From Candidatus Woesebacteria bacterium (lineage in GTDB: Bacteria > Patescibacteriota > Saccharimonadia > Saccharimonadales > EFPC-124): 64,000 nucleotides of DNA. The notes under the pieces were generated by a model that was given only the letters and a program-made list of their open reading frames with translations, did not search any database and was not told where the DNA came from. Positions 1-64,000 of this stretch are shown here, piece by piece (within the stretch, counting starts at the first letter, position 1; every line of letters begins with the position of its first letter). The stretch lies in assembly GCA_050115675.1 (NCBI GenBank), contig JASFQB010000007.1:10108-74107 (forward strand), in the 5' to 3' direction. Made by a program: the position numbers and the translations under genes.

Positions 1-1272
1 TTGGGACTAGTTATAGTTGCTCCGTTGGCGATTGTTGCAGCCCTACTACCAAATACCGAGAAGTACTTTACTAAGTGGTATAAGCTATTGATACAGTTAC
101 TTCTTATGTATCCTTTGATAGTCTTATTGTTTGCTGTTGGCAAAATCATGGCCGCCTTGTTTAGCACTGCTGACTATCAGCTTGCTTCTGGTGCATCAGG
201 CTCTGATACTGTGTCGGATTCTATAAAAGCAATATTATCTACATTTGCGGCAGCGTTTCCGCTAATATTCTTGCCCGCTGCTTTGCTGACGGGTGGTAAA
301 TTTGTAGGAAGGATTAAGGACGATTTGACCAAAGCCTTTAGCGGGGCTGTTCAGCGAGGCAAGTCTGCATACGAAAAAACAAAATTTGCCCAGTTTAGAA
401 AAGACGAGGCTGCAAAGCGCGCCAGAGCTGTTTCGCGTGGTACATTTAGTCTTCCTAAAAATAAATCAAAGTGGGGCTATTTACGACACCCGGGCTCTTA
501 TGTCGAGTCGGCGCTTAACAGAAGGCTAAATGCCAGCGAGAAGTTTAATGCAATGACAGGCGGCTTTGGGGCATATCGTGGCACCGTGGCCAAGAGTGAA
601 GAAAAAGAACTACTGCAAGAAATACAAAAGAAGTTTGGTGGCGACGACAACTTAGCAAAGGCCTGGATACAATCAAACGGGCAGGTAGGATCTGCAGCTT
701 ACAGTGGTCTTGATGCTGCTTCAAAAATTAAGTTTAACGAGCTGGCGGGCGCAGGATATAACAGAACTCACCTTTCACAAGCTGCAGCTATGAACGTGCT
801 TACAAATAAGGGCGAGGGCAACCAACAACTTATGCAACAGGCATTTACAAACATGCAATCTTTGAATGCACCGCAGAGTGACCTAAACGACCTATCAGAA
901 GAGATGCGCGATAAATGGCGCGGTATGGGTCGTGGTGACCTTGTCGGTGACCCAACAAATGGCGGAGCAGATAGATACAAATCTTTTGCACCCGCTTGGT
1001 CAGAAATTGATGCACGAAACATAAGTAGGTACTCGTTTAGCGATCCAGTTGGCAAGCAAAGCTTTCATGACTACGTTAGAACTGACCGCGAGGGTTTGCG
1101 TTCTGTGGTTGCTGGATTGGATAGTATTAAGGATGCACGCGCAAAGCCTTTGGTTGTAAAAGAACTACAAACGGCGCTAGCTGGTCACGTATCACCAACA
1201 ACAGGGCGTGTATATTCGCGAGACAACCTTATCGACGAGCTTAGAAGCGAGTTTAAATTGCAGGGCTATTAG
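1..1272 (+). CDS. Membrane protein, 5'-truncated by window edge; VirB6/TrbL-like type IV secretion component is a tentative guess
   Basis: ORF open at position 1. First ~110 aa form hydrophobic helices (PLAIVAALL, LLLMYPLIVLLFAVGKIMAALF, AAAFPLIFLPAALL), followed by a ~300-aa hydrophilic tail. Assignment by architecture only, no diagnostic motif. Confidence 0.35.
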   Translation: MGLVIVAPLAIVAALLPNTEKYFTKWYKLLIQLLLMYPLIVLLFAVGKIMAALFSTADYQLASGASGSDTVSDSIKAILSTFAAAFPLIFLPAALLTGGKFVGRIKDDLTKAFSGAVQRGKSAYEKTKFAQFRKDEAAKRARAVSRGTFSLPKNKSKWGYLRHPGSYVESALNRRLNASEKFNAMTGGFGAYRGTVAKSEEKELLQEIQKKFGGDDNLAKAWIQSNGQVGSAAYSGLDAASKIKFNELAGAGYNRTHLSQAAAMNVLTNKGEGNQQLMQQAFTNMQSLNAPQSDLNDLSEEMRDKWRGMGRGDLVGDPTNGGADRYKSFAPAWSEIDARNISRYSFSDPVGKQSFHDYVRTDREGLRSVVAGLDSIKDARAKPLVVKELQTALAGHVSPTTGRVYSRDNLIDELRSEFKLQGY

Positions 1273-1299
1273 CACAAGCGTGATAATCGTAAAATTAAC

Positions 1300-1322
1300 G
1301 GGCTCGTCATTGCGACGAGCCC
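1300..1322. terminator. Hairpin between convergent genes
   Basis: GGGCTCGTC-attgc-GACGAGCCC, 9-bp GC stem between stops at 1272 (+) and 1328 (-). Confidence 0.6.
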
Positions 1323-1327
1323 TTGCT

Positions 1328-2254
1328 TCAATTCAGTTTTTCAAGATTGTAGCCATTCTCTCTTAGCCAGCCGATGTAATCGGGCAAAATTTGCCCTGTA
1401 AAGCGACCGTGTGCATGGAACAAAACAACTCCATTTGGTGTAGTTCCTCGCTTGATGCGTTCTAGTTCAGAACTGGCCGTGGGGGTTGTGTTGCGATTCC
1501 AATCCTCGGAATCATTTGTCCATGTGCAAATGGTAATCCGTTTACCATCATCAGTTTTAATTGAATCAAGTATTTGCATGACTCTAAGGTCATAGGCTCC
1601 ATATGGCGGTCTAAGTATTGTAGAGTTCATTCCTTGACTAATCTCACTGCGAATAATTGACTCGTCCTGATCTCTAACCTGCCAGGTATCACCATCGTGG
1701 GCAGATTTTACGTCAAACAAAGCTTGGTGTGATCTTGTGTGATTGCCAATAAAATGTCCCTCATTTACGATTCGCTGTATGATGGCAGGGTTTGCCTCGG
1801 CCCAATCGCCTTTTAAGAAGAATCGTCCACGAACGCCTTTTTGCTTTAGGGCGTCAAGAATCACAATGATCTGACTTTCTGATCCATAATCATCAAACGT
1901 CAGCCAGACTTCGCCCTTTGCGCGGTTCTCAACTGTGTCAGCGAGTGGTTCTTTGCCGCAATGCTCAATTGAGTTTTGCGTTTTAACGTCTACCCCTGGG
2001 TGCGGTGATCCATCAATCGTAGCTTTCGCCATTACAAAACGCCATCCTGGCTGGTACTCCCTGATTGCTATTGGGCTACTTGGTGCGGGTGCAGGAGAGC
2101 TGCTGCCAGATTGATTTGTGCTCACCGAATTATTTGGCGAGGTACCTGGCACAGCTTCTCTGTTCGCTGTTCCGTAAAGCTTGACGGCGGCAACAGCTGC
2201 AAGGGATATCCCAAAGACTAAGGCAGCAGAAGTCGCCTTTCTTGCGAATGACAT
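1328..2254 (-). CDS. Polysaccharide deacetylase (NodB homology domain), N-terminal signal/anchor
   Basis: NodB motifs TFDDYGS and GNHTRSH. Hydrophobic N-terminus AALVFGISLAAVAAV. GAGGAG Shine-Dalgarno upstream of the ATG. Confidence 0.8.
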   Translation of the reverse strand: MSFARKATSAALVFGISLAAVAAVKLYGTANREAVPGTSPNNSVSTNQSGSSSPAPAPSSPIAIREYQPGWRFVMAKATIDGSPHPGVDVKTQNSIEHCGKEPLADTVENRAKGEVWLTFDDYGSESQIIVILDALKQKGVRGRFFLKGDWAEANPAIIQRIVNEGHFIGNHTRSHQALFDVKSAHDGDTWQVRDQDESIIRSEISQGMNSTILRPPYGAYDLRVMQILDSIKTDDGKRITICTWTNDSEDWNRNTTPTASSELERIKRGTTPNGVVLFHAHGRFTGQILPDYIGWLRENGYNLEKLN

Positions 2255-2373
2255 GACATCTCCTCAAGAATGTTTGGACTTGGCATGACCTTACGGACAA
2301 TATTATATACTAGTTTTAATTAATTGTAAAATTTCTATCCGTGTTTATGTTTGTGCTTTATGCAAATCAAGAT

Positions 2374-2400
2374 AAAACCCAGACTAAAAGCCTGGGTTTT
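2374..2400 (-). terminator. Intrinsic terminator 3' of tRNA-Leu
   Basis: AAAACCCAG-N9-CTGGGTTTT, with A/T runs on both sides, 4 nt downstream of the tRNA CCA end. Confidence 0.6.
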
Positions 2401-2404
2401 ATCT

Positions 2405-2488
2405 TGGTACGCGAGAGAGGACTTGAACCTCCACGCCCGAAGGCACTAGCTCCTAAGGCTAGCGTGTCTACCATTCCACCACTCGCGC
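2405..2488 (-). tRNA. tRNA-Leu, anticodon UAG, type II (long variable arm), CCA encoded
   Basis: 84-nt cloverleaf on the minus strand. Acceptor GCGCGAG/CTCGCGT then A-CCA. Anticodon stem CTAGC/GCTAG with loop CU-UAG-GA. Variable arm TGCCTTCGGGCGT. T-arm GGAGG-TTCAAGT-CCTCT. Confidence 0.9.
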
Positions 2489-2571
2489 ATAAACACATGT
2501 TGTATACCGTTAGATCAGAACATAATTATTATAACTGATTTAAGGCAGTTTGCCAACAATAAAAAACAAGT

Positions 2572-3114
2572 CTACTGGGTTGACTTGCGGTAGTATGCCA
2601 GCGCCGCTTCCCCGTACAAAGATTTGTCCACCACAACAACTCCATTGACGATCGGCGCTGACTCCCTACCTGGGTATGATAGTACCATAAGCCCATTATT
2701 TTTTAAATGGCGAGTTAATAGCGAAACTGTGGATAACTGTAGGTCGTTATAGGGAGGATCGCAAATAATTAAGTCAAATAATTTTCTTTTATTTTGCTCG
2801 CTCCAGGCCTTAACGGGTGCCTTTATTAGCTTGACCTTATCGTGCAAATCAAGGTCTGTAATGTTTTTCTCTATGACCTTTTGTGCCCGCCTGTCACGCT
2901 CCACGGCAATTGTGCTTTTTGCTCCGCGACTTACGCACTCAAAACTCATTGCCCCACTGCCAGCAAATGCATCAAGAACTTCAAAATCTTGAATGTCGCC
3001 CAATGAATTAAACAAGGCGCTACGAACACGATCTCCCATGGGATGGGTTACAAAACCATTTGGCGCATCAAACAGGCGACTGCCTAGTACTCCCGCAATA
3101 ACCCTAAGCCGCAC
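2572..3114 (-). CDS. rsmD: 16S rRNA (guanine966-N2)-methyltransferase RsmD family
   Basis: SAM-binding DAFAGSG and the N6/N2-MTase DPPY motif (ICDPPYN). ~180 aa. GTG start overlaps the upstream stop (TAGTG). Confidence 0.8.
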   Translation of the reverse strand: MRLRVIAGVLGSRLFDAPNGFVTHPMGDRVRSALFNSLGDIQDFEVLDAFAGSGAMSFECVSRGAKSTIAVERDRRAQKVIEKNITDLDLHDKVKLIKAPVKAWSEQNKRKLFDLIICDPPYNDLQLSTVSLLTRHLKNNGLMVLSYPGRESAPIVNGVVVVDKSLYGEAALAYYRKSTQ

Positions 3115-3935
3115 TACTTCTTGCCCCCGTAAGCACTGTAGGCTGTTGCGTACCAGGCTAAAGTGACAGTTTTTACAATTGTGGGCGCAAGCTCAGTGCG
3201 AGTTTGCCTTGCTAGTTTTTTTGTCCAACCTTTTTTATGAAATCGTTCGTACATATCTAGGCTATAAATGTATGCTGCGGCATCTTTGAATTGTGAAACA
3301 ACTCCCTCGTTGCGAACTCTCACCAGCATGTCGCCGTCTGGCGTGCCACGTTTAATTAGTCGCATTGGTGCAATTGTAGTTGCAACTCCCATTTCAAACA
3401 TGCCGTGCGTCGTCATTACACCTTTTGCTCCCCAATATTGCCAGTTTTTTTGTAGCATCTCGCGTTTGGTGTCACCTTCTTGTTTTATTAGAAGCTTATC
3501 TTTTAGTGAGGTTCTTGTCTCTAGGCCTTCTCCGCGCATTTCTTCTAGGACCTTTTCTAAAGAGTAGTGATGAGCAGGTGTCAAGCCGTCGACAATTGCA
3601 TGCGCCAACCAAGCTGCCTCAAAAGCAGCTTTTTCTTGGTTGTCTTTTTTAAGTGCCTTTGTAAGGTTAACGGTGTGATTTTCTATCATCAGTATCAAGG
3701 CATTGTCGCTTGGATTCGCCGGATCATAGTAGTGCCAAGGTTCGTCTTGCGCTGGTGATTTGCGTTTAATTGCGTCTGGGCCATTTTTGCCCTCAAAATG
3801 CAGAATCTCTTTGCTAGAAGGAAATCTGGTGTCCGGCAAAACTTTTTCTAGACAACGACGTGCAACGCGGTCAAATTTTTGATGCGCACCAAGTATTTTG
3901 CCTGAGCTGTTGCTAATTGTTGTACCTGAATACAT
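3114..3935 (-). CDS. Hypothetical protein, possible metal-dependent hydrolase
   Basis: 273-aa ORF tightly packed between recG and rsmD. His/Asp-rich stretch AWLAHAIVDGLTPAHH and WHYYDP. No family recognised with confidence. Confidence 0.5.
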   Translation of the reverse strand: MYSGTTISNSSGKILGAHQKFDRVARRCLEKVLPDTRFPSSKEILHFEGKNGPDAIKRKSPAQDEPWHYYDPANPSDNALILMIENHTVNLTKALKKDNQEKAAFEAAWLAHAIVDGLTPAHHYSLEKVLEEMRGEGLETRTSLKDKLLIKQEGDTKREMLQKNWQYWGAKGVMTTHGMFEMGVATTIAPMRLIKRGTPDGDMLVRVRNEGVVSQFKDAAAYIYSLDMYERFHKKGWTKKLARQTRTELAPTIVKTVTLAWYATAYSAYGGKK

Positions 3936-3939
3936 ATTT

Positions 3940-5970
3940 TTAGTTTAGCGATGTTAGCTGTCTATAGCGGCTAACTCTTTTGTTTAACTCTTTATATTGT
4001 AGCAGATCAAAGCCATTTTTAAGTAGATCCTCTACGCATGCTCGTACACGTTTAATTTGTTTTGTATCTGCCAAATTCGCAACTTGTAAGTTTAAAGCGC
4101 CGTGCTGCATTCGGCCGTAAATTTCTCCCGGTCCACGCAGGCGCAGGTCTACTTCTGCTAGGTAAAAGCCATCTTGTGATTGTTCAAGTTCTAACAATCG
4201 CTCTGTAGGACGCTTACCGCTTGACGGAATTAAATAGCAATAGCTTTTTTGCGCTCCGCGTCCTACACGCCCTCTAAGCTGGTGAAGCTGAGCGAGTCCA
4301 AATCGTTCCGCACCCTCAATTAGCATGACGGTGGCGTTTGGTATGTCAACCCCAACCTCAATAACGGTGGTCGCAACCAAGATATCTACTTCGCCATTTT
4401 TAAATTTTTTCATAACACTATCTTTTTCGTCTGCTTTCATTTGGCCATACAGCATCGCTAAGCGTCGATGAGTAAAAACGGTCTTTATCAGTTGATCGTA
4501 CTCGGCTTTGACGCTTTTTTGCTCATTTTGCTCACTTTCCTCACCCACCAGTGGACATACAATATAAACTTGACGTCCTTGCTGAATCTGCTCGTCTACA
4601 AATTGGTGCACCTTCTTGCGCTCAAATGATGAGCATAACTTTGTATTTATTCCTTGTCTGCCAGCGGGCAATTCGTCTATTATTGAAATCTCTAACTCGC
4701 CATAAACCGTTAATTGAAGACTGCGTGGTATTGGTGTCGCGGTCATGCTAAGCAAGTGTGGCATAAGCTCACTCTTTTTTAGCAGTTGTGCGCGTTGTTC
4801 GACGCCAAATCTGTGCTGCTCGTCAATTACTACAAAACCAAGTTTTTTAAATTTGCTATCCGCTTGAATCAGGGCGTGTGTACCTACGGCAACGTCAATT
4901 TGACCATTGGCCAAGTTTTGTTGAAGGCATTTTTTTGCCTTTGATGTTAGTGATCCTGTTAGAAGTGTAATCCGTACCCCAAGTGGCTCTAGTAATGTAG
5001 CCAGAGTGTTTGCGTGCTGAGCGGCCAAAATTTCTGTGGGGGCCATCAGTGCTGTCTGGTAGCCAGATTTTACAGCCATATAGATTGCCATAGCTGCAAC
5101 TGCGGTTTTCCCGGAGCCTACATCACCTTGTAATAAACGATTCATTGGTTGCTCTTGCTCAAAATCTTGCAAAACTTCCCACGCAGATCGTTTTTGAGCG
5201 TCTGTCATCGTAAAAGGAAGCGATCTTATAAATTGCTTTGCATTTTTTGAATCAAAGGGTATTTTGTAGCCGCGCAACTTGGCGTTTTCGCCTTTATTTA
5301 GTTGAGCAGCCATTAAAAGTTCAAAAAGCTCTTCAAAAGCTAGACGCTCTCGTGCACGAGCAAGCTGATCATCAGAATCAGGAAAGTGCAACTGTAAAAG
5401 AGCTTGATTGATGCACAACAAGTTGTGTTGCTTAATAACTTTGTTCGGTAAAGTCTCTGGCAAGATTTGCATAAGTGGCAGTAGCTCGCGCACAATTTTA
5501 CGAATTTGTAGTGAAGAAATACCCGCTACCTGACGATACACTGGCACAATTTTGCCAGTGTTAACTGTAAAATCTGCGACCTTCTCGATTACAGGGTTGC
5601 TTAACAAAAAGCGGTTGCGCTGTAACTCATAGCTACCCGAGAAAAACGCTGTCGAGCCTGGTTTCAATTGATTAACTCGATATGGTTGATTGAACCAAAT
5701 TGCCCTAACTTTGCCTGTCTCGTCATCTAAAACTGCCTCGGTAATATGCAATCGCTTTATGTGCCTGCCGGTAATTGTTTCGATCTTAGCTTTTAGCGTT
5801 ATATTTCCTGGTTTGATGTTGGCAATTTTTGCTATTTTAGAAAAATCATCATAACGACGAGGTAAAAAATATATTAAATCGCGAACGGTGACCACATTCA
5901 GCTGTGCTAACTTTTCAGCCAAAGATTTCCCCACTCCTTTTATTTCTGTCACGGGTGATTGCAAGTTCAT
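3940..5970 (-). CDS. recG: ATP-dependent DNA helicase RecG
   Basis: Walker A GDVGSGKT, DEQHRFG (DEAH-type), helicase C motifs QLRGRVGRG, N-terminal wedge/OB region. ATG at 5970 preferred over TTG at 5973. Confidence 0.9.
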   Translation of the reverse strand: MNLQSPVTEIKGVGKSLAEKLAQLNVVTVRDLIYFLPRRYDDFSKIAKIANIKPGNITLKAKIETITGRHIKRLHITEAVLDDETGKVRAIWFNQPYRVNQLKPGSTAFFSGSYELQRNRFLLSNPVIEKVADFTVNTGKIVPVYRQVAGISSLQIRKIVRELLPLMQILPETLPNKVIKQHNLLCINQALLQLHFPDSDDQLARARERLAFEELFELLMAAQLNKGENAKLRGYKIPFDSKNAKQFIRSLPFTMTDAQKRSAWEVLQDFEQEQPMNRLLQGDVGSGKTAVAAMAIYMAVKSGYQTALMAPTEILAAQHANTLATLLEPLGVRITLLTGSLTSKAKKCLQQNLANGQIDVAVGTHALIQADSKFKKLGFVVIDEQHRFGVEQRAQLLKKSELMPHLLSMTATPIPRSLQLTVYGELEISIIDELPAGRQGINTKLCSSFERKKVHQFVDEQIQQGRQVYIVCPLVGEESEQNEQKSVKAEYDQLIKTVFTHRRLAMLYGQMKADEKDSVMKKFKNGEVDILVATTVIEVGVDIPNATVMLIEGAERFGLAQLHQLRGRVGRGAQKSYCYLIPSSGKRPTERLLELEQSQDGFYLAEVDLRLRGPGEIYGRMQHGALNLQVANLADTKQIKRVRACVEDLLKNGFDLLQYKELNKRVSRYRQLTSLN

Positions 5971-5978
5971 CAAATAAT

Positions 5979-5984
5979 ATTGTA
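5979..5984 (-). promoter_or_regulatory. -10 box TACAAT 8 nt from recG ATG (leaderless-type)
   Basis: Minus strand reads TACAAT-attatttg-ATG with no Shine-Dalgarno in between. Confidence 0.45.
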
Positions 5985-5997
5985 CACAATACAGTGC

Positions 5998-6036
5998 AAA
6001 AAAGCTGCATACGCCAGTTAAGCTAGCGTATGCAGC
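5998..6036 (-). terminator. Intrinsic terminator after small membrane-protein gene
   Basis: GCTGCATACGC-N11-GCGTATGCAGC (11-bp stem) followed on the minus strand by TTTTTT. Confidence 0.75.
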
Positions 6037-6046
6037 CTAGAATTGA

Positions 6047-6241
6047 TTAGCGTGGCCCGTAGTAAATTGTTAAAAGTGCGATCGACATAATTGCCACGGC
6101 GTAAAACACAAGCCCCATCAAAAATGCGTATACGTGTAACGCATAAGGGCCAAAACCAACACTTCCCCCTGCTTGGGTGATGCTATAGCTCGCCAAAAGC
6201 CCAAGCAGCATAGCAACCAAATTGGCGTCTGCACCCTGCAT
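6047..6241 (-). CDS. Small two-helix membrane protein
   Basis: 64 aa with two hydrophobic spans. GAGG 6 nt upstream of the ATG. Own terminator. Confidence 0.5.
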   Translation of the reverse strand: MQGADANLVAMLLGLLASYSITQAGGSVGFGPYALHVYAFLMGLVFYAVAIMSIALLTIYYGPR

Positions 6242-6359
6242 GTCATACCTCGATTCTGGTCATATCTTAGGTTTTTGAAACATCACTGCAGACTGCGAGG
6301 TGGACTGGTAGGCTACGGTATTATACTGTAAGCGTGGCAAAAAGTCTAGATTTCAGGCT

Positions 6360-7562
6360 TTAGCTTTCGATAAGACGCACAAAGTTGCGCTTTCCAACTT
6401 GCAAAATATCTTCGTGCTGAACTTTTACAACGTCGCTATCGACGCGACAACGGTTTATCTTAACTCCACCCTGCTTTATTAGTCGCATGGCCTGTGAATT
6501 GCTATCCGCAAGACCAGACTTAACAAGCAAATCAATAAGCTTTGCTTCGCCAGCATCAATTTTTAACGATTGTATTGCCGCAGTTGCCTCTCCTTTTGCC
6601 AGTGCGGCAGTTGCTTGTTTTGCCTCGTTCGCTAACTGTATTCCATGTACTAGCTTGGTAACTTCGTACGCCAGCGTTTTTTGAGCAGCTCTGCCTGCAG
6701 GGTTAGACTTAAATTCATTCAGCACATCTTCGATCTGTTGCCTTTCGAGTAGTGTGTAGACCTTAAGATATGTTTCTACGCCAGTGTCATCTGCGTTTAG
6801 CCAAAATTGGTAAAATTCAAAGGGCGAAGTTTTTTCTGCACAAAGCCATACAGCGCCTTCCTCGCTTTTGCCAAATTTTTTACCAGTAGCAGTATTTATA
6901 ATTAACGGACCTGTCCAGATATGAGCTTCTTTGCTGTCTATTTTTCTGATTAATTCAACGCCCGCAATGCTATTGCCCCATTGGTCTGCGCCAGCTAGCT
7001 GTAAAGTCACCTTGTGCGAACGAGAAAGATGTAAAAAATCGTAACCCTGAATTAACGAATAGCTAAATTCGGCATAGCTAATGCCTTTACCGCCCTTGCC
7101 AATTCTGGATTGTACAAATTCGCGATCAAGAAGTTGTGTCATAGAAAAATGTTTACCAACGTCTCTTAAAAACTGAAGGTAGCTAATGTTTTTAAACCAG
7201 TCATAATTATCCACAATTTCAAATTGTTCGCCTTCAAAAATTCGCCTGTACTCGTTTGCAATTGCTTGTTTGTTTTTTGATATTTCGTCTAGCGTTTTTA
7301 ACTGACGTTCATCTGTTTTGCCATCGGGGTCGCCAATCATACCGGTCGCCCCGCCAACTAAAAGCACAGCTCTATGGCCATGTCTAATAAAATGGCGGAC
7401 CATCATTGCCATGGCTAAATTGCCAACTGTCATAGAATTTGCACTAGGATCAACTCCCCAGTAAAAAGTTATTGGGTCGCCATCTAACTGGCCAAGGTCT
7501 TTAAAGGTAGTTTGATTTACAAAGCCTCGCCAGCTCAGTTCTTCAGAAAGTTTTGTTATCAT
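6360..7562 (-). CDS. tyrS: Tyrosine--tRNA ligase
   Basis: Class I signatures (PSANSMTVGNL HIGH-like, KFGKS KMSKS-like). C-terminal S4 RNA-binding domain (GLADSNSQAMRLIKQGGVKIN). Confidence 0.9.
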   Translation of the reverse strand: MITKLSEELSWRGFVNQTTFKDLGQLDGDPITFYWGVDPSANSMTVGNLAMAMMVRHFIRHGHRAVLLVGGATGMIGDPDGKTDERQLKTLDEISKNKQAIANEYRRIFEGEQFEIVDNYDWFKNISYLQFLRDVGKHFSMTQLLDREFVQSRIGKGGKGISYAEFSYSLIQGYDFLHLSRSHKVTLQLAGADQWGNSIAGVELIRKIDSKEAHIWTGPLIINTATGKKFGKSEEGAVWLCAEKTSPFEFYQFWLNADDTGVETYLKVYTLLERQQIEDVLNEFKSNPAGRAAQKTLAYEVTKLVHGIQLANEAKQATAALAKGEATAAIQSLKIDAGEAKLIDLLVKSGLADSNSQAMRLIKQGGVKINRCRVDSDVVKVQHEDILQVGKRNFVRLIES

Positions 7563-7754
7563 ATTAAATACTCAGGTTATTTTTATGTATGCGCATTAAG
7601 ATATATCTGTTGCTGCGTATATAAGTAATCTGTTAGTTGATGTGCAATTGACATATTTTTGCATATTTTACCTGTCGCTATTATATCATATGATTACTTT
7701 GCTTTCATTTTTATGATGAATGCAACAAAATACTGTTTTGTAGTAGTTTGCGAG

Positions 7755-7763
7755 TGTTATAAT
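7755..7763 (+). promoter_or_regulatory. Extended -10 promoter (TGTTATAAT) for the PBP gene
   Basis: TGT-TATAAT about 40 nt upstream of the ATG at 7804. AAGGAG and AAGAGGA in the leader. Confidence 0.45.
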
Positions 7764-7803
7764 AAGTTAAAGATCTGCTAATGCTTAAGGAGTAACAAGA
7801 GGA

Positions 7804-10449
7804 ATGAAGCGCCGTTCAAAGGGCTTAAGTGTATACAACAATCTGTCCGCTCAGCTCAAAAAGAAACGTGACGAACGAGCAAGACAAAAAGCTGAATATC
7901 TTGCCACGTTGCCAAAGAATCCTTTTAAACGTTTTCTTTATAGAATGCACCCTAAGCGCGTGCTAAGGTACTGGTTTAGTAAAAAAGGCGCATTAATGGC
8001 GTTAAAACTTGCAGGCATAGGCCTTGTAATTGTGGCAATTTTTATTGCTGCGCTGTTTTCGTATTACCGTCGTGAGCTTGACTCCTTAAAACCCAGCGAA
8101 ATTAGCAAGCGTGTTCAGTCTACTGTCACAAAATATTACGATCGCAATGACGTTTTATTGTGGGAAGACAAAGGCACAGACAACTATAAGCTGGTGGTTG
8201 ATTCCGTAGATATTAACGACAACATGAAGAACGCCACAGTAGCTATCGAGGACAAAGACTTCTACAAGCATAGTGGTATTAGTATTACTGGCATTATGAG
8301 AGCAACGATTAGCAATGTGACAGGCGGTGGAAATGTTCAGGGTGCCTCCACCTTAACTCAGCAACTGGTAAAAAACGTATTCTTTGCAAACGACGCTGAA
8401 GAAAATCGCTTAAATGTCTCCAGAAAAATTAAAGAGATGATTTTGGCGGTTGAAGTTGAGCGAATGTACAATAAGGACCAGATCTTAACACTCTATCTTA
8501 ACGAGGTTCCTTACGGTGGAAGAAGAAACGGTGTAGAATCTGCTGCACAAACATATTTTGGTAAATCAGCAAAAGACCTTACCATAGCCGAGGCAGCCTT
8601 GGTTGCTGCGATTCCTCAAAATCCACCCTATTACAACCCATATTATATTGATGGAAACAAAGATCTTGTAATAAGACAGCAAATGGTCATTGATGCCATG
8701 CAAGAGCAAGGCTACATCACACAAGAAGAAGCTGATGAAGCTAAAAAAGTAGCCATTTTAGATACAATAAAACCCGAACTGTCTGGCACAGAAGACATTA
8801 AAGCTCCTCACTTTGTTTTGACTGTTCGCAGCGAACTTGAAAAAGAATTTGGTCAACAGTTTGTTAGAAGCGGTGGATTAACTGTAAAAACAACATTAGA
8901 TTACCGCATGCAGCAGATTGCAGAGCAAGCGGTTAGCGAAAGCTATTCTAAGTACTTTGAAAGAGGGCTAGCAAATAACGCTGACAACATGGCATTTACG
9001 GCGGTAGATGTAGATACTGGGCAAATAGTAGCCATGGTTGGTAGCTACGACTTTAACAACAAAGAGTATGGTGCTACAAACGCTGCAACTGCGCTCTTAC
9101 AGCCAGGGTCAAGTATTAAGGTTTTTGACTACTCTGCCTTGATGAAAGAAAGAGAAGGGCAGAACTTTGGCGCAGGCAGCATCTTGGCCGACGAAGATAT
9201 AAGCAGTATATACAAGAGCAAGTTGTCAAACTACGATGGCAAATTCTTTGGCTCTATAAGCATACGGGAAGCGCTGGCCAACTCACGCAACCCGCCTGCT
9301 GTTAAAGCTGCGTATATTGCAGGTATTGATAACGTGATACAGCTTGCCAGGGATATGGGCGACCATTCATACTGCGTCGATGAGGACTACGGCTTATCTG
9401 CAGCTATTGGTGGATGTCAGGTTCGCGAAGTAGAACATGTTAATGCTTATGCATCTCTGGCTCGTGGCGGAGTTTATAAGCAAGAGTCTTACATACTTGA
9501 GGTAAAAAATTCACAAGACCAAATTTTAAAACAATGGAAGGATGAATCAAAGCAGATTCTTGACCCACAAATACCTTACATAATTAGTGATATCTTAAGT
9601 GATAAAAATGCTCGAGCGCGAGTGTTTGGATACAACCCACTCGGTATGGTAATTCCAGGCGTAAAAACCGCTACGAAAACGGGCACAACAGACAACGGAC
9701 AAGGTAAGGCCAAAGACAATTGGATGATGAGCTACTCTACCGAAATTTCTGCTGGTATTTGGGTTGGCAGGCACGATGGAGGTGCACTGACCGGTATCTC
9801 TACGGCAGTTCCGGGTTATGTAATTAGTCAGTTTATGACTAAAGTCCACCAAGACATTTTAGCTCCAGATGGAAAATGGAGCGCAGACGACTGGTTTCAG
9901 CAGCCTGACGGAGTTCAAAAACTAACGGTTAATGGAAAAACGGACATATACCCGTCTTGGTATAAGAAGCCAAGTAATTCTGCTGGCACAAAGATGACCT
10001 TTGACAAGGTGTCAAAAAAGAAAGCCACAGACTGTACACCAGAAGCTGCCAGAATTGAAATAACAGTTCAAGAGGTTGAGGACCCAGTAACAAAAAAGAA
10101 GAGCTACAGTAATACTGAGGGCTATGACCCAACAGCTGACGACGATGCGCACAAATGCGATGATGTAAAACCATTTGTATCGTCAATTACAGCGACTAAG
10201 ATAGAAAACGGTAAGTACAGGATTTCTGTCGCAGTAAATAAGGGCACCTTTGATCTTCAGTCGCTAGACGTAGCTGCTGATGGCACGAGTGTCATATCTC
10301 AGGGCATATCGTCTGCGGGTACTTTTGAAGTCGATTATACGTTTACTAGCGCAGGCGACAAGACAATAACGGCAAGAGTTGTCGATGCTGGCTACTACGA
10401 CGCAACCACCACGAAGACTGTCAATGTTAAGTTGACTGGTAGTAACTAG
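7804..10449 (+). CDS. Class A penicillin-binding protein (PBP1A-type transglycosylase/transpeptidase) with C-terminal Ig-like extension
   Basis: GT51 motifs EDKDFYKHSGI, GASTLTQQ, RKIKEM. Transpeptidase SSIK, SRN, KTGT. N-terminal TM anchor. Confidence 0.9.
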   Translation: MKRRSKGLSVYNNLSAQLKKKRDERARQKAEYLATLPKNPFKRFLYRMHPKRVLRYWFSKKGALMALKLAGIGLVIVAIFIAALFSYYRRELDSLKPSEISKRVQSTVTKYYDRNDVLLWEDKGTDNYKLVVDSVDINDNMKNATVAIEDKDFYKHSGISITGIMRATISNVTGGGNVQGASTLTQQLVKNVFFANDAEENRLNVSRKIKEMILAVEVERMYNKDQILTLYLNEVPYGGRRNGVESAAQTYFGKSAKDLTIAEAALVAAIPQNPPYYNPYYIDGNKDLVIRQQMVIDAMQEQGYITQEEADEAKKVAILDTIKPELSGTEDIKAPHFVLTVRSELEKEFGQQFVRSGGLTVKTTLDYRMQQIAEQAVSESYSKYFERGLANNADNMAFTAVDVDTGQIVAMVGSYDFNNKEYGATNAATALLQPGSSIKVFDYSALMKEREGQNFGAGSILADEDISSIYKSKLSNYDGKFFGSISIREALANSRNPPAVKAAYIAGIDNVIQLARDMGDHSYCVDEDYGLSAAIGGCQVREVEHVNAYASLARGGVYKQESYILEVKNSQDQILKQWKDESKQILDPQIPYIISDILSDKNARARVFGYNPLGMVIPGVKTATKTGTTDNGQGKAKDNWMMSYSTEISAGIWVGRHDGGALTGISTAVPGYVISQFMTKVHQDILAPDGKWSADDWFQQPDGVQKLTVNGKTDIYPSWYKKPSNSAGTKMTFDKVSKKKATDCTPEAARIEITVQEVEDPVTKKKSYSNTEGYDPTADDDAHKCDDVKPFVSSITATKIENGKYRISVAVNKGTFDLQSLDVAADGTSVISQGISSAGTFEVDYTFTSAGDKTITARVVDAGYYDATTTKTVNVKLTGSN

Positions 10450-10460
10450 GTAGACTGAAG

Positions 10461-10498
10461 CAATATAAAAACTGGCGAGCTCGCCAGTTTTTATATTG
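10461..10498. terminator. Bidirectional intrinsic terminator (perfect 38-nt palindrome)
   Basis: CAATATAAAAACTGGCGAG|CTCGCCAGTTTTTATATTG between convergent stops at 10449 (+) and 10512 (-). GC core flanked by A5 and T5. Confidence 0.85.
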
Positions 10499-10511
10499 CA
10501 CATATTGTGTC

Positions 10512-11468
10512 TTAATTTTCGTTGCGTCTTTCGATTGCTGCAAAAAGTGAATCTTCGGGAGTTTTGCGTCTGTTTTGGCGTGCACGTGGAGATACCTGTT
10601 GTTTGTTTGTTGGCTCTTTTTTATCCTGATGCTGCTGTCTATTCTCGGGTCGTGTATTGTTAGAGCGCTTTTTGCGTGCAGGCTTGTTTTGAGCCTGAGG
10701 CTGTGCGTGATAGACATTTTGAACCTGAAGCTGCTGCTGATTTTTTGATTTGCTAGCCCTATTCTGCTGACTAATCTTGCTCTCAATAATTGCAGTCTCT
10801 TTTTTTGCTGGCTTTTCCATGAGCTGTTTTCTGCCACTGTTCTCTGGTAATACGGCAAACATCATCTTGCCTGCCTGAGTTTGTAACATGCGGCTAAACT
10901 CTACAAGAATTCTTTGACCAAGCTTGCTGCCAGCTTTCTCTACAACAACCATGGTGCCGTCTTCAAGATAGCCCACACCTTGGGTTTTATCCTGTCCTAA
11001 CTGAGTAATTTTAAGCTCAACTCTTTCGCCTGGCAGTCTTCGTGGTCGCAGTGCCTGTGCTAACTCGTTGACGTTCAGCACTACAACACCTTCGATTTGA
11101 GCGACTTTATTTAGATTGTAATCTGTAGTGTAAAGCATTCCACCATATTGCTTAGCAAGCGCAATAAGCTTGTCGTCTACTTCTTTAATATTTTTATATT
11201 GCTCTCTGGCAATTGTAACTTTTGTGCGACGCAAATCTTGAAGGTCGCGAATTACGTCTAACCCATAGCGCGCACGTTCACGCTTGTGGCTGTCGCCATG
11301 GTCAGCCAAAAACTGTAATTCTGCAATTATAAATTGTGGTATAACAATGTTTTGTGGTATAAAACCAGCTTTTGCTATGTCGATTATTCGGGCGTCAATC
11401 AAAGCGCAGGTATCTAATATTAAAACCTGTTCACCACTTCGATCGCCACGTTTTTTAAATGGATTCAT
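10512..11468 (-). CDS. PIN/TRAM domain protein (YacL-like) with long basic Q/K/R-rich tail
   Basis: N-terminal PIN signature ILDTCALIDARI. Central TRAM-like beta region (GERVELKITQLGQDKTQGVGYLEDGTMVVV). Low-complexity C-terminus. Confidence 0.75.
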   Translation of the reverse strand: MNPFKKRGDRSGEQVLILDTCALIDARIIDIAKAGFIPQNIVIPQFIIAELQFLADHGDSHKRERARYGLDVIRDLQDLRRTKVTIAREQYKNIKEVDDKLIALAKQYGGMLYTTDYNLNKVAQIEGVVVLNVNELAQALRPRRLPGERVELKITQLGQDKTQGVGYLEDGTMVVVEKAGSKLGQRILVEFSRMLQTQAGKMMFAVLPENSGRKQLMEKPAKKETAIIESKISQQNRASKSKNQQQLQVQNVYHAQPQAQNKPARKKRSNNTRPENRQQHQDKKEPTNKQQVSPRARQNRRKTPEDSLFAAIERRNEN

Positions 11469-11499
11469 ATTACTATTTTACTCCTTTAACGTCGTACTC

Positions 11500-12852
11500 C
11501 TATGCTTTCTTTAAATAAGTATTTAATGCCTCTTTTAGAGATTGCACGGGTCTTATAAAGACGTGTTTTTTTGTAGATTTTGGCCCAATTACGTATTTGA
11601 AGCCAAGTTTATTTGCTTCGGATGCTCGACGATCACTGTTGGTGACCGACCTTACCTCTCCGCTTAGCCCAACCTCGCCAAATACTACGGCAGTTGGGTC
11701 TAATTGCATTTGTTTTGCTGCTGAAGCTATAGCCATGCATACGGCTAAGTCAGCAGCTGGATCTTGCAGCTTTATACCGCCAACAACGTTGATGTAAATA
11801 TCGCTATCAGATAAGTTTAACTTTGTCCGTCGCTCCAGGACAGCCACAAGCACGTTTAGGCGATTTAAATCAAAACCTGATGCCGTGCGTTTAGGATACC
11901 CGAAATATGATTTATTTACAAGTGCCTGTATCTCTACAAGCAAAGGACGGTTGCCTTCCATGGTAGCAAAAACCACAGACCCATCAGATGAGATACGTTC
12001 TTCTAGCAGTGCTGCAGACGGATTAAGTACTGGTTTTAGGCCAGTATCATCCATCTCAAAGATTCCAGCTTCATCTGTTGACCCATAGCGATTTTTTATT
12101 GCTCGCAAAACTTTAAAGCCGCCGTATCTGTCACCTTCAAGATTGACCACAACGTCTACCATGTGTTCTAAAATTTTTGGACCAGCAATACTCCCCTCTT
12201 TAGTCACGTGTCCAACCATAATTAGCGCTGTATCTGTGGCCTTTGCAGCTTGAGTTAGCAAGTTTGATGAGTTGGTAATTTGCCCAACACTACCTGCCGC
12301 TGAAGCAATATCATTCATTGTTAATGTTTGAATTGAATCAACGATTACCAATTTATATCCACACCCTTTTATTGTAGCCGCAATGTCGTCTGCGGAGGTA
12401 GACGATGCAAGATAAAGCTCATCATGCTCTACGCCCAACCTGTCTGACCGAACCTTCACCTGGCCGGCTGACTCTTCTCCACTCACGTATAGCACTTTGT
12501 TTGTGGCAGAGATAGCTTGTGCAACTTGCATTAGCAACGTAGACTTGCCAATTCCGGGTTGGCCAGCAATTAAAATGACACTGGCCGGAACAATTCCTCC
12601 GCCCAAAACTGCGTCCATGTCAGCAATTCTTGTGCTAATTCTGCCGCGACTACTACTCGGAGTAACCTTAGTGATCGACTGCGACTGTAGGGACCTGCCC
12701 TTACTGCTAGCGACTACGTTTGTAGCGCTTTGTTCTGTAAATTGCTCTACAAAACTATTCCAGGCACCACAGCCATCACAACGACCGCTCCACTTAGATT
12801 TGATCACTCCACATTGCTGGCAAACAAACTGTACTGCTGTCTTTTTGGCCAT
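11500..12852 (-). CDS. radA: DNA repair protein RadA/Sms
   Basis: N-terminal zinc ribbon CQQCG...CDGCGAW, Walker A GQPGIGKST, KNRYG motif, C-terminal Lon-like domain. Confidence 0.9.
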   Translation of the reverse strand: MAKKTAVQFVCQQCGVIKSKWSGRCDGCGAWNSFVEQFTEQSATNVVASSKGRSLQSQSITKVTPSSSRGRISTRIADMDAVLGGGIVPASVILIAGQPGIGKSTLLMQVAQAISATNKVLYVSGEESAGQVKVRSDRLGVEHDELYLASSTSADDIAATIKGCGYKLVIVDSIQTLTMNDIASAAGSVGQITNSSNLLTQAAKATDTALIMVGHVTKEGSIAGPKILEHMVDVVVNLEGDRYGGFKVLRAIKNRYGSTDEAGIFEMDDTGLKPVLNPSAALLEERISSDGSVVFATMEGNRPLLVEIQALVNKSYFGYPKRTASGFDLNRLNVLVAVLERRTKLNLSDSDIYINVVGGIKLQDPAADLAVCMAIASAAKQMQLDPTAVVFGEVGLSGEVRSVTNSDRRASEANKLGFKYVIGPKSTKKHVFIRPVQSLKEALNTYLKKA

Positions 12853-12859
12853 ATTAGTA

Positions 12860-12868
12860 AGTATAACA
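12860..12868 (-). promoter_or_regulatory. Extended -10 TGTTATACT 7 nt from radA ATG (leaderless-type)
   Basis: Minus strand reads TGT-TATACT-tactaat-ATG with no Shine-Dalgarno. Confidence 0.5.
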
Positions 12869-12966
12869 GACGCAACCTCGATAATTGCTATTGGGCTTTA
12901 TATAATTGCATCTATGACGGTTCCATGCTAAAGTATCATGGTTCGCTCTCATGCTTGGAGGAAGTC

Positions 12967-13518
12967 GTGTCAGTGCTAGTACGTACAAGCAACATCGTTT
13001 CTGATGTTAGCGTTGGTAATGGTACTTTTAGCTTTCAGGCCATCTCAGCAATTGATAACGGAGATGATTTTTTATTGATTCTGGATATGGCCAGCAGACC
13101 TACAGTCGAGCGCACTTTAAATCTTGGCTTGATGGAGTCAAGGCTTTATGACTACATGGTGCATTTTAGTAAGTCTCGACGATCTGGAGGTAATCCTGGC
13201 GACTGCTTTACGTTCGCAGTCTATCTAGCAACGGGCATAACGCCTATCATTCCTGCGCTAAATACCATCAAGCACGATGGATTGAGTGGACGCCTACGCT
13301 GGAGGACGGAACTTGGAGCTACCTATGTACATCTAATAAATGTACCTAGCAGCGATGACACCTACGAGATAGTTCATGCAATGGTTGGACTGGGCGGAAA
13401 ACAAGTTATAGCAAAATGGGGAATGGGCGATAATGAAATTGGCATCGGCACAATTAAAGATTCCATGCGATGCTACGGAGGACTGGTGTACAAAGTAAAT
13501 AATCTACACTTTGCTTGA
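12967..13518 (+). CDS. Hypothetical protein (Cys/His-containing, possible papain-like fold)
   Basis: GTG at 12967 is preceded by GGAGGA (ATG at 12925 is an alternative). TATAAT at 12901-12906 upstream. The upstream part of the track ORF overlaps radA antisense and is discounted. Confidence 0.5.
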   Translation: MSVLVRTSNIVSDVSVGNGTFSFQAISAIDNGDDFLLILDMASRPTVERTLNLGLMESRLYDYMVHFSKSRRSGGNPGDCFTFAVYLATGITPIIPALNTIKHDGLSGRLRWRTELGATYVHLINVPSSDDTYEIVHAMVGLGGKQVIAKWGMGDNEIGIGTIKDSMRCYGGLVYKVNNLHFA

Positions 13519-13524
13519 ACCGGT

Positions 13525-13556
13525 GGACGATAGACGCCTTATTGCGTCTATCGTCC
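13525..13556. terminator. Hairpin terminator between convergent genes
   Basis: GGACGATAGACGC-cttatt-GCGTCTATCGTCC, 13-bp stem. Confidence 0.75.
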
Positions 13557-13563
13557 ATCTTTA

Positions 13564-14574
13564 CTATGTTTGGTTTACTTCGTTATATTTGCTATCGAGG
13601 CTTTGGTTTAGCTTATTTTGCGCCGTAGCTTCATTGTTACGCTCAATGACCAACGAATTGTGCTTATCAATAAGATTTTGCGTTTCTTCTACGAGCGCGT
13701 TGTATGCTCGAATTCTAGCATTATAGACTGGCACTGCCGCATTGTACTCGTCTACCTTTTGCTTTTGCCACAAATCGTTAAGACGGGCTGATTCAGATTG
13801 AATTATGGCATATTCGGAATCAAGAGTTGCATTATTTTTGTCGATCTGAGACTTGAAGTTTGTAAGTTGCTCATCCATTTGCGCTATGCGGTTTTCTGAC
13901 TCTGTGAACACGTTTTCGTAGCTTTCTGCTAAGGTCACAACCTTGTTACGATCATCAAAATATGTTTTATAGTAGCTTTCTAGTTCAGGGGATAAATCAC
14001 GATACTCTGCACCAAAAATTGAGTGCATCTCGTTGTAAATCTCCCCGGGCTCTGTTTTGTTATACAAGGATATTAGCTCAAGCAGGCGCTCGTCGGTGGT
14101 AACACTCATTTGCGCATTAATTAGCTGATCAATTTCCTCACGCTCTGCCTTACTTAGCCTCTCATATGCGGCATGAAGCATCTCGTGCGCACCAGTTACT
14201 TCTTCTACGCCGCTAAGTTTTTCGTCGGTAACATCAAAAAGATATATTTTTTGCAGCTTGTAACAACCTAAAACAATACTTTCTTCGCTATTGTTTTGGC
14301 AGTCTTGGTTAAACGCTGCTGCAGATTCTACAACTGGTGTTGACGCATACCACAACTCTCTTCCACGCGAAGACATGCCCGTACTGTCTGCAATTTGGAC
14401 AATTTGTGCAGAGGGCGGGTATATTTGGATTCTCCACCAGTCCAGTACAATTTGCCAATTTAGAGCAAACCAAATAATTGCCCCAAAAAATGACAGCAAA
14501 AAAGTAAATTTTATTACTCGCGAGCCAAAACTTGACCCTGTGCTAACCCGATACTCTTTCAAAAGCCAACTCAC
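13564..14574 (-). CDS. Membrane-anchored HExxH protein with long C-terminal coiled coil (putative zinc metallopeptidase)
   Basis: N-terminal TM (FTFLLSFFGAIIWFAL), TGAHEMLHAAY HExxH motif, heptad-like Q/N/E-rich C-terminal third. Start overlaps the clpC 3' end by 32 nt. Confidence 0.6.
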   Translation of the reverse strand: MSWLLKEYRVSTGSSFGSRVIKFTFLLSFFGAIIWFALNWQIVLDWWRIQIYPPSAQIVQIADSTGMSSRGRELWYASTPVVESAAAFNQDCQNNSEESIVLGCYKLQKIYLFDVTDEKLSGVEEVTGAHEMLHAAYERLSKAEREEIDQLINAQMSVTTDERLLELISLYNKTEPGEIYNEMHSIFGAEYRDLSPELESYYKTYFDDRNKVVTLAESYENVFTESENRIAQMDEQLTNFKSQIDKNNATLDSEYAIIQSESARLNDLWQKQKVDEYNAAVPVYNARIRAYNALVEETQNLIDKHNSLVIERNNEATAQNKLNQSLDSKYNEVNQT

Positions 14575-17017
14575 CCCTTTTAGCTGTTACACAAATTATA
14601 TCGCCTTTAACGTATTGTTGCGAGAGTAAACCGTCTGCAAGTTTGTCTTCAATTAAATCTTGAATAGTGCGACGCAGCGGCCGAACCCCATTTTGCGCAT
14701 CATAACCCTTTTGAATTAGTAGTTTTTTAGCGCTTTGCTGCATTTTTATATCAATTCCGCGTTTATATAATCTGACCGACAGTTTTTTGATTTGCAGATC
14801 TAAAATTACGGCGACTTCTTTTTTGGTTAGAGCTTTAAACACAATTATCTTGTCAAAACGGTTGATAAGCTCTGGCCGCATAAAGTCTTTCAAGGCCTTC
14901 ATAGAAGCTTCTTGATTTTGCTTATGTACTTCATCAAGCTGGTCTAGGTCGTCTTTTGTGCTGGCATGAAACCCAAGTGAAGCCTCGTGTTGCATTTTTG
15001 TTGCACCCAAGTTGCTGGTTAAAATTACAATCGTGTTAGAAAAATCAACTTTACGGCCTTTTGCGTCTGTTAATTCGCCGTCTTCTAATATTTGAAGGAG
15101 CATATTCATTACTTCTGGGTGGGCTTTTTCTATCTCGTCAAAGAGCACTAAGCTGTATGGTTTTCGACGAATTTTATCTGTAAGCTGGTTACCATCTTCG
15201 TATCCCACAAAACCTGCGGGCGCGCCAATCAAGCGTGCAGACATATGTCTATCGGCAAATTCGCTCATATCAATTTTAATCATAGCGTCTGGCGATCCTA
15301 AAACTTCGCTGGCGAGCACCCGCGCAAGTTCAGTTTTACCTACACCAGTTGGCCCCATAAATATGAACGAGCCAATCGGGCGTTTGCCATCAGAGATGCC
15401 AGATCTGTTGCGCCTTATAGCACGGCTTACAGCTGTAATGGCATCAATTTGACCGATCACGTGCTGTGACAAATGTTTTTCTAGGTTTAAAAGTTGCTTT
15501 GCTTCTGCTTTTATGACTTTTTGTACAGGTACGCCAGTCATCGACGCAACCGTATTGGCGATGTCGTCGCTGGTAATCTTTATGTGTTGCTCGTTAGTTT
15601 TTTTGTCGCGCAGTTCACTTATCTTGGAGTTAATTTGGCTCATCCTTGTCTTATATTGTGCTGCGCGTTCGTAATCTTGAGACTCAACTGCTAATTCCAT
15701 TCGCTCGGTTACGGTTTTTAGTTCGTGTGTTAACTTGCGTGCTTCTAGAGGAGTTTTACCACGCTCTACTTTAACTTGCGAGGCAGCCTCGTCTAAAACG
15801 TCAAATGCCTTGTCTGGCATAAAACGATCGTTAATATAACGCTTTGCTAAATTTGCAACATCTACTAAAATATCGTCTTCTAAAACTACGCCGTGGTGAT
15901 CCTCGTAGTATTTTTTAAGACCACGAAGTATGGCAATTGTTTCTTTAACTGTTGGCTCTGGTACAACAACGGTTTGGAAACGGCGTTCTAGAGCTGCATC
16001 TTTTTCTATGTGTTTACGGTACTCGTCTAGCGTTGTGGCGCCAATTATACGTACATTTCCGCGCGCCAGTGCTGGCTTTAGCATGTTTGCTGCATCGATG
16101 GCGCCTTCTGCGGCGCCTGCGCCTACAAGCAGGTGCAGTTCATCGATAAATACAATACAGTTTTTATCGCCAGAAATTTCGTCTATCATTTTTTTGAGTC
16201 GCTCTTCAAACTCTCCGCGATATTTTGTACCGGCAATCATTCCTGCTAAGTCAAGCATTACCACACGAGCATCCAATAAGCTATCTGGAACTTCTTCAGA
16301 TGCAATTTTTTGGGCCAGCCCCTCAACAATAGCAGTTTTTCCTACCCCTGGCTCACCAATTAAAACAGGGTTATTTTTGTTACGACGTCCCAGAATTGTA
16401 ACAATTCTTTTAATCTGTACTTCGCGACCAATTATTGGGTCGAGTGTGCCCATTTTGGCTTTTTCGGTTAGGTCGCTGCCATATTTACCTAGCATGCCAT
16501 GACTTTTTTGCTGTCGCTTTTGACCTGTGCCTTCGCTAGCCTGATAATCTTGCTGCTGTCTATTTAAGTATTGTTCTATTTCGGCCGTTAGATCGTCTGT
16601 ATCAATGCGCATATCTCTAAGTAATACCGTGGCGCGTGCATTTTTTTGACTCAAAATACTGTATAAAATGTGCTCTGTGCCGCAATAATCTTGGTCAAAC
16701 TCCTGTGCAACGTCCCAGCTTAGGCGCAAAGTTAATTTAGCTGTATCGCTTAAGCCTTTTGAGCCAGTGCTTACCACAAGCGCGCGAGGGGTCAAGTTTA
16801 AGGCAAGTTGTGCTCGATCAAGCGTTACTCCAGCACCAGTTAGCATTTTAGATCCGATAGATGTGGTTTGGCTTAAAACACCCAACAATAGGTGTTCTGT
16901 GCCAATGTATGCAGACCCCAAATTTCGCGCAATGGCGTCTGCGTGTTGTAGGCTTGCTTTTGCATTATCGGTAAGTCGGCTCAAAAATTCGTTAAAATCA
17001 CCGTAAGGAGGCATCAT
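14543..17017 (-). CDS. clpC: ATP-dependent Clp protease ATP-binding subunit ClpC
   Basis: Two Clp_N repeats. Two AAA+ modules (GEPGVGKT, GPTGVGKT). UVR-like linker (ESQDYERAAQYKTRM) typical of ClpC rather than ClpB. Confidence 0.85.
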   Translation of the reverse strand: MMPPYGDFNEFLSRLTDNAKASLQHADAIARNLGSAYIGTEHLLLGVLSQTTSIGSKMLTGAGVTLDRAQLALNLTPRALVVSTGSKGLSDTAKLTLRLSWDVAQEFDQDYCGTEHILYSILSQKNARATVLLRDMRIDTDDLTAEIEQYLNRQQQDYQASEGTGQKRQQKSHGMLGKYGSDLTEKAKMGTLDPIIGREVQIKRIVTILGRRNKNNPVLIGEPGVGKTAIVEGLAQKIASEEVPDSLLDARVVMLDLAGMIAGTKYRGEFEERLKKMIDEISGDKNCIVFIDELHLLVGAGAAEGAIDAANMLKPALARGNVRIIGATTLDEYRKHIEKDAALERRFQTVVVPEPTVKETIAILRGLKKYYEDHHGVVLEDDILVDVANLAKRYINDRFMPDKAFDVLDEAASQVKVERGKTPLEARKLTHELKTVTERMELAVESQDYERAAQYKTRMSQINSKISELRDKKTNEQHIKITSDDIANTVASMTGVPVQKVIKAEAKQLLNLEKHLSQHVIGQIDAITAVSRAIRRNRSGISDGKRPIGSFIFMGPTGVGKTELARVLASEVLGSPDAMIKIDMSEFADRHMSARLIGAPAGFVGYEDGNQLTDKIRRKPYSLVLFDEIEKAHPEVMNMLLQILEDGELTDAKGRKVDFSNTIVILTSNLGATKMQHEASLGFHASTKDDLDQLDEVHKQNQEASMKALKDFMRPELINRFDKIIVFKALTKKEVAVILDLQIKKLSVRLYKRGIDIKMQQSAKKLLIQKGYDAQNGVRPLRRTIQDLIEDKLADGLLSQQYVKGDIICVTAKRGELAFERVSG

Positions 17018-17047
17018 TGTTTAGTAGTTTCCTAATTAGTGTGATGT

Positions 17048-17075
17048 ATTATAGTATAAAAAATTAGCACTCCAA
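17048..17075 (-). promoter_or_regulatory. Candidate clpC promoter TTGGAG-N16-TATAAT
   Basis: -10 TATAAT at 17053-17048. The -35 at 17075-17070 falls inside the CIRCE repeat. Confidence 0.45.
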
Positions 17076-17090
17076 GTGCAAGAGTGCTAA
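17064..17090. promoter_or_regulatory. CIRCE operator (HrcA binding site), perfect consensus
   Basis: TTAGCACTC-caagtgcaa-GAGTGCTAA, identical to TTAGCACTC-N9-GAGTGCTAA. Confidence 0.85.
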
Positions 17091-17106
17091 AAAACCATTT
17101 ACTAAC

Positions 17107-17135
17107 TTGACGACAAAATTTTATCTATGTAAAAT
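17107..17135 (+). promoter_or_regulatory. Sigma70-type promoter TTGACG-N17-TAAAAT
   Basis: Good -35/-10 with 17-nt spacer about 38 nt upstream of the ATG at 17173. Confidence 0.55.
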
Positions 17136-17172
17136 ATGGCGAGGCTAAGCAATCTACCGAAGGGTTAAGTCA

Positions 17173-17736
17173 ATGTCTAGTATGATCACATTTACGGTTG
17201 TTCCTGCGCGCCAGAGCTATCTCTGCCATAGGGAGCTATGCGTCATGGGCTTTAGCATGGTTACCGGATTTTACGTCCACGAAAAAGGCCAGCAAGTAAG
17301 CATCCGGCATCCAAAATACGCCAAACATGTCGTGCCAAATGCCACCTGTGAGCAAAGACGATATGAAGTTGCCTCTGCAATGCGTAGGCGACTAGTAGAG
17401 TTTGCTACTACGTACCTTGCGGACGCTAGCAGCGAACAGCCATACGACAACGACTCATTTGCAAATTACATGACTGAAGGTGGGTTAATGACAATTCCAG
17501 ACGACGAGCGCGACTCAGCAGTGCTGACGGAGGAAGGTGCCAGAATCAGAAAAGCAGAGCTTTATGTTGTTGCAGAAGTCGATAGTGGACGCACTTATAA
17601 GCATATCAGCCTCGGCAATCGGCTGGTCCTAAACATCTTCGGTCGAAATGGCGTTCTTGGTATTGTGAACATTGACGAACTTATGCTTATGTACAGAAGC
17701 AATTTAAAATGTCTTCTATTTTCCGCAGGTGCCTAG
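17173..17736 (+). CDS. Hypothetical protein
   Basis: 187-aa ORF with its own promoter and terminator. Spot G+C slightly above neighbours. No recognisable motif. Confidence 0.5.
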   Translation: MSSMITFTVVPARQSYLCHRELCVMGFSMVTGFYVHEKGQQVSIRHPKYAKHVVPNATCEQRRYEVASAMRRRLVEFATTYLADASSEQPYDNDSFANYMTEGGLMTIPDDERDSAVLTEEGARIRKAELYVVAEVDSGRTYKHISLGNRLVLNIFGRNGVLGIVNIDELMLMYRSNLKCLLFSAGA

Positions 17737-17773
17737 ATAGATTAAGCGACTATCAGGCAACCAGAACGCAAAC

Positions 17774-17800
17774 ACGGGCTCTTATCTTTTAAGAGCCCGT
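17774..17800. terminator. Hairpin terminator between convergent genes
   Basis: ACGGGCTCTT-atctttt-AAGAGCCCGT, 10-bp stem. Confidence 0.7.
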
Positions 17801-17831
17801 TTAATGTTTAAGCGTTAATTAGATATCTGAA

Positions 17832-18959
17832 TTACTCTTGAACTTCGTCGCTTTCTTCAATTGCACTCATTAAAGAATCTTCAACATTCTTTTTTGGTTT
17901 TGGCTCTGATTTTTGCTCTTTAATTGTCGCAATATCAAGCTCGTAGCCTACTAGCTGAGATGCTAAGCGAACGTTTTGTCCGCCACGGCCAATCGCAATA
18001 GAAAGTTGATCTTCTGCAACGCTAACTTTGGCATGCTTTGCATCTTCGTCAATCTCAATCTTTAATACAGCTGCAGGACTTAAGGCATTGGTAATAAACT
18101 GCTTGATATCGTCGCTGTAGGTAATAATATCGATTTTTTCTTGATCGCCGATCTCGTTCATAACAGCCTGAACGCGTGTACCATGACCGCCCACAAAAGT
18201 ACCAACTGGGTCAACACCGGGAACGGTAGAAAGCACAGCAAGCTTGGTTCTTTTGCCAGCTTCGCGTGCAATTGCCTTAATTTCTACTGCGCCATTTTCC
18301 ATTTCTGGAACTTCCTGACGGAACAAGTATTCAATAAATGCCTCGTTTGCACGACTCAAAATTAGTTGAGGGCCGCGGTTGCCGCGCTCTACGTCTTTTA
18401 GGTAGACTCTAACCCTAGAACCAACGGTGTAATATTCGCCAGGGATTTGCTCGCTTAAAGGAATAATTCCAACAGCTTTGCCAATTTCTACACGCACAAC
18501 TCGTGGCTCAACGCGCTGAACGGCACCAACAATAACCGTGCCAATTTTGTCTTCAAACTCTTCCATAACAACTTCGCGCTCTGCTTCGCGTAGTTTTTGC
18601 AAAATAACCTGTTTTGCAGTTTGCGCAGCAACGCGGCCAAAAGTTTTGGGATGATCAACAACTTCTACTTCGCCGTCAAGTTCTATTTCTGGGTTAATTT
18701 TTTTGGCGTCTTCTAGGCTAATTTCGAAAGTTGGCTCGATAACTTCTTTTACAACTTCTTTGGTTACATAAACGCTAACTTCGCCTGTGCGAGGATTCAT
18801 TTCGGCGCGAACTTCTTGATCTCGATCACCAAAGTCACGGCGGTAGGCGGCAGCTATTGCTTGCTCGATAATTTCGTGAACCATGTCTTCTGGTAAGTTT
18901 TTTTCGTCTGCAATCTGCTTAAGCGCAAGGGCTAATTGTTTTAGATTTATGTCTTGCAT
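17832..18959 (-). CDS. nusA: Transcription termination/antitermination factor NusA
   Basis: NusA N-terminal domain, S1 (GTVIVGAVQRVEPRVVRVEIG) and two KH domains (IAIGRGGQNVRLASQL). ATG at 18959 has AAGAAAGG upstream. The track start at 19031 lies upstream of the predicted promoter. Confidence 0.9.
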   Translation of the reverse strand: MQDINLKQLALALKQIADEKNLPEDMVHEIIEQAIAAAYRRDFGDRDQEVRAEMNPRTGEVSVYVTKEVVKEVIEPTFEISLEDAKKINPEIELDGEVEVVDHPKTFGRVAAQTAKQVILQKLREAEREVVMEEFEDKIGTVIVGAVQRVEPRVVRVEIGKAVGIIPLSEQIPGEYYTVGSRVRVYLKDVERGNRGPQLILSRANEAFIEYLFRQEVPEMENGAVEIKAIAREAGKRTKLAVLSTVPGVDPVGTFVGGHGTRVQAVMNEIGDQEKIDIITYSDDIKQFITNALSPAAVLKIEIDEDAKHAKVSVAEDQLSIAIGRGGQNVRLASQLVGYELDIATIKEQKSEPKPKKNVEDSLMSAIEESDEVQE

Positions 18960-19020
18960 CTTTAACCTTTCTTGATTTGTTAGTAAAAAATCCGACCAAT
19001 CGGCCGGAATAACTGCTTGT

Positions 19021-19049
19021 ATTTTATGCAATAATTACAATTTTGTCAA
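19021..19049 (-). promoter_or_regulatory. nusA promoter TTGACA-N17-TAAAAT
   Basis: Consensus -35 and near-consensus -10 read on the minus strand, immediately after the upstream terminator. Confidence 0.6.
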
Positions 19050-19050
19050 T

Positions 19051-19088
19051 AAAAATGCGAGCACCAAGCCAAAAAACTGATGCTCGCA
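19051..19088 (-). terminator. Intrinsic terminator after zinc-ribbon gene
   Basis: TGCGAGCA-N17-TGCTCGCA followed on the minus strand by TTTTTA. Confidence 0.6.
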
Positions 19089-19101
19089 GCAAAAATCACA
19101 A

Positions 19102-19635
19102 TCAACTCAACAGCAAATCCACAAAAGAAAGTTGCGCTCTACTACGGTACAGAGATGTATCCACAGAAGATAGCACACGTCTACACCCGAAGCCACTTGT
19201 GAGATTGGCAAATGACTCCTGAAATGCACCGTTCAAAAGAATCAGCCCGCCACATTTACAACACGCAATTACGTTAACATCGTTTAGCCCACTATTATAC
19301 ATGGGCGCGTAACAAACTGGGCACGTAAGCTGTGCAAGCGAAACGCCTGGAACGTTGACATTTTTATGTGCCTGCATTAAAGCAAAAGCGCTTTGATCGG
19401 GTGATGTAGGAACAGTAACTCGCTGTTTAAATCCAGCCCTGCCAAGAAGTACGTTGACTGTGCGCTGGTAATCACCAAGCATAAAATGATACTTAGAACA
19501 TCTCTGGTTGCAACAAACTCTGAGTTTGCAGTGGTGTTGACCGTGCTCTTCTTCAACAATGATTTCATCACTACTACAGACAGCACAGCTCGAGCGGCTA
19601 AGTTGCCATGATGAACTTGATGGTTGGCAGTTCAT
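19102..19635 (-). CDS. Cys-rich protein, degenerate paralog of the neighbouring double zinc-ribbon protein
   Basis: Two CxxC...C(x)C modules (CAVCSS...CCNQRC; CPVCYAPM...CCKCGG) and a shared C-terminal SFVDLLL motif. AAGGAG SD. Own promoter TTGACA-N16-TAAACT (19671-19698). Confidence 0.55.
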   Translation of the reverse strand: MNCQPSSSSWQLSRSSCAVCSSDEIIVEEEHGQHHCKLRVCCNQRCSKYHFMLGDYQRTVNVLLGRAGFKQRVTVPTSPDQSAFALMQAHKNVNVPGVSLAQLTCPVCYAPMYNSGLNDVNVIACCKCGGLILLNGAFQESFANLTSGFGCRRVLSSVDTSLYRSRAQLSFVDLLLS

Positions 19636-19713
19636 GATTACTCCTTGCAGAGAGTATACCTACATCGCTAAGTTTATATATATATTAATATTTGTCAAAC
19701 TTGTTATAAAGGT

Positions 19714-19737
19714 GGGTGTCAATGGTCATTGACACCC
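19714..19737 (-). terminator. 24-nt palindromic hairpin after the upstream zinc-ribbon gene
   Basis: GGGTGTCAATGGTCATTGACACCC, 10-11-bp stem. Weak T tract. Confidence 0.5.
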
Positions 19738-19747
19738 ATAAACTCAT

Positions 19748-20299
19748 TTAATAACGGCCAAGAAGCATATCCAAGAAGCTTCTGTTATGCCCCTGATGAC
19801 GATATTGATTGACGTTTGGATTAGCCAAGCCAAGCGAAAAACCACGGCGACTTGCAATATATGCAAAAACTTGCTGAAACTCCCCTCCGTCAAAGAACAT
19901 ACCCCAGCAATTGTGACAAGTGTCTACTTCGACGCCGTTTTCTTTAGTCTCGTACATCTGCCCATTACAGCGCGGGCAAATGACTGAACGACGAGGCCCA
20001 CGAGAATGAAGAATTCCAAACACCTCGGCCAAAAGCTGCTGAGCCTGGCCCAGCGCCTGTGGCACAGGGATTTGCTGCGCAGCGAATCCGGTTGCACGCA
20101 AAATTGCATTTACGGTTGCTTGGAACTCGCGAAAATCAAAAAAGTATGCACCACACTGATGATTTGTGCAAACGTCAATCTTCACACCACTTTCTGGCTC
20201 TGTAACTTCCGTCATAAAACACCTGCAACGCGGGCAAACAAGCTGCTGCTGAGCTGGCTGATATCCAGTATTTTGCGCATAACCGCCGTAAGGCTGCAT
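19748..20299 (-). CDS. Double TFIIB-type zinc-ribbon protein (zf-TFIIB-like repeat x2)
   Basis: CPRCRCFM...IDVCTNHQCGAYFFDFREF and CPRCNGQM...VDTCHNCWGMFFDGGEF match the CPxC...C..CxGxWxDxGE pattern. AAGGGGAG SD. Confidence 0.65.
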   Translation of the reverse strand: MQPYGGYAQNTGYQPAQQQLVCPRCRCFMTEVTEPESGVKIDVCTNHQCGAYFFDFREFQATVNAILRATGFAAQQIPVPQALGQAQQLLAEVFGILHSRGPRRSVICPRCNGQMYETKENGVEVDTCHNCWGMFFDGGEFQQVFAYIASRRGFSLGLANPNVNQYRHQGHNRSFLDMLLGRY

Positions 20300-20340
20300 C
20301 TCTTACTCCCCTTTGTTGAGACGAAAATGAGTACTGCGTA

Positions 20341-20369
20341 ATTTTACTAACCGCTCGCCTTTTTGTCAA
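20341..20369 (-). promoter_or_regulatory. Promoter TTGACA-N17-TAAAAT for the zinc-ribbon gene
   Basis: Consensus hexamers on the minus strand about 45 nt upstream of the ATG at 20299. Confidence 0.6.
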
Positions 20370-20391
20370 CCTACGCATTACCCTGTTTGCA

Positions 20392-20400
20392 TGGTAAACT
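20392..20400 (+). promoter_or_regulatory. Extended -10 TGGTAAACT 6 nt from pepN ATG (leaderless-type)
   Basis: TGG-TAAACT-tatctt-ATG with no Shine-Dalgarno. Confidence 0.5.
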
Positions 20401-20406
20401 TATCTT

Positions 20407-22935
20407 ATGACAAAAGCAGTTAGACGTTTACTACCATTTTTTAAACCAGAAAATTATAAAATTAACCTTGATCTTACAAAAAGAGAAAAACGCAGTTTTA
20501 GCGGCCGCGCAACAATTACAGGTACGGCAAAAGAAGCTGGTCAAATTATTCTACATAGTAAAGATTTAGCCATAAATAAAGTTACTGTTGACGACCAGCA
20601 GGTAAATTTTGAACTTTTAGGCAAAACAGACGAGCTAGTAATTAAATCTAACAAAATTATGCAGGGCTCGTGTACGATCACTATTGATTTTGATGGCAAA
20701 ATCAACGACGCTATGCATGGTCTTTACCCCTGTTATTTTAAGCACGACGGTAAAGACAAAGAACTGCTAATGACCCAGCTGGAGTCACATCACGCGCGCG
20801 AGCTATTCCCATGCATTGACGAGCCAGCCGCCAAAGCAGTTTTTGAAATTACACTTACCACAGAGCAAGGCGTTACGGTTTTAAGTAATACGCCAGCAAA
20901 ATCTCAAATCAACAGAGACAAGGCGCTTGTGACCGAATTTGAACCAACGCCAAAAATGAGCACCTATTTGCTTGCGTTTGTTATTGGTGAGCTGGAATAT
21001 CTTGAAACAACAAACAAACACGGTGTTTTAGTGCGAACTTACGCAACACCAGACAACGTCAAGCACACAAAATTTGCGCTAGAGCTTGCCGCAAAAACAC
21101 TTGACTATTACGATGACTACTTTGATGTGCCCTATCCTCTGCAAAAATGCGATATGGTCGCTGTTCCGGATTTTGCAGCTGGCGCAATGGAAAACTGGGG
21201 ACTGGTAACTTACCGCGAAAGCTGCATGCTAGTTGACCCCAAAAACACTCCGGCAGATGTGCGCGAATGGGTTGCAACAGTGGTGACACACGAACTATCA
21301 CACCAGTGGTTTGGTAACCTAGTCACCATGGAATGGTGGGACGATTTGTGGCTAAACGAAAGTTTTGCTAAATGGATGGAGCATTACAGCGTTGATCATT
21401 TTTATCCAGAATGGAAGGTTTGGGAGCAATTTGCAGCTGGCGAACAGCAGGGCGCGTTGGCCCGTGACGGACTTGCAAATGTTCAGGCCGTGCGACAACC
21501 AGTCTATCACCCAGACGAACTGCACTCGTTATTTGACTCTGCAATTGTTTACACCAAAGGCTCTTGCCTAATACGCATGCTGCACGAATATTTGGGAGCT
21601 GACGACTTTAAAAAAGGTCTGCGTTTATACATGAAGCGTCACCAATACAGCAACACAGTAGCGCAAGATTTATGGACGGCGCTAAGCGAAGCTTCTGGTA
21701 AAGACATCGCGGCGTTTATGAATCGCTGGATAAATCAGCCTGGGCACCCAGTTGTAAACGTTGACGTTAGCGAAAATAAAGTTGCCATTAGTCAAAAACG
21801 CTTTTTTGCCAACCCAACACAAGCTAAAAAAGGTCAGCAATTTACGTGGACAATTCCACTTTTAAGCAATCTAAGCGACGATACTCTTGATAGCACAAAA
21901 CTAGCCACAACGACCAAAACCTCTGATCTTGTATTTGTAAACTCTGGCTACACGGGGTTTTATCATACTAAATATAATGTCGAACATCTTGAGAAATTGG
22001 CTCAAAAAGTAAAAAATGGCGAGCTTTCTATTGTTGACCGCCTAAGCTTGCTAACAGATGGCGTTGCACTTGCAAAGGCAGGGTTAAGCTCTACCTCGGA
22101 CTTAATCGCCTTAACTGCCAACTACAAAAACGAGAAATCATTCCCTGTTTGGAACTCAATTGGCAGTGTGGTAGCTACGCTAAAGATACTAGTCAATAAT
22201 AACAAAGATCTAAAACCGCATTTACAAAAGTATGTACGCAACTTGGCCATTAGCGAATACAAACGCTTGGGCTGGGAACACATTAAAGGTGAGTCATATT
22301 TTGACGAGCTTCAACGTCCAAACATGATTAGCTACATGGCATACGCTAAAGATCAAGAGGTTATTAATAAATGTTTGCAAATTTTTGATAATGCAAGCCG
22401 TCCAGAAGATATAACTCCAAATATTCGGTCGATCGTTTACTCGGTAGCTTCACATGAGCGCGGAGAAAACGCATATAACAAATTGCTCAGCTGGTACAAA
22501 AAAACCACCTCGGCCGAGGAACGAATGAGCCTTGCTGCTGGCATAACATTTGTAAAAAACCAAGAACTTGCCCACAAAATTACTGCGCTATTTACAACCA
22601 AAACGATAAAACAGCAGGATCTATTTTACTGGTTCATTTACCTAATCCGTACCGAACATGGCAAGGCACCAGCCTGGCAATGGATGACCGAAAACTGGCA
22701 ATGGATTAGCGATACGTTCAAGGGCTCGCACGACTACAGTGACTTTCCTAAGTACGCTGCAAATGCGTTAAGTACTCAAGAATACCTAGACAAATATCGC
22801 GAATTTTTTACGCCAAAAATGGACGAAACAGCTATATCGCGCGTAATAACCCAGGGGCTCGAGGATATAGAAGTGCGAGTATTGTGGCGCGAACGCGACT
22901 TGCAAGCTGTAAGTAAGTTTTTAAAAAGTATTTAG
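20407..22935 (+). CDS. pepN: Aminopeptidase N (M1 family)
   Basis: GAMENWG exopeptidase motif. HELSHQWFGN...WLNESFA (HExxH-x18-E zinc site). ERAP1-like C-terminal domain. Confidence 0.9.
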   Translation: MTKAVRRLLPFFKPENYKINLDLTKREKRSFSGRATITGTAKEAGQIILHSKDLAINKVTVDDQQVNFELLGKTDELVIKSNKIMQGSCTITIDFDGKINDAMHGLYPCYFKHDGKDKELLMTQLESHHARELFPCIDEPAAKAVFEITLTTEQGVTVLSNTPAKSQINRDKALVTEFEPTPKMSTYLLAFVIGELEYLETTNKHGVLVRTYATPDNVKHTKFALELAAKTLDYYDDYFDVPYPLQKCDMVAVPDFAAGAMENWGLVTYRESCMLVDPKNTPADVREWVATVVTHELSHQWFGNLVTMEWWDDLWLNESFAKWMEHYSVDHFYPEWKVWEQFAAGEQQGALARDGLANVQAVRQPVYHPDELHSLFDSAIVYTKGSCLIRMLHEYLGADDFKKGLRLYMKRHQYSNTVAQDLWTALSEASGKDIAAFMNRWINQPGHPVVNVDVSENKVAISQKRFFANPTQAKKGQQFTWTIPLLSNLSDDTLDSTKLATTTKTSDLVFVNSGYTGFYHTKYNVEHLEKLAQKVKNGELSIVDRLSLLTDGVALAKAGLSSTSDLIALTANYKNEKSFPVWNSIGSVVATLKILVNNNKDLKPHLQKYVRNLAISEYKRLGWEHIKGESYFDELQRPNMISYMAYAKDQEVINKCLQIFDNASRPEDITPNIRSIVYSVASHERGENAYNKLLSWYKKTTSAEERMSLAAGITFVKNQELAHKITALFTTKTIKQQDLFYWFIYLIRTEHGKAPAWQWMTENWQWISDTFKGSHDYSDFPKYAANALSTQEYLDKYREFFTPKMDETAISRVITQGLEDIEVRVLWRERDLQAVSKFLKSI

Positions 22936-23055
22936 CCAGTTGTGATTATTGCTTTTTGCGTTGTATGGTCGCGTGCGTTGCTGATGTTTCGTGCAACCAC
23001 TAGCAACAAAGAACGGATTAATTTTCTATTTTGCTAGTTCAATAATATTTTAAAC

Positions 23056-23081
23056 GGGCGAGCAGACATGTCCACTCGCCC
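23056..23081 (-). terminator. Hairpin after hypothetical gene
   Basis: GGGCGAG-N12-CTCGCCC. T-rich sequence follows on the minus strand. Confidence 0.45.
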
Positions 23082-23097
23082 AAGTACAAAAGTTTAC

Positions 23098-23583
23098 TTA
23101 TGCACGCCTAACTCTTGTAGTAGGAATTTTTTCAGCTCGCATCGTTAGCCAGTTTACACCTTGATCAAAACTGAAGGCGGTAATCGTGTTATAGTAGCGC
23201 GCAATGCAGATCAGCTTTACGCAGCCAGCATTATTAATGCTTCCGTCAATCTGATAAGTAACAGATGCGTACTGTGCAGGACCGTAATAACGCTGCCCAT
23301 TATGCACAATGCTATCTGGCATTGCACTGCCAAACCGAGGAAGTTTAGCCTCGCACGTCACTTGGCGCAAAAAGGTTGCCCTAGCACTACTCGGACATTC
23401 GTATTCGTCAACTAAAAGACCAAAAACAAGATCATCCTTATCGCTAACAATGTAAAGATGCGAAAGTGAAATTTGAGGGTCAGCTGGCGTAAAATCTAGT
23501 CTGGCCAACACCTCATAATGCTCCCCCAAGATAATTAGGCGAGCGTTAGGTTCTACATAACACAGCCAGGTGTTGTCCTGCAT
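23098..23583 (-). CDS. Hypothetical protein
   Basis: 161-aa ORF, no recognisable motif. Confidence 0.45.
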   Translation of the reverse strand: MQDNTWLCYVEPNARLIILGEHYEVLARLDFTPADPQISLSHLYIVSDKDDLVFGLLVDEYECPSSARATFLRQVTCEAKLPRFGSAMPDSIVHNGQRYYGPAQYASVTYQIDGSINNAGCVKLICIARYYNTITAFSFDQGVNWLTMRAEKIPTTRVRRA

Positions 23584-23652
23584 TGCTAATCCAATCTCTA
23601 GCTTGGAAGAAGACAGGACCAGCTTATCATATTTTATAGCTATTGCGATTAA

Positions 23653-24015
23653 TTATTGCACATCAAACTCACAATTTATCACGCGCGGAGGATTATCAGA
23701 CAGCTCTATTGCAGCCAGCCGACATTCGCTATCAACTTTATTTGCCGACAGCCAAAATTCTGCCGCAAAAGCCATTTGTTGCATTTTTTTGGGCGTAATA
23801 TAGTCCAACCCTGTGCCACAATTTGCCGAACTACGATATTTTACCTCTGTAAAATAAATTATTTTGTTTTTACTGGCAATAATATCAATTTCGCACCAGC
23901 GCGTTCGCCAATTGCGATCTATAATTTTAAAACCTTGTTTTTGTAGATACTTTGCAGCCTGTTTTTCGGCATCTTGGCCAATTTTAGTCGACATTTGCTG
24001 CCCCAAGTTTGCCAA
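23653..24015 (-). CDS. yraN: YraN family (UPF0102) endonuclease-like protein
   Basis: GQDAEKQAAKYLQKQGFKIIDRNWR...EIDIIA...FTEVKYR pattern of the restriction-endonuclease-like YraN family. Overlaps the rnhB 3' end. Confidence 0.8.
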   Translation of the reverse strand: MANLGQQMSTKIGQDAEKQAAKYLQKQGFKIIDRNWRTRWCEIDIIASKNKIIYFTEVKYRSSANCGTGLDYITPKKMQQMAFAAEFWLSANKVDSECRLAAIELSDNPPRVINCEFDVQ

Positions 24016-24538
24016 AACTCAAACGCTGAATTGCGCTGGGGCCAAATTGCCCAATTGCCAATCTATGTGCAGATGTTCCGTAGCCTACGTGTTTTTCAAA
24101 GCCATACTGCGGATATTTTTGCCCGTAATTTTGCATAAGATTATCGCGCGCCACCTTGGCAATAATTGACGCGGCAGATATTAACGGAACTTTGGCGTCG
24201 CCACCAACGATGGTCGAGACCCTAACATCATCAATATAATTATGGTTTCCATCAAGCAAAATTAGCTCTGGTAAAATACCAAACGGCACAAGCGCCTGCT
24301 TTGCTGCTTTTTTAAGTGCAGCCGTTAAGCCATTTTTGTCTATAAAGTCATGAGAAGCCCAGCCCACACCAATAATTTTGGCATTTTGCCTAATCTGCAA
24401 GGCAAGTTGCAAGCGCTTTTTAGCTGTAAGTTTTTTAGAGTCAATCGCATCAACCAAATTGTCATCAATCGCAACGGCAGCCACGCAAACTGGGCCCGCC
24501 AAACAACCTCTACCAACCTCGTCTATACCTACAATCAT
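23984..24538 (-). CDS. rnhB: Ribonuclease HII
   Basis: GIDEVGRGCLAGPV catalytic motif, DSKKL, ASIIAKV. ATG at 24538 (MIVGIDE) preferred over the track start. Confidence 0.9.
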   Translation of the reverse strand: MIVGIDEVGRGCLAGPVCVAAVAIDDNLVDAIDSKKLTAKKRLQLALQIRQNAKIIGVGWASHDFIDKNGLTAALKKAAKQALVPFGILPELILLDGNHNYIDDVRVSTIVGGDAKVPLISAASIIAKVARDNLMQNYGQKYPQYGFEKHVGYGTSAHRLAIGQFGPSAIQRLSFGKLGAANVD

Positions 24539-24546
24539 TGTTTGAT

Positions 24547-24574
24547 AGTATACACAAAGTTGGCAACCAGCCAA
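24547..24574 (-). promoter_or_regulatory. rnhB promoter TTGGCT-N16-TATACT, -10 8 nt from ATG (leaderless-type)
   Basis: Read on the minus strand directly after the rplS terminator. Confidence 0.5.
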
Positions 24575-24589
24575 AATTTTAAGCAATAT

Positions 24590-24623
24590 AAAAACACCCG
24601 CCATGTTTTTGACAGGTGTTTTT
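24590..24623 (-). terminator. Intrinsic terminator after rplS
   Basis: AAAAACACC-N16-GGTGTTTTT. Confidence 0.7.
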
Positions 24624-24630
24624 ATATAAA

Positions 24631-25089
24631 TTATTTCTTTTTTGGCTTTGCAGCTGGCACGTGATTAGCTTTTTCTTCCTTCATGTGCTCTAGCTCTTGC
24701 TCGGCAGCTTTGTCAGAAACATCGTTGACTTTGTTTTTGTCAAAAGCAACAGATACCAAACGAGCAGACTTACCGCTTCGCTGGCGCAAGAACGATAGGT
24801 ACTTGCGGCGAACCTTGCTTCGTTTTACAACCTCTACCTTAAGAACCAATGGTGAGTGCAAAAGGTAAGATTTTTCTACACCAACACCGCTGGCAATGCG
24901 GCGAACCGTAATGCTGCTGGTTAGGCTGTCTTTGCGGTCGGTGCGAATAATAACGCCCTCAAAAACCTGAACACGCTCTTTTGCGCCTTCTTTAACCTTT
25001 TGGTGAACACGAACAGTGTCGCCAGTGCGAGCGTCAACCACTTTGTCTTTGCGGTAACGAGCTTCGACTTTTTGAATTAAGTGATACAT
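24631..25089 (-). CDS. rplS: 50S ribosomal protein L19 with ~40-aa acidic/basic C-terminal tail
   Basis: Canonical L19 core (GDTVRVHQKVKEG..ERVQVFEGVII...TVRRIASGVGVE). Tail VSVAFDKNK...AAKPKKK. Confidence 0.9.
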   Translation of the reverse strand: MYHLIQKVEARYRKDKVVDARTGDTVRVHQKVKEGAKERVQVFEGVIIRTDRKDSLTSSITVRRIASGVGVEKSYLLHSPLVLKVEVVKRSKVRRKYLSFLRQRSGKSARLVSVAFDKNKVNDVSDKAAEQELEHMKEEKANHVPAAKPKKK

Positions 25090-25130
25090 TAACTTTTCCT
25101 CTTATATAAGTATAGGTTACATTCCCATAA

Positions 25131-25159
25131 ATTGTAGCATGTACACCCCTATAAATCAA
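25131..25159 (-). promoter_or_regulatory. rplS promoter TTGATT-N17-TACAAT
   Basis: Minus-strand hexamers about 40 nt upstream of the ATG. AAGAGGAAAAG SD in the leader. Confidence 0.5.
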
Positions 25160-25290
25160 TAGCACGACTTGCATTTTTACTAAACAGATTTTAAAACCAA
25201 CAAAACTCGCCAAAAAGCCCTTGGCTCTACCAGCAACGTATCATAACACAGCTAAAGTCAGTTGACTAAAGCACTACACCCTGAGAGGAA

Positions 25291-25641
25291 GTGGTTTTGG
25301 TGGTTACTGGTCCTATGTTGGCCGCTGGCCTTCTTGCGGCAGCAGCAGCGTATCGAGGCGGCAAGGAGTTGCTGGACAAGTACGCAGAAAGCCATACACC
25401 TAGGCAAACTGGCGATGGCCACTTTGACGGCTATGTCATTAAAATCGTCTTCGGAGCGACAGGACGACGCGATCGTTTTGAGTTCTTTTATGGCGGTGCC
25501 GAGAAGCCTGATGGTACCGGACATGGTCACGTCGTATCTAATGATGGCGTAAACATTCATTACTGGCGAGAACCGAATCGTTCCTCGCCAATCATCGATG
25601 ACCGGTGGAGCACTGAGAAGCTCAATAAGTACGGACTGTAG
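25291..25641 (+). CDS. Hypothetical membrane-anchored protein, GC-rich
   Basis: N-terminal hydrophobic helix (LVVTGPMLAAGLLAAAAAY). GAGAGGAA upstream; alternative TTG/GTG starts at 25297/25300. Chosen over two overlapping ORFs because of the TM plus soluble-domain organisation. Confidence 0.4.
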   Translation: MVLVVTGPMLAAGLLAAAAAYRGGKELLDKYAESHTPRQTGDGHFDGYVIKIVFGATGRRDRFEFFYGGAEKPDGTGHGHVVSNDGVNIHYWREPNRSSPIIDDRWSTEKLNKYGL

Positions 25642-25675
25642 CTATCGACCTGGACATGTCTTTAAACTGCCCTCG

Positions 25676-25972
25676 CTAAGCTTCTTTGACAAGCAATCCC
25701 AATCTGCTCCACAGATAATCCGCAAATTCATCTGGATCTTGATTATTATCTGGCAGTCCTGGGGCTTCTAGTGCACCGAATTCGTTGCGTATGGTGTCTA
25801 TGCGCTTGTTGTAAAGTAAGCCTATTTTGCTTTCGTGAGTTGTGTCAAATACAAAGCAAGCAATTTTTTCTGACTGGTTTTTGTGGCTTTGTCTGTACAA
25901 AAGGGCTTCGTTAAAAAAAGAGATAATATCTTGCTTGTTTTTAAAATTGTAGGGTTTTGCAAAGAAGGTCAT
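25676..25972 (-). CDS. Hypothetical protein
   Basis: 98-aa ORF. TAACAT-N6-ATG leaderless-type start. Confidence 0.45.
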   Translation of the reverse strand: MTFFAKPYNFKNKQDIISFFNEALLYRQSHKNQSEKIACFVFDTTHESKIGLLYNKRIDTIRNEFGALEAPGLPDNNQDPDEFADYLWSRLGLLVKEA

Positions 25973-25978
25973 AACCTG

Positions 25979-25993
25979 ATGTTATGGTAACAT
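25979..25993. promoter_or_regulatory. Back-to-back divergent -10 boxes (TAACAT on each strand, 3 nt apart)
   Basis: cat-aacctg-ATGTTA-tgg-TAACAT-atgtaa-atg. Each hexamer lies 6 nt from its own ATG (25972 minus, 26000 plus). Confidence 0.45.
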
Positions 25994-25999
25994 ATGTAA

Positions 26000-26656
26000 A
26001 TGAATCAAGACAAATATCAAGCCTACTTGGCTAAGTGTATTATTTTTATGATTCGCGATTATCAAGATGATGGCGATATTTTGGAGTTTTTAGATGCTTT
26101 ATCTTTTTCTATAGGTATGATGGTCAACAGTGACCGCGTGGTAAACTGGCTAGACATTGCTGGAATATGCGATCAACGCTACTATTCGTTAAAATATGTC
26201 AAAAATGAGCCTACAAAATTAAACACAAAGCTTTTAAGCACCTGCGAAAACAAGGTAAATAAATTTTTAGATAAAGTTTCAGACGGAACGCCAGACGATG
26301 TCTTGCCCGACTACACAAAAATGATAAAAACAAGTCAAAAACAGAAAAACGAGTACCAAGCTCTTCTAGCTAAAGATATCATTGGTATGATTCGCAACTA
26401 TCAAGATAATGACAAAATTTTAGATTATCTAAACAGTATCGCCTTTTGCACGGCCGCAATGTTAGGTAATAATGGCATAGTAGATTGGTTTGACATTGCC
26501 AAAGCATGCGACAAAAGTGGCTCCGCTGCTTTAAATGAAAAGTTTTTGATTAGTTGCGAAAGACAGGCGCAAAAGTATGCGCCTAAAGGTACGCAATGGC
26601 AGAGAGCCCTCAGCGTAAAGACGGCATCAACAGCATCAAACGCAACATCACCCTAG
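26000..26656 (+). CDS. Hypothetical protein built from an internal tandem duplication
   Basis: aa 5-90 and aa 118-193 align (YQAYLAKCIIFMIRDYQDDGDILEFL.. vs YQALLAKDIIGMIRNYQDNDKILDYL..; ..VNWLDIAGICD vs ..VDWFDIAKACD). Confidence 0.55.
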   Translation: MNQDKYQAYLAKCIIFMIRDYQDDGDILEFLDALSFSIGMMVNSDRVVNWLDIAGICDQRYYSLKYVKNEPTKLNTKLLSTCENKVNKFLDKVSDGTPDDVLPDYTKMIKTSQKQKNEYQALLAKDIIGMIRNYQDNDKILDYLNSIAFCTAAMLGNNGIVDWFDIAKACDKSGSAALNEKFLISCERQAQKYAPKGTQWQRALSVKTASTASNATSP

Positions 26657-26709
26657 CTCGCAACTTCATAAATTACTGCAAAACACAATTTGCTAAGTAC
26701 TCGCCTGCT

Positions 26710-27120
26710 ATGGACGATAAAGAAAAAGAAGTTATTGCTTATTGGATGGTGGATAGAATTATGCGCCAGGGGCTTGCTGGCAAGTTTGAAAAAGAACTAC
26801 CCATAATAACTGATATCGAAGCATGTGTGTGCGATCTTGAGTGGTCTAATGCAATTGACATTGACGAGGACTGGGAAAAGCTAATTGCCGCTGTTGATGA
26901 GTTTGAGCAGCAGCTTAACAGCAAATATCCTCAGTTTTCAGATAAAACCCCTAAACCACCCGCGCCAGACACTTACGACAGTCTGGTAACGGTTGACGAT
27001 TTTTTAAATTACTACAAAAAAGTTACGGGCAGTTACAGTACAGGCCTATCAGACGAAGATATTAAAAATGCTTCGTCGGCAATTATTAACGCTGTTGCAA
27101 GCAATTCTTTTGAAAAATAG
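26710..27120 (+). CDS. Hypothetical protein
   Basis: ATG at 26710 preferred. The track start at 26596 overlaps the previous gene by 60 nt. Acidic helical protein. Confidence 0.45.
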   Translation: MDDKEKEVIAYWMVDRIMRQGLAGKFEKELPIITDIEACVCDLEWSNAIDIDEDWEKLIAAVDEFEQQLNSKYPQFSDKTPKPPAPDTYDSLVTVDDFLNYYKKVTGSYSTGLSDEDIKNASSAIINAVASNSFEK

Positions 27121-27295
27121 CAGACAAGCACCCATTGGTAAACGAAATTGAATTATTGGCAGAAAATTTAGAGTTTAATAATACTCCAGATTTGTATGGT
27201 GAATGGATGAAGCTTTTGGGCCGTGTTGACCAATTGGATAAACAAATCAACCAAAGTAACCAGCAGTCATCTTAGCAAAAACCAGCCTAAAAAGT

Positions 27296-27301
27296 TATAA
27301 T
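27296..27301 (+). promoter_or_regulatory. -10 TATAAT 8 nt from ATG 27310 (leaderless-type)
   Basis: TATAAT-ataagagc-ATG. Confidence 0.45.
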
Positions 27302-27309
27302 ATAAGAGC

Positions 27310-27744
27310 ATGACCATTACAAATCACGCTTTGGCAGGTGCGGCAATTGCGGTTGCAACAAATAACCCTGTTTTAGGGGGTGTTTTTGCGTTGGTTTCTC
27401 ATTTTACTATGGATTCCCTACCCCATTTTGGAGGCGTTAAGTGGTACGATGAATGGGGCAGGCCTTTGCTGTTTTTTTCGATTATAGATGTGCTGTTTTG
27501 CGTTATCATAACAGCGTTGGCGATTGTGCTGTTTCCGGCATTTTGGGTTGCGATTACCGTATGCGTAATTTTAGCAACAATTCCAGACTGGTTTTGGGTG
27601 TTGCATTATAAATTTGGGGTCAAGCACAAATATTTTGAGCTTCATCAGGCTATACAACGCTACGAGCGCCCATGGGGAGCCTATGTTGAGATTGCCTTTG
27701 CATTACTGATTATTTTGTTTTTATGGTTTGAATTTAACAGATAG
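27310..27744 (+). CDS. Polytopic membrane protein, possibly membrane-bound metal-dependent hydrolase (YdjM/DUF457-like)
   Basis: Four hydrophobic spans. His-containing N-terminus (NHALAG...SHFTMDSLPH). Weak family call. Confidence 0.5.
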   Translation: MTITNHALAGAAIAVATNNPVLGGVFALVSHFTMDSLPHFGGVKWYDEWGRPLLFFSIIDVLFCVIITALAIVLFPAFWVAITVCVILATIPDWFWVLHYKFGVKHKYFELHQAIQRYERPWGAYVEIAFALLIILFLWFEFNR

Positions 27745-27756
27745 ACGGAGGGTAAA

Positions 27757-28890
27757 ATGGACAGCAATAAACTAGCATTAGAATTACATAAACAATACAA
27801 GGGGAAGATCTCTACAGCACTTAGAGACATACCAGACAGCAAAGCAAAACTAAGCGCTTATTACAGCCCTGGTGTTGCCGCGGTTTCGCGCCAGATTGCC
27901 GAACGTCAAGAAACGATGCGAGATTACTGCTGGACTAATAACTTAGTTGCTATAATTTCTGACGGGTCAGCCGTTTTGGGTTTGGGTAATATTGGCCCCA
28001 AAGCTGCCATGCCGGTTATGGAGGGCAAAGCTATGTTATTTAAACATTTTGCCGGCATTGATGCCGTGCCAATTGTATTAAACGTACATACTCCTGAGGA
28101 AATTATTGCCACGGTTAAAGCAATCGCGCCCAGCTTTGGTGGAATAAACCTAGAGGACATTGCCGCGCCTCAGTGTTTTGAAATTGAAGAAAAGCTAAAA
28201 GAAGCTTTAGACATTCCAATTATGCACGACGATCAACACGGTACAGCCGTGGTGGTTTTGGCGGGCTTAATTAATGCAACAAAAGTTGTTGGCAAAAAAC
28301 TGCAAGATTGCAAAATTGTAGTTGTTGGCGCCGGTGCCGCTGGTACGGCAATTATGAAACTGCTTCATTTATATGCTAATCCTCAAATTATTACCGTAGA
28401 CAGCAAGGGCATAGTCAGTAAAGATCGTACAGATTTAAACAGCGCCAAAAAAGAACTGCTAGAATTTACAAACCCAAACAACATTAGTGGCAACCTGCAA
28501 GATGCGCTTGTTGGCGCAGATATTTTTATTGGAGTATCGCAAGCCAACATTTTAACCAAAGAAATGGTTAAAAAAATGAGCAAGCAGCCAATTGTTTTTG
28601 CCCTGGCCAATCCAAACCCAGAGATTTCACCAGAACTTGCACAAGAAGCCGGCGTGGCAATACTGGCAACTGGCCGCAGCGACTATCCAAATCAAGTAAA
28701 CAACGCAGTGGCGTTTCCGGGAATTTTTAGAGGCGCACTTGATAATAACGTTACAAAAATTACAGATCTACACAAAATTGCCGCAGCCGAAGCGATTGCC
28801 AGCCTGGTTGATAGCCCTAGTCTTCAAAATATAATTCCATCAGTTTTTGACGAGAGGCTTGTTTCTAAAATTGCAGGGCAGATTAAATAG
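27757..28890 (+). CDS. NAD(P)-dependent malic enzyme (short form)
   Basis: YSPGVA, malic-enzyme N-domain, NAD-binding GAGAAG, FPGIFRGALD. GGAGGG SD. Confidence 0.85.
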   Translation: MDSNKLALELHKQYKGKISTALRDIPDSKAKLSAYYSPGVAAVSRQIAERQETMRDYCWTNNLVAIISDGSAVLGLGNIGPKAAMPVMEGKAMLFKHFAGIDAVPIVLNVHTPEEIIATVKAIAPSFGGINLEDIAAPQCFEIEEKLKEALDIPIMHDDQHGTAVVVLAGLINATKVVGKKLQDCKIVVVGAGAAGTAIMKLLHLYANPQIITVDSKGIVSKDRTDLNSAKKELLEFTNPNNISGNLQDALVGADIFIGVSQANILTKEMVKKMSKQPIVFALANPNPEISPELAQEAGVAILATGRSDYPNQVNNAVAFPGIFRGALDNNVTKITDLHKIAAAEAIASLVDSPSLQNIIPSVFDERLVSKIAGQIK

Positions 28891-28972
28891 CGTGGCGTCA
28901 CAAAATCCGTTGACGATAAAATAATATTGTTCTACAATTACTTGGTTGGAGATCTTGCAGAAGGGTAAGGTA

Positions 28973-29542
28973 ATGGCGAGCGCCAATGAACAAGCTACCC
29001 ATGGGATCAGTATCGGAAGATTAGTAGGAACAACGGCCATCGCGGATATGGCGCTGTCAATTGTTGCGACTGTCGTTGTCTATAATCTAATAGCAGGCAA
29101 AACTCTTGTAGAATATTCTGGCGCAGAGCGCATAGGTGCAGCACTAGGGTTGGTGCTACTTTCTTTTGGATTGTCGTTTGCTATTTGCGCCTTGCTAAGT
29201 GCGGTGTTTTTATGGCAAGTAGGGCACACTCGACTGCTACGCTTACGGTTTATTGCAAAGCCGAATCAACGCACCAGGGCGAATAATAGGCGCAACACTC
29301 CATGGAAAAAGCTTTTGATGTGGACGGTGGCAATTGATACCGCGTTTCAGGTGCCAATGATTATCACTACACTACTAACCAGTAGTCAAGAAACAGCCAA
29401 CTTAATTTACGGGGTAATGACGGTAGATGTTATTGGCACAGTTGTTTCCTTCCCGTTTGATTTACTTATTGTTTATTTGTCCTACAGGGTTAAGGATCAT
29501 TTTTCTCAGAAAAACAATAAAGAACAATCTAGTGATATCTAA
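28973..29542 (+). CDS. Hypothetical membrane protein
   Basis: ATG at 28973 preceded by AAGGGTAAGG. Several hydrophobic spans. Confidence 0.5.
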   Translation: MASANEQATHGISIGRLVGTTAIADMALSIVATVVVYNLIAGKTLVEYSGAERIGAALGLVLLSFGLSFAICALLSAVFLWQVGHTRLLRLRFIAKPNQRTRANNRRNTPWKKLLMWTVAIDTAFQVPMIITTLLTSSQETANLIYGVMTVDVIGTVVSFPFDLLIVYLSYRVKDHFSQKNNKEQSSDI

Positions 29543-29592
29543 ACGCAAAACAGGGCGCTCGCAGTTTACGCAAAGAGGCGCCCTTCAAATTT

Positions 29593-31206
29593 TTACAACA
29601 CCCTGTTGACTTCTTCAATGGTGGTAAGGCCTTGAATCGCCTTTAAAATGCCATCCTGCTCTAGGGTGACCATGCCTTGATCTTGAGCTGCATCTTCTAT
29701 GGCTTTCGTGTTTATATCTTCGATGTCGCCTCTGATGAATCCCTGAATTTTTTCGTCCACCAGCATTTGCTCCATTAGTACTATTCGACCAATGTAACCA
29801 AACGGTACATCGTCAGATTTACCTGGTTTATAAAGAGTTATGCTGTCTACGTCTGGTTTTTGCACAGAAGGAGGAAGGTCTTTAAGAACTTCGCTTATAT
29901 ATTTTTTTGTAGCATCGTCTGGTTGATAAGCTATGCGGGTTTTTTCGTCTAATTTTCGCACGAGACGCTGACCTACTACCATGCGAATTGCTGTGCTAAA
30001 CACTGGATTTTGCCCAATCATGTCTATCATACGGCTAAAAGCAGCGGCAGCCGTGCTGGCATGAAACGTACTTAAAACAAGATGGCCCGTAATTGATGCC
30101 TGAATGGCGGTTTTTGCGGTGTCAATGTCTCTGATTTCACCCACCATCACTACGTCTGGGTCAAGTCGCAATACGGCGCGTAATTTTTCGGCGAAGCTAT
30201 CACCCTCACCAGTATTTACGGGAATTTGGCTGATACCCGGTATTGTATACTCCACAGGATCTTCAAGCGTTAATATTTTGCGCCCAGGGTCGTTTAATGC
30301 GTTAATCATAGAATAAAGCGTGGTAGATTTACCCGACCCAGTTGGGCCAACAACCATCACCATTCCATGAGGGCGATTGACCACAGCTTCAAACTCTTTT
30401 AATTGACTCTCGCCCATTCCTAAATTTCTAAGGTTTAATAGGTTTTGATCAAAGTTAAACAGACGTATAACTATATCTTGCCCATATACAGTTGGAACGG
30501 TCTCGATACGCATGTTTAACGTGTGAGTTTTGCCATCTGGAGTTTTTATTTCTTGTTGCATATGCCCGGTTTGAGCATCTTTTTCGGCCGTTGATACGTT
30601 TGCTCGCGAGGCAATAGACGCCATAAGTACGCGGTATTTTTCGGGTGTTAGCTGCGCCACAGGGTGAAGTGCGCCATCAACCCTAAACCTAATACGAGTA
30701 TCGTCTTTTTGGCACTCAAGATGAATGTCTGATGCATTTAACCTGTCGGCCTGCGTTATAAGATAGTTTAAAATATCGTCAGACCTAACAGTGTCTAAAG
30801 TCTTACTAACCTGAGCAATAGTTTCGCTGTCACCTTCTTTTGCAATGGTTACATCCTGATAAACTACCTGTTTTGGAGGATCGTAACGCTGCATAAATTC
30901 CATAAAGCCACTCATACTTATCATCAAAAATTGCACGTTGCGATCTTGAAAGCGCTCCCTCAGCTCGCGCAATAATCTTTGCGGCGTTTGTACAGTAATG
31001 CCAAAAACTATAAGATTACTTTCACTGCCATCACGCAGTGGTACGATTGTGCCGTCGTGCATTTCTTTTACAGACAATAAATCCCTGTAAAGCTGCGCAC
31101 CGGCAACAATGCCTCGCGTATCTAAGTATTGCAAGCCCAATAATGCAGCGCGTTTTTGCGTACTTTCTTCGTCTTGCTCCCTGTACCTTGCCGCGTGGTC
31201 ATCCAT
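29593..31206 (-). CDS. pilB: Type II/IV secretion ATPase (PilB/GspE family)
   Basis: Walker A GPTGSGKSTT, Asp box, Walker B VMVGEIRD, His box, N-terminal T2SSE_N-like region. ATG at 31206 preferred because the track start at 31245 would include the upstream terminator. Confidence 0.85.
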   Translation of the reverse strand: MDDHAARYREQDEESTQKRAALLGLQYLDTRGIVAGAQLYRDLLSVKEMHDGTIVPLRDGSESNLIVFGITVQTPQRLLRELRERFQDRNVQFLMISMSGFMEFMQRYDPPKQVVYQDVTIAKEGDSETIAQVSKTLDTVRSDDILNYLITQADRLNASDIHLECQKDDTRIRFRVDGALHPVAQLTPEKYRVLMASIASRANVSTAEKDAQTGHMQQEIKTPDGKTHTLNMRIETVPTVYGQDIVIRLFNFDQNLLNLRNLGMGESQLKEFEAVVNRPHGMVMVVGPTGSGKSTTLYSMINALNDPGRKILTLEDPVEYTIPGISQIPVNTGEGDSFAEKLRAVLRLDPDVVMVGEIRDIDTAKTAIQASITGHLVLSTFHASTAAAAFSRMIDMIGQNPVFSTAIRMVVGQRLVRKLDEKTRIAYQPDDATKKYISEVLKDLPPSVQKPDVDSITLYKPGKSDDVPFGYIGRIVLMEQMLVDEKIQGFIRGDIEDINTKAIEDAAQDQGMVTLEQDGILKAIQGLTTIEEVNRVL

Positions 31207-31213
31207 AAGCGTT

Positions 31214-31222
31214 ATTATAACA
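31214..31222 (-). promoter_or_regulatory. Extended -10 TGTTATAAT 7 nt from pilB ATG (leaderless-type)
   Basis: Minus strand reads TGT-TATAAT-aacgctt-ATG. Confidence 0.5.
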
Positions 31223-31257
31223 AAAAAATAGGGCGCCATCCACAAGGAATGACGCCC
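31222..31257 (-). terminator. Intrinsic terminator closing the PRTase/CitE/HAD operon (left island border)
   Basis: Minus strand reads GGGCGTCAT-N9-ATGGCGCCC (9-bp stem, one mismatch) then TATTTTTTT. Confidence 0.65.
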
Positions 31258-31292
31258 AATGCTGCCTTTTACGGCAACTTATGCGACACTAA

Positions 31293-32024
31293 CTACATTC
31301 TTTCAAGCAAATCTTGAAGCTCACTCAGAAGTTTTACGCTCCTGACGCCATATACCACAGGCTCCTGCCTGGCAGGCATGTTGTACAGATAAACAGGGGT
31401 CATGCCGGCCCCACTTGCGCCAAGCACATCTGCCACAGGGTTATCTCCCACATGCACGATGCGGCTAGCAGGAAGCGACATTTGCTTTGCAGCACTCTCA
31501 AATATCTCACGATTAGGTTTAGCCATGCCGTGCTGACTAGAAAATACAGCAGCAGAAAGATAATCCCAGACTCCATGTCTTTCGAGAACTTGTTCCATCA
31601 TGTCATGACCGTCAAATCCTGTATTGCTGACGATGCCAATTATGTAGTTGGCTTGCCTGAGGCGTTCTAGCGTTTCAAGAAAATCAGGCTCAATTAACAG
31701 GGGCAAATGCTCGTGCGTTCTGGAGTAGATAAGCCTTTCGGTCCACTCCCTGTACGCCCGCTCATTCAGCAAGCCAAGTGGCAAGTCGCATTCTTGCATA
31801 AAAAGCTGCAGTCTAACAAGTGGCGGAATGTCCACTCCTGTCCTAATGCTTCTGGCATCAGAATCAGCTGCAACTTCTCGATACACATCAACAGCTTGAT
31901 CCAGATCAAAGGCTATATCCAAAACCTCCGCAAGCACTTCGACGCGCTTACGCGAAAATCCTGGTTGCCCATGCAAAAATGTGCCCCAGATATCTAGAGT
32001 TACGCCTTTTGAACAATTACTCAC
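31293..32024 (-). CDS. HAD-superfamily hydrolase with non-canonical motif I (DIWGT)
   Basis: Motif I VTLDIWGTF, motif II IVSNT, motif III K (MAKPN), motif IV VGDNPVADV. Overlaps the upstream gene by 4 nt. Confidence 0.75.
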   Translation of the reverse strand: MSNCSKGVTLDIWGTFLHGQPGFSRKRVEVLAEVLDIAFDLDQAVDVYREVAADSDARSIRTGVDIPPLVRLQLFMQECDLPLGLLNERAYREWTERLIYSRTHEHLPLLIEPDFLETLERLRQANYIIGIVSNTGFDGHDMMEQVLERHGVWDYLSAAVFSSQHGMAKPNREIFESAAKQMSLPASRIVHVGDNPVADVLGASGAGMTPVYLYNMPARQEPVVYGVRSVKLLSELQDLLERM

Positions 32025-32914
32025 TTAAAACCCCTCTCTCGAGCATAGCCAGTAATTAGATCATACGACTTGCGATACCTTGCAAGATAATCAGGTCCTC
32101 GGCCAATCGTAGCGTCCGCAAGAACTTCCGGATAATCCACGGGAAGAGCGGGTAAGAAATCAAGTAGCTCTTTTGCTGGCCTCTCAAGAATATATCTAAG
32201 CACTCTCGAGTTCAGCCTAAAGCACCTCGAGTTAATCAACATCACAATCCTGCTCAAATCGACAGGATCTGTCTGGTTCATCAGGTTTTCGATGTTGGCC
32301 TGCGGACCACCTGGACAATCCAAGACAGACTGCTCGATAACAGCCGCATATGCAAGCCACAACGACCGTGGACCAACAGACCTAAAGTAACGCTGATACG
32401 CACGCTCGGCAGAGCCAGTTACACGAATATCGTCCACCATAATTACGTGCGCGCCCCTTACGAGCGCCTCGTCAATATGATAAACATGCTTTGCATTGCG
32501 ATCATCGCGGTCCTTGGCCGTAAGTGCTTTTGCATACTGCGGCGAGCCACAAGCGTCTTTGTCAAAGACGATATGTCGTGGCGCATTCAGCCCAAGAGCT
32601 CCAACTATGTGGCGTGTCAAATCGCGCCACAAGTAGTGTGCGATTCCATCAGAAGCAGTTGCCAGGTGAACGTACGGCGCAGAGGCAATAATGACAGGAC
32701 TACCGTCAATAAGCTCTCTGTAATGGTCATCGTCGCCAATGATCATCTTGGCCAACAGCTCGCCGTAATGACGCGCAGCCGGATCGTAGCCATACTTAAA
32801 CCAGCTATACTCTCTGCAATCAAATGGTTGATCATTTTGGTCGACTAGCCCGCTGCCGAGGTTACCCTCAACAGCAAACCTTAGCTGCCAAACAGACATA
32901 GTCTTCTCTTGCAT
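32021..32914 (-). CDS. Phosphoribosyltransferase-like protein (Ter-cluster type) with C-terminal helical domain
   Basis: PRPP-loop-like VIMVDDIRVTGSAERA. Paralogous over its full length to 33867-34757. Confidence 0.7.
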   Translation of the reverse strand: MQEKTMSVWQLRFAVEGNLGSGLVDQNDQPFDCREYSWFKYGYDPAARHYGELLAKMIIGDDDHYRELIDGSPVIIASAPYVHLATASDGIAHYLWRDLTRHIVGALGLNAPRHIVFDKDACGSPQYAKALTAKDRDDRNAKHVYHIDEALVRGAHVIMVDDIRVTGSAERAYQRYFRSVGPRSLWLAYAAVIEQSVLDCPGGPQANIENLMNQTDPVDLSRIVMLINSRCFRLNSRVLRYILERPAKELLDFLPALPVDYPEVLADATIGRGPDYLARYRKSYDLITGYARERGFK

Positions 32915-32923
32915 GACATTCTC

Positions 32924-33853
32924 CTATCGGTTGACGGTTGCGGACTGGCAAACACCAAAGGCATCTGCCCTTGCGATGATTCGCTGCGCCCAACGCCAAT
33001 GCGTAGTAGGCTCGTCCATGCGCCCGTTAAGTCGCGCGACGGCTGGCGCAGAAGTGTCAAGAATCTGCCGTGCAGACTCGTAATCCTCTACCTGCACTTT
33101 GTACAGCTCAGCCAAATGGCCAAGCTGGCGCGGACAGATAACGGTTTTACCAAACATACCCTTTGCAATATCTTGGCGAACCTCTTTTGCAAAAAGTTCG
33201 TCATACTCGGGATCAATGCCTTCAAAAACCGCAGCCGTAACAGCATAGCCTTCAAAGGCAAATTCGGTAAGAATTGTGCCAATGATGTCGAGCTGATCGT
33301 GAATTGTAAACCCGTGCGTCAGATCGCGCCTGGTAGACAGACAACCAAGCAGGTCGTTGCCTCCCATTCGAACGCAATCAATTTCTGCACGGAAAGGCTC
33401 AAAAACATCAAGCAGTGCCTCGCGAAACGAAGCGCGGCTCATGCCCCGAGACTCCAAAATCGGCAAAACGCGCAAACCTGCACTGACAGCAGGACCTGCA
33501 TAACTTGCAAAGTCTCGAGGATCAGCCTTAGGAACAACAATGCCCGCAAGCTGCTTGCGATACCTGGACTCCAGCTGGAGCAGCCATTTAAGTACCTGCA
33601 AATTTCGCACGCGGATAAACACATCTGCCACAAAGTTACTCTCGCCGCTGGCAAGAACTTCTCTGATATTACTCAGAGCCTTAGGCAGATCATCCTCGCG
33701 TACAGCATCCTCGGTATCAATTGCCAGTCGAACGACTGGGTAACCTTCACCCCGAAAGGTTGCCATACCGCCAACAAGCCTTGAAAGCTTGTCGACCGGA
33801 AATGTAGCAGGAACGTACAGCATCGGCGCCATAGCGCGACCAACAGAGTTCAT
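32924..33853 (-). CDS. HpcH/HpaI aldolase / citrate lyase beta (CitE)-like TIM-barrel C-C lyase
   Basis: MLYVPA, IDTEDAV, IRVRN, GIVVPKAD, GGNDLL, GKTVICPRQL motifs in CitE order. ATG at 33853 with AAGGAGAA SD. Confidence 0.8.
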   Translation of the reverse strand: MNSVGRAMAPMLYVPATFPVDKLSRLVGGMATFRGEGYPVVRLAIDTEDAVREDDLPKALSNIREVLASGESNFVADVFIRVRNLQVLKWLLQLESRYRKQLAGIVVPKADPRDFASYAGPAVSAGLRVLPILESRGMSRASFREALLDVFEPFRAEIDCVRMGGNDLLGCLSTRRDLTHGFTIHDQLDIIGTILTEFAFEGYAVTAAVFEGIDPEYDELFAKEVRQDIAKGMFGKTVICPRQLGHLAELYKVQVEDYESARQILDTSAPAVARLNGRMDEPTTHWRWAQRIIARADAFGVCQSATVNR

Positions 33854-33866
33854 TTTATTCTCCTTT

Positions 33867-34757
33867 TCAGGCAGTCGTAGATGGGGTGGAAAGGTACGAA
33901 ACGTCAATACCAAGCTGGTGACACGCAGGCCAAGCCTGCGGCATCAGATGATAGCCATCAGCAACGATCGCAGAAATCAGCTCATCGAGCTTATTCGGAA
34001 CCGCGTCAGCAAAACGCACAATCTCGTCTGGCGAGCCGCGCAGAACCCGCTTGCACGTACGTGCATTAAGGTAATGTCCGGGGCCAAACAGTCTTGCCAA
34101 ATCATCAAGACAACGCACAGCATAACTGTTGAGTGTCGTCTCAATGCGAGAATCCGCAGCGCCATTCAGCAACGTCAGATACACATACTTAACATCATTA
34201 ATGCCGCAATCGCGCAGCGCCTTAATGGTGGCACGCTCGGTATTACCACCAATGCGCGCGTCATCAAGAACAATCAGCTTATTGTGCTGCAACCCTGCGT
34301 GCAGCAACTGCTGCGTTGTAGCAGCTGGCACAGAGACGGCTCGAGTCTCAGTGGACTTGATACGCTCCTCGGCTGTCATTGTCGCATAGTCAGCAAAAGC
34401 CAGTACGCGACGATCCAGCTTAACCACGCCAAGCGGTGCGCAGCCCGCACGAGCAAGATGCACCAACGCAACATTAAGTAAAGAAACCGCAGTGGTAGCA
34501 ACAGTCTTGTAGGGCGAAGCGCAAATCCAAGAATTTCTAAGTGCATGCACACCCAACCTTTTAACCATCATTTGCGCTATCAGCCTACCGTAAAACTGCG
34601 TAGACTCATAGTCGCCATATTTCAGCATGCTATACCTAAAGAAATCAAGATCATATTCGCAATCACTCCTCAAAGTAAACGGATTGCCATTTTGACACAC
34701 GCTAATCTCAAAAACGCTACACCTAGAACAACATACATCGCCTTGCCTAGTAGGCAT
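33867..34757 (-). CDS. Phosphoribosyltransferase-like protein, second paralog, first gene of operon
   Basis: LIVLDDARIGGNTERA PRPP-loop-like motif. Shares F.YG..A..YG.L.A.M, ASPY and DYA blocks with 32021-32914. GGAG 5 nt upstream of the ATG. Confidence 0.65.
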   Translation of the reverse strand: MPTRQGDVCCSRCSVFEISVCQNGNPFTLRSDCEYDLDFFRYSMLKYGDYESTQFYGRLIAQMMVKRLGVHALRNSWICASPYKTVATTAVSLLNVALVHLARAGCAPLGVVKLDRRVLAFADYATMTAEERIKSTETRAVSVPAATTQQLLHAGLQHNKLIVLDDARIGGNTERATIKALRDCGINDVKYVYLTLLNGAADSRIETTLNSYAVRCLDDLARLFGPGHYLNARTCKRVLRGSPDEIVRFADAVPNKLDELISAIVADGYHLMPQAWPACHQLGIDVSYLSTPSTTA

Positions 34758-34792
34758 CACTTCTCCAATGTTTGTAGGTCTAAAGTTACATC

Positions 34793-34813
34793 TTGCTCGT
34801 AAAGTGCGAGCAA
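34793..34813. promoter_or_regulatory. Inverted repeat in 5' UTR of the PRTase operon (operator or RNA hairpin candidate)
   Basis: TTGCTCG-N7-CGAGCAA located just downstream of the -10 box. Confidence 0.3.
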
Positions 34814-34822
34814 AGACAATTT

Positions 34823-34851
34823 ATTGTAAAATACCTAACATTAGATGTCAA
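34823..34851 (-). promoter_or_regulatory. Promoter TTGACA-N17-TACAAT of the PRTase/CitE/HAD operon
   Basis: Consensus -35 and good -10 read on the minus strand in the AT-rich divergent spacer. Confidence 0.55.
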
Positions 34852-34952
34852 CATGTTTTTCTGATTTGCCATTGCGCATTTTTCTTGATATTGTATTGTA
34901 TGTTAGTCGCAAGAGGTTCTTTACATCCACACTACTACAGAAACTGGAGGCA

Positions 34953-36416
34953 ATGATGGCCTTTTTCGGCCGAGGGCAAGACCAAGCCATCCTAGAGGCC
35001 ACAAGACGCATCGAACAACTTAGTTCTGGAATGCTAGGCAGAATTGACAGAGAAGAATCTATCAGGCACAGCGCTGGCAATGTCCACCCGTGGCTCATGT
35101 CGGATACTACACAGAATTCTTTAGTGCACAGTTGGCTTGATTTTAGCGTTGGCTTTGCACTAACCGAAATGCATCAACTTGCAGTAATGTCGGCAGGCGG
35201 AGAGCTTACTCGCGAGTCTGCTGAATTAATTTTGTCTATTTTGCAACACCACGAGCGATGGTCTATTGCAGATGTGCAACGCAATAAGCTGCCTGTTAGC
35301 TTGTCTTTGCCAAACTACCAATATCCAGCAAAGGATCTGCTTGAAGCCCTAAGAACGTTGGTTGTCCAGCTTATAGAGCAGCTGCGATATGTTTGGTCTA
35401 AGGTAAATACGTCAAGCCTACCGCGCGAAATGCGCCCCTGGCTTGATGCAATTGGCAGTCGTGTCAATTTGGCACTATCTAAGGTCGAAGAGGTTAAGAT
35501 CGCACCAGCAAATAGCCTAGATTACAGAACACTGACCCAAATGGCTGACACGTATCTGCTACTTGGACAACAGGTGATTAAGCCTAGTCTGTTTGATAAT
35601 AATTTCCGACTCAGGACAGGTGCCAACACTGCTGCAAGCGCTCGCGAGCCATCAGCCACTGACAGAGTACTGACAACCTGTCGCAAGTTTTTGAGCGGCA
35701 TCGACCCATTGGTGGTTACTGCGCAAGAAGCGCGCGGAGCAATCACTGCAGAGCATGCGCGAGCACTAGACCGCTATTGGATTGATGTTTACAGTCCAGA
35801 ATCTCGCAGCGATCTAAACGAGCTTGTTAAGCTAATTGCAAAAATCAACCAGCTAGTTGCCTCTGGCGTAATTAAACGTCAACAAAGTGGCAGTTCGTAC
35901 GTCAGAACGCGTGGATGCCCTTGGGCTCCAGTTTACATAGCAACGCAAACCGTTGATCTTGGCGAGCGAATCGGCAAGGGAGCAATTTTTGCAATTTATC
36001 CCATCAAGGGGTCAATTTGTAACATTCATCGCCTTGGCACTTTGCAAAGTGCCACGCCTAAGATCAACGATAGCGATTTACTTTGGAAAGCTACCGATCC
36101 TACGTACAGACAGTTACTGCGTCAAAATTCAACTCAATACCAAACGGCAATCCGTCAACTAGCTGCACTCTGGCAGCGCGATGACAATTCCAGGGCAACA
36201 GATGCGTTGATCGCCTCTTTGCAGCAAGCTGTCCGAGACGGCAAAATCAAACGCTGCCCCACTGGTCAGGTCATCGACACCAGCCCCTGGGCCACGGTAT
36301 ACGTGGTAACTTGCAGGAGAGTAGTGGTTGGTGAAGGAATAATGCAGGGCACAAGATTTGCCCTAAACTTTGGAACAAACGGACAAGTTTTTACCAGAGA
36401 AATCAAGCGACTTTAA
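34953..36416 (+). CDS. Orphan 487-aa protein: helical N-terminal two-thirds plus tandem C-terminal ~75-aa repeat
   Basis: GGAGG precedes the ATGATG at 34953/34956. Repeat 1 is nt 35802-36044 and repeat 2 is nt 36186-36413 (..G.IKR...PWA.VY..T....GE.I..G..FA..). No family recognised. Confidence 0.6.
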   Translation: MMAFFGRGQDQAILEATRRIEQLSSGMLGRIDREESIRHSAGNVHPWLMSDTTQNSLVHSWLDFSVGFALTEMHQLAVMSAGGELTRESAELILSILQHHERWSIADVQRNKLPVSLSLPNYQYPAKDLLEALRTLVVQLIEQLRYVWSKVNTSSLPREMRPWLDAIGSRVNLALSKVEEVKIAPANSLDYRTLTQMADTYLLLGQQVIKPSLFDNNFRLRTGANTAASAREPSATDRVLTTCRKFLSGIDPLVVTAQEARGAITAEHARALDRYWIDVYSPESRSDLNELVKLIAKINQLVASGVIKRQQSGSSYVRTRGCPWAPVYIATQTVDLGERIGKGAIFAIYPIKGSICNIHRLGTLQSATPKINDSDLLWKATDPTYRQLLRQNSTQYQTAIRQLAALWQRDDNSRATDALIASLQQAVRDGKIKRCPTGQVIDTSPWATVYVVTCRRVVVGEGIMQGTRFALNFGTNGQVFTREIKRL

Positions 36417-36432
36417 CATAAAAACGCAACAC

Positions 36433-36468
36433 ATGGCCTTGTTTAAAAAGCAGGGCCATTTATTTTTT
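36433..36468 (+). terminator. Intrinsic terminator after orphan gene
   Basis: ATGGCCTTG-N9-CAGGGCCAT then TTATTTTTT. Confidence 0.65.
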
Positions 36469-36512
36469 AAAACAGATTTTATACAAAATACAAAAAAACT
36501 TTTTAAAAACAC

Positions 36513-36542
36513 TTGACACAATAGCAGTATAGGTATTAAAAT
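36513..36542 (+). promoter_or_regulatory. terD promoter TTGACA-N18-TAAAAT
   Basis: Consensus -35 in an AT-rich spacer about 57 nt upstream of the ATG. The leader contains an imperfect palindrome CTTGTACGAT..ATCGTATGCAAG. Confidence 0.55.
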
Positions 36543-36599
36543 ATTTTCTTGTACGATTATTCGATCGTATGCAAGAATCTGAAGCATGGGAGTTTTGGC

Positions 36600-37175
36600 A
36601 TGAGCGTTTCTCTGTCTAAGGGCGGCAACGTTTCTCTGACCAAGCAGGCCCCGAACCTCACCGCCGTCATGGTCGGCCTGGGCTGGAGCATGCGCACCAC
36701 TACGGGCGCAGACTTCGACCTTGATGCCAGCGCCATTATCTGCGATGCAAACGGCCGGGTGCTTTCCGATCAGCACTTCATCTTCTTCAACAACCTGAAC
36801 AGTCCGGATGGATCGGTGCAGCACACTGGCGACAACCTTACTGGCGAAGGCGATGGCGACGACGAGATCATCAAGGTCAACCTTGCGAGCATGTCCCCAG
36901 GGGCTGCCAAGGTCGTTTTTGCGGTCTCGATCTACGAGGCGACACGGAGAGGCCAGAGTTTTGGCCAGGTCAACAATGCGTTCATTCGCATCGTCAACCA
37001 GGCTGACGGCGTCGAGCTTGCTCGATACGATCTGTCTGAGGACGCCTCGACCGAAACCGCAATGATCTTCGGTGAGCTCTACCGGCACGGCTCTGAATGG
37101 AAGTTCCGCGCCGTCGGCCAGGGATACGCCTCTGGTCTCGAGGGTATCGCTCGAGATTATGGCGTCAACGTCTGA
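36600..37175 (+). CDS. terD: TerD-family stress protein (canonical)
   Basis: [13 protein letters not shown] start. Ca-binding [41 protein letters not shown]. 191 aa. GGGAG SD. Confidence 0.9.
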
Positions 37176-37230
37176 CGTCAAACAATGCGTGGTGTCGCAT
37201 TTTACGACACTAGATGCAATACCGTACTTC

Positions 37231-37263
37231 CCCCCAGCACAAGGTGTGCTGGGGGTTTCCCTT
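37231..37263 (+). terminator. Strong hairpin with weak U tract after terD (terminator/attenuator)
   Basis: CCCCCAGCAC-aaggt-GTGCTGGGGG then TTTCCCTT. Confidence 0.55.
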
Positions 37264-37281
37264 CAAACAGAGGAGTTCGCT

Positions 37282-37944
37282 ATGGTGTCATTTAGCAAAT
37301 CCGTTCCGGGTGCTGTGAGCCTCAGTAAGGATGCCGGGGTCGTCAGCCTGCATAAGTCGATGACCTATACTGTCATTACACACTGGGGAAGAAAAGACCG
37401 CGACCTATACTTGCTAGTCGAGTATACTGACGGGCACGTAGAAGTTGTTTCGTGCTTTGGCACCATGCGAAATCCACGCAGCTTCTCCACAAAAACTCGC
37501 GATGGCCTGGTTGTTCACGTCAGTGGCGACAACGCCACAAGTAACAGCGGCGGAGACGCAGCGCAGGAAGTCGCAAAGATTACGCTAGATCCAAGCATCA
37601 GATGTGTTGTTCCGGTGGTTTATTCTGCCAAGAATAGCGGCATGGGATCATTTAGGTCTCACAAGGTAACGACTTGTGTTCTGCCTGGTGATTTTGACGA
37701 CATCCCAACAACACACGTTGAAGGTGCGGTTACTATTACCGCAAAAAGAGCTAGTCTAAACCCGTGCGTCTACACATTTGCACCATGCGTCATCGACAAC
37801 AGTGACCCACGCGCGCCCAAGCTTAACTTGGCGCAGCAACAGTACAGCCGTATGAACTCAGAGCTGCGCCCAACTGTGCGCAACGGCATCGTTACTATGG
37901 ACAGCGGCGAAGAAAACGCCGAAAAACCTCGACCCAACCACTAG
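37282..37944 (+). CDS. Divergent TerD-like protein with degenerate Ca-binding motif and ~80-aa C-terminal extension
   Basis: TerD-like start MVSFSKSVPGAVSLSKDAGVVSL. GDN retained but GEGDGDDE is replaced (VSGDNATSNSGGDAAQE). GAGGAG SD 6 nt upstream. Confidence 0.6.
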   Translation: MVSFSKSVPGAVSLSKDAGVVSLHKSMTYTVITHWGRKDRDLYLLVEYTDGHVEVVSCFGTMRNPRSFSTKTRDGLVVHVSGDNATSNSGGDAAQEVAKITLDPSIRCVVPVVYSAKNSGMGSFRSHKVTTCVLPGDFDDIPTTHVEGAVTITAKRASLNPCVYTFAPCVIDNSDPRAPKLNLAQQQYSRMNSELRPTVRNGIVTMDSGEENAEKPRPNH

Positions 37945-37965
37945 CCGACAACAAGTAGTTAGTGT

Positions 37966-38003
37966 GTGCCCAACACTCCATTTTTGGTTTGTTGGGCACT
38001 TTT
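37966..38003 (+). terminator. Intrinsic terminator after TerD-like gene
   Basis: GTGCCCAAC-N16-GTTGGGCAC then TTTT. Confidence 0.6.
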
Positions 38004-38049
38004 AAATTTAAAAAACTTTTACAATTTTTATGTTTTTTGCATTTTGCTA

Positions 38050-38078
38050 TTGACTTTGTTGTTACAATATAACATAAT
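38050..38078 (+). promoter_or_regulatory. Promoter TTGACT-N17-CATAAT for the TerC/DUF475-type gene
   Basis: Hexamers in an AT-rich spacer about 52 nt upstream of the ATG at 38131. Confidence 0.5.
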
Positions 38079-38130
38079 AGCTCACTGTTGTGCTGATTGG
38101 TACACGAACCTACCATTAGATTGGAACGTG

Positions 38131-39282
38131 ATGTCAGAAAAGACGTCAACACTCAGGACGTTTCTGGGATCCATCATTGTCACCCTGCTGACGCTGGGCG
38201 CCGTTTTTTTCATTGGCGGACCGACTGCGCTGACATTGGTTGCGATTTTGGCAATTCTGGAAGTGTCTCTGTCGTTTGACAATGCCGTAATGAACGCCAC
38301 CATTCTTACTAGGATGTCAAAATTTTGGCAAAAGATCTTCCTGACGGTCGGCATTTTGATTGCCGTGTTTGGCATGCGAATGATCTTTCCGATTCTGCTG
38401 GTTTCGGTTACGACCGACATGAGCATGATCAGCGCCTTCAACCTGGCACTCAACGAGCCTGAAAAGTACCAGCATGCGCTGGAGGTCGCCCACCCGGCTA
38501 TTGCCGCATTCGGTGGCGTCTTCTTGCTGATGATCGTGCTGGGATTCATGTTCGAATCTCGGGATCTTAAGTGGATCCCCATCGAGTCAAAGCTTGCGTC
38601 GTTTGGCGAAAGCTTCAACGGGAAGTTCGGACCGATCAACACCGCGCTCGAAAAGGTTGGTGTCGACATCCTCTCCTGCATCATTACGTCGCTCAGCATC
38701 GTTGCCTGTGCCTACACACTGGCTCCTGTGCCGGGCACAGTTTTGACCGCTGGTTTTGTCGGGTTGGCCACCTACCTTGTTGTCAACGGTCTTGGAGTCT
38801 TCTTCGAGTCGCGTGGCGAGAACGAAGACTCTGCCGTCTCTGGCGGAATTTCTGGTGGTGCCGAGGCTCACAAGTCCTCCAGTGCCACTGCGGTTGTCGG
38901 CAAGGCTGCGCTCTTCCTCTTCCTGTACCTGGAAGTTCTGGATGCGTCGTTCAGCTTTGACGGCGTAGTTGGAGCTTTTGCTATTTCTTCAAACATCTTC
39001 ATTATTGCCGCTGGACTTGGCATTGGTGCAATGTACATTCGTTCGATCACAGTCTATCTTGTCAACCAGGGTACGCTGGCCGAGTACGAATACCTCGAGC
39101 ACGGCGCCCACTGGGCAATCGGCACGCTGGCAGTGATTCTGCTTCTGTCGATCAAGCTCCATGTACCTGAGATCGTAACGGGCATGACCGGCGTGGGCTT
39201 CATCGCCCTCGCCTGGATCAGCTCCATGATCCGCAACCGCCACAAGGCAAGGGGCGCCGTTCCTGCAATCATGACACAGTAA
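38131..39282 (+). CDS. TerC-superfamily integral membrane protein (TerC/DUF475 type)
   Basis: About 9-10 TM spans. Duplicated signature LEVSLSFDNAV and LEVLDASFSFDGVV (cf. TerC E..LS.DN). ATG at 38131; the track N-terminal extension is AT-rich spacer. Confidence 0.75.
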   Translation: MSEKTSTLRTFLGSIIVTLLTLGAVFFIGGPTALTLVAILAILEVSLSFDNAVMNATILTRMSKFWQKIFLTVGILIAVFGMRMIFPILLVSVTTDMSMISAFNLALNEPEKYQHALEVAHPAIAAFGGVFLLMIVLGFMFESRDLKWIPIESKLASFGESFNGKFGPINTALEKVGVDILSCIITSLSIVACAYTLAPVPGTVLTAGFVGLATYLVVNGLGVFFESRGENEDSAVSGGISGGAEAHKSSSATAVVGKAALFLFLYLEVLDASFSFDGVVGAFAISSNIFIIAAGLGIGAMYIRSITVYLVNQGTLAEYEYLEHGAHWAIGTLAVILLLSIKLHVPEIVTGMTGVGFIALAWISSMIRNRHKARGAVPAIMTQ

Positions 39283-39287
39283 CATCT

Positions 39288-39321
39288 GCCCGTGGTTGGG
39301 CTGCAAGGTCCGACCACGGGC
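39288..39321 (+). other. GC-rich hairpin immediately 3' of the TerC-type gene
   Basis: GCCCGTGGT-N16-ACCACGGGC. Confidence 0.5.
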
Positions 39322-39324
39322 GCT

Positions 39325-39355
39325 ACCCAAGATAATGATCTTGGGTTTTCTTTTT
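39325..39355 (+). terminator. Intrinsic terminator (right island border)
   Basis: ACCCAAGAT-aatg-ATCTTGGGT then TTTCTTTTT. Confidence 0.8.
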
Positions 39356-39374
39356 GATCATACAAAATAACTTG

Positions 39375-39908
39375 ATGCCTACAAATGAATATGTCATTAT
39401 ATATAATATGTCATTGGTTGTTATTGCCCACAATATCCGCAGTACACACAACGTTGGATCAATTTTTAGAACCTGCGAAGGCTTTGGTATAAATAAAATT
39501 ATTTTTACCGGATACACGCCATACCCACGCGTTATAAACGACGACCGTCCACCACACATTAGCAAAAAAAATACAGCCCAAATAGCAAAAACCGCACTTG
39601 GCACCGAAAGCATGGTAGATTTTGAATACGCACAAGACCCAATTGATGCAATTTCAAAACTAAAAGAACAAAAATACACCATTGTCGCACTTGAACAATC
39701 TTCTGGCTCCATAATGCTGCAAAGTTACAAAACAAAACCCAAAAAACTTGCACTACTTTTAGGAGAAGAAGTACATGGCATTACGCCAGAGCTGATTAAA
39801 TTCTGTGACGTTACTCTAGAGATTCCTATGACAGGTAAAAAAGAATCTTTTAACGTTAGTGTTGCAACTGGCATTGCACTTTACGAGCTAAGTATCAAAA
39901 ACATCTAG
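39375..39908 (+). CDS. SpoU/TrmH-family RNA 2'-O-methyltransferase
   Basis: HNIRSTHNVGSIFRTCEGFG, LLLGEEVHGI, IPMTGKKESFNVSVATGIALYEL motifs. Start uncertain (39375 or 39408); the track start at 39354 lies in the terminator T tract. Confidence 0.75.
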   Translation: MPTNEYVIIYNMSLVVIAHNIRSTHNVGSIFRTCEGFGINKIIFTGYTPYPRVINDDRPPHISKKNTAQIAKTALGTESMVDFEYAQDPIDAISKLKEQKYTIVALEQSSGSIMLQSYKTKPKKLALLLGEEVHGITPELIKFCDVTLEIPMTGKKESFNVSVATGIALYELSIKNI

Positions 39909-39938
39909 CAAAACTTCAAGCTTTACTGCATACTAAAA

Positions 39939-40772
39939 GTGGTTATGGTAAAACAAAAAACAGTTTTACGTTCAAAAAAAACTACCACAAGCTTACATAA
40001 AAAAAGATTAGGCTGGTTTGCCGTACTAGCCGCAGGCCTTGTTGTAATTCACTTGGCATATAACTTTAGACTTAATCAGCCAAAGCTATTTGGATATGCA
40101 ACGGATATTAGCGCAAAATCACTATTAGAACAAATTAACGCTACAAGACAAGATAAATACCAATTACCGTTAGCAAGCAGCGAAAGCCTCACAAAAGCTG
40201 CGCAGTCCAAGGCGCAAGATATGATTGCTAAAAACTCCTGGAATAACGACAAAACACTCCCTGCCGCACATTTTTTAAATAACTACAATTACACCACTAC
40301 ATCCCTTGCAGAAAGCCTAGCTTACGGTTTTACGTCCACCGATGAAGTAGTAAGCGGCTGGCTTAGTAGCGAGATTCAAAAAAATAACATTTACGGCGAC
40401 TTCAAAGAAGTAGGCTTTGGTATTGCAGAATCTGACAATTATCAAGGTGGTGGCAATGTTGTCGTGGTAGCATTCTATTCCAACTCAAACCCAGCAAACC
40501 CCTTGACGCAACCCGCAGCTATCAACAATTCCTTTGCACAAGTCAGCGGCCTTACAACCATAACATCGGGTGGCGCAACGTGGGCCACATATGCCAGCTT
40601 GGGACTTATTGGTGCTGCCATGGTTGGCTTTTTTGTTACCCACCTAGAGCTAATAAGACTGGGTTGGTATAAAGGAAGACACTTTATGCTGATTCACCCG
40701 CTCTTTGATATAGCAGTAATTGTATCCCTGGCTCTGCTTATGGTATACGCCGTGCAGGGCTTTATTGGATAG
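39939..40772 (+). CDS. CAP/SCP (YkwD-like) domain protein with N- and C-terminal TM helices
   Basis: INATRQ..LPL..SESLTKAAQSKAQDM, ESLAYGF, VVSGWLSS..QKNNI, EVGFGIA. Its stop abuts the dnaE stop with 0-nt gap. Confidence 0.65.
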   Translation: MVMVKQKTVLRSKKTTTSLHKKRLGWFAVLAAGLVVIHLAYNFRLNQPKLFGYATDISAKSLLEQINATRQDKYQLPLASSESLTKAAQSKAQDMIAKNSWNNDKTLPAAHFLNNYNYTTTSLAESLAYGFTSTDEVVSGWLSSEIQKNNIYGDFKEVGFGIAESDNYQGGGNVVVVAFYSNSNPANPLTQPAAINNSFAQVSGLTTITSGGATWATYASLGLIGAAMVGFFVTHLELIRLGWYKGRHFMLIHPLFDIAVIVSLALLMVYAVQGFIG

Positions 40773-43700
40773 CTATTTTAAAGCAACACAGTTTTCGCCC
40801 AACAGTTTTGCTACGTTTTTTTGCAGCTCGTCAGACGGATTTACCTTAAACGGCACTTTAATTGCAGATTTTTTATCAACACCCAAAACCAGCACTACAT
40901 CATTGTCACCTGGATACTCGTTAAGCATCTGCTTCAGCTTTAACAGACTGTCGCTGTCTTGAGGATCTTTTACATGAACATACAATCTATCTACAGGCAT
41001 AGAATTGGGCTGTTGTCGCACAGATTCTTCGACGGGTCTATAAGCTACTTTTTTACCTGATGCAGTTGGTGCTTTAGTTGATGTAGTATTAAAACCATTA
41101 AAACCGCCTCCAGGTATACGTTTTACTCTAAGTTTACCTTGTGCCGGTGGGTCAATTTTTTGACCAGTTGGACGATAACGTTGCGCCACCTCTAGCAAAA
41201 TTTCGACTATATCATCTGCCAAAATCTTAAGTTCATCTCCGATATTGCCATTGCGATCCTTAGCAGACAACTTACCTTTTGCCAAAATAACTTTATCTTG
41301 TACCAATAGCGATTGGAATTTTTCGTAAGATTTAGGAAAGATTATCAGCTCAATCTCACCTGTTTTGCCCTCTATCTTTACAAAAGCCATTTTATCACCA
41401 TTCTTAGTAGCAATTTGTCTAATAGCACTAATAACACCGCCTACAGACACAACCATGTCGTCGTGCGTAGATTTAAGATCGCCAATATCGTGAGTTTGCT
41501 CGCTAAAGTAATTATCATACGGGTCAAGAGGGTGACTAGACAGATACAGGCCCAAAAGCTCGCGCTCCCACAACAGCTTTTCGGGCTCTGGAGCTGGAGC
41601 GGGTGCAGCCATCAGCTGCAATGATGCCATTGGCACCAGGTTAGAATCATCACCAAATAAATTAGCCTGGCCACTGGCAGCTTCTTTTTGCAGTTTGCTA
41701 GCAAATGCCAAAATTGCGTCCATATTAAACAGCAGCTCAGCGCGTTCGCCAAAACGATCAAAGGCCCCCGCTTTTACTAAACTTTCTAGGTTTTTGCGGT
41801 TTACAATGCGCACGCTTACCCGTTTGGTAAAATCCTCAATAGTTTCAAACTCTCCACCTTCTCGTCGCGCCCGTAAAATTTCTTCGACTGCGTTTGCGCC
41901 GACGTTCTTAACTGCACTTAGACCAAATCGAACCTGGTCTTTACCAGGCACAACAGCAAATTCGGCAAACGACTCGTTAACGTCTGGCGGTAAAACCTCG
42001 ATTCCCATGTGTTTACATTCAGTAATTTCAATTGCTAAGCGATCAGTATCGTCATTATCGCTAGTCATCAAGGCCGCCATAAACGCTGCAGGGTAGTGAG
42101 CCTTAAGATACGCCGTCCAGTAAGCTATCAATCCGTAACAGGCAGCATGAGACTTGTTAAAACAGTAGGCTGCAAAATCCTCTAGCTGTTTCCAAAAGCC
42201 GTTCATCATGTCGCGATTTGCGCCATTTTTAACAGCGCCATCAACAAAGTCGACCTTCATTTTTTGCATAACGTCGATTTTTTTCTTACCAATGGCCTTA
42301 CGTAAAGTGTCAGCTTGACCGCCCGTAAAACCACAAAGCTCCTTAGAGATCTGCATCACTTGCTCCTGATACACCAAAATGCCGTAGGTGTTTTGAAGAG
42401 CGTTTTTCATTAATGGATGCAGGTACTCAATTTTTTTACGACCATGTTTACGAGCAATAAAATCGTCAATAAACTGCATTGGGCCCGGACGGTACAACGC
42501 CACCATGGCAATGATGTCATCAAATACAGAGGGCTGCAACTCTTTTAGATAGCGTTTCATGCCAGCAGATTCAAGCTGAAACACACCAGTAGTGTCCCCG
42601 CGAGACAGCAATTCGTACGCAGGCTTGTCATCTAGTGGAAGCCTGTCTAGATCAACCTCAGCATCGTACACTCGCTTCATGATACGCATGGTATTTTTGA
42701 TAATCGTTAAGTTCGATAAGCCTAAAAAGTCCATCTTAAGTAGACCCAGTTCTTCAACTTGTCCCATAGGGAACTGCGTTGCCACAACACCTTTTTGCGC
42801 CATTTCTAGCGGTATAAACTTAACCAGCTCGTCTGGAGCAATAACCACGCCACAAGCATGCACGCCATGCGAGCGAATTGTACCCTCAAGCCTGATTGCT
42901 TGGTCAATAACACGACGACTTACCGGGTTTATGTCATATTCATTTTTAAAATCCGCGTCTTGCTCCAAGCACTTTACTAATGGGATATTCTTGCCCTGAA
43001 CAGGCTGAGGAATAAGCTTAGCCAAGCGATCCGCCTCAGCATATGGCACCTCCAAAGTACGCGCAACGTCTCTGACCGCAGCGCGGGCTGCCATTTTACC
43101 AAACGTCACAATGTTTGATACGCGGTTTTTGCCGTATTTGTCGGAACAATATTGAATAACCTCATCACGCCGCGTATCCTGGATGTCAACATCAATATCA
43201 GGCATGCTAATGCGGTCTGGATTCAAAAAACGCTCAAACAGCAAGTCATATTTTAGCGGATCAAGGTCAGTAATGCGCAGCGCAAAAGCAATAATTGAAC
43301 CCGCAGCCGAACCGCGACCAGGCCCAAAAATTATCCCCTGCGCTTTACCCCAGTTAATAAAGTCCTGAACAATCAAAAAATAGCCGTTAAAACCCATGCC
43401 GTCAACTATGCCAAGCTCGTATTCGACACGTTCTAGCGCATCGTTATTAAGGACTTTTTTGCATTCGTCAATAGTCATATTATCGACTTTTACACGCTCA
43501 ATATCTCCATAACGCTCTGCCAAACCCTTAAAAACAAGCTCATCTAAAAATGACTTTTCTGTTTGACCCTCTGGCACATCAAACTTTGGGATGTGCATGC
43601 TATCAAAATCAAAATCTACATCACACCTGTCTGCAATAACTCGACTATTTAGCACAACTTCTGGATAGTCTTTGCCCCACCTATCAACAATATCTTGTGG

Positions 43701-44504
43701 ATGCACCACGTTTAGATTAAAGTCCTTTAAGCTAAACCTGTCTTGGTCGCTTAAATTAGCACCGGTCTGCACACAAAGCAATATTTCGTGAGCATCTTTA
43801 TCTTCTATACGACTGTAGTGGGCATCACAGGTCACAACTACAGGTATATCCAGATCTTTGGATAGCTTTATAATCTTTTCATTCACCATTGTCTGTTCTG
43901 GCCAACACTTTGGAGCATCAGGATGACCATGATCTTGAACTTCAAGATAGTATCTGTCGCCAAATAAATTTTTATACCACTTTGCAAATTCGTAGGCTTT
44001 TTTGTCTTGACCCTCTCTAAGATGTTCTGCGACTTCGCCACCAATGCAGCCCGAAAGACAGATAATCCCTTCGTTGTGCTTCTCTAATAAGTCATGATCG
44101 ATGCGAGGTTTGTAGTAATATCCATCAAGGTTTGCAATAGTACTTAGTCTAAATATGTTCTCAAGTCCTCTACGATTGCTCGCCAGTAGCACCAAGTGAT
44201 ATCGCGCTCGATCATGAGATGCATCCTTATCGGTATGCTTACGAGGTGCCATGTAAGTTTCTATGCCAATAACTGGTTTGATTCCTCGCGCCTTAGCCTC
44301 TTTATAAAACTCAATAGCGCCAGATATCGTACCGTGATCGGTTAGCCCTACCGCAGTCATACCGCATTCTTGCGCCCAATCTAAAAGCTGTGGCACCTTT
44401 TGCAGGCCATCAAGCACACTGTAATGTGTGTGGTTGTGCAAATGCACATAGTCGCTAGCTTTAAGCTGCGGCCTAGTATCCGACAAATTACCCTCCAAGG
44501 CCAT
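40773..44504 (-). CDS. dnaE: DNA polymerase III alpha subunit (DnaE) with extra C-terminal ~100 aa
   Basis: PHP domain HLHNHTHYSVLDG, palm/fingers motifs (GRGSAAGS, PDIDVD), HhH, OB fold. 1243 aa. Confidence 0.9.
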   Translation of the reverse strand: MALEGNLSDTRPQLKASDYVHLHNHTHYSVLDGLQKVPQLLDWAQECGMTAVGLTDHGTISGAIEFYKEAKARGIKPVIGIETYMAPRKHTDKDASHDRARYHLVLLASNRRGLENIFRLSTIANLDGYYYKPRIDHDLLEKHNEGIICLSGCIGGEVAEHLREGQDKKAYEFAKWYKNLFGDRYYLEVQDHGHPDAPKCWPEQTMVNEKIIKLSKDLDIPVVVTCDAHYSRIEDKDAHEILLCVQTGANLSDQDRFSLKDFNLNVVHPQDIVDRWGKDYPEVVLNSRVIADRCDVDFDFDSMHIPKFDVPEGQTEKSFLDELVFKGLAERYGDIERVKVDNMTIDECKKVLNNDALERVEYELGIVDGMGFNGYFLIVQDFINWGKAQGIIFGPGRGSAAGSIIAFALRITDLDPLKYDLLFERFLNPDRISMPDIDVDIQDTRRDEVIQYCSDKYGKNRVSNIVTFGKMAARAAVRDVARTLEVPYAEADRLAKLIPQPVQGKNIPLVKCLEQDADFKNEYDINPVSRRVIDQAIRLEGTIRSHGVHACGVVIAPDELVKFIPLEMAQKGVVATQFPMGQVEELGLLKMDFLGLSNLTIIKNTMRIMKRVYDAEVDLDRLPLDDKPAYELLSRGDTTGVFQLESAGMKRYLKELQPSVFDDIIAMVALYRPGPMQFIDDFIARKHGRKKIEYLHPLMKNALQNTYGILVYQEQVMQISKELCGFTGGQADTLRKAIGKKKIDVMQKMKVDFVDGAVKNGANRDMMNGFWKQLEDFAAYCFNKSHAACYGLIAYWTAYLKAHYPAAFMAALMTSDNDDTDRLAIEITECKHMGIEVLPPDVNESFAEFAVVPGKDQVRFGLSAVKNVGANAVEEILRARREGGEFETIEDFTKRVSVRIVNRKNLESLVKAGAFDRFGERAELLFNMDAILAFASKLQKEAASGQANLFGDDSNLVPMASLQLMAAPAPAPEPEKLLWERELLGLYLSSHPLDPYDNYFSEQTHDIGDLKSTHDDMVVSVGGVISAIRQIATKNGDKMAFVKIEGKTGEIELIIFPKSYEKFQSLLVQDKVILAKGKLSAKDRNGNIGDELKILADDIVEILLEVAQRYRPTGQKIDPPAQGKLRVKRIPGGGFNGFNTTSTKAPTASGKKVAYRPVEESVRQQPNSMPVDRLYVHVKDPQDSDSLLKLKQMLNEYPGDNDVVLVLGVDKKSAIKVPFKVNPSDELQKNVAKLLGENCVALK

Positions 44505-44561
44505 ATCACAAATGTATTGTATATAATTATAGACTAAAACTCGTCAGATCAGAATTTTTTT

Positions 44562-44596
44562 GCAGGATCTTTCACTCAACTCGTAAAAGATCCTGC
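44562..44596. repeat. Inverted repeat GCAGGATCTTT-N13-AAAGATCCTGC (copy 1)
   Basis: 11-bp arms 18 nt 3' of mini zinc-ribbon gene 1. The same arms recur at 45026-45070. Confidence 0.7.
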
Positions 44597-44614
44597 CCTA
44601 ATGGATTTCGCGAC

Positions 44615-44731
44615 CTACTTTTTAGTTTTTCTGCATGTGCTACAAAGCCAATTACCATTACTCATTCTGGTTAGAACTGATGTCCACTTGCCACATTCAT
44701 CGCAATGACCTTTACGTGTAGATATGTGCAT
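44615..44731 (-). CDS. Mini zinc-ribbon protein (38 aa)
   Basis: MHISTRKGHCDECGKW...LCSTCRKTKK. GAGG 5 nt upstream of the ATG at 44731. Paralog at 45078-45215. Confidence 0.5.
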   Translation of the reverse strand: MHISTRKGHCDECGKWTSVLTRMSNGNWLCSTCRKTKK

Positions 44732-45025
44732 TTCAGCCTCATTCCAAAACGATTTAAGTACTATTTTGCTTTGGCCCTCTTGTAGCACGCAGGGCACAGC
44801 CATTTTTTTGTAGGTGAGTGATAGACCAGCGCACTTGAAAACTTATTGCATGTATCGCAGTTGCCAGAATGCGACCTAACCATTTTACGCTCCACTCGTA
44901 CAGTTGGGGTTGGCTGTAGACCAAACTAACTATCACGTTTATGATAGCACCTATAATTATAGCAGCAATAGCCATAAGCTACTGTGCAAATCTACCACGC
45001 CCACATACATCTTGCCATTAATTAA

Positions 45026-45070
45026 GCAGGATCTCTTATTAGGCAAAATACACCAAGTAAAAGATCCTGC
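45026..45070. repeat. Inverted repeat GCAGGATCT-N27-AGATCCTGC (copy 2)
   Basis: Same arm sequence as copy 1, 7 nt 3' of mini zinc-ribbon gene 2. Confidence 0.65.
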
Positions 45071-45077
45071 AAACAAG

Positions 45078-45215
45078 CTAGATAGTGCATGAACAAATCA
45101 GGAAACTATATGCATTCTTGCGACATGAGACACAAAGCCACTTGCCATTTTTTCTCATCAATACGCTCGAGTATTTGCCACATTCCTCACATGTACCTGC
45201 ATGCTGGCCAAGCAT
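45078..45215 (-). CDS. Mini zinc-ribbon protein paralog (45 aa), not in the ORF track
   Basis: Hand translation gives MLGQHAGTCEECGKYSSVLMRKNGKWLCVSCRKNAYSFLICSCTI. AGAAGGG SD upstream. Aligns with 44615-44731 (C[DE]ECGK..SVL.R..G.WLC..CRK). Confidence 0.5.
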   Translation of the reverse strand: MLGQHAGTCEECGKYSSVLMRKNGKWLCVSCRKNAYSFLICSCTI

Positions 45216-45319
45216 TACGATCTACCCTTCTGCTTAGATCCGACTCATTAAAATGCCTTCGGCACCATAACTATTATAGCATTTATAATTATAAATAAAC
45301 CTGCGTTTCAAAAGCAAAA

Positions 45320-45580
45320 CTAGTCCTGCGTAGATTGAACACCATCATGAACTTTTTGAGAAAACTCCCCAATGTACGGCAGGGTTTGCAACTGCGACAA
45401 AAACCACAAAAGAATCCAAATTAACAATGTTGCGCCTATTGCGCTACCAAATCCAAAAAATATACCACGCCAAAAGTTCATCCAATAAAGTTTGAAGCGA
45501 TTTTTATAATAATCTTCAAATAAAACATCCAGACACGCTTTTGGCGAGCCTTTTGCTATTTTTTCGCTGAGTTTTTTCAT
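45320..45580 (-). CDS. Small membrane protein
   Basis: 86 aa with two hydrophobic spans (GIFFGFGSAIGATLLIWILLWFL). Start abuts the ytxH-like stop. Confidence 0.5.
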   Translation of the reverse strand: MKKLSEKIAKGSPKACLDVLFEDYYKNRFKLYWMNFWRGIFFGFGSAIGATLLIWILLWFLSQLQTLPYIGEFSQKVHDGVQSTQD

Positions 45581-45877
45581 CTATTTTTTAGAACTCGCGG
45601 TTTTAGATGGCTTCTCAAACTCTTGCTTAGCTTTTTCTGCCGCACGCCCTGCGCGATCTTTGTAATCTTCTGCTTCTTCTTTAATATCTTCTAGTTTTTC
45701 ACTTAGGTGACCCTTGGCCTCTGTTATTGCCTCATCAGCTTCGGCTTTTGCCATATCTGCCTTAAGTTTAAGCTCTTTGCGCGTGTCTTTACCACTTTTT
45801 GGAGCAGCTAAAATTCCTGCAACAGCTCCTGCAACAGCTCCTACTATCAACCCTATACCAAATTTACTTTTTTTCAT
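45581..45877 (-). CDS. YtxH-like general stress protein
   Basis: MKKSKFGIGLIVGAVAGAVAGILAAPKSGKDTRKEL, then a charged helical region. AAAGGAGGAA SD before the ATG at 45877. Confidence 0.7.
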   Translation of the reverse strand: MKKSKFGIGLIVGAVAGAVAGILAAPKSGKDTRKELKLKADMAKAEADEAITEAKGHLSEKLEDIKEEAEDYKDRAGRAAEKAKQEFEKPSKTASSKK

Positions 45878-45887
45878 AATTCCTCCT

Positions 45888-46169
45888 TTAATCTTTGTCT
45901 TTTTTGTTTTTACTGCCATCATATTCGCGGCTATCTGCAAACTTTTGAATAAGCTCGCCTACAATTTTAGTAACCACGGCAGGCGCTGCAGCTTTTTGCA
46001 AAATGCCTGCCACACTCTCAAATTTACCAGCCGCACGCTCCGCCGTATCTGTTACGCGTTTTATTTGGCTAGCAATCTTTATTAGATACACTACCAAAAC
46101 GATTGATAAAATCAAAAAGAAAGCTAACGTTGCCGACAATATTATTACTAAAATCTGGGCTGCATCCAT
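45888..46169 (-). CDS. DUF948-like membrane-anchored protein
   Basis: N-terminal TM helix then a helical region (IKIASQIKRVTDTAERAAGKFESV). Commonly paired with YtxH. Confidence 0.6.
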   Translation of the reverse strand: MDAAQILVIILSATLAFFLILSIVLVVYLIKIASQIKRVTDTAERAAGKFESVAGILQKAAAPAVVTKIVGELIQKFADSREYDGSKNKKDKD

Positions 46170-46234
46170 GCGACATCCTTGCTTATTTTATTTTTAGTAT
46201 ACAAGGTAGTGGTTATAAAAACAAAGATCAGATC

Positions 46235-46879
46235 TCATACATTCTGTTGTAGCTTAATTGCGATATAATCTTTGGCGTTTTCGTCTGGATAGGCCCATGC
46301 GCTTTCAAAAATATCAAAAGGTACAACTCGACTTGGCTTAGGCGCTGGACCAGGATCATGCAATAGCAACGAATCGTCAGCGTGGCCATACACCAGAACA
46401 AAGTGCCCAACATAGCCAGGCTTGCCACTGAGCGCACGGGAGTTTACATTGCATATCAATAGATAACCCTTGTCCAAAATCCTGCATATTTCTTTAATTT
46501 TAGGTACTCTGCACTTAATAAGTTCTGTTTTGCACGCCTGCTTGGCAAAACACCTCTCTTTTGCAATATCGCTATTGGCAATCTGCGCGTCGCCAACCTC
46601 TCTGCCCGAATATTCAATTAAATAATCAGACCCCAGCGTTACAAATCTGTCATAATCAAAATTGCTTACTATATATGTGTCAAAACCCAATGATTTTAGC
46701 CACAAAATTCCTGCAAGCGGCCAAGTCCACAAACCAGGCTTTTTAGCCGTTAAAGCATCTAACTCATCCCAGTTATAATTAACGTTAGGCAAAAAGTACT
46801 TCACAGCCATTTTTATGGCCGCCTGATAACAATGAGTGCCATCAGGATTCGCGAAAAAAGACACATTTTTGCACGCCAT
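46235..46879 (-). CDS. Papain-like (C39-like) cysteine peptidase domain protein
   Basis: Candidate Cys (GTHCYQAAIKMA) and His/Asp (VGHFVLVYG...LHDPG). AAGGGG SD before the ATG at 46879. Confidence 0.55.
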   Translation of the reverse strand: MACKNVSFFANPDGTHCYQAAIKMAVKYFLPNVNYNWDELDALTAKKPGLWTWPLAGILWLKSLGFDTYIVSNFDYDRFVTLGSDYLIEYSGREVGDAQIANSDIAKERCFAKQACKTELIKCRVPKIKEICRILDKGYLLICNVNSRALSGKPGYVGHFVLVYGHADDSLLLHDPGPAPKPSRVVPFDIFESAWAYPDENAKDYIAIKLQQNV

Positions 46880-46902
46880 AACAAACACCCCTTGACAGTT
46901 TA

Positions 46903-47781
46903 TTATTTTTTTAACCGCTTCTGCAAATACTCCCTAAATTCTGGGCCGATTTTAGGGTCAATTAAGGCATAATCAACTATGGCTTGCAGATAGCGCGATT
47001 TGTCACCAGCGTCGTGCCATACGCCGTCTATTACGCGGCCGTAAACGGCTGTTTGCTCGGCAAGCTTGCCAATAGAATCACCTAAAACAATTTCGTCACC
47101 GTAACCCACGGTTTCTTTCTCTAAAATTGGCCAAATATCAGGAGTCAGTAAAAAACTTCCCACAGAGGCAAACTTAGATGGCGCTTTTTGTGGACCAGGT
47201 TTTTCTACAAAGCCAGAGATTCTGTATGTCTTTTCGTCAAACTGATCTTTTACTATCGCTATTCCAAGACGTTTTGTATCTTCTGGCTCAACTTCTACAA
47301 ATGACATTACGCTGCAACCAGTTTTTTTATAGGCATCCAGCAGCTGTTTTGGATAGGGCACTTCGCTTCTAAAAAAGTCGTCTGCAAAAATTACAAAAAA
47401 TGGCTCGTCGTCATCAATTAAGTGCCTGGCATTTAACACAGGTCGAGCGTTGCCTTTTGGAGTGCCTTTTTGTCGTAGATACACAAAGTTTGCCATTTCG
47501 GCAATGTTTTGAACCTGGTTAGCTTGATCGGCCTTGCCTTTTACTCGTAGTTCACTTTCTAACTCCTCTGATCTGTCAAAGTGATCTTCAAGGGCTCGTT
47601 TTGTATACCCTGTTACAATTATTACCGTCTGTACACCTGCCGCCACAAGCTGTTCTACGATAATTTGGATTACAGGCTTGTCTACTATTGGCAGCATCTC
47701 TTTTGGCATTGCTTTTGTTTGAGGCAAAAATCTTGTACCCAAACCCGCGGCTGCAATAATCGCTTTTGTTGGCATTTTCAT
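46903..47781 (-). CDS. galU: UTP--glucose-1-phosphate uridylyltransferase
   Basis: AAGLGTRFLPQTKAMPKEMLPIVDKP signature. VEKP motif. AAGGAGGG SD. Confidence 0.85.
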   Translation of the reverse strand: MKMPTKAIIAAAGLGTRFLPQTKAMPKEMLPIVDKPVIQIIVEQLVAAGVQTVIIVTGYTKRALEDHFDRSEELESELRVKGKADQANQVQNIAEMANFVYLRQKGTPKGNARPVLNARHLIDDDEPFFVIFADDFFRSEVPYPKQLLDAYKKTGCSVMSFVEVEPEDTKRLGIAIVKDQFDEKTYRISGFVEKPGPQKAPSKFASVGSFLLTPDIWPILEKETVGYGDEIVLGDSIGKLAEQTAVYGRVIDGVWHDAGDKSRYLQAIVDYALIDPKIGPEFREYLQKRLKK

Positions 47782-47806
47782 TTCTTAAACCCTCCTTTTT
47801 TGTACG

Positions 47807-49294
47807 CTAACTTAAACGCTGGTTTAATTCTTTACTAACCAGGCCAGGATTGGCTCTACCCTGACTCCGCTTCATTACTTGACCAACCAAAAAACCAATG
47901 GCTTTTTGCTCGCCAGCTCTTACGTCCTTGACTGCTTTTTGGCAAACTGGGTCAGACAAAACTTCATCTATAACTTTATGCAAAAATTCTAGATCATTTT
48001 GCTGAATTAAGCCTTTTTGCTCGGCAACTTTGCGTACGTTTGCAGCTGGATCTTTACGCAGTTCAAGCAACAATGCGTCAGAGTTGTTCGAGCTTAGCTC
48101 GCTGGCTTTTAGCATTTCGTAAACATCTGCAAACTGCTGTTCGCCCGGCAAGCCCTCTGGCTCGTCTATATTTGTAGCTTCTTTACGCTCTTTAATATCG
48201 CGATTAACTAAAAAGTTAGACGCAAAAACCGCCTGATTATTACCGTACACCTCTGCTACTTTAATAATTGTTTGCACATAGCCCAAATCGGTCGAGACAT
48301 CTGCAAGCAACAAAATCTCGGCAACAGAATGACGAATACCAGCCGCCTCCAGCTTGCCACGAAGCGTTGCGGGCAGCATTGGCTCAACTTCATCGCGGAT
48401 AGATGCAATATACTCACCAGTTAGCTCAACAGGAGGTAAGTCCGCGTCAGGAAAGTACCTGTAGTCATGCGCGTTTTCTTTGCTGCGCTGGCTAAATGTT
48501 CGCTGTTTTACATCGCTCCAGCCACGAGTTTCTTGCAATACGGGTTCGCCTTTTTGCAATAGCTCAACCTGTCGCTCAAACTCATACTCGACAGATCTTT
48601 CGACGCTACGAAATGAGTTTAGGTTTTTAATTTCTGTGCGGTTGCCAAGTTTGTTTGCGCCTTTTTTAGCGACAGAAATATTAACATCAAAGCGCATGTT
48701 GCCATAATACAAGTTACCCTCTGTAACCCCAGCGTATTTCATAAGCAAATGTAATTCTTGCGCAAAAGCTTTGGCTTGGGCGGCACTATGAATGTCTGGC
48801 TCAGAAACAATTTCAATAAGTGGCGTACCAGCGCGGTTCAAGTCTACCAAGCTGTAATCTGCGCCGTCTGGGTGTGTTAATTTACCAGCATCTTCTTCTA
48901 TATGGGCACGAGTAATTCTAACTGTAAAATCGCCTTCACCAAATGGAACCTTAACCCAACCCTTACCAACTGTTGGTCGCTCTAGCTGAGTAATCTGATA
49001 GCCTTTTGGCAAGTCTGGGTAAAAATAATGCTTTCTGTCAAAGCTACTTGTCTTTGCAATTTCAGCGTTTAAAGCAATCCCAGCCCTAACTGCCAAATGA
49101 ACTGCCTCGCGGTTTAGCACCGGCAAAGTGCCTGGCAGACCAAAACACAAAGGTGAAACTGTAGTGTTTGGATCGGCGTCTCGAGCGTCATTATCTGCAC
49201 CACTAAAAAGTTTAGTGCGAGTTTTAAGCTGTACGTGACATTCTATGCCTACCGTAAGCTCATACTGATTAAAAATATTTTTATTTACGCTCAT
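47807..49294 (-). CDS. gatB: Asp/Glu-tRNA amidotransferase subunit B
   Basis: GIECHVQL, FDRKHYFYPDLPKGYQITQ, C-terminal GatB/YqeY domain. ATG overlaps the upstream stop (TAATG). Confidence 0.9.
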   Translation of the reverse strand: MSVNKNIFNQYELTVGIECHVQLKTRTKLFSGADNDARDADPNTTVSPLCFGLPGTLPVLNREAVHLAVRAGIALNAEIAKTSSFDRKHYFYPDLPKGYQITQLERPTVGKGWVKVPFGEGDFTVRITRAHIEEDAGKLTHPDGADYSLVDLNRAGTPLIEIVSEPDIHSAAQAKAFAQELHLLMKYAGVTEGNLYYGNMRFDVNISVAKKGANKLGNRTEIKNLNSFRSVERSVEYEFERQVELLQKGEPVLQETRGWSDVKQRTFSQRSKENAHDYRYFPDADLPPVELTGEYIASIRDEVEPMLPATLRGKLEAAGIRHSVAEILLLADVSTDLGYVQTIIKVAEVYGNNQAVFASNFLVNRDIKERKEATNIDEPEGLPGEQQFADVYEMLKASELSSNNSDALLLELRKDPAANVRKVAEQKGLIQQNDLEFLHKVIDEVLSDPVCQKAVKDVRAGEQKAIGFLVGQVMKRSQGRANPGLVSKELNQRLS

Positions 49295-49710
49295 TAAAAT
49301 GCTCCTAGATCCTTAAGACCAGCCCTAAAGTAGCGCAAAGCGCGATTGGTTGTCATACTATTTAGTTTAAAGCCGCTTTCGTGCGCTAATTGATTGCGAA
49401 TTTTATGTGCTTGCCACACATGGTCTACGTTTTTAAACGCCTTGCGTGCGCTTTTTAGTCGCTCGCCCATTGTTTGACCAGAGTAGCCAGACTGTCTTAG
49501 AGCTTGGTCAAGCAGCTTGTCAGCCTCCAAAATTGCCAATTGCCAGCCCGCGCCACCTTGCTCGCGCAGTTTTTCTATTTGTTGCCATTGAGCCTTAAAC
49601 GCCTCTTTGTTTAGCTTGCCCTTGCTTCGATTAGCTAAAGCAATAACAGCCAACAAAACAAAACCAATGACCAAAATTGCAACAAACATTATTAAAATTA
49701 GATTATCCAC
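49294..49710 (-). CDS. Membrane-anchored all-helical protein with Rx4H motif (HEPN/DUF4145-like guess) embedded in gatCAB
   Basis: N-terminal TM (LILIMFVAILVIGFVLLAVIALA). LEADKLLDQALR...GERLKSA...AHKIRNQLAHE. GTG start with GAGGAG 7 nt upstream, overlapping the gatA stop by 8 nt. Confidence 0.55.
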   Translation of the reverse strand: MDNLILIMFVAILVIGFVLLAVIALANRSKGKLNKEAFKAQWQQIEKLREQGGAGWQLAILEADKLLDQALRQSGYSGQTMGERLKSARKAFKNVDHVWQAHKIRNQLAHESGFKLNSMTTNRALRYFRAGLKDLGAF

Positions 49711-51133
49711 GGCCTAACTCCTCTAGTTGATTTGCCAACGAAAACAGCAGTGCATCACTTTTTAAATTACCAATTATTTGCAGACCTATTGGCATATTGT
49801 CGTCGCCCAGGCCAGCAGGAATGCTAATTGCGGGCAGCCCTGCCAAGCTTGCTGACACAGTCATAATGTCTGCCAAGTACATTTGCAATGGATCGCCAGC
49901 GTTTTCTCCTAGCTTAAAAGCGGTAGTCGGTGCGACAGGTCCAACCAAAACGTCAAACTCTTCAAAGGCTTTTTTAAATTCTTCAATCAATATCGTACGT
50001 GCAATTTGGGCTTTGCGATAATAAGCATCGTAATATCCACTAGACAAAACGTAAGTACCAATCAAAATTCGACGTTTGTTTTCTGCCATAAAGCCTTGAT
50101 CACGTGTGAGATTAAACACCTCTTCAAGATTTTTCGCCCCTAAAGCGCTGTGTCCATAGCGTATGCCGTCGTAGCGGCTAAGATTTGAGCTAATCTCGGC
50201 CGGAACAACAATGTAATAAACCGCCAAACCAAGCGATACTGCTGGCAAGCTAACTTCTTCTACCTCGTGACCAAGCTCTTTTAGCTGCTCGATCTGCTGA
50301 TTAATTTGTTTTCTTACATCTGGCGCAACGCCCTCGCTCATGTACTCTTTGATGACACCAACTTTGAGTTTTTGGCTTATTGGGTTGTCTGCTGGCAAAA
50401 AACTATCTGGACGCTCTGGCAAAGTGGTGCTATCGCGTTCGTCCTTGCCAGCCATGATATCAATCACTAAAGCTGCGTCTTCGGCAATATTTGCAAGCGG
50501 GCCAATGGTGTCGGTAGAGCTAGCCATTGCAACCACGCCCGAGCGCGATACCAAGCCATATGTTGGCTTGTAACCGACAACGCCACAGTAGCTTGCTGGC
50601 AAGCGAATTGAACCACCCGTGTCTGTGCCTAGCGCAAATGGCACTATATCTAGCGCTACCGCAGCGCCAGAACCACCAGAAGATCCACCAGGAACGCGCG
50701 CAGGGTCGTTAGGGTTTTTTGTAGGACCAAAATAGCTGTTCTCTGTACTAGATCCATGCGCAAATGCGTCTAGGTTGGCCTTTGCAATCACAATTGCGCC
50801 TTCGGCCTCTAATTTTTGAATTGCAGTCGACTGATAAGGAGCTTCAAACGACTCCAAAATCTTGCTGGCTGCCGTCGTTTTGCTACCATATGTTAAAAAA
50901 TTATCTTTAGCAATAAACGGAATACCCGCCAAACGGCCAAGTTTTTCGCCTTTTTTGCGCGCTTCGTCTATTTGATCGGCTCGTTGCAAGGCCCTGTCTT
51001 CGACAACACTTATTGCTACATTGTACTCAACCTGAACCTCTTTTAGGCGTTTTAGTGCAGATTCTACCAACGAACGAGCAGTAACCTCGCGATTTTTTAG
51101 GGCGTCTTTTAACTGTGAAATTGTTTTACTCAT
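49703..51133 (-). CDS. gatA: Glutamyl-tRNA(Gln) amidotransferase subunit A
   Basis: Amidase signature GGSSGGSGAAVA and DTGGSIRLPAS. Confidence 0.9.
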   Translation of the reverse strand: MSKTISQLKDALKNREVTARSLVESALKRLKEVQVEYNVAISVVEDRALQRADQIDEARKKGEKLGRLAGIPFIAKDNFLTYGSKTTAASKILESFEAPYQSTAIQKLEAEGAIVIAKANLDAFAHGSSTENSYFGPTKNPNDPARVPGGSSGGSGAAVALDIVPFALGTDTGGSIRLPASYCGVVGYKPTYGLVSRSGVVAMASSTDTIGPLANIAEDAALVIDIMAGKDERDSTTLPERPDSFLPADNPISQKLKVGVIKEYMSEGVAPDVRKQINQQIEQLKELGHEVEEVSLPAVSLGLAVYYIVVPAEISSNLSRYDGIRYGHSALGAKNLEEVFNLTRDQGFMAENKRRILIGTYVLSSGYYDAYYRKAQIARTILIEEFKKAFEEFDVLVGPVAPTTAFKLGENAGDPLQMYLADIMTVSASLAGLPAISIPAGLGDDNMPIGLQIIGNLKSDALLFSLANQLEELGRG

Positions 51134-51420
51134 AATACCTTGGGAACTTTAATTTGGCTTTGCTGTTGTGCGGGGGCATTTTGCAAAAGCTCCTCACGCG
51201 AAACATCATAATTGATAATCTCATCGTCGCGCATAACATTTTTTAAACCATCCACTTGATAAGTTGGTTCGATATTTACCGTGCTTAAAGAGTCAAGCTG
51301 TTTTACGTGGTCTAAAATTGCACCCAGTTCGTTTTGGAGTTTTTTTACTTCTTCGTCTGTTACGCCAATTTTAGAAAGCGCAGCAACATATTTAACATCA
51401 TCAAAAGTAATCGTAGACAT
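51130..51420 (-). CDS. gatC: Asp/Glu-tRNA amidotransferase subunit C
   Basis: 96 aa (VKYVAALSKIGVTDEE...L..IL..V..L). 4-nt overlap with gatA. ATG at 51420 lies 10 nt from TGTTATAAT. Confidence 0.8.
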   Translation of the reverse strand: MSTITFDDVKYVAALSKIGVTDEEVKKLQNELGAILDHVKQLDSLSTVNIEPTYQVDGLKNVMRDDEIINYDVSREELLQNAPAQQQSQIKVPKVL

Positions 51421-51494
51421 AACTATAGTAATTATAACAGTGGTGAGCATTAATGCAACATCAACAATTCAGTTATTACATAACGATCACGCGA

Positions 51495-51523
51495 TTGACA
51501 TGATTAATATATAGTGATAAAGT
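51495..51523 (+). promoter_or_regulatory. Promoter TTGACA-N17-TAAAGT
   Basis: About 45 nt upstream of the AGGAG-ATG at 51568. Confidence 0.5.
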
Positions 51524-51567
51524 TACCCTGTTCTAGAAGACCTCGCACCTAATCATCAGGAGTGATC

Positions 51568-51888
51568 ATGTTTGGACGTCCCAAAAGAAAGAAGCCCAAA
51601 TTTACCTCAGTTGAGGTGGGCGTTTTGCACGTAACACTGGTTGACGAGCAAATGCCTTTTGAGGTTGGCCTAGCGCTGCATGGCGATTTTAAGGAAATTG
51701 GCAGGATTCTTTGCGGAGAACGGAAGCATGAAGGGCCATACAATGTGAAATTTTACAACAGGTCTGGTGGTCCTCACAGGCCGAATCCATTGCTGGACTA
51801 CCGCGAGACTATTGGTATTTCGCCAGAAAAGATTAGCTCAATTAGCCTTACAGGTATTTTCACAGCTCGTTTGCATACCGCCGACTAG
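51568..51888 (+). CDS. Hypothetical protein
   Basis: AGGAG 6 nt upstream of the ATG at 51568. Basic N-terminus. No motif recognised. Confidence 0.45.
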   Translation: MFGRPKRKKPKFTSVEVGVLHVTLVDEQMPFEVGLALHGDFKEIGRILCGERKHEGPYNVKFYNRSGGPHRPNPLLDYRETIGISPEKISSISLTGIFTARLHTAD

Positions 51889-51964
51889 TGCAAATGCCGC
51901 CTTGCAACCGCAAATAGCAAGACGGCATTTTAATTTGTCTTTGTCAAAAATCAGGGAGGTTGAG

Positions 51965-52363
51965 ATGCTTGGAAGGCAACGCACCTTTAGCGACACCTTA
52001 GGCAAACTAACAATATATTGCAATTTGCCTAATATCCCACCACTGTCCGCTTGCTTTGTGCAAAAATCTGAATATCTTAGACTTTTTAGATATATAGAGC
52101 TACTAAGTGATTATTACGGGCCCCAGGACGGCAACTGGCAATATGCGTGCAATATACTGGGCATAGCCACGGACACACAAGATGACCCTGCACTAAAACA
52201 GCTGATCACAATCGAGGTCTATGACGCTACTTTTGCAAGACCCAGAAGACTATTTAGGCAAGTGCCAACTGCAACTTACACAAAAACTTTACGACTTAGA
52301 CTTTTTAGGCTGAGTGCTGCATTTTTTACAGATGAGTTTGAGGCAAAGGTACCAATTAAATAA
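51965..52363 (+). CDS. Hypothetical protein
   Basis: GGGAGG SD before the ATG at 51965. The track N-terminal extension is discounted. Confidence 0.5.
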   Translation: MLGRQRTFSDTLGKLTIYCNLPNIPPLSACFVQKSEYLRLFRYIELLSDYYGPQDGNWQYACNILGIATDTQDDPALKQLITIEVYDATFARPRRLFRQVPTATYTKTLRLRLFRLSAAFFTDEFEAKVPIK

Positions 52364-52370
52364 CTGAACA

Positions 52371-52408
52371 TAGCGCCGTTACTGCAACGGCGCTAATTTT
52401 TCATTTTT
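52371..52408 (+). terminator. Intrinsic terminator; right arm overlaps uvrB stop codon
   Basis: TAGCGCCGTT-actgc-AACGGCGCTA then ATTTTTCATTTTT. Confidence 0.7.
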
Positions 52409-54363
52409 CCTTTAATGTCTGTAATTATATCGCGCAATTCGGCCGCTTCTTCAAATTGCAAATTTGCCGCAGCAAGCTCCATTTGTGATGTTAAATCGCG
52501 TAACAAGCTTGGGTATTCATCCTTAGGAATCTTATCAAGATTTTTTTGAGCGGTTTTAGCTTCTTGAGGTATTACCGCACGCAGACCTTCGTCTATTCCC
52601 TTTTTAACACCCGTTGGCGTGATTCCGTTGCGCTCATTATACGCCTGCTGAATTTCGCGGCGCCTTGCAGTTTCGTCAATTGTAACCTGCATGCTTTTTG
52701 TAATTTTGTCAGCATACATGATTACGTGGCCGTCAACATGCCTTGCGGCACGCCCAACAGTTTGAATTAACGCCTGCTCGCTGCGCAGAAAACCTTCTTT
52801 GTCGGCGTCTAAAATTGCCACTAGACTAACCTCTGGCAAGTCCAGTCCTTCACGAAGTAAGTTGATGCCAATTAAAACATCGTAAACGCCCGTTCGCAAA
52901 TCACGTAAGATATCGCTACGCTCAAGAGTATCAATATCAGAATGCAAATACGCACATTTTATACCAAGATCAGCTAAATAATCGTTTAAATCTTCTGACA
53001 TTCGCTTAGTAAGCGTTGTAACCAGCACGCGATGACCTTTTTGTGTTGTTTCGCGAATTTCTGCAATTAAATCATCAATCTGACCAGTAGTGGGTCGCAC
53101 TTCGATTGGTGGATCAAGCAGGCCTGTTGGTCTGATAATTTGCTCAACGGGCTGTGTACTTCTGCTAAGCTCGTACTCACCTGGAGTTGCGCTAACGTAA
53201 ACCACTTGGTTCACATGTCGCTCAAATTCTAAAAATTTTAGCGGACGATTATCTAACGCACTTGGCAGCCTAAAGCCATGATCAACCAAGACTTCTTTGC
53301 GTGCACGGTCGCCATTGTACATGCCACGCACCTGAGGAATAGTCATGTGCGACTCGTCAATAAATAGCAAAAAATCATCTGGGAAGTAGTCTAACAGAGT
53401 GGCCGGCTGCTCACCAGGTTCGCGGTTTGTTAGGTAGCGACTATAGTTTTCTATACCTTTTACAAAGCCTGTTTCTTCTAACATTTCTAGGTCAAATTTT
53501 ACCCTTTGCCCCAAGCGCTGAGCTTCTAATAATTTGTTTTGCGATTTAAACTCCTTAATACGCTGTTCGGACTCTTGGCGGATTTTATCTATTACTACCT
53601 TTAGTTTTTCTTTGGGAGTAACGTAGTGAGAGCCAGGAAAAATGCTGACTTCTGACAATTCTGCAATAATCTCACCCGTCAAAGCGTCAACATTAGTGAT
53701 ACGATCTATTTCGTCGCCAAAAAACTCTACACGATACGCGCTTTCTGCACCAGCAGGAAAAACGTCAACAACATCACCACGAACCCTAAAAGTAGAACGG
53801 TGGAAGTCTATATCGTTTCGTTGGTACTGAACATCTGTAAGGTGCCTTATAAATTTATCTTGCTTGCGCTGCTCGCCTTTTTTTACATGCACGGCCATTT
53901 CTCCATAATCCTCTACAGCGCCAATACCATAAATACAGCTTACGCTAGCAATAATAATTACATCGCGTCGGGTTAATAACGACGCGGTGGCAGCGTGGCG
54001 CAGACGATCAATTTCTTCGTTTATTTTGCTGTCTTTTTCTATGAATGTGTCTGTGCTGGGCATATATGCCTCTGGCTGGTAGTAATCAAAATAGCTTACA
54101 AAATAATGCACCTCTGCATCAGGAAAAAACTGTTTAAATTCGCTATAAAGCTGAGCAGCAAGCGTTTTGTTATGAACTAGAACCAAGGTCGGAACCTGCC
54201 TTTGGGCAATAATGTTAGCCATAGTAAAGGTTTTACCCGAGCCAGTTATGCCAAGCAAAGTCTGTTCGCGCTGGCCATTTTTTAAGCCATCAACAAGCTG
54301 AGCGATTGCCTGAGGCTGATCGCCAGTGGGCTGAAACGGTGTATGCAGCTTAAAGTTGGCCAT
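52393..54363 (-). CDS. uvrB: Excinuclease ABC subunit B
   Basis: GITGSGKT Walker A, beta-hairpin region, DESH, helicase C motifs, C-terminal UVR domain (EEAAELRD). Confidence 0.9.
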
Positions 54364-54370
54364 GCTTATC

Positions 54371-54379
54371 ATTATAGCA
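54371..54379 (-). promoter_or_regulatory. Extended -10 TGCTATAAT 7 nt from uvrB ATG (leaderless-type)
   Basis: Minus strand reads TGC-TATAAT-gataagc-ATG, which supports the start at 54363. Confidence 0.5.
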
Positions 54380-54442
54380 CTTAATATTTTTTCTAAAAAG
54401 TAAAGCTGGCGACCAAATTTCGGCCACCAGCGCAGCAGAAAG

Positions 54443-55174
54443 CTAGATATTGTGTCTTGCCTTATATAGCATTAAGCTCATAAGAGTCTTCAGATCTGCG
54501 TACCCCTTTGAGCTGTTTTCGGCAAGGGCTAGCGCCTGGTCAAAGGAAACAACATACAACTTGGTATGTTCACCCTCAGCAGCAACACCAGCAAGCCTGC
54601 CATTCATCTGCGCGACTTGTTCTTCTGTTGCGGTTGCTCGAACCACACAGAAGTATACACGCTCGTCCGTAAAACCAGGGCTAACCAACAAAGGCATATT
54701 GCCCAACATGTTTATGGGCGCCGACCAAGCAAGGTTAATTCCTGTCTCCTCATTAAGCTCACGTAATGCAGCAACGCGCACGTCCTCTCTTGGGTCAATC
54801 ATACCCGATGGGTTTGACAGCACGTACGACTGCATGCCAGGAACTCGTGTCTGAGCAACAAATACAACGTAATCATTGGCATTAGTTGTAATATGCGCAA
54901 GAACGTCAACAGCTTCACCACGAAGCGTAACAAGACCGTCGAGCTTTCGCCCATTCAGCCAAGCATCAACTTCTAGGTACGCCATTTTTACTTCAGAGGG
55001 GCTACCCCAGCAATGTGCCGCATAAACAAAGACGTCTCTGATTTCAATTCCCTGAGCCTTGCAGCGGCCAAGCCAGTCACAAAGCAGTCTAGAATTTACA
55101 ATCTCGCGGCGGCTGACCTTGACACTTGGCGAAATCCTGATTCGCATTGCACCAGACATGTACAGCAGCTCCAA
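54443..55174 (-). CDS. NUDIX hydrolase with ~100-aa unassigned N-terminal region
   Basis: Perfect NUDIX box [23 protein letters not shown] (Gx5Ex7REUxEExGU). Start codon uncertain. Confidence 0.75.
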
Positions 55175-55294
55175 TCACAATAGACAAACATTGCCACTCT
55201 GAAGATAATACCATATTTAGCAGAGCTGTCAACTGTTGACTATAACCTTGCGTTGTTATATAATCAACATTATTGTGCGTCAAAGGAGGCATTG

Positions 55295-55819
55295 ATGGGA
55301 ATCCTTAGGACCAACAGGGCGCTGGGAGCGTTCGACTGTATTGATACGGTTGACCTGACTGAGCTGCACGGATGCAATGTCCAGGTTGTTGCTGGCGAAC
55401 CGTCAACAACGGTTGGTGCAAGTGGTCCACGCTGGGGCATTAGCTCAGTAGAGGTCGAGCATACCAGCGCAAACGGCATCAACACGCTAGTAGTCAGGAG
55501 ATCAAGCTCCAGAGGCTTGAGCGCAACAGCTTCAAACACCGGAACTGCTAAAACTGGACCAGGAGGCTACGCCAACGCCAACACTGGCTACGATGGGCCA
55601 ATCCGGCCAGGAATGTCTGTCACCGTCCGAAACACAGGTGACGCCTCAGCCACAGGCCCTGGCAGCTGCGCCAATACTGGAGTTTCGCGTGGCCGCACGT
55701 CACAGACAGAAAAGAAGACGACTATCGTTCGCGACCACAAGCCCTTAACGATTGACCGACAGGCGCAGCTTACTGTAAAAATTGTTGTGTCGCCCGGCGC
55801 CAAAGTTTTCTATCTGTAA
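55295..55819 (+). CDS. Hypothetical GC-rich protein with internal TGPG..ANTG repeats
   Basis: AAGGAGG SD before the ATG at 55295. TGPGGYANANTG and TGPGSCANTG repeats. A spot count gives about 60% G+C. Confidence 0.45.
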   Translation: MGILRTNRALGAFDCIDTVDLTELHGCNVQVVAGEPSTTVGASGPRWGISSVEVEHTSANGINTLVVRRSSSRGLSATASNTGTAKTGPGGYANANTGYDGPIRPGMSVTVRNTGDASATGPGSCANTGVSRGRTSQTEKKTTIVRDHKPLTIDRQAQLTVKIVVSPGAKVFYL

Positions 55820-55830
55820 CAGCAAACGCA

Positions 55831-55855
55831 GCCCCCTCAAATCCATTGAGGGGGC
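55831..55855. terminator. Hairpin between convergent genes
   Basis: GCCCCCTCAA-atcca-TTGAGGGGGC. Confidence 0.55.
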
Positions 55856-55871
55856 GTTAATCTCTAAAAAA

Positions 55872-56474
55872 TTATCCGCGCGCAGCTTTTTTTGGTCGAT
55901 CTTCTAGACTTTTAATGTCTTTTTTGAAATCTGCGTAATCGCGGTCGAGAGTTTCGACAATTTTTTTTACAATCCGTTCAGGATCAGTGTCGTAGATAAT
56001 TCTGGTACCTTGCGGCACTTGAAGTGTATTTACAATTGTAGGAATAAAATCTGCCGCGCCACCGCTACCTAATAAAACAGCACAGAGCTTGTGATTCTCT
56101 AATGCAGTTGTAAATTCATGAAGGCTACCTATACGCCCGCCAACCGTAATTACCGCATCACTAGAACGCACTAAATACACATCACGTCCAACATAATCCA
56201 TGCTTGTAAAATTAATGTAATCAAATTCTTTTACGGGCAGCCGATAAGATTTTATGTGCTCACGCACTGTTGCAGCTGGAGAAAAGCCAATAGACAGCCC
56301 GCCTGCGTCTTTAGCACCCCTTGCAGCATGCTGCGGCAAGCCGATCGTGGCTCCAGTTGTTAGTGTGTGTCCGCTTTTTGCTATGGCCTCGCCTATTCTG
56401 TATGCCAGATCGTGCGAAGTGTCAACCGTCACGCCAGCAGCTGCGCCTGATACGCAAATTTGATATTTACTCAT
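55872..56474 (-). CDS. LOG/TIGR00725-like Rossmann-fold protein
   Basis: ICVSGAA...TGATIGLP...AVITVGGRIGSLHEF pattern of the LOG/DprA-like (SLOG) fold. ATG at 56474. Confidence 0.6.
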   Translation of the reverse strand: MSKYQICVSGAAAGVTVDTSHDLAYRIGEAIAKSGHTLTTGATIGLPQHAARGAKDAGGLSIGFSPAATVREHIKSYRLPVKEFDYINFTSMDYVGRDVYLVRSSDAVITVGGRIGSLHEFTTALENHKLCAVLLGSGGAADFIPTIVNTLQVPQGTRIIYDTDPERIVKKIVETLDRDYADFKKDIKSLEDRPKKAARG

Positions 56475-56532
56475 ATATGTTTTTCTTGCCTTTTTAGTAA
56501 TTATATAACGGTTACGCTTTAATAACAATACT

Positions 56533-56574
56533 ATACCCCACTCCAGCACGATTTACTCTGCTAGAGTGGGGTAT
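56533..56574 (-). terminator. Intrinsic terminator
   Basis: ATACCCCACTC-N20-GAGTGGGGTAT (11-bp stem) followed on the minus strand by T-rich sequence. Confidence 0.65.
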
Positions 56575-56582
56575 CTGCCCTA

Positions 56583-57089
56583 CTATTTACGTCTTCTTTT
56601 TCTGCGAACGACCAGAAATCTGTCTTGGTCGCTAAATAGGCTACTTTCGCACATGACTTCTTGCCAAGTCTGCCTTCGCTTGCCGCACATTTTAGAAACT
56701 ACAAAGATATGATTACCACCCAGATCGAACTGAGGAAACACAAGTGTCCCATAGGCGATCAGGTCTCCTCGCTGTACCGCTGCAGGGTCCCAAAGCTTAG
56801 CAAGGTAGTAGTAAAATTCGTACATCGTTGCAGCAATATACCCGCCTTTCCACAGCTCTACATTGACATCGCGCAAAGAAAATTTTTTTCCATCGACATC
56901 TAGTGTTGCGGGCGAAACGACCTCAAGTTCGCCTCTTATGCCCCTGTCGCTTTGTCCATCAACAAGGATCATTCTTTGCGAGCTATCCACGCCTTTTTGC
57001 AAGGTAGCCTCATCCAAAAGGTCTACAAGCGAAGGTGACGAGGATGCTCTACCAATGGCTCGCAAAGTGCGTAGCGGGTTACTCTTCAT
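56583..57089 (-). CDS. Hypothetical protein with poly-basic C-terminus
   Basis: GGAGGG 6 nt upstream of the ATG at 57089. Ends in RRKRRRK. Confidence 0.5.
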   Translation of the reverse strand: MKSNPLRTLRAIGRASSSPSLVDLLDEATLQKGVDSSQRMILVDGQSDRGIRGELEVVSPATLDVDGKKFSLRDVNVELWKGGYIAATMYEFYYYLAKLWDPAAVQRGDLIAYGTLVFPQFDLGGNHIFVVSKMCGKRRQTWQEVMCESSLFSDQDRFLVVRRKRRRK

Positions 57090-57168
57090 TGCAGACCCTC
57101 CATAAGGCAAGGAACCATAACGATACCTATTATGTTAGCACTGCCTCGACTACGTGTCAGTAATTTAA

Positions 57169-58392
57169 TTATTTTTCTAGCATATGGTCATCGATCTTTT
57201 GTAAAATTTGAGCTTCGATTACGCTATGTCCAAGGTACCTGACAAAAATTTCGTTCTGCAAACTTTCTTTTAGGTAACGCGAACCACGCTGTGTATATGG
57301 TAATTTCATGCAATAATCTTCAGCAATGTCCAACAAGTTAAACGACAGCGCTCCGTCACCGTACGGCAAACCCACATAGTCCCTATTACACCAAAACTTA
57401 AGCGTAGGATCTATATCAGCAATTGCATCTTCTGGATTTCTCCAATGAAGGTCTTCAAGCTGAAGATGTGGCTCAAACGATTTTGGATAGTGACAAGCGT
57501 CTGCATTTGCGAAATGACGTTTTATTACACGCCAATGCACTTGCTGTCCACCCAAAGAAACACCACAATTACCACCATCGATTAGCGCATTGACTAGCGC
57601 TCTACCAAAATCCTTACGAACCTGGCTCAGTTTAGAGTATGACCCATACAAGCGAATTTCGTTTAAATAATACAATACTAAGGCCGTTAGCCTGACTGAC
57701 AAACCAAGCGTCTGTCCGTCTTTTGTGGGTAAAATGTACACATAACCAAGCTCTTTTATTTGAGTAACATTATGACATTTTTTGCTGGCAATTTTGCTTG
57801 CAAATTTACCCCATCTTTCTATAGGCATTATTATAATTTCAGCGTCTCGCCTTTCAAAATCGGCTGGCTTTAATCCTGCGTATAGTTTATTAAACTGTTT
57901 TAACCAGCCAGTGTTCTCTACAAAACGAAGCGCACCATATACTTCGGGCAGTCGCTCGTGTTTAAGCATAGAGTCAACGGATCTGTAGCCAAGATGAGAC
58001 ATAACAGCAGTAGGAGGCATTTCACGCAATATACGCCTTGCTGCACTTTTTTTAAGCACCCAGCAATCTTCTAGAACATCTGCTTTCTCTATAACGCTTT
58101 TTACATGCTCAAAAATATCGTTAACAGACGCTTCTCTTTTGCAACCTATTGTTTTTAAAAAGTGACTATCATCTTGCTGATACCTTGAAAGTAGTGCATG
58201 GTAAAGTTCTGGGCCAGTCGTGTCTTTATGGTCCAGGTCCAGCTGCCTAGTCCCCTCATGTGCAGCCGCCAAAATATCACCAACAAGACCAATATCATAA
58301 CCGCACTGTCCACTTAAAGATTCCAACTGCCGAAGATTCTCGCTAAACAGAGGTTCTTTTGCGTCTAGTAGGTCACTTAAAAGCTTAGCCAT
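57169..58392 (-). CDS. Hypothetical 407-aa soluble protein
   Basis: Long uninterrupted ORF. TGTTAAAAT-N6-ATG start context. No motif recognised. Confidence 0.6.
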   Translation of the reverse strand: MAKLLSDLLDAKEPLFSENLRQLESLSGQCGYDIGLVGDILAAAHEGTRQLDLDHKDTTGPELYHALLSRYQQDDSHFLKTIGCKREASVNDIFEHVKSVIEKADVLEDCWVLKKSAARRILREMPPTAVMSHLGYRSVDSMLKHERLPEVYGALRFVENTGWLKQFNKLYAGLKPADFERRDAEIIIMPIERWGKFASKIASKKCHNVTQIKELGYVYILPTKDGQTLGLSVRLTALVLYYLNEIRLYGSYSKLSQVRKDFGRALVNALIDGGNCGVSLGGQQVHWRVIKRHFANADACHYPKSFEPHLQLEDLHWRNPEDAIADIDPTLKFWCNRDYVGLPYGDGALSFNLLDIAEDYCMKLPYTQRGSRYLKESLQNEIFVRYLGHSVIEAQILQKIDDHMLEK

Positions 58393-58398
58393 ATTATC

Positions 58399-58407
58399 AT
58401 TTTAACA
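58399..58407 (-). promoter_or_regulatory. Extended -10 TGTTAAAAT 6 nt from ATG 58392 (leaderless-type)
   Basis: Minus strand reads TGT-TAAAAT-gataat-ATG, within the 25-nt gap after pfkB. Confidence 0.5.
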
Positions 58408-58417
58408 TAAGCGCCAA

Positions 58418-59389
58418 CTATAGGTCGGTAATAGTAATTGGCATTGCGTGTAAATTATGGCTTCCGTGCAGTATGCCAGTTTTAGCTCCAATTTTTGTAA
58501 CCACGCTTGTGGAGTTTGCGCTTGCAAAAATTACAGCATCATTTAGTGTTTTACCTTGGGCAATCATTGCAGTAAAACCAGAACCAAAAGCATCACCAGC
58601 ACCAAGACGATCTACAACTTTTACATCTTCGTACATGCCCGCCGTAATTATCTGTTTACCATCGCTAGCGATAGCACCATTTGGACCATCGCTAACTATT
58701 ACAATGTCTACAAAATGCACAGCGTGGCGCACAAGTTCTTCGCTTGTTGTACCCTCTACTAAAATTTGCATTTCTTCTTTATTGGCGATCAACACAGAAA
58801 CATCCTCTAGCAAAGGGCGTATCTTTTCTGGCTGCTGCAACTCTGCCGTAGACGGATTAAAAGCAATTTTTGTATTGTGTTTTGCGGCCAGGCTTACAAT
58901 TTTTTCTAGTAGTTGTATAGAGCCAACCGACGAAAGATAAAGCCAGTCAGCCTGCTCTAGCGCCTGCAAATTAATGTCCGAGCCGTCCGCACGCAACTTT
59001 TGCCCATGCGCACGCATAATTGTTCGCTCGCCATTTGGTGCTAAAATAACCGTAGCATAACCAGTTTTATAGCGCTCATCCTGATGAACATATCTTGTAT
59101 CTATCCCCTCAGAATCGAGCTCATGCAAAATACTCTCGCTCATGGCGTCAGCACCCAAAACACCCATAAAAATACTTTCCAAACCTTGCCGAGCAAACGT
59201 TGTTGCCGCATTTGTGGCGTTACCGCCAGACGTAATTATAACTTTTTCAAGATCTAGTTTTGCGCCAAGCGGCAACTGAATCACTCTTTCGCCATCTACT
59301 TGTCGTGGCAAAAAAATGTCAGGCGCAAGCAAATAAACGTCCTGAGTCACCGACCCTATGCACAGTATTTTTGGTGTTATATTGCCCAT
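58418..59389 (-). CDS. PfkB-family carbohydrate kinase (ribokinase-like)
   Basis: N-terminal GS..QDV, TSGGNATNAA, C-terminal GAGDAFGSGF signature. Confidence 0.8.
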   Translation of the reverse strand: MGNITPKILCIGSVTQDVYLLAPDIFLPRQVDGERVIQLPLGAKLDLEKVIITSGGNATNAATTFARQGLESIFMGVLGADAMSESILHELDSEGIDTRYVHQDERYKTGYATVILAPNGERTIMRAHGQKLRADGSDINLQALEQADWLYLSSVGSIQLLEKIVSLAAKHNTKIAFNPSTAELQQPEKIRPLLEDVSVLIANKEEMQILVEGTTSEELVRHAVHFVDIVIVSDGPNGAIASDGKQIITAGMYEDVKVVDRLGAGDAFGSGFTAMIAQGKTLNDAVIFASANSTSVVTKIGAKTGILHGSHNLHAMPITITDL

Positions 59390-59396
59390 TTAGATA

Positions 59397-59405
59397 ATTA
59401 TAACA
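59397..59405 (-). promoter_or_regulatory. Extended -10 TGTTATAAT 7 nt from pfkB-family ATG (leaderless-type)
   Basis: Minus strand reads TGT-TATAAT-tatctaa-ATG. Confidence 0.5.
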
Positions 59406-59430
59406 CTTATGGCTAAAAGCTGGCGAGGCA

Positions 59431-59459
59431 TTGAACTAAAAGTCTAATAGTTGTATAAT
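59431..59459 (+). promoter_or_regulatory. Orphan plus-strand promoter TTGAAC-N17-TATAAT
   Basis: Near-consensus hexamers pointing into a 110-nt non-coding spacer. Confidence 0.5.
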
Positions 59460-59465
59460 ATTTTT

Positions 59466-59571
59466 TGCTATCAGTCCGCAACGCATCAAAGAAGGACGCG
59501 ACAAAGCTACCAACTGTCGAGGAGCTTCTTAGCCCGTACGAAGCCCGCCATTTAGGCGGGCCTTCTTTATT
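59466..59571 (+). ncRNA. Candidate ~105-nt small RNA (promoter to terminator), function unknown
   Basis: Starts about 7 nt after the TATAAT. Ends in GAA-GCCCGCC-attta-GGCGGGC-c-TTC followed by TTTATT. No ATG-initiated ORF inside. Confidence 0.3.
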
Positions 59572-60481
59572 ACACGACGGCCCTGCCTGCCGATCCGAAC
59601 ATCTCTATTTTATCTTCTACAACTTGTTGAACAGCTTGGTAAACTTGCGGCATTAGCTTAACAATGGCGTATTCGTCTGGGTTGTCTGCTAAAACTTTTT
59701 CTAATGTTTTACGAAAAACATATCGCATGTCAGAGTTAATGTTTACCTTGCTTACGCCAATTTTTGCTGCTTCTTCAAAATAATGCCCTGGGGTACCGCT
59801 GCCACCATGTAGCGATATGTTACAATTTATTACCTGTCTGATTGCCCGCAACAAGTCAAGATCAAGCTGTTTGGGTACAGAATATTTACCATGCAGATTA
59901 CCAACGGCAGCTGCAAAAGTATCAATACCCGTCGCCTCTACAAAAGCACGTGAGCCTTCTGGTGTAGAGAATGTTTTTTTGACTTCCTCATAATCAATTT
60001 GTTCAGCATGCACGTTTGAGCTACCCATAAAGTAATGTGGCTCTCCCTCTATCAAAGCACCTGTAAATTTAGCATATTCTACAACTTCCTTGGTCTTCTC
60101 AATAATCTCTGCATCTGTCGCTTCATGATTTGCCTGGGCAATATCAATATGCACAAACTCAAAACCGGCATCTATCGCACGCTTTGCATCATCCACCGTT
60201 GGTGAGTGATCAAGGTTTAAATACATCTCTACACCATATTCTTCTTTGTAGTTGTCTACCATGTCGCGGATGTTATCTAACCCAATTGCTTTAACCTCGC
60301 CATGACTAACCTCTACAAGCACTGGCGAACGCAGTTTTTGCGCCGCACGAGCTACAGCAATTAAAGTTTCTTGGTTGTCTATATTAAAGGCACCCACGGC
60401 AAAATGCTGCTGTCGCGAACGCTGCATTAAATGCCGAGCCCGTATGCAATTATCTCTGATAGTTGGGATTGTTAAAGACAT
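59570..60481 (-). CDS. fba: Class II fructose-bisphosphate aldolase
   Basis: Class II aldolase motifs (VLVEVSHGE, LNLDHS, LHGGSGTP). Confidence 0.85.
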   Translation of the reverse strand: MSLTIPTIRDNCIRARHLMQRSRQQHFAVGAFNIDNQETLIAVARAAQKLRSPVLVEVSHGEVKAIGLDNIRDMVDNYKEEYGVEMYLNLDHSPTVDDAKRAIDAGFEFVHIDIAQANHEATDAEIIEKTKEVVEYAKFTGALIEGEPHYFMGSSNVHAEQIDYEEVKKTFSTPEGSRAFVEATGIDTFAAAVGNLHGKYSVPKQLDLDLLRAIRQVINCNISLHGGSGTPGHYFEEAAKIGVSKVNINSDMRYVFRKTLEKVLADNPDEYAIVKLMPQVYQAVQQVVEDKIEMFGSAGRAVV

Positions 60482-60483
60482 TT

Positions 60484-61479
60484 TTAGCTCCTATTTAACA
60501 TTTTTTTAACTGTATCTACAATATTTTGCGAGGTTAAACCATAATGCTCTAGCAACTCGTTAGCACTGCCAGATTGTCCATACTGATCGTTTACACCAAT
60601 TCGCACTACACGCGCAGGATGCTCGCTGGCCAACAATTCACAAACGGCGCTACCAAATCCTGCAGCAATTTGACCTTCTTCTACCGTTACCGCCAAGTTG
60701 GTTTTGCGCACGCTTTGCAGAATCGCCTCTTTATCTAAAGGCTTTATGGTTGGAACATGCAAAACTTCGACACTAATGTCATGTTCTTGCAGCCGTTTTG
60801 CGGCCACCAAGCAAGAATACGTCATTGTACCCGTACCTAGCATTGTAATGCTATGTCCGCCCCAAACAACATGCGCTTTGCCTAGTTCAAAAGGAGTTTC
60901 TTGCGTGGTAAATACAGCTGTGTCTGCACGTGCAAGCCTAATGTAGCTTGGCTTACTTAGCTTAGCCAAAGCCATTGTTGCCTTTTTTGCTTCCACAGCA
61001 TCGCCCGGGGCAACCACAACCATGTTGGGCAGCGAACGCATTAAAGCAATGTCTTCTAGCACCTGATGGGTAGCTCCATCTGGGCCAACATTTAGACCAG
61101 CATGACTTCCAACTATGCAAACTGGCTGATTATTTATGCAAATTGTTGTTCTAATTTGCTCCCAGTTTCGGCCAGGATTAAAAACTGCATAGCTTGCCGC
61201 AAATGGCTTTTTGTCAACGGCAGCCATGCCAGAAGCTACTGTTACTAAATTTTGCTCGGCAACACCTACTTCTACGTATCTGTCAGGAAATTCTTCTGCA
61301 AAGTAGTTCATCTTTACAGATTCTGACAAGTCTGCGCTTAAACCAACAATGCTGTCGTCTTTTTTTGCAGCTTCTAGCAAACCCTGGCCAAAACCCTCGC
61401 GCAAAGACTGTTTTTTTACGTCGGCATCGCCAATATTATGTATAAGCTTCATTTGTAAAAAATCAGTCATCTTGTTCAT
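60484..61479 (-). CDS. tkt: Transketolase, C-terminal (pyrimidine-binding + C-terminal domain) subunit
   Basis: FGQGLLEAAKKD, VEVGVAEQNLV, GPDGATHQ. Split-gene form. Confidence 0.85.
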   Translation of the reverse strand: MNKMTDFLQMKLIHNIGDADVKKQSLREGFGQGLLEAAKKDDSIVGLSADLSESVKMNYFAEEFPDRYVEVGVAEQNLVTVASGMAAVDKKPFAASYAVFNPGRNWEQIRTTICINNQPVCIVGSHAGLNVGPDGATHQVLEDIALMRSLPNMVVVAPGDAVEAKKATMALAKLSKPSYIRLARADTAVFTTQETPFELGKAHVVWGGHSITMLGTGTMTYSCLVAAKRLQEHDISVEVLHVPTIKPLDKEAILQSVRKTNLAVTVEEGQIAAGFGSAVCELLASEHPARVVRIGVNDQYGQSGSANELLEHYGLTSQNIVDTVKKMLNRS

Positions 61480-62317
61480 TCCTTATCTTTCCGCCCAGCG
61501 TGCGCAGTTCTTTCAGGGCAAGCTTTGCTTGCGTATCTTTTGGCGCAGCACCATGCCACAAAAAATCGTATTCCATAAAATCAACACCTTTGCCAGGAAT
61601 TGTGTGTGCAATTATTACACTTGGGCGGTTTTCGATGGCTCGCGCCAAGCTACACGCGTCAATAAAAGATTGAATATTATGACCATCAACCTCAATAACA
61701 TGCCAGCCAAACGATTCCCATTTTGCAGCTAAGTCCTCAAGCGGCATTACATCCTCTGTTTGACCACTAATTTGAATATTATTGCGATCAACTATTGCTA
61801 TTAAATTTGCGAGTTCATATTTTGCACCCAACATAATAGCCTCCCAGGTGTTGCCTTCCTGAAACTCACCATCACTCATCACACAATAAACCCAGCGCCT
61901 AGAGTGATCCATTTTTAGCGCCAAGGCCATACCAGCAGCCTGACTTAGGCCTGACCCCAGCGGCCCAGATGTTGTCTCTAGCCCCGGCAAGCGCAATCTT
62001 TCTGGATGACCCTGTAGCCTACTGCCAAACTTACGCAAAGTATCAAGCTCACTTAGATCAAAATAGCCGCTACGTGACATTGCCGCATACCTAATTGGCA
62101 CACAGTGTCCGTTAGACAAAACTAACAAATCGCGCTCATTCCAATCTGGATTTTTTGGATCATGCCTTAGTACGCTAAAATAAAGCGCAGCAAAAATATC
62201 TGCCAAGCCTAGCGGCCCTGCCGCATGTCCAGAACCGGCTTTAAGCAACATGGCGATAATATCCTGTCTAAGCCGATTAGCCATTTGCTGGAGTTGCTGC
62301 AAAGTAAGTTGTTTCAT
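61463..62317 (-). CDS. tkt: Transketolase, N-terminal (TPP-binding) subunit
   Basis: GSGHAAGPLGLADI, SNGH, GSLGQ-like GPLGSGLSQAAG, SDGEFQEGNTWEA. Overlaps the C-terminal subunit gene by 17 nt. Confidence 0.85.
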   Translation of the reverse strand: MKQLTLQQLQQMANRLRQDIIAMLLKAGSGHAAGPLGLADIFAALYFSVLRHDPKNPDWNERDLLVLSNGHCVPIRYAAMSRSGYFDLSELDTLRKFGSRLQGHPERLRLPGLETTSGPLGSGLSQAAGMALALKMDHSRRWVYCVMSDGEFQEGNTWEAIMLGAKYELANLIAIVDRNNIQISGQTEDVMPLEDLAAKWESFGWHVIEVDGHNIQSFIDACSLARAIENRPSVIIAHTIPGKGVDFMEYDFLWHGAAPKDTQAKLALKELRTLGGKIRNEQDD

Positions 62318-62402
62318 TCTGCTTATGATTATACAGCAAACAGATAAACATATTCTGCTTGTTTTTATGTTTCAATGTAGTTAATAGATTGCTTTGATCT
62401 TA

Positions 62403-63032
62403 CTACTTGAGTAAACCGTTTAATTCTTTATAAACATCCGCCGGAAAGTCCGCATTTTGCAATGCACCGCCAACGTTAAACACTTCAACCCCCTGCGACA
62501 GCAGTAGCGGCAGATTCTCAGCATTTATTCCGCCATCCCAGCCGAGCTCGGCTGTTGGGTTGATAGCAGAAATATCAGGAATTTTTTTAAGCACGTTCAT
62601 ATCTGCTTTGCCGCCCTGATAGCCAAGCTTTCCAGCAAATAACAAAACATGGTCAGCGGTACTTATTAGATTCTCATGCTTTTGCAACTCTGTTTCTGGC
62701 AATAAAGCCACGCCAGCTTTTATTCCCATAGATTGCAACTCCAGCACTAATCCAAGCATGTCACCCTCAGATTCTACCTGCAAAACTATCATATTTGGCT
62801 TAAGGCTTATTGCAGTTTCGATATAGCTACGCGGCTTTTTGTACATAAGATGCAAATCAGCAATTGAGCCCTCTGGCCAATAAATCTGCGCGATATTCAT
62901 CAATTTTGCTGGAGCCAAGGAGCCATCTGCAAGATCAATATGAAGACGCTTAGAAAAATCTTCTACTTTTGCAACTTGTTCTCGATATCCATGCGGATCA
63001 CTGGCAGTAATAGTTGGGCAAATAATCGGCAT
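62403..63032 (-). CDS. rpe: Divergent ribulose-phosphate 3-epimerase-like TIM barrel
   Basis: HIDLADGSLAP, DLHLMYKKP, GVALLPET, WDGGIN follow Rpe motif order but are divergent. ATG at 63032 overlaps the rpiB stop (TAATG). Confidence 0.55.
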   Translation of the reverse strand: MPIICPTITASDPHGYREQVAKVEDFSKRLHIDLADGSLAPAKLMNIAQIYWPEGSIADLHLMYKKPRSYIETAISLKPNMIVLQVESEGDMLGLVLELQSMGIKAGVALLPETELQKHENLISTADHVLLFAGKLGYQGGKADMNVLKKIPDISAINPTAELGWDGGINAENLPLLLSQGVEVFNVGGALQNADFPADVYKELNGLLK

Positions 63033-63481
63033 TATCCGTATAACTCCTCGATTTCTTTTATCCGTCGTACGTGTCGCGCCGCACCGGAAAACGGTGCGCT
63101 CAGCCAAACATCGACCAAGCCTAAAACCTCATCTTCATTTAGCATGTTTGCAGGAATGCATAAAACGTTACTGTTGTTGTCGTTACGAGTTTCGCGCGCA
63201 ACTTTTTGGTCCCACACAACAGAGGCCCTAATCCCGCGTACACGATTTGCCGCAATACACATACCCTGACCACTACCGCAAAGCAATATACCCCGAGCAT
63301 CAGGGTCTGTGTCACCCAAGACCTTTGTTGCTACCGCCAAGGCAAACTGAGGATAATCATCATTAGGGTCAAGTACTTTATCGCCCTCATCTTCTACATC
63401 GTAGTTTAGCTTGCTTAAATGCGCAAAAACCTTTTCTTTAAGATTAAATCCAGCGTGGTCGGATCCTAAATATACTCGCAT
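63032..63481 (-). CDS. rpiB: Ribose-5-phosphate isomerase B
   Basis: GSDHAGF, LLCGSGQGMCIAANR (catalytic Cys region). 149 aa. Confidence 0.85.
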   Translation of the reverse strand: MRVYLGSDHAGFNLKEKVFAHLSKLNYDVEDEGDKVLDPNDDYPQFALAVATKVLGDTDPDARGILLCGSGQGMCIAANRVRGIRASVVWDQKVARETRNDNNSNVLCIPANMLNEDEVLGLVDVWLSAPFSGAARHVRRIKEIEELYG

Positions 63482-63484
63482 ATC

Positions 63485-64000
<516 letters not shown>

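Follow-up and report, generated by a model that had tools for sequence, protein, structure and literature searches.

Leaderless expression is well known in Actinobacteria and Deinococcus, and the cI mRNA that phage lambda makes from PRM is the textbook leaderless message, with a 5′-terminal AUG and a divergent neighbour across a compact regulatory region. In the GeneMarkS-2 classification leaderless-rich bacteria form ‘group C’, in which a Pribnow box lies 6–8 nt from the start of operon-first genes; examples are Mycobacterium tuberculosis, Streptomyces, Corynebacterium and Deinococcus deserti, with ~25–50% of operons leaderless (PMC6028130). Here we analysed a stretch of DNA of 64,000 nt (hereafter, the window) from a genome of Candidatus Saccharibacteria (TM7), a lineage of ultrasmall bacteria within the Patescibacteria/CPR. 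Judged from their sequence context, the window genes set out below are probably promoter-proximal and leaderless or near-leaderless, with a leader of 0–5 nt. As in ‘group C’ genomes, a −10 box precedes the starts of first genes by 6–8 nt, the Shine-Dalgarno (SD) sequence is missing there and present elsewhere, and both ATG and GTG starts are in use. Unlike the high-GC Actinobacteria or Deinococcus, Saccharibacteria combine a small genome and a moderate GC content (0.40–0.60) with a prominent extended −10 TGn (41%) and a weak −35. The coincidence of transcription start and start codon has been demonstrated by experiment in the ‘group C’ organisms; in Saccharibacteria it is predicted from sequence. 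The boxes also resemble the extended −10 promoters of E. coli and Gram-positive bacteria in having a TG one base before the hexamer, a poor or absent −35 and an inferred start ~7 nt past the hexamer; however, in E. coli and Bacillus such promoters normally drive leadered mRNAs, while the Saccharibacteria class appears to be systematically coupled to a start codon at +1.

The preliminary description had listed 11 genes with a −10-like hexamer shortly before the ATG and no SD sequence. All 11 boxes and ATGs are present where it had placed them, none of the 11 genes has an SD match of at least 4 nt located 3–14 nt upstream of the start, and the canonical TGn, which most were said to carry, is found at seven of the 11 sites. 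On the minus strand, recG has gtgTACAAT-N8 (N giving the spacer in nucleotides) before ATG 5970, numbered by its A (5968–5987), and its wedge domain runs from residue 10; radA has TGTTATACT-N7 before ATG 12852 (12850–12868) and a Zn-ribbon from residue 9; rnhB has TATACT-N8 before ATG 24538 (24536–24555); pilB has TGTTATAAT-N7 before ATG 31206 (31204–31222); uvrB has TGCTATAAT-N7 before ATG 54363 (54361–54379); and the pfkB-family kinase has TGTTATAAT-N7 before ATG 59389 (59387–59405), which is directly preceded by an in-frame TAA. On the plus strand, pepN, encoding an M1 aminopeptidase, has TGGTAAACT-N6 before ATG 20407 (20392–20409). Longer spacers were seen at three minus-strand genes that we class as near-leaderless. 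Both gatC, which heads the gatCAB operon (TGTTATAAT-N10, ATG 51420, 51418–51439), and the transketolase N-subunit gene tktN (TATAAT-N10, ATG 62317, 62315–62336) have the TATAAT at N10 that had been reported for them, and dnaE, encoding DNA polymerase III alpha, has TACAAT-N11 before ATG 44504 (44502–44524), giving a predicted leader of ~4–5 nt. Pfam confirms the names RecG, RadA, M1 aminopeptidase, RNase HII, T2SSE/PilB, PfkB, GatC and Transketolase_N.

The four genes among the 11 that are without Pfam support are two orphans, a membrane protein and a 407-aa conserved protein. The membrane protein (144 aa) has TATAAT-N8 before ATG 27310 (27293–27312, plus strand), and the 407-aa protein has TGTTAAAAT-N6 before ATG 58392 (58390–58407, minus strand). 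Orphan B (218 aa) has TGGTAACAT-N6 before ATG 26000 (25985–26002, plus strand). Orphan A (98 aa, minus strand) does have the claimed TAACAT-N6 before ATG 25972 (25970–25987), but this box is weak, carries no TGn and falls under the detection threshold; the gene has neither a Pfam match nor an orthologue in the related loci that we fetched. The two orphan boxes are the arms of a palindrome, ATGTTA-TGG-TAACAT (25979–25993). With its probable 5′-terminal AUG, divergent gene and compact intergenic region, the pair at 25972/26000 resembles lambda cI/PRM in architecture only: no sequence or family relationship was found, and the orphan proteins have no Pfam match.

GGAGG-type SD sequences do occur at other genes, mostly operon-internal ones, confirming that two initiation modes stand together; an SD of at least 5 nt was found at 19 of the 59 ORFs in the window. 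The nusA site, which had been counted among the clear GGAGG sites, is a weak AAAGG only. An Rfam scan of the entire window returned one tRNA-Leu and neither a T-box nor a riboswitch.

TA-rich hexamers are frequent, with 2357 TANNNT sites in the window, and the in-frame stop codon (TAA or TAG) that must lie ahead of an ORF-opening ATG can mimic TAnnnT, so the pattern might reflect chance or a selection artefact. We searched the window for TGNTANNNT (TGnTAnnnT) followed, at spacers of 0 to 30 nt, by the start ATG of an ORF no shorter than 100 aa. Three, five and one matches were found at spacers of 6, 7 and 8 nt, compared with eight across the remaining 28 spacers; thus nine were observed at N6–8 against 0.86 expected (Poisson P = 3e-7). 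The hexamer TA[ACT]A[AC]T behaved likewise, with 12 observed in the window and 2.4 expected (P = 7e-6). At the level of ORFs, the signature is present at 11 of 59 in the window, where internal ATG/GTG decoys predict 2.5, and at 120 of 578 in 46 related Saccharibacteria loci, where 17 are expected, a 7-fold excess over internal decoys to which all loci of at least 9 kb contribute. A stop-codon artefact predicts a 3-nt periodicity, which is indeed visible in the Bacillaceae control; in Saccharibacteria, however, the peak occupies all three phases (N6, 7, 8 and 9) and then decays. Bacillaceae loci of similar GC show no excess (17/374 versus 28 expected), and the identical analysis of Lachnospiraceae and Bacillaceae loci gave no peak. 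The box is, moreover, kept at orthologues over a GC range of 0.40–0.60. With a signal in every phase here and none in the controls, we reject chance and the stop-codon artefact (P < 1e-6) as a very improbable source of the signature.

About one gene in five (~20% of all ORFs) has a −10 box at N6–8 from the ATG and no ribosome-binding site, and we estimate that roughly a third of transcription units have a box of the leaderless type. The distance from box to ATG equals that of a −10 element from the transcription start. At spacers from N6 to N11, boxed ATG starts number 39, 31, 21, 25, 15 and 11, where the background is ~5; GTG starts give a small peak at N6–7, and TTG starts give none. This pattern fits a purine transcription start combined with the AUG/GUG requirement of leaderless translation. 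With a spacer of 8–11 nt, either the discriminator is unusually long or there is a leader of 1–5 nt. Base enrichment was assessed in a set selected on the hexamer only (n = 90), in which T-12, A-11 and T-7 are demanded by the selection and are no independent evidence. G is present at −14 in 57% and T at −15 in 47% of this set, and TGn in 41% compared with 6% expected (P = 3e-21). Matches to the −35 are poor, only 26 of the 90 agreeing at four or more of six positions, and a consensus promoter scan needing both hexamers recovered only the pfkB promoter from the leaderless set, which is consistent with weak −35 elements.

In the mechanism that we propose, a housekeeping sigma-70-type RNA polymerase would read the extended −10 (TGnTAnAAT), in most cases with a −35 that is slight or absent, and would begin transcription at a purine ~7 nt downstream, namely the first base of the ATG or GTG. 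The mRNA would thus open with the start codon, and the ribosome would initiate on the 5′-terminal AUG without SD pairing, while operon-internal genes and some first genes would use an ordinary GGAGG on short leaders of ~10–30 nt, the two modes coexisting. We infer that at the boxed genes the 5′ end of the mRNA is the start codon and that the 5′-terminal AUG is translated.

The box could instead act in the RNA, as an A/U-rich non-SD element that recruits ribosomes within a longer 5′ UTR served by an upstream promoter, as in ‘group B’ genomes. The genome is moderately AT-rich, and the box takes the place of the SD, the two being about equally far from the start (6–8 nt upstream according to GeneMarkS-2, PMC6028130). 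An RNA element would be most needed at operon-internal genes, yet this is where the motif is depleted: tightly coupled positions (a gap of at most 15 nt) account for 10% of the genes with a leaderless-type box and for 39% of SD genes (Fisher P = 6e-9), and a divergent gene lies upstream of 33% of the boxed genes versus 17%. The co-enriched TG at −15/−14 is a contact of double-stranded DNA, and the missing peak at TTG starts also speaks against this reading. So does the space available upstream. Terminator-like hairpins with T-runs end 16–50 nt before the ATGs of recG, rnhB, pilB and uvrB, all on the minus strand. At recG a 16-bp hairpin with TTTTTT (5998–6037), following a 64-aa ORF (6047–6241), ends 27 nt before the ATG; at uvrB a 12-bp hairpin (7 GC) with TTTACTTTTT (54395–54431), following a NUDIX gene, ends 31 nt before it; the rnhB promoter has a hairpin and T-run upstream (24585–24627); and the pilB hairpin with its TATTTTTTT (31222–31257) reaches into the −10 box. 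The hairpins abut the boxes of these four genes, so that a leader has hardly any space, if any, and an upstream promoter at recG, pilB and uvrB has none. The spacer peak, the start-codon specificity, the TG co-enrichment and the rarity at operon-internal genes all argue for a promoter acting at the level of DNA, and we hold a role in the RNA to be quite unlikely.

The boxes could also be true promoters while some of the ATGs are not true starts, translation beginning further downstream on mRNAs with ordinary leaders. SD-like starts do exist in frame downstream (recG TTG 5922, the 407-aa protein TTG 58272 and dnaE TTG 44486), and for the orphans and the membrane protein there are no homologues by which the N-terminus could be anchored. 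In recG, radA, pepN, rnhB, uvrB and gatC, however, Pfam boundaries and conserved orthologue N-termini agree with the proposed starts, the domains or conserved N-termini beginning before the alternatives, and orthologues of the 407-aa protein align from residue 1. The preliminary description had moved several starts downstream of those in the ORF track, and these corrections are borne out for three genes. For rnhB, the alternative ATG 24604 is a spurious start within the hairpin, and position 1 of the Pfam RNase HII profile falls at residue 3; for pilB, both alternatives (31239 and 31245) lie inside the hairpin; for uvrB, orthologue N-termini agree with the proposed start and the public gene call (656 aa) uses the same ATG. 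Taken together, wrongly placed starts are an unlikely explanation. Translation from the boxed ATGs, as we prefer, may also coexist with read-through transcripts carrying an internal ATG, since some boxes, such as that of the 407-aa protein, are located within 25–30 nt of an upstream same-strand gene.

Conservation of the boxes differs between genes. The uvrB box is found at N6–9 in 28 of 30 Saccharibacteria orthologues with GC contents of 0.40–0.60, whereas Bacillus uvrB orthologues have a GGAGG instead, and gatC has TG(n)TAnAnT at N6–N10 in 21 of 23. Boxes are likewise present in three of five recG orthologues (TATACT or TACAAT at N6), three of four rnhB orthologues (N6) and three to four of five pepN orthologues (N7–N9), and dnaE orthologues have TATAAT at N7–N11. 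The 407-aa protein, which alone of the four Pfam-less genes has orthologues in the fetched loci, gives a mixed picture, with an extended −10 at N8–N12 in seven and an SD-like sequence in three to four. The N-terminal MAKK of RadA is conserved, and its orthologues mostly have a ~20-nt SD leader and GTG or TTG starts; several of the readable pfkB orthologues are SD-led as well. That the orthologues of these two genes are mostly SD-led suggests that the leaderless state is evolutionarily labile. The DNA-repair genes had been singled out as all leaderless. This stands for the window (three of three) but not as a conserved rule, given the SD-led radA orthologues, and with about one-third of transcription units being of the leaderless type, finding it at all three genes is nothing out of the ordinary; the connection with repair is anecdotal.

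Literature searches on leaderless expression in Saccharibacteria, Patescibacteria, the candidate phyla radiation or TM7 found no description of it in the papers covered, the matches being entries in reference lists or other senses of the word, and a search combining Saccharibacteria with Shine-Dalgarno likewise returned no account for the lineage. For TM7x an RNA-seq set of transcription start sites exists (PMID 35975994, as cited by PMC12641261), and the preprint of that paper nowhere mentions TSS, UTR or promoter. The kind of system is a known one (‘group C’); for this lineage the searches found no publication that describes it. Our broadest reading is a tentative one, to which we give slightly less than even chances: Saccharibacteria may be an undescribed leaderless-rich lineage in which extended −10 promoters fused to the start codon drive about one-fifth of genes, with a core set (uvrB, gatC, recG, rnhB and dnaE) kept leaderless class-wide through GC 0.40–0.60 and radA and pfkB flipping to and from SD leaders of 15–20 nt.

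The programs that call gene starts in metagenome bins of Saccharibacteria and other CPR are tuned to SD sequences, and a leaderless class would fix start codons, as for rnhB and pilB, whose longest-ORF starts sit in terminator hairpins. It would also supply a promoter model, TGnTAnAAT with no need for a −35, to the emerging genetics of Saccharibacteria epibionts. The short list of heavily leaderless bacteria would gain a lineage with a small genome, moderate GC and an unusual, reduced ribosome, which bears on the question of whether leaderless initiation is the ancestral state of Terrabacteria-like lineages, and orthologues that switch between the leaderless and SD-led states offer natural material for studying the evolution of initiation modes. 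If true, the trait could, speculatively, be tied to the reduced CPR ribosome or to life on Actinobacteria hosts that share expression signals, easing gene exchange between host and epibiont.

Two further ATGs in the window carry similar boxes. ATG 3935 (TAAACT-N6) was left out of the count, as its box is not kept in orthologues; it lies 4 nt past the recG stop codon and translational coupling is more likely. At ATG 11468, AAGGAG and TAAAAT-N6 are both present, making its assignment ambiguous.

The preliminary description had reported −10-like hexamers (boxes) 6–8 nt from the ATGs of 11 genes, and all 11 boxes and ATGs were found at the coordinates it gave: recG (ATG 5970), radA (12852), pepN (20407), rnhB (24538), orphan A (98 aa, 25972, −), orphan B (218 aa, 26000, +), a 144-aa membrane protein (27310, +), pilB (31206), uvrB (54363), a 407-aa protein (58392) and pfkB (59389). 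Pfam confirmed the gene names. A canonical extended −10 TGn accompanies seven of the 11 boxes (radA, pepN, orphan B, pilB, uvrB, the 407-aa protein and pfkB), in line with the claim that most carry it, and none of the genes has even a 4-mer Shine-Dalgarno (SD) match 3–14 nt upstream of its ATG. The gatC gene and the transketolase N-subunit gene have TATAAT at N10 (10 nt between hexamer and start codon), as described, and we added dnaE, with TACAAT at N11, to the genes with a box near the start. Where first genes in the window are SD-led, the −10 box is just 17–31 nt upstream; promoters in these genomes are generally very close to start codons.

The GC content of the window is ~0.44. In a motif-first count, in which starts were not chosen by the motif, we scored occurrences of TGNTANNNT that had, d nt downstream, an ATG opening an ORF of 100 aa or longer. 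The window gave 3, 5 and 1 cases at d = 6, 7 and 8 versus 8 across the other 28 distances (Poisson P = 3e-7 for the excess at d = 6–8), and the variant TA[ACT]A[AC]T gave 12 observed versus 2.4 expected (P = 7e-6). At the ORF level, the signature was defined as a strong box at N5–9 before an ATG or GTG within the first 60 codons of the ORF, with the expectation taken from internal decoy ATG/GTG codons. By this measure the hexamer-to-start spacing, which the preliminary description had wanted compared with background, is enriched over decoys both in the window (11 of 59 ORFs versus 2.5 expected) and in 46 Saccharibacteria loci (120 of 578 ORFs, 21%, versus 17 expected). Of these loci, 30 are genomic regions surrounding uvrB and 16 are metagenomic regions surrounding radA. 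Identical analysis of Bacillaceae of similar GC found 17 of 374 ORFs versus 28 expected, and Lachnospiraceae gave 6 of 83 versus 5 expected. Each Saccharibacteria locus of at least 9 kb contains at least one case. The feature is thus real, statistically solid and common to the sampled Saccharibacteria.

Four independent features of the sequence suggest that the box is a DNA-level sigma-70 −10 element that would place the start of transcription on the start codon: spacing, start codon use, TGn and operon position. The ATG spacer histogram reads 39, 31, 21, 25, 15 and 11 at N6–N11 over a background of ~5, peaking at N6, the canonical distance that places +1 on the A of ATG, and tailing off within 5 nt. 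GTG has a small peak at N6–7 and TTG starts have none in the same analysis, a pattern that fits transcription starting at a purine and a requirement of translation for AUG or GUG at the 5′ end. Among 90 sites chosen by the hexamer alone, G occurs at −14 in 57% and T at −15 in 47%, and the full TGn in 41% versus 6% expected (P = 3e-21); the −35 element is weak, with at least four of six positions matching in 26 of 90 sites versus 9 of 90 at control spacing. Finally, only 10% of boxes, versus 39% of SD sites, occupy tightly coupled positions, that is, they overlap an upstream ORF on the same strand or are at most 15 nt from it (P = 6e-9), and a divergent gene lies upstream of 33% of boxes versus 17% of SD sites. 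The proposed leaderless reading of these genes is the best-supported interpretation, and on sequence evidence we regard it as probable.

Four boxes have a strong terminator-like hairpin with a T-run immediately upstream. The recG hairpin (5998–6037) has a 16-bp stem followed by TTTTTT and ends 27 nt before the ATG; the uvrB hairpin (54395–54431) ends 31 nt before the ATG; the T-run of the pilB hairpin (31222–31257) extends into TGTTATAAT; and the rnhB hairpin spans 24585–24627. If these hairpins terminate transcription, transcript starts would be limited to the few bases between box and ATG. The longer starts of rnhB (ATG 24604) and pilB (TTG 31245 and ATG 31239) fall inside the hairpins and were dismissed for that reason, which bears out the claim that the pattern corrects starts set too far upstream by the ORF track. 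The recG-proximal hairpin follows the stop codon of an unlisted hydrophobic 64-aa ORF (6047–6241, −) with a GAGG SD, located between tyrS and recG.

Protein evidence agrees with the short starts. The RNase HII profile position 1 aligns to residue 3 of rnhB, the wedge domain of RecG starts at residue 10, ahead of the alternative TTG 5922, and Pfam places the zinc ribbon of radA from residue 9 and the M1 N-domain of pepN from residue 13. GatC matches the 96-aa form, orthologue N-termini agree for RadA (MAKK...) and UvrB (M-x-x-F-x-L), and an in-frame TAA immediately precedes the pfkB ATG. An identical UvrB occurs on a 65.7-kb contig from run SRR11713588, where the gene call gives the same 656-aa product. 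Orphan A, orphan B and the membrane protein matched no Pfam family and had no orthologue among the loci compared, so their N-termini have no such anchor.

Comparison of orthologues gene by gene indicates that some genes conserve the leaderless-type state and that it is labile in others. The 30 best genomic matches to UvrB (52393–54363, −) are all Candidatus Saccharibacteria/Saccharimonadia metagenome-assembled genomes (65–81% identity), followed by Bacillaceae, Chloroflexota and Lachnospiraceae at ~60–64%, which places the window in a Saccharibacteria genome (TM7, Patescibacteria/CPR). The box is kept in 28 of these 30 orthologues, typically as TGYTACAAT at N6–9 before ATG/GTG and across GC contents of 0.40–0.60; Bacillus uvrB orthologues have GGAGG in its place. 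The gatC box, TG(n)TAnAnT at N6–10, is found in 21 of 23 orthologues, and boxes are kept in three of five recG, three of four rnhB and three to four of five pepN orthologues. Readable dnaE orthologues also have a box near the start (loci L001, L007 and L012, probably L006/L008). The radA box is mostly not kept: orthologues have TGCTAAACT, then a ~20-nt leader with GGAGG and a GTG/TTG start. Several pfkB orthologues, all those that were readable, are SD-led, and the 407-aa protein is in a mixed state. For tyrS, orthologues in L082, L085, L086, L091 and L096 are of the leaderless type, with TATACT at N6–9, but in the window copy (6360–7562, −) neither a −10 box nor an SD could be recognised ahead of ATG 7562, and an Rfam scan found no T-box leader.

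The remark that all three DNA-repair genes belong to the leaderless class holds for recG, radA and uvrB in the window, where dnaE is nearly of the same type, but not as a rule, since the radA state is not conserved. Because about one-fifth of ORFs, by estimate rather than count roughly one-third of transcription-unit heads, share the architecture, three out of three is unremarkable, and any link to DNA repair is anecdotal.

The window signature, read here from sequence alone, matches that defining bacterial group C of GeneMarkS-2, a Pribnow box 6–8 nt from the start of operon first genes, with SD at other genes and 25–50% of operons leaderless (PMC6028130). The typical members of group C are Actinobacteria (90% of species) and Deinococcus-Thermus (97%); M. 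tuberculosis and D. deserti are cases in which dRNA-seq has verified leaderless transcription (PMC6028130). No paper in our literature search connected Saccharibacteria, Patescibacteria, CPR or TM7 with leaderless expression, and the CPR ribosome literature discusses anti-SD loss only for some Parcubacteria (PMC9297842). This would be a known mechanism in a new lineage, of practical value for annotating start codons and designing promoters in CPR bacteria. For TM7x, a set of 188 transcription start sites is on record (PMID 35975994; used in PMC12641261).

The trait may extend beyond Saccharibacteria. Several contigs of unassigned taxon (L107, L131, L142, L149, L160 and L120; radA 43–50% identical) have three to four leaderless-type starts per 12–21 kb, including TATAAT-N7-ATG at L120 radA, and Chloroflexota loci L050–L079 have a small excess (7 versus 2.2 expected).

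The ATGs of divergent orphans A and B, 27 nt apart, flank a perfect palindrome (ATGTTA-TGG-TAACAT, 25979–25993) whose arms are the two −10 boxes. Their overlap should make the two promoters mutually exclusive, or else the palindrome may be an operator. Two operon-internal or closely spaced starts were left unclassified: ATG 3935 (−), 4 nt past the recG stop, has TAAACT at N6 that is not kept in orthologues, and ATG 11468 (−) has TAAAAT at N6 plus AAGGAG.

A Ter-type stress-response gene set (31293–34757, −; 37966–39282, +; 55295–55819, +) comprises HAD hydrolase, PRTase_3, C-C_Bond_Lyase and PRTase_3 genes in a row, then a TerC/DUF475 membrane protein, with a putative terD, so named in the preliminary description, 16 kb from the rest. 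GC is 0.49 at 32–40 kb versus 0.42–0.45 elsewhere in the window, and ORFs at 36.3–38 kb have neither SD nor −10 signal; the 32–40 kb stretch with Ter-type genes may be an acquired island. In the SpoU-family methylase (39354–39908, +), Pfam profile position 2 aligns to residue 21 of the longest ORF, pointing to ATG 39408 or TTG 39414, directly after TATATAAT, as the probable start. Screening of the window for structured RNA genes detected just one, a tRNA-Leu (2405–2488, −).

Follow-up and report, generated by a model that had tools for sequence, protein, structure and literature searches.

The palindrome at positions 17064-17090 of the window (the whole 64,000-nucleotide stretch of DNA analysed here) is very probably a functional HrcA operator set within the clpC promoter, a reading to which we assign a probability of about 0.8 on the strength of sequence and conservation. 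The element reads TTAGCACTCCAAGTGCAAGAGTGCTAA and has no mismatch to the CIRCE consensus TTAGCACTC-N9-GAGTGCTAA; it is a 9-bp inverted repeat whose arms, TTAGCACTC and GAGTGCTAA, stand exactly 9 nt apart around the spacer CAAGTGCAA. The operator itself has no strand, and when it is read on the clpC strand (minus) the left arm occupies 17090-17082, the spacer 17081-17073 and the right arm 17072-17064, with 46 nt between the element and the clpC ATG at 17017. An earlier note on this DNA had described an exact CIRCE here, upstream of clpC, and that description is borne out. It is the sole match in the 64 kb window even when up to three mismatches are tolerated, where shuffled sequences lead one to expect 0.03 per 64 kb; a perfect match is expected from base composition about 1e-6 times in 64-81 kb.

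The element is conserved among related genomes. The closest relatives of the ClpC encoded in the window (55-76% identity) come from metagenome-assembled genomes labelled Candidatus Saccharibacteria, Saccharimonadales or Patescibacteria, and the source can safely be described as a Patescibacteria genome with Saccharibacteria as its relatives in sequence. We scanned 78 clpC loci from species-representative genomes, among them 45 Saccharibacteria-like loci with a readable upstream region and 24 loci from other phyla. In 41 of the 45, clpC has a CIRCE with no more than three mismatches at a distance of 21-184 nt upstream, and in two more (L037 and L038) the element and the promoter are found upstream of nusA instead, with nusA abutting clpC; the comparison of related clpC upstream regions that the earlier note had suggested as a check thus comes out in favour of the element. 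The element is absent upstream of clpC in the other two of the 45 (L026 and L049), so the link between CIRCE and clpC is not universal. The element is likewise missing from all 24 clpC loci outside the phylum (Chloroflexota, Gemmatimonadota, Clostridia and others), and the chance rate for a match with up to three mismatches is about 2e-4 per 400 nt. When 42 loci are anchored on CIRCE the information content is about 2 bits at each position of the arms and about 0 in the sequence on either side, and the arm variants seen among the relatives are the usual symmetric ones (CTAGCACTC...GAGTGCTAG and TTGGCACTC...GAGTGCCAA); near-invariant arms with symmetric variants indicate the phylogenetic footprint of a sequence-specific binding site, and not of a hairpin alone. 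The gene order is conserved in the relatives as well, running from nusA through the CIRCE/promoter region to clpC and a gene for a 332-aa protein. Given its sequence, its conserved position at the promoter of a stress gene with the promoter hexamers in fixed register, and the presence of the same element before the hrcA/dnaK and groE operons within the lineage, the clpC element is a bona fide CIRCE.

The fixed register with the promoter hexamers, together with the conservation, also supports the proposal that an HrcA operator overlaps the clpC promoter. On the minus strand the probable -35 hexamer, TTGCAC (17076-17081), lies inside the CIRCE spacer, and the probable -10 hexamer, TATACT (17053-17058), stands 17 nt past it. 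A TTGMM motif begins at spacer position 1-3 in 36 of the 42 anchored loci: TTGACx or TTGCAx opens the spacer, as read on the clpC strand, in 25 of them, and 11 more have it 1-2 nt further along. A TAnnnT motif (TATACT, TATAAT or TATTAT) is likewise kept in 36 of the 42, at 15-19 nt, mostly 16-18 nt, past the embedded -35. The spacers of three close relatives (L001, L003 and L044) have TTGCAy in the same position, and TATACT is kept in these three and in L004. Four loci (L022, L023, L057 and L074) have a spacer without TTG, and there a TAATAT-like -10 overlaps the right arm. The earlier note had taken TTGGAG-N16-TATAAT as the clpC promoter. Both hexamers are indeed present on the minus strand (17048-17075, with TTGGAG at 17075-17070 and TATAAT at 17053-17048), but this alternative promoter is not conserved, the close relatives lacking the second -10, and conservation favours TTGCAC-N17-TATACT; the original assignment is probably off by 5-6 nt. 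Its main point, that the -35 lies inside the repeat, holds with a different hexamer, the TTGCAC in the spacer, and this change makes the expected occlusion by a bound repressor more convincing. A generic promoter scan called neither candidate, since each -35 hexamer shares just 3 of 6 positions with TTGACA; the assignment of the clpC promoter rests on conservation.

This geometry suggests how the operator would work. On the clpC strand the left arm would come just before the -35, TTGCAC would sit in the 9-nt spacer, the right arm would follow, and TATACT would come 5 nt later. Since the operator spacer contains the -35 and the right arm fills the interval between the -35 and the -10, an HrcA dimer bound to the operator would necessarily exclude RNA polymerase from the predicted sigma-70 clpC promoter. 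As the left arm precedes the -35, the element would not be transcribed whole and would serve solely as an operator in the DNA. If the system behaves like the HrcA systems that have been characterised, unfolded proteins would titrate the chaperone that keeps HrcA active, repression would be relieved, and clpC would be switched on together with the overlapping gene for the 332-aa HExxH protein. What we observe is the site with its position and conservation, the second site at clpP, and hrcA in the phylum with CIRCE before it; that HrcA binds and represses, that stress of this kind is the signal, and that the source genome has hrcA are inferred.

A hairpin at this place might instead be mainly an intrinsic terminator or insulator against read-through from nusA into clpC, with the match to CIRCE incidental or secondary. 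The fold itself lends itself to such a reading: on the clpC strand a 10-bp stem (dG about -14.6 kcal/mol, z = -4) is followed by TTTTTT and is terminator-like by scan, and nusA ends just before the hairpin in many relatives. We nevertheless judge it very unlikely, since the T-run is confined to the close clade of the window and most relatives have, for example, CAATGA, AAGACG or CACTAG past the right arm, and since the arms are conserved to the canonical CIRCE letters, beyond what base-pairing alone would explain. The same sequence also precedes hrcA, dnaK, dnaJ and groES. In the window, moreover, nusA (17832-19031, minus strand), which in the relatives directly precedes the CIRCE/promoter region of clpC, has a stronger terminator of its own, a bidirectional terminator-like hairpin at 17774-17800 (11-bp stem with 6 GC pairs) that separates the 3' end of nusA from that of an intervening ORF on the opposite strand. 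A rho-independent terminator was rejected as the conserved function of the element, the stem and T-run being present in the window but the T-run not being conserved; termination is at most a secondary role in some lineages.

The intervening ORF is a divergent orphan on the plus strand, 187 aa at its longest (17173-17736). The ORF exists as the earlier note described it, but the start at 17173 is not backed by the gene callers, which use 17182 (184 aa) or 17245 (163 aa). It matches no Pfam, NCBIfam or PHROGs family, and its only match among 5.8 billion proteins is itself. At the corresponding position in the relatives, two weakly similar ORFs occur in L002 only, and nusA directly precedes CIRCE in almost all; the orphan ORF is an insertion specific to this lineage, placed after nusA and before the operator of clpC. 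Facing it is the sigma-70-like site TTGACG-N17-TAAAAT (17107-17135, plus strand; 10 of 12 matches, a consensus match only), which had been placed 17 nt from CIRCE; the site is present, at a distance of 16 nt. A good site so near to a symmetric palindrome could mean that the operator is bidirectional and that it also, or even mainly, regulates the orphan. We consider this unlikely, and the suggested co-regulation finds no support: the orphan has no homologue but itself, and nearly all relatives lack it and yet keep CIRCE in register with the clpC promoter. The element also lies upstream of the orphan-facing -35 (at about -45 to -70) and not over it, so that occlusion is not expected, and promoter-like sites in this stretch are no commoner than in shuffled sequence (2 found, 1.9 expected).

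The gene predicted to be under the operator is clpC itself (14543-17017, minus strand), which encodes an 824-aa ClpC-type AAA+ unfoldase as judged from its domain matches and an LGF loop. The protein has two PF02861 (Clp_N) matches, PF00004, PF07724, PF17871, PF10431 (D2-small) and, at residues 432-462, the UVR domain PF02151, that is, the Clp_N repeats, two AAA+ modules and short UVR-type middle domain of a ClpC-type Hsp100. An LGF at residues 681-683 in D2 is of the ClpP-docking type, (I/L/V)G(F/L), and six relatives have [LF]GF there, a motif-level resemblance that is consistent with a ClpCP protease. The gene for the 332-aa protein (13564-14562, minus strand) lies downstream of clpC in about 30 relatives, and its start overlaps the clpC stop by 20 nt, an overlap that makes co-transcription with clpC probable. 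The protein is one of 1,834 members of a family that has no annotation and in which the HEMLH motif is invariant and a NEMHS block is conserved. Its structural model (pLDDT 91) has an N-terminal helix, a small alpha/beta domain that bears the HExxH, and a long antiparallel coiled-coil hairpin at the C-terminal end. Structural and sequence searches with it gave matches to the coiled coil only. The protein could act as a zinc peptidase or as a partner of ClpC, placed under the same operator as clpC. Further downstream, on the same strand as clpC, are radA and a PIN-TRAM (yacL-like) gene, with an ORF on the opposite strand between the clpC unit and radA.

The gene for the other half of the putative protease carries the same element. 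A Logan contig of run SRR11713588 that is 100% identical to positions 1-10489 of the window extends 8.7 kb past its left end, and on this extension are hisS, tig, a pair of small ORFs and clpP (Pfam CLP_protease, 1e-80). Directly upstream of clpP, 6.7 kb outside the window, is a second perfect CIRCE, which reads TTAGCACTC-TTGAACTTA-GAGTGCTAA-TTTTT-TATACT and is followed after 7 nt by the ATG; the design is the same as at clpC, and from this spacing the promoter would probably drive a leaderless mRNA. An extension of 8.3 kb was obtained on the right, and the resulting 81 kb of the source genome contain exactly two CIRCE elements, those at clpC and clpP, and no isolated half-sites. The association of CIRCE with clpP recurs in metagenome contigs with the syntenic order hisS-tig-clpP. 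The earlier note's idea that the heat-shock regulon has collapsed onto HrcA in a reduced genome gains support from this second perfect site in the same genome.

A wider set of targets emerges from a metagenome scan for the exact CIRCE pattern with TTGMM at the start of the spacer, which returned at least 120 loci. Among the matches listed, 87 modules could be classified by their first downstream gene, which is hrcA in 34, dnaK in 16, clpC in 15, dnaJ in 9, clpP in 7 and groES/groEL in 6; clpC promoters were the source of the pattern, which biases these proportions but leaves the list of targets informative. Modules headed by hrcA usually continue as hrcA-grpE-dnaK-dnaJ, and those at dnaK often have a second CIRCE past the -10, the double element being found at dnaK in L080, L101 and L106. 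Outside the 87, two modules among the matches listed have hsp20 downstream, and one module, from an unrelated organism, has an RpoH-like sigma factor.

The HrcA proteins encoded behind these metagenome CIRCE modules are short, mostly 226-245 aa (about 236 aa). They score 177-191 bits against TIGR00331, below its cutoff of 197, and so fall short of the equivalog assignment. A search with one of them gave 8000 relatives; the best 120 of these are 189-257 aa long, mostly 235-252 aa, all have the Pfam HrcA domain (PF01628), and many also have the winged-helix domain PF03444. NCBI labels among the short proteins include Candidatus Saccharibacteria bacterium and Patescibacteria group bacterium, with 'transcriptional regulator' as the sole product name, probably a consequence of scores under the curated cutoff. 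The gene lies in the order lepA-adk-hrcA-grpE-dnaK-dnaJ or similar and has a CIRCE of its own in front of it, a sign of autoregulation; in L202 and L204 this CIRCE is perfect, and its spacer contains TTGACA. The short HrcA has an N-terminal winged helix that aligns with residues 16-92 of T. maritima HrcA (PDB 1STZ) at E = 5e-19, and the alignment is consistent with an unchanged DNA specificity. Absent from the short form is one contiguous block of about 100 residues that full-length and characterised HrcAs have, and which may correspond roughly to the inserted dimerising domain of 1STZ. An AlphaFold model of the short HrcA (pLDDT 55) is too poor to interpret.

These proteins also bear on whether the operators are still in use. 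It is conceivable that HrcA has been lost and that the CIRCE elements at clpC and clpP are relics, now serving as parts of constitutive promoters; hrcA was not found with motif and phmmer probes in the 81 kb of the source genome (the window and both extensions), and some relatives have lost the site (L026 and L049, as above). Those 81 kb amount to only about 8-10% of a genome of roughly 1 Mb, and within them lepA and adk were not found in the two extensions flanking the window. We find the relic reading very unlikely, given that the clpC and clpP sites are both perfect (18/18), that unbound operators decay, as is described for Spiroplasma (PMC5138195), and that a short hrcA is widespread in the phylum, as the 8000 matches and the HrcA domains in the best 120 of them attest. 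In the window and the 78 clpC loci, motif and phmmer searches with hand-written probe sequences found no hrcA, groEL, groES or dnaK; the same probes for hrcA, ctsR, groEL, groES and dnaK detected these genes in the metagenome loci. One NCBI record with the short hrcA, DATKGW01, belongs to none of the assemblies in which the ClpC relatives occur.

Control by CtsR leaves no trace at either gene. The CtsR-type heptad repeat (GGTCAAA-NAN-GGTCAAA) is not found near clpC or clpP, and the matches elsewhere are at chance level, with 2-3 mismatches, in keeping with the earlier observation that clpC has no such repeat. A hand-written CtsR probe sequence brought up no similar ORF in either the window or the 78 loci, and ctsR, mcsA and mcsB were not seen upstream of clpC in the window or in the relatives, where nusA stands instead. 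From these sequence comparisons HrcA appears to act alone, without CtsR, on clpC and clpP.

One repressor, the shortened HrcA, then appears to govern both the chaperones and the ClpCP protease in the Saccharibacteria-like lineage, in place of CtsR/McsAB or ClgR. In its broadest form, which we put forward tentatively and hold at somewhat less than even odds, the proposal is that Saccharibacteria, and probably Patescibacteria more widely, rely on a minimal HrcA, without the internal segment of about 100 residues, as their one master regulator of proteostasis. Under its control would be DnaK/DnaJ/GrpE, GroESL, Hsp20, both ClpCP components and the HExxH/coiled-coil protein, its operators would be nested in promoters that often give leaderless mRNAs, and it would replace CtsR/McsAB, ClgR and sigma-32. 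Two transcriptomes of the cultivated relative TM7x in co-culture, which are not heat experiments, bear on the common control of chaperones and protease: most chaperones are higher at the initial encounter with the host, and 'clpB' and clpP (TM7x_03020 and TM7x_02110) are higher in stable symbiosis or recovery (bioRxiv 10.1101/2022.03.25.485537; PMC10768705). The opposed expression of the chaperones and of 'clpB'/clpP argues against simple lock-step co-regulation in that organism, and if TM7x carries CIRCE at 'clpB'/clpP, additional inputs must exist.

The system resembles the class I regulon of B. subtilis in the sequence and geometry of its operator, in the position of the Saccharibacteria hrcA at the head of a grpE-dnaK(-dnaJ) operon with its own operator before it, and in the conserved winged helix. 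It differs in that its targets include clpC and clpP, which in Firmicutes are class III (CtsR) genes, and in its repressor, which is some 100 aa shorter and does not reach the TIGR00331 cutoff. It also differs in the placement of the operator: the probable -35 here is inside the spacer and the operator would not be transcribed, whereas the CIRCE of B. subtilis is found past the transcription start. The Firmicutes CtsR/McsA/McsB-clpC operon has the same target gene, and the radA and yacL-like genes further downstream are a second likeness, the Firmicute neighbourhood order being clpC-radA-disA-yacL. Unlike that operon, clpC here has nusA or the orphan upstream, has no ctsR, mcsA, mcsB or heptad repeat, and is separated from radA by the opposite-strand ORF.

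The HrcA of the Mollicutes compared here is full-length, and Mollicutes belong to another phylum and have ClpB and Lon as targets where the ClpC unfoldase and the ClpP peptidase are the targets here. [quoted passage not shown] A dual control of clpP by CtsR and HrcA is reported for Streptococcus salivarius (Chastanet & Msadek 2003, J Bacteriol 185:683, as cited in PMC3842655); the present case is alike in placing CIRCE/HrcA on clpP, and unlike in that no CtsR box or ctsR was detected and that clpC is included as well. The classical HrcA regulon consists of groESL and the dnaK operon (PMC3842655), and in several proteobacterial groups groESL is its sole constant member (PMC545781). Our literature search returned no paper that links HrcA or CIRCE to Saccharibacteria or Patescibacteria, and the literature retrieved has no description of clpC as an HrcA target. 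The CIRCE/HrcA system itself is known; what is new is the target set, with both halves of ClpCP and without CtsR, the promoter-nested operator and the truncated repressor.

Almost nothing is known of gene regulation in Patescibacteria (CPR), and the main value of the finding is as an entry point to their stress regulation, the more so as cultivated Saccharibacteria with genetic tools are described (PMC10633639). It offers a concrete regulon for a large uncultivated radiation, with one operator, one repressor and a target set that, unusually, would include the ClpCP protease. It would also be a second independent case, after Mollicutes, in which genome reduction has funnelled protein quality control onto HrcA. 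For annotation it supplies a rule, in that a CIRCE with an embedded -35 would mark stress promoters in Patescibacteria genomes, and it points to the 332-aa HExxH protein as a probable part of the proteostasis network.

A second perfect CIRCE, the inverted-repeat operator of HrcA, is found in the same genome on contig L079 (17200-17244), roughly 6.7 kb beyond window position 1 and upstream of clpP. It reads TTAGCACTC-TTGAACTTA-GAGTGCTAA with the -35 embedded, and is followed by TTTTT-TATACT and then by just 7 nt before the clpP ATG; judged from its sequence, the predicted operator at clpP is of the same type as that at clpC, and the clpP mRNA is probably leaderless. In two relatives the CIRCE/promoter module is located upstream of nusA (L037, 737-763; L038, 1427-1453) and nusA itself abuts clpC, an arrangement that implies a nusA-clpC operon that would be controlled by the CIRCE operator. 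No CIRCE whatsoever is present in the clpC loci L026 and L049 of two other relatives.

The clpC stop codon is overlapped by a gene for a 332-aa protein (13564-14562, minus strand) that is kept 3' of clpC in about 30 relatives. The family of this protein has 1,834 members, in which no Pfam domain was found and a HEMLH (HExxH) motif is invariant; the confident structural model (pLDDT 91) combines a helix at the N-terminus with a small alpha/beta domain and a long hairpin of coiled coil. The protein could act as a partner of ClpC or represent a metallopeptidase not characterised before. The clpC unit is followed downstream by radA and a PIN-TRAM (yacL-like) gene (10512-12852, minus strand), as in Firmicutes, but here they are split from that unit by an opposite-strand ORF (12730-13518). 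On the other side of clpC, the divergent orphan ORF (17173-17736, plus strand), whose start differs between gene callers (17182 vs 17245), has no match except itself among 5.8 billion proteins; in the relative L002 the same spot holds two ORFs weakly similar to it. nusA and the orphan ORF end towards each other, and a strong, bidirectional terminator-like hairpin with an 11-bp stem separates the two ends (17774-17800). Two adjacent minus-strand ORFs of about 180 aa each upstream of nusA (19102-19635 and 19748-20299) both carry PF13453, a TFIIB-type zinc ribbon, and look paralogous. The window begins inside a plus-strand gene for a 999-aa TrbL-family (type IV secretion) protein (1-1272).

The source MAG bears the NCBI label 'Candidatus Woesebacteria bacterium', whereas every relative close to it in sequence carries the label Saccharibacteria or Saccharimonadales. 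Odd bin labels on four relatives' contigs, namely Acidoferrum (L004), Burkholderiaceae (L013), Nomurabacteria (L029) and Dechloromonas (L071), probably reflect mis-binning or mislabelling. Saccharibacteria/Patescibacteria have a shortened HrcA of about 226-252 aa (L171, L202, L200, L214 and others; P0001-P0120, the best 120 of 8000 relatives) that lacks one internal block of some 100 residues found in full-length HrcA. The short form falls under the TIGR00331 cutoff, is named merely 'transcriptional regulator' by NCBI, and yields a poor AlphaFold model (pLDDT 55).

Where dnaK is transcribed alone it has two CIRCE copies, the first around the -35 and the second, of the TTGGCACTC- or TTGGCAATC-type, just past the -10 (L080, L101, L102, L106, L127, L198; L108, L110, L118, L143, L166, L175, L182, L199). 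The CIRCE-with-TTG pattern is also seen on metagenome contigs 5' of an RpoH-like sigma factor that is probably proteobacterial (L084, 753-779) and of Hsp20 genes (L185 and L116). Among the metagenome matches listed (L080-L199), many loci have only 17-21 nt from the CIRCE right arm to the start codon, equivalent to 6-8 nt past the -10, for example at clpP (L119, L139, L177, L194), dnaJ (L103, L120, L130) and hrcA (L091, L095, L113); this short distance from -10 to start suggests that leaderless mRNAs are common for the HrcA/CIRCE regulon in these lineages.
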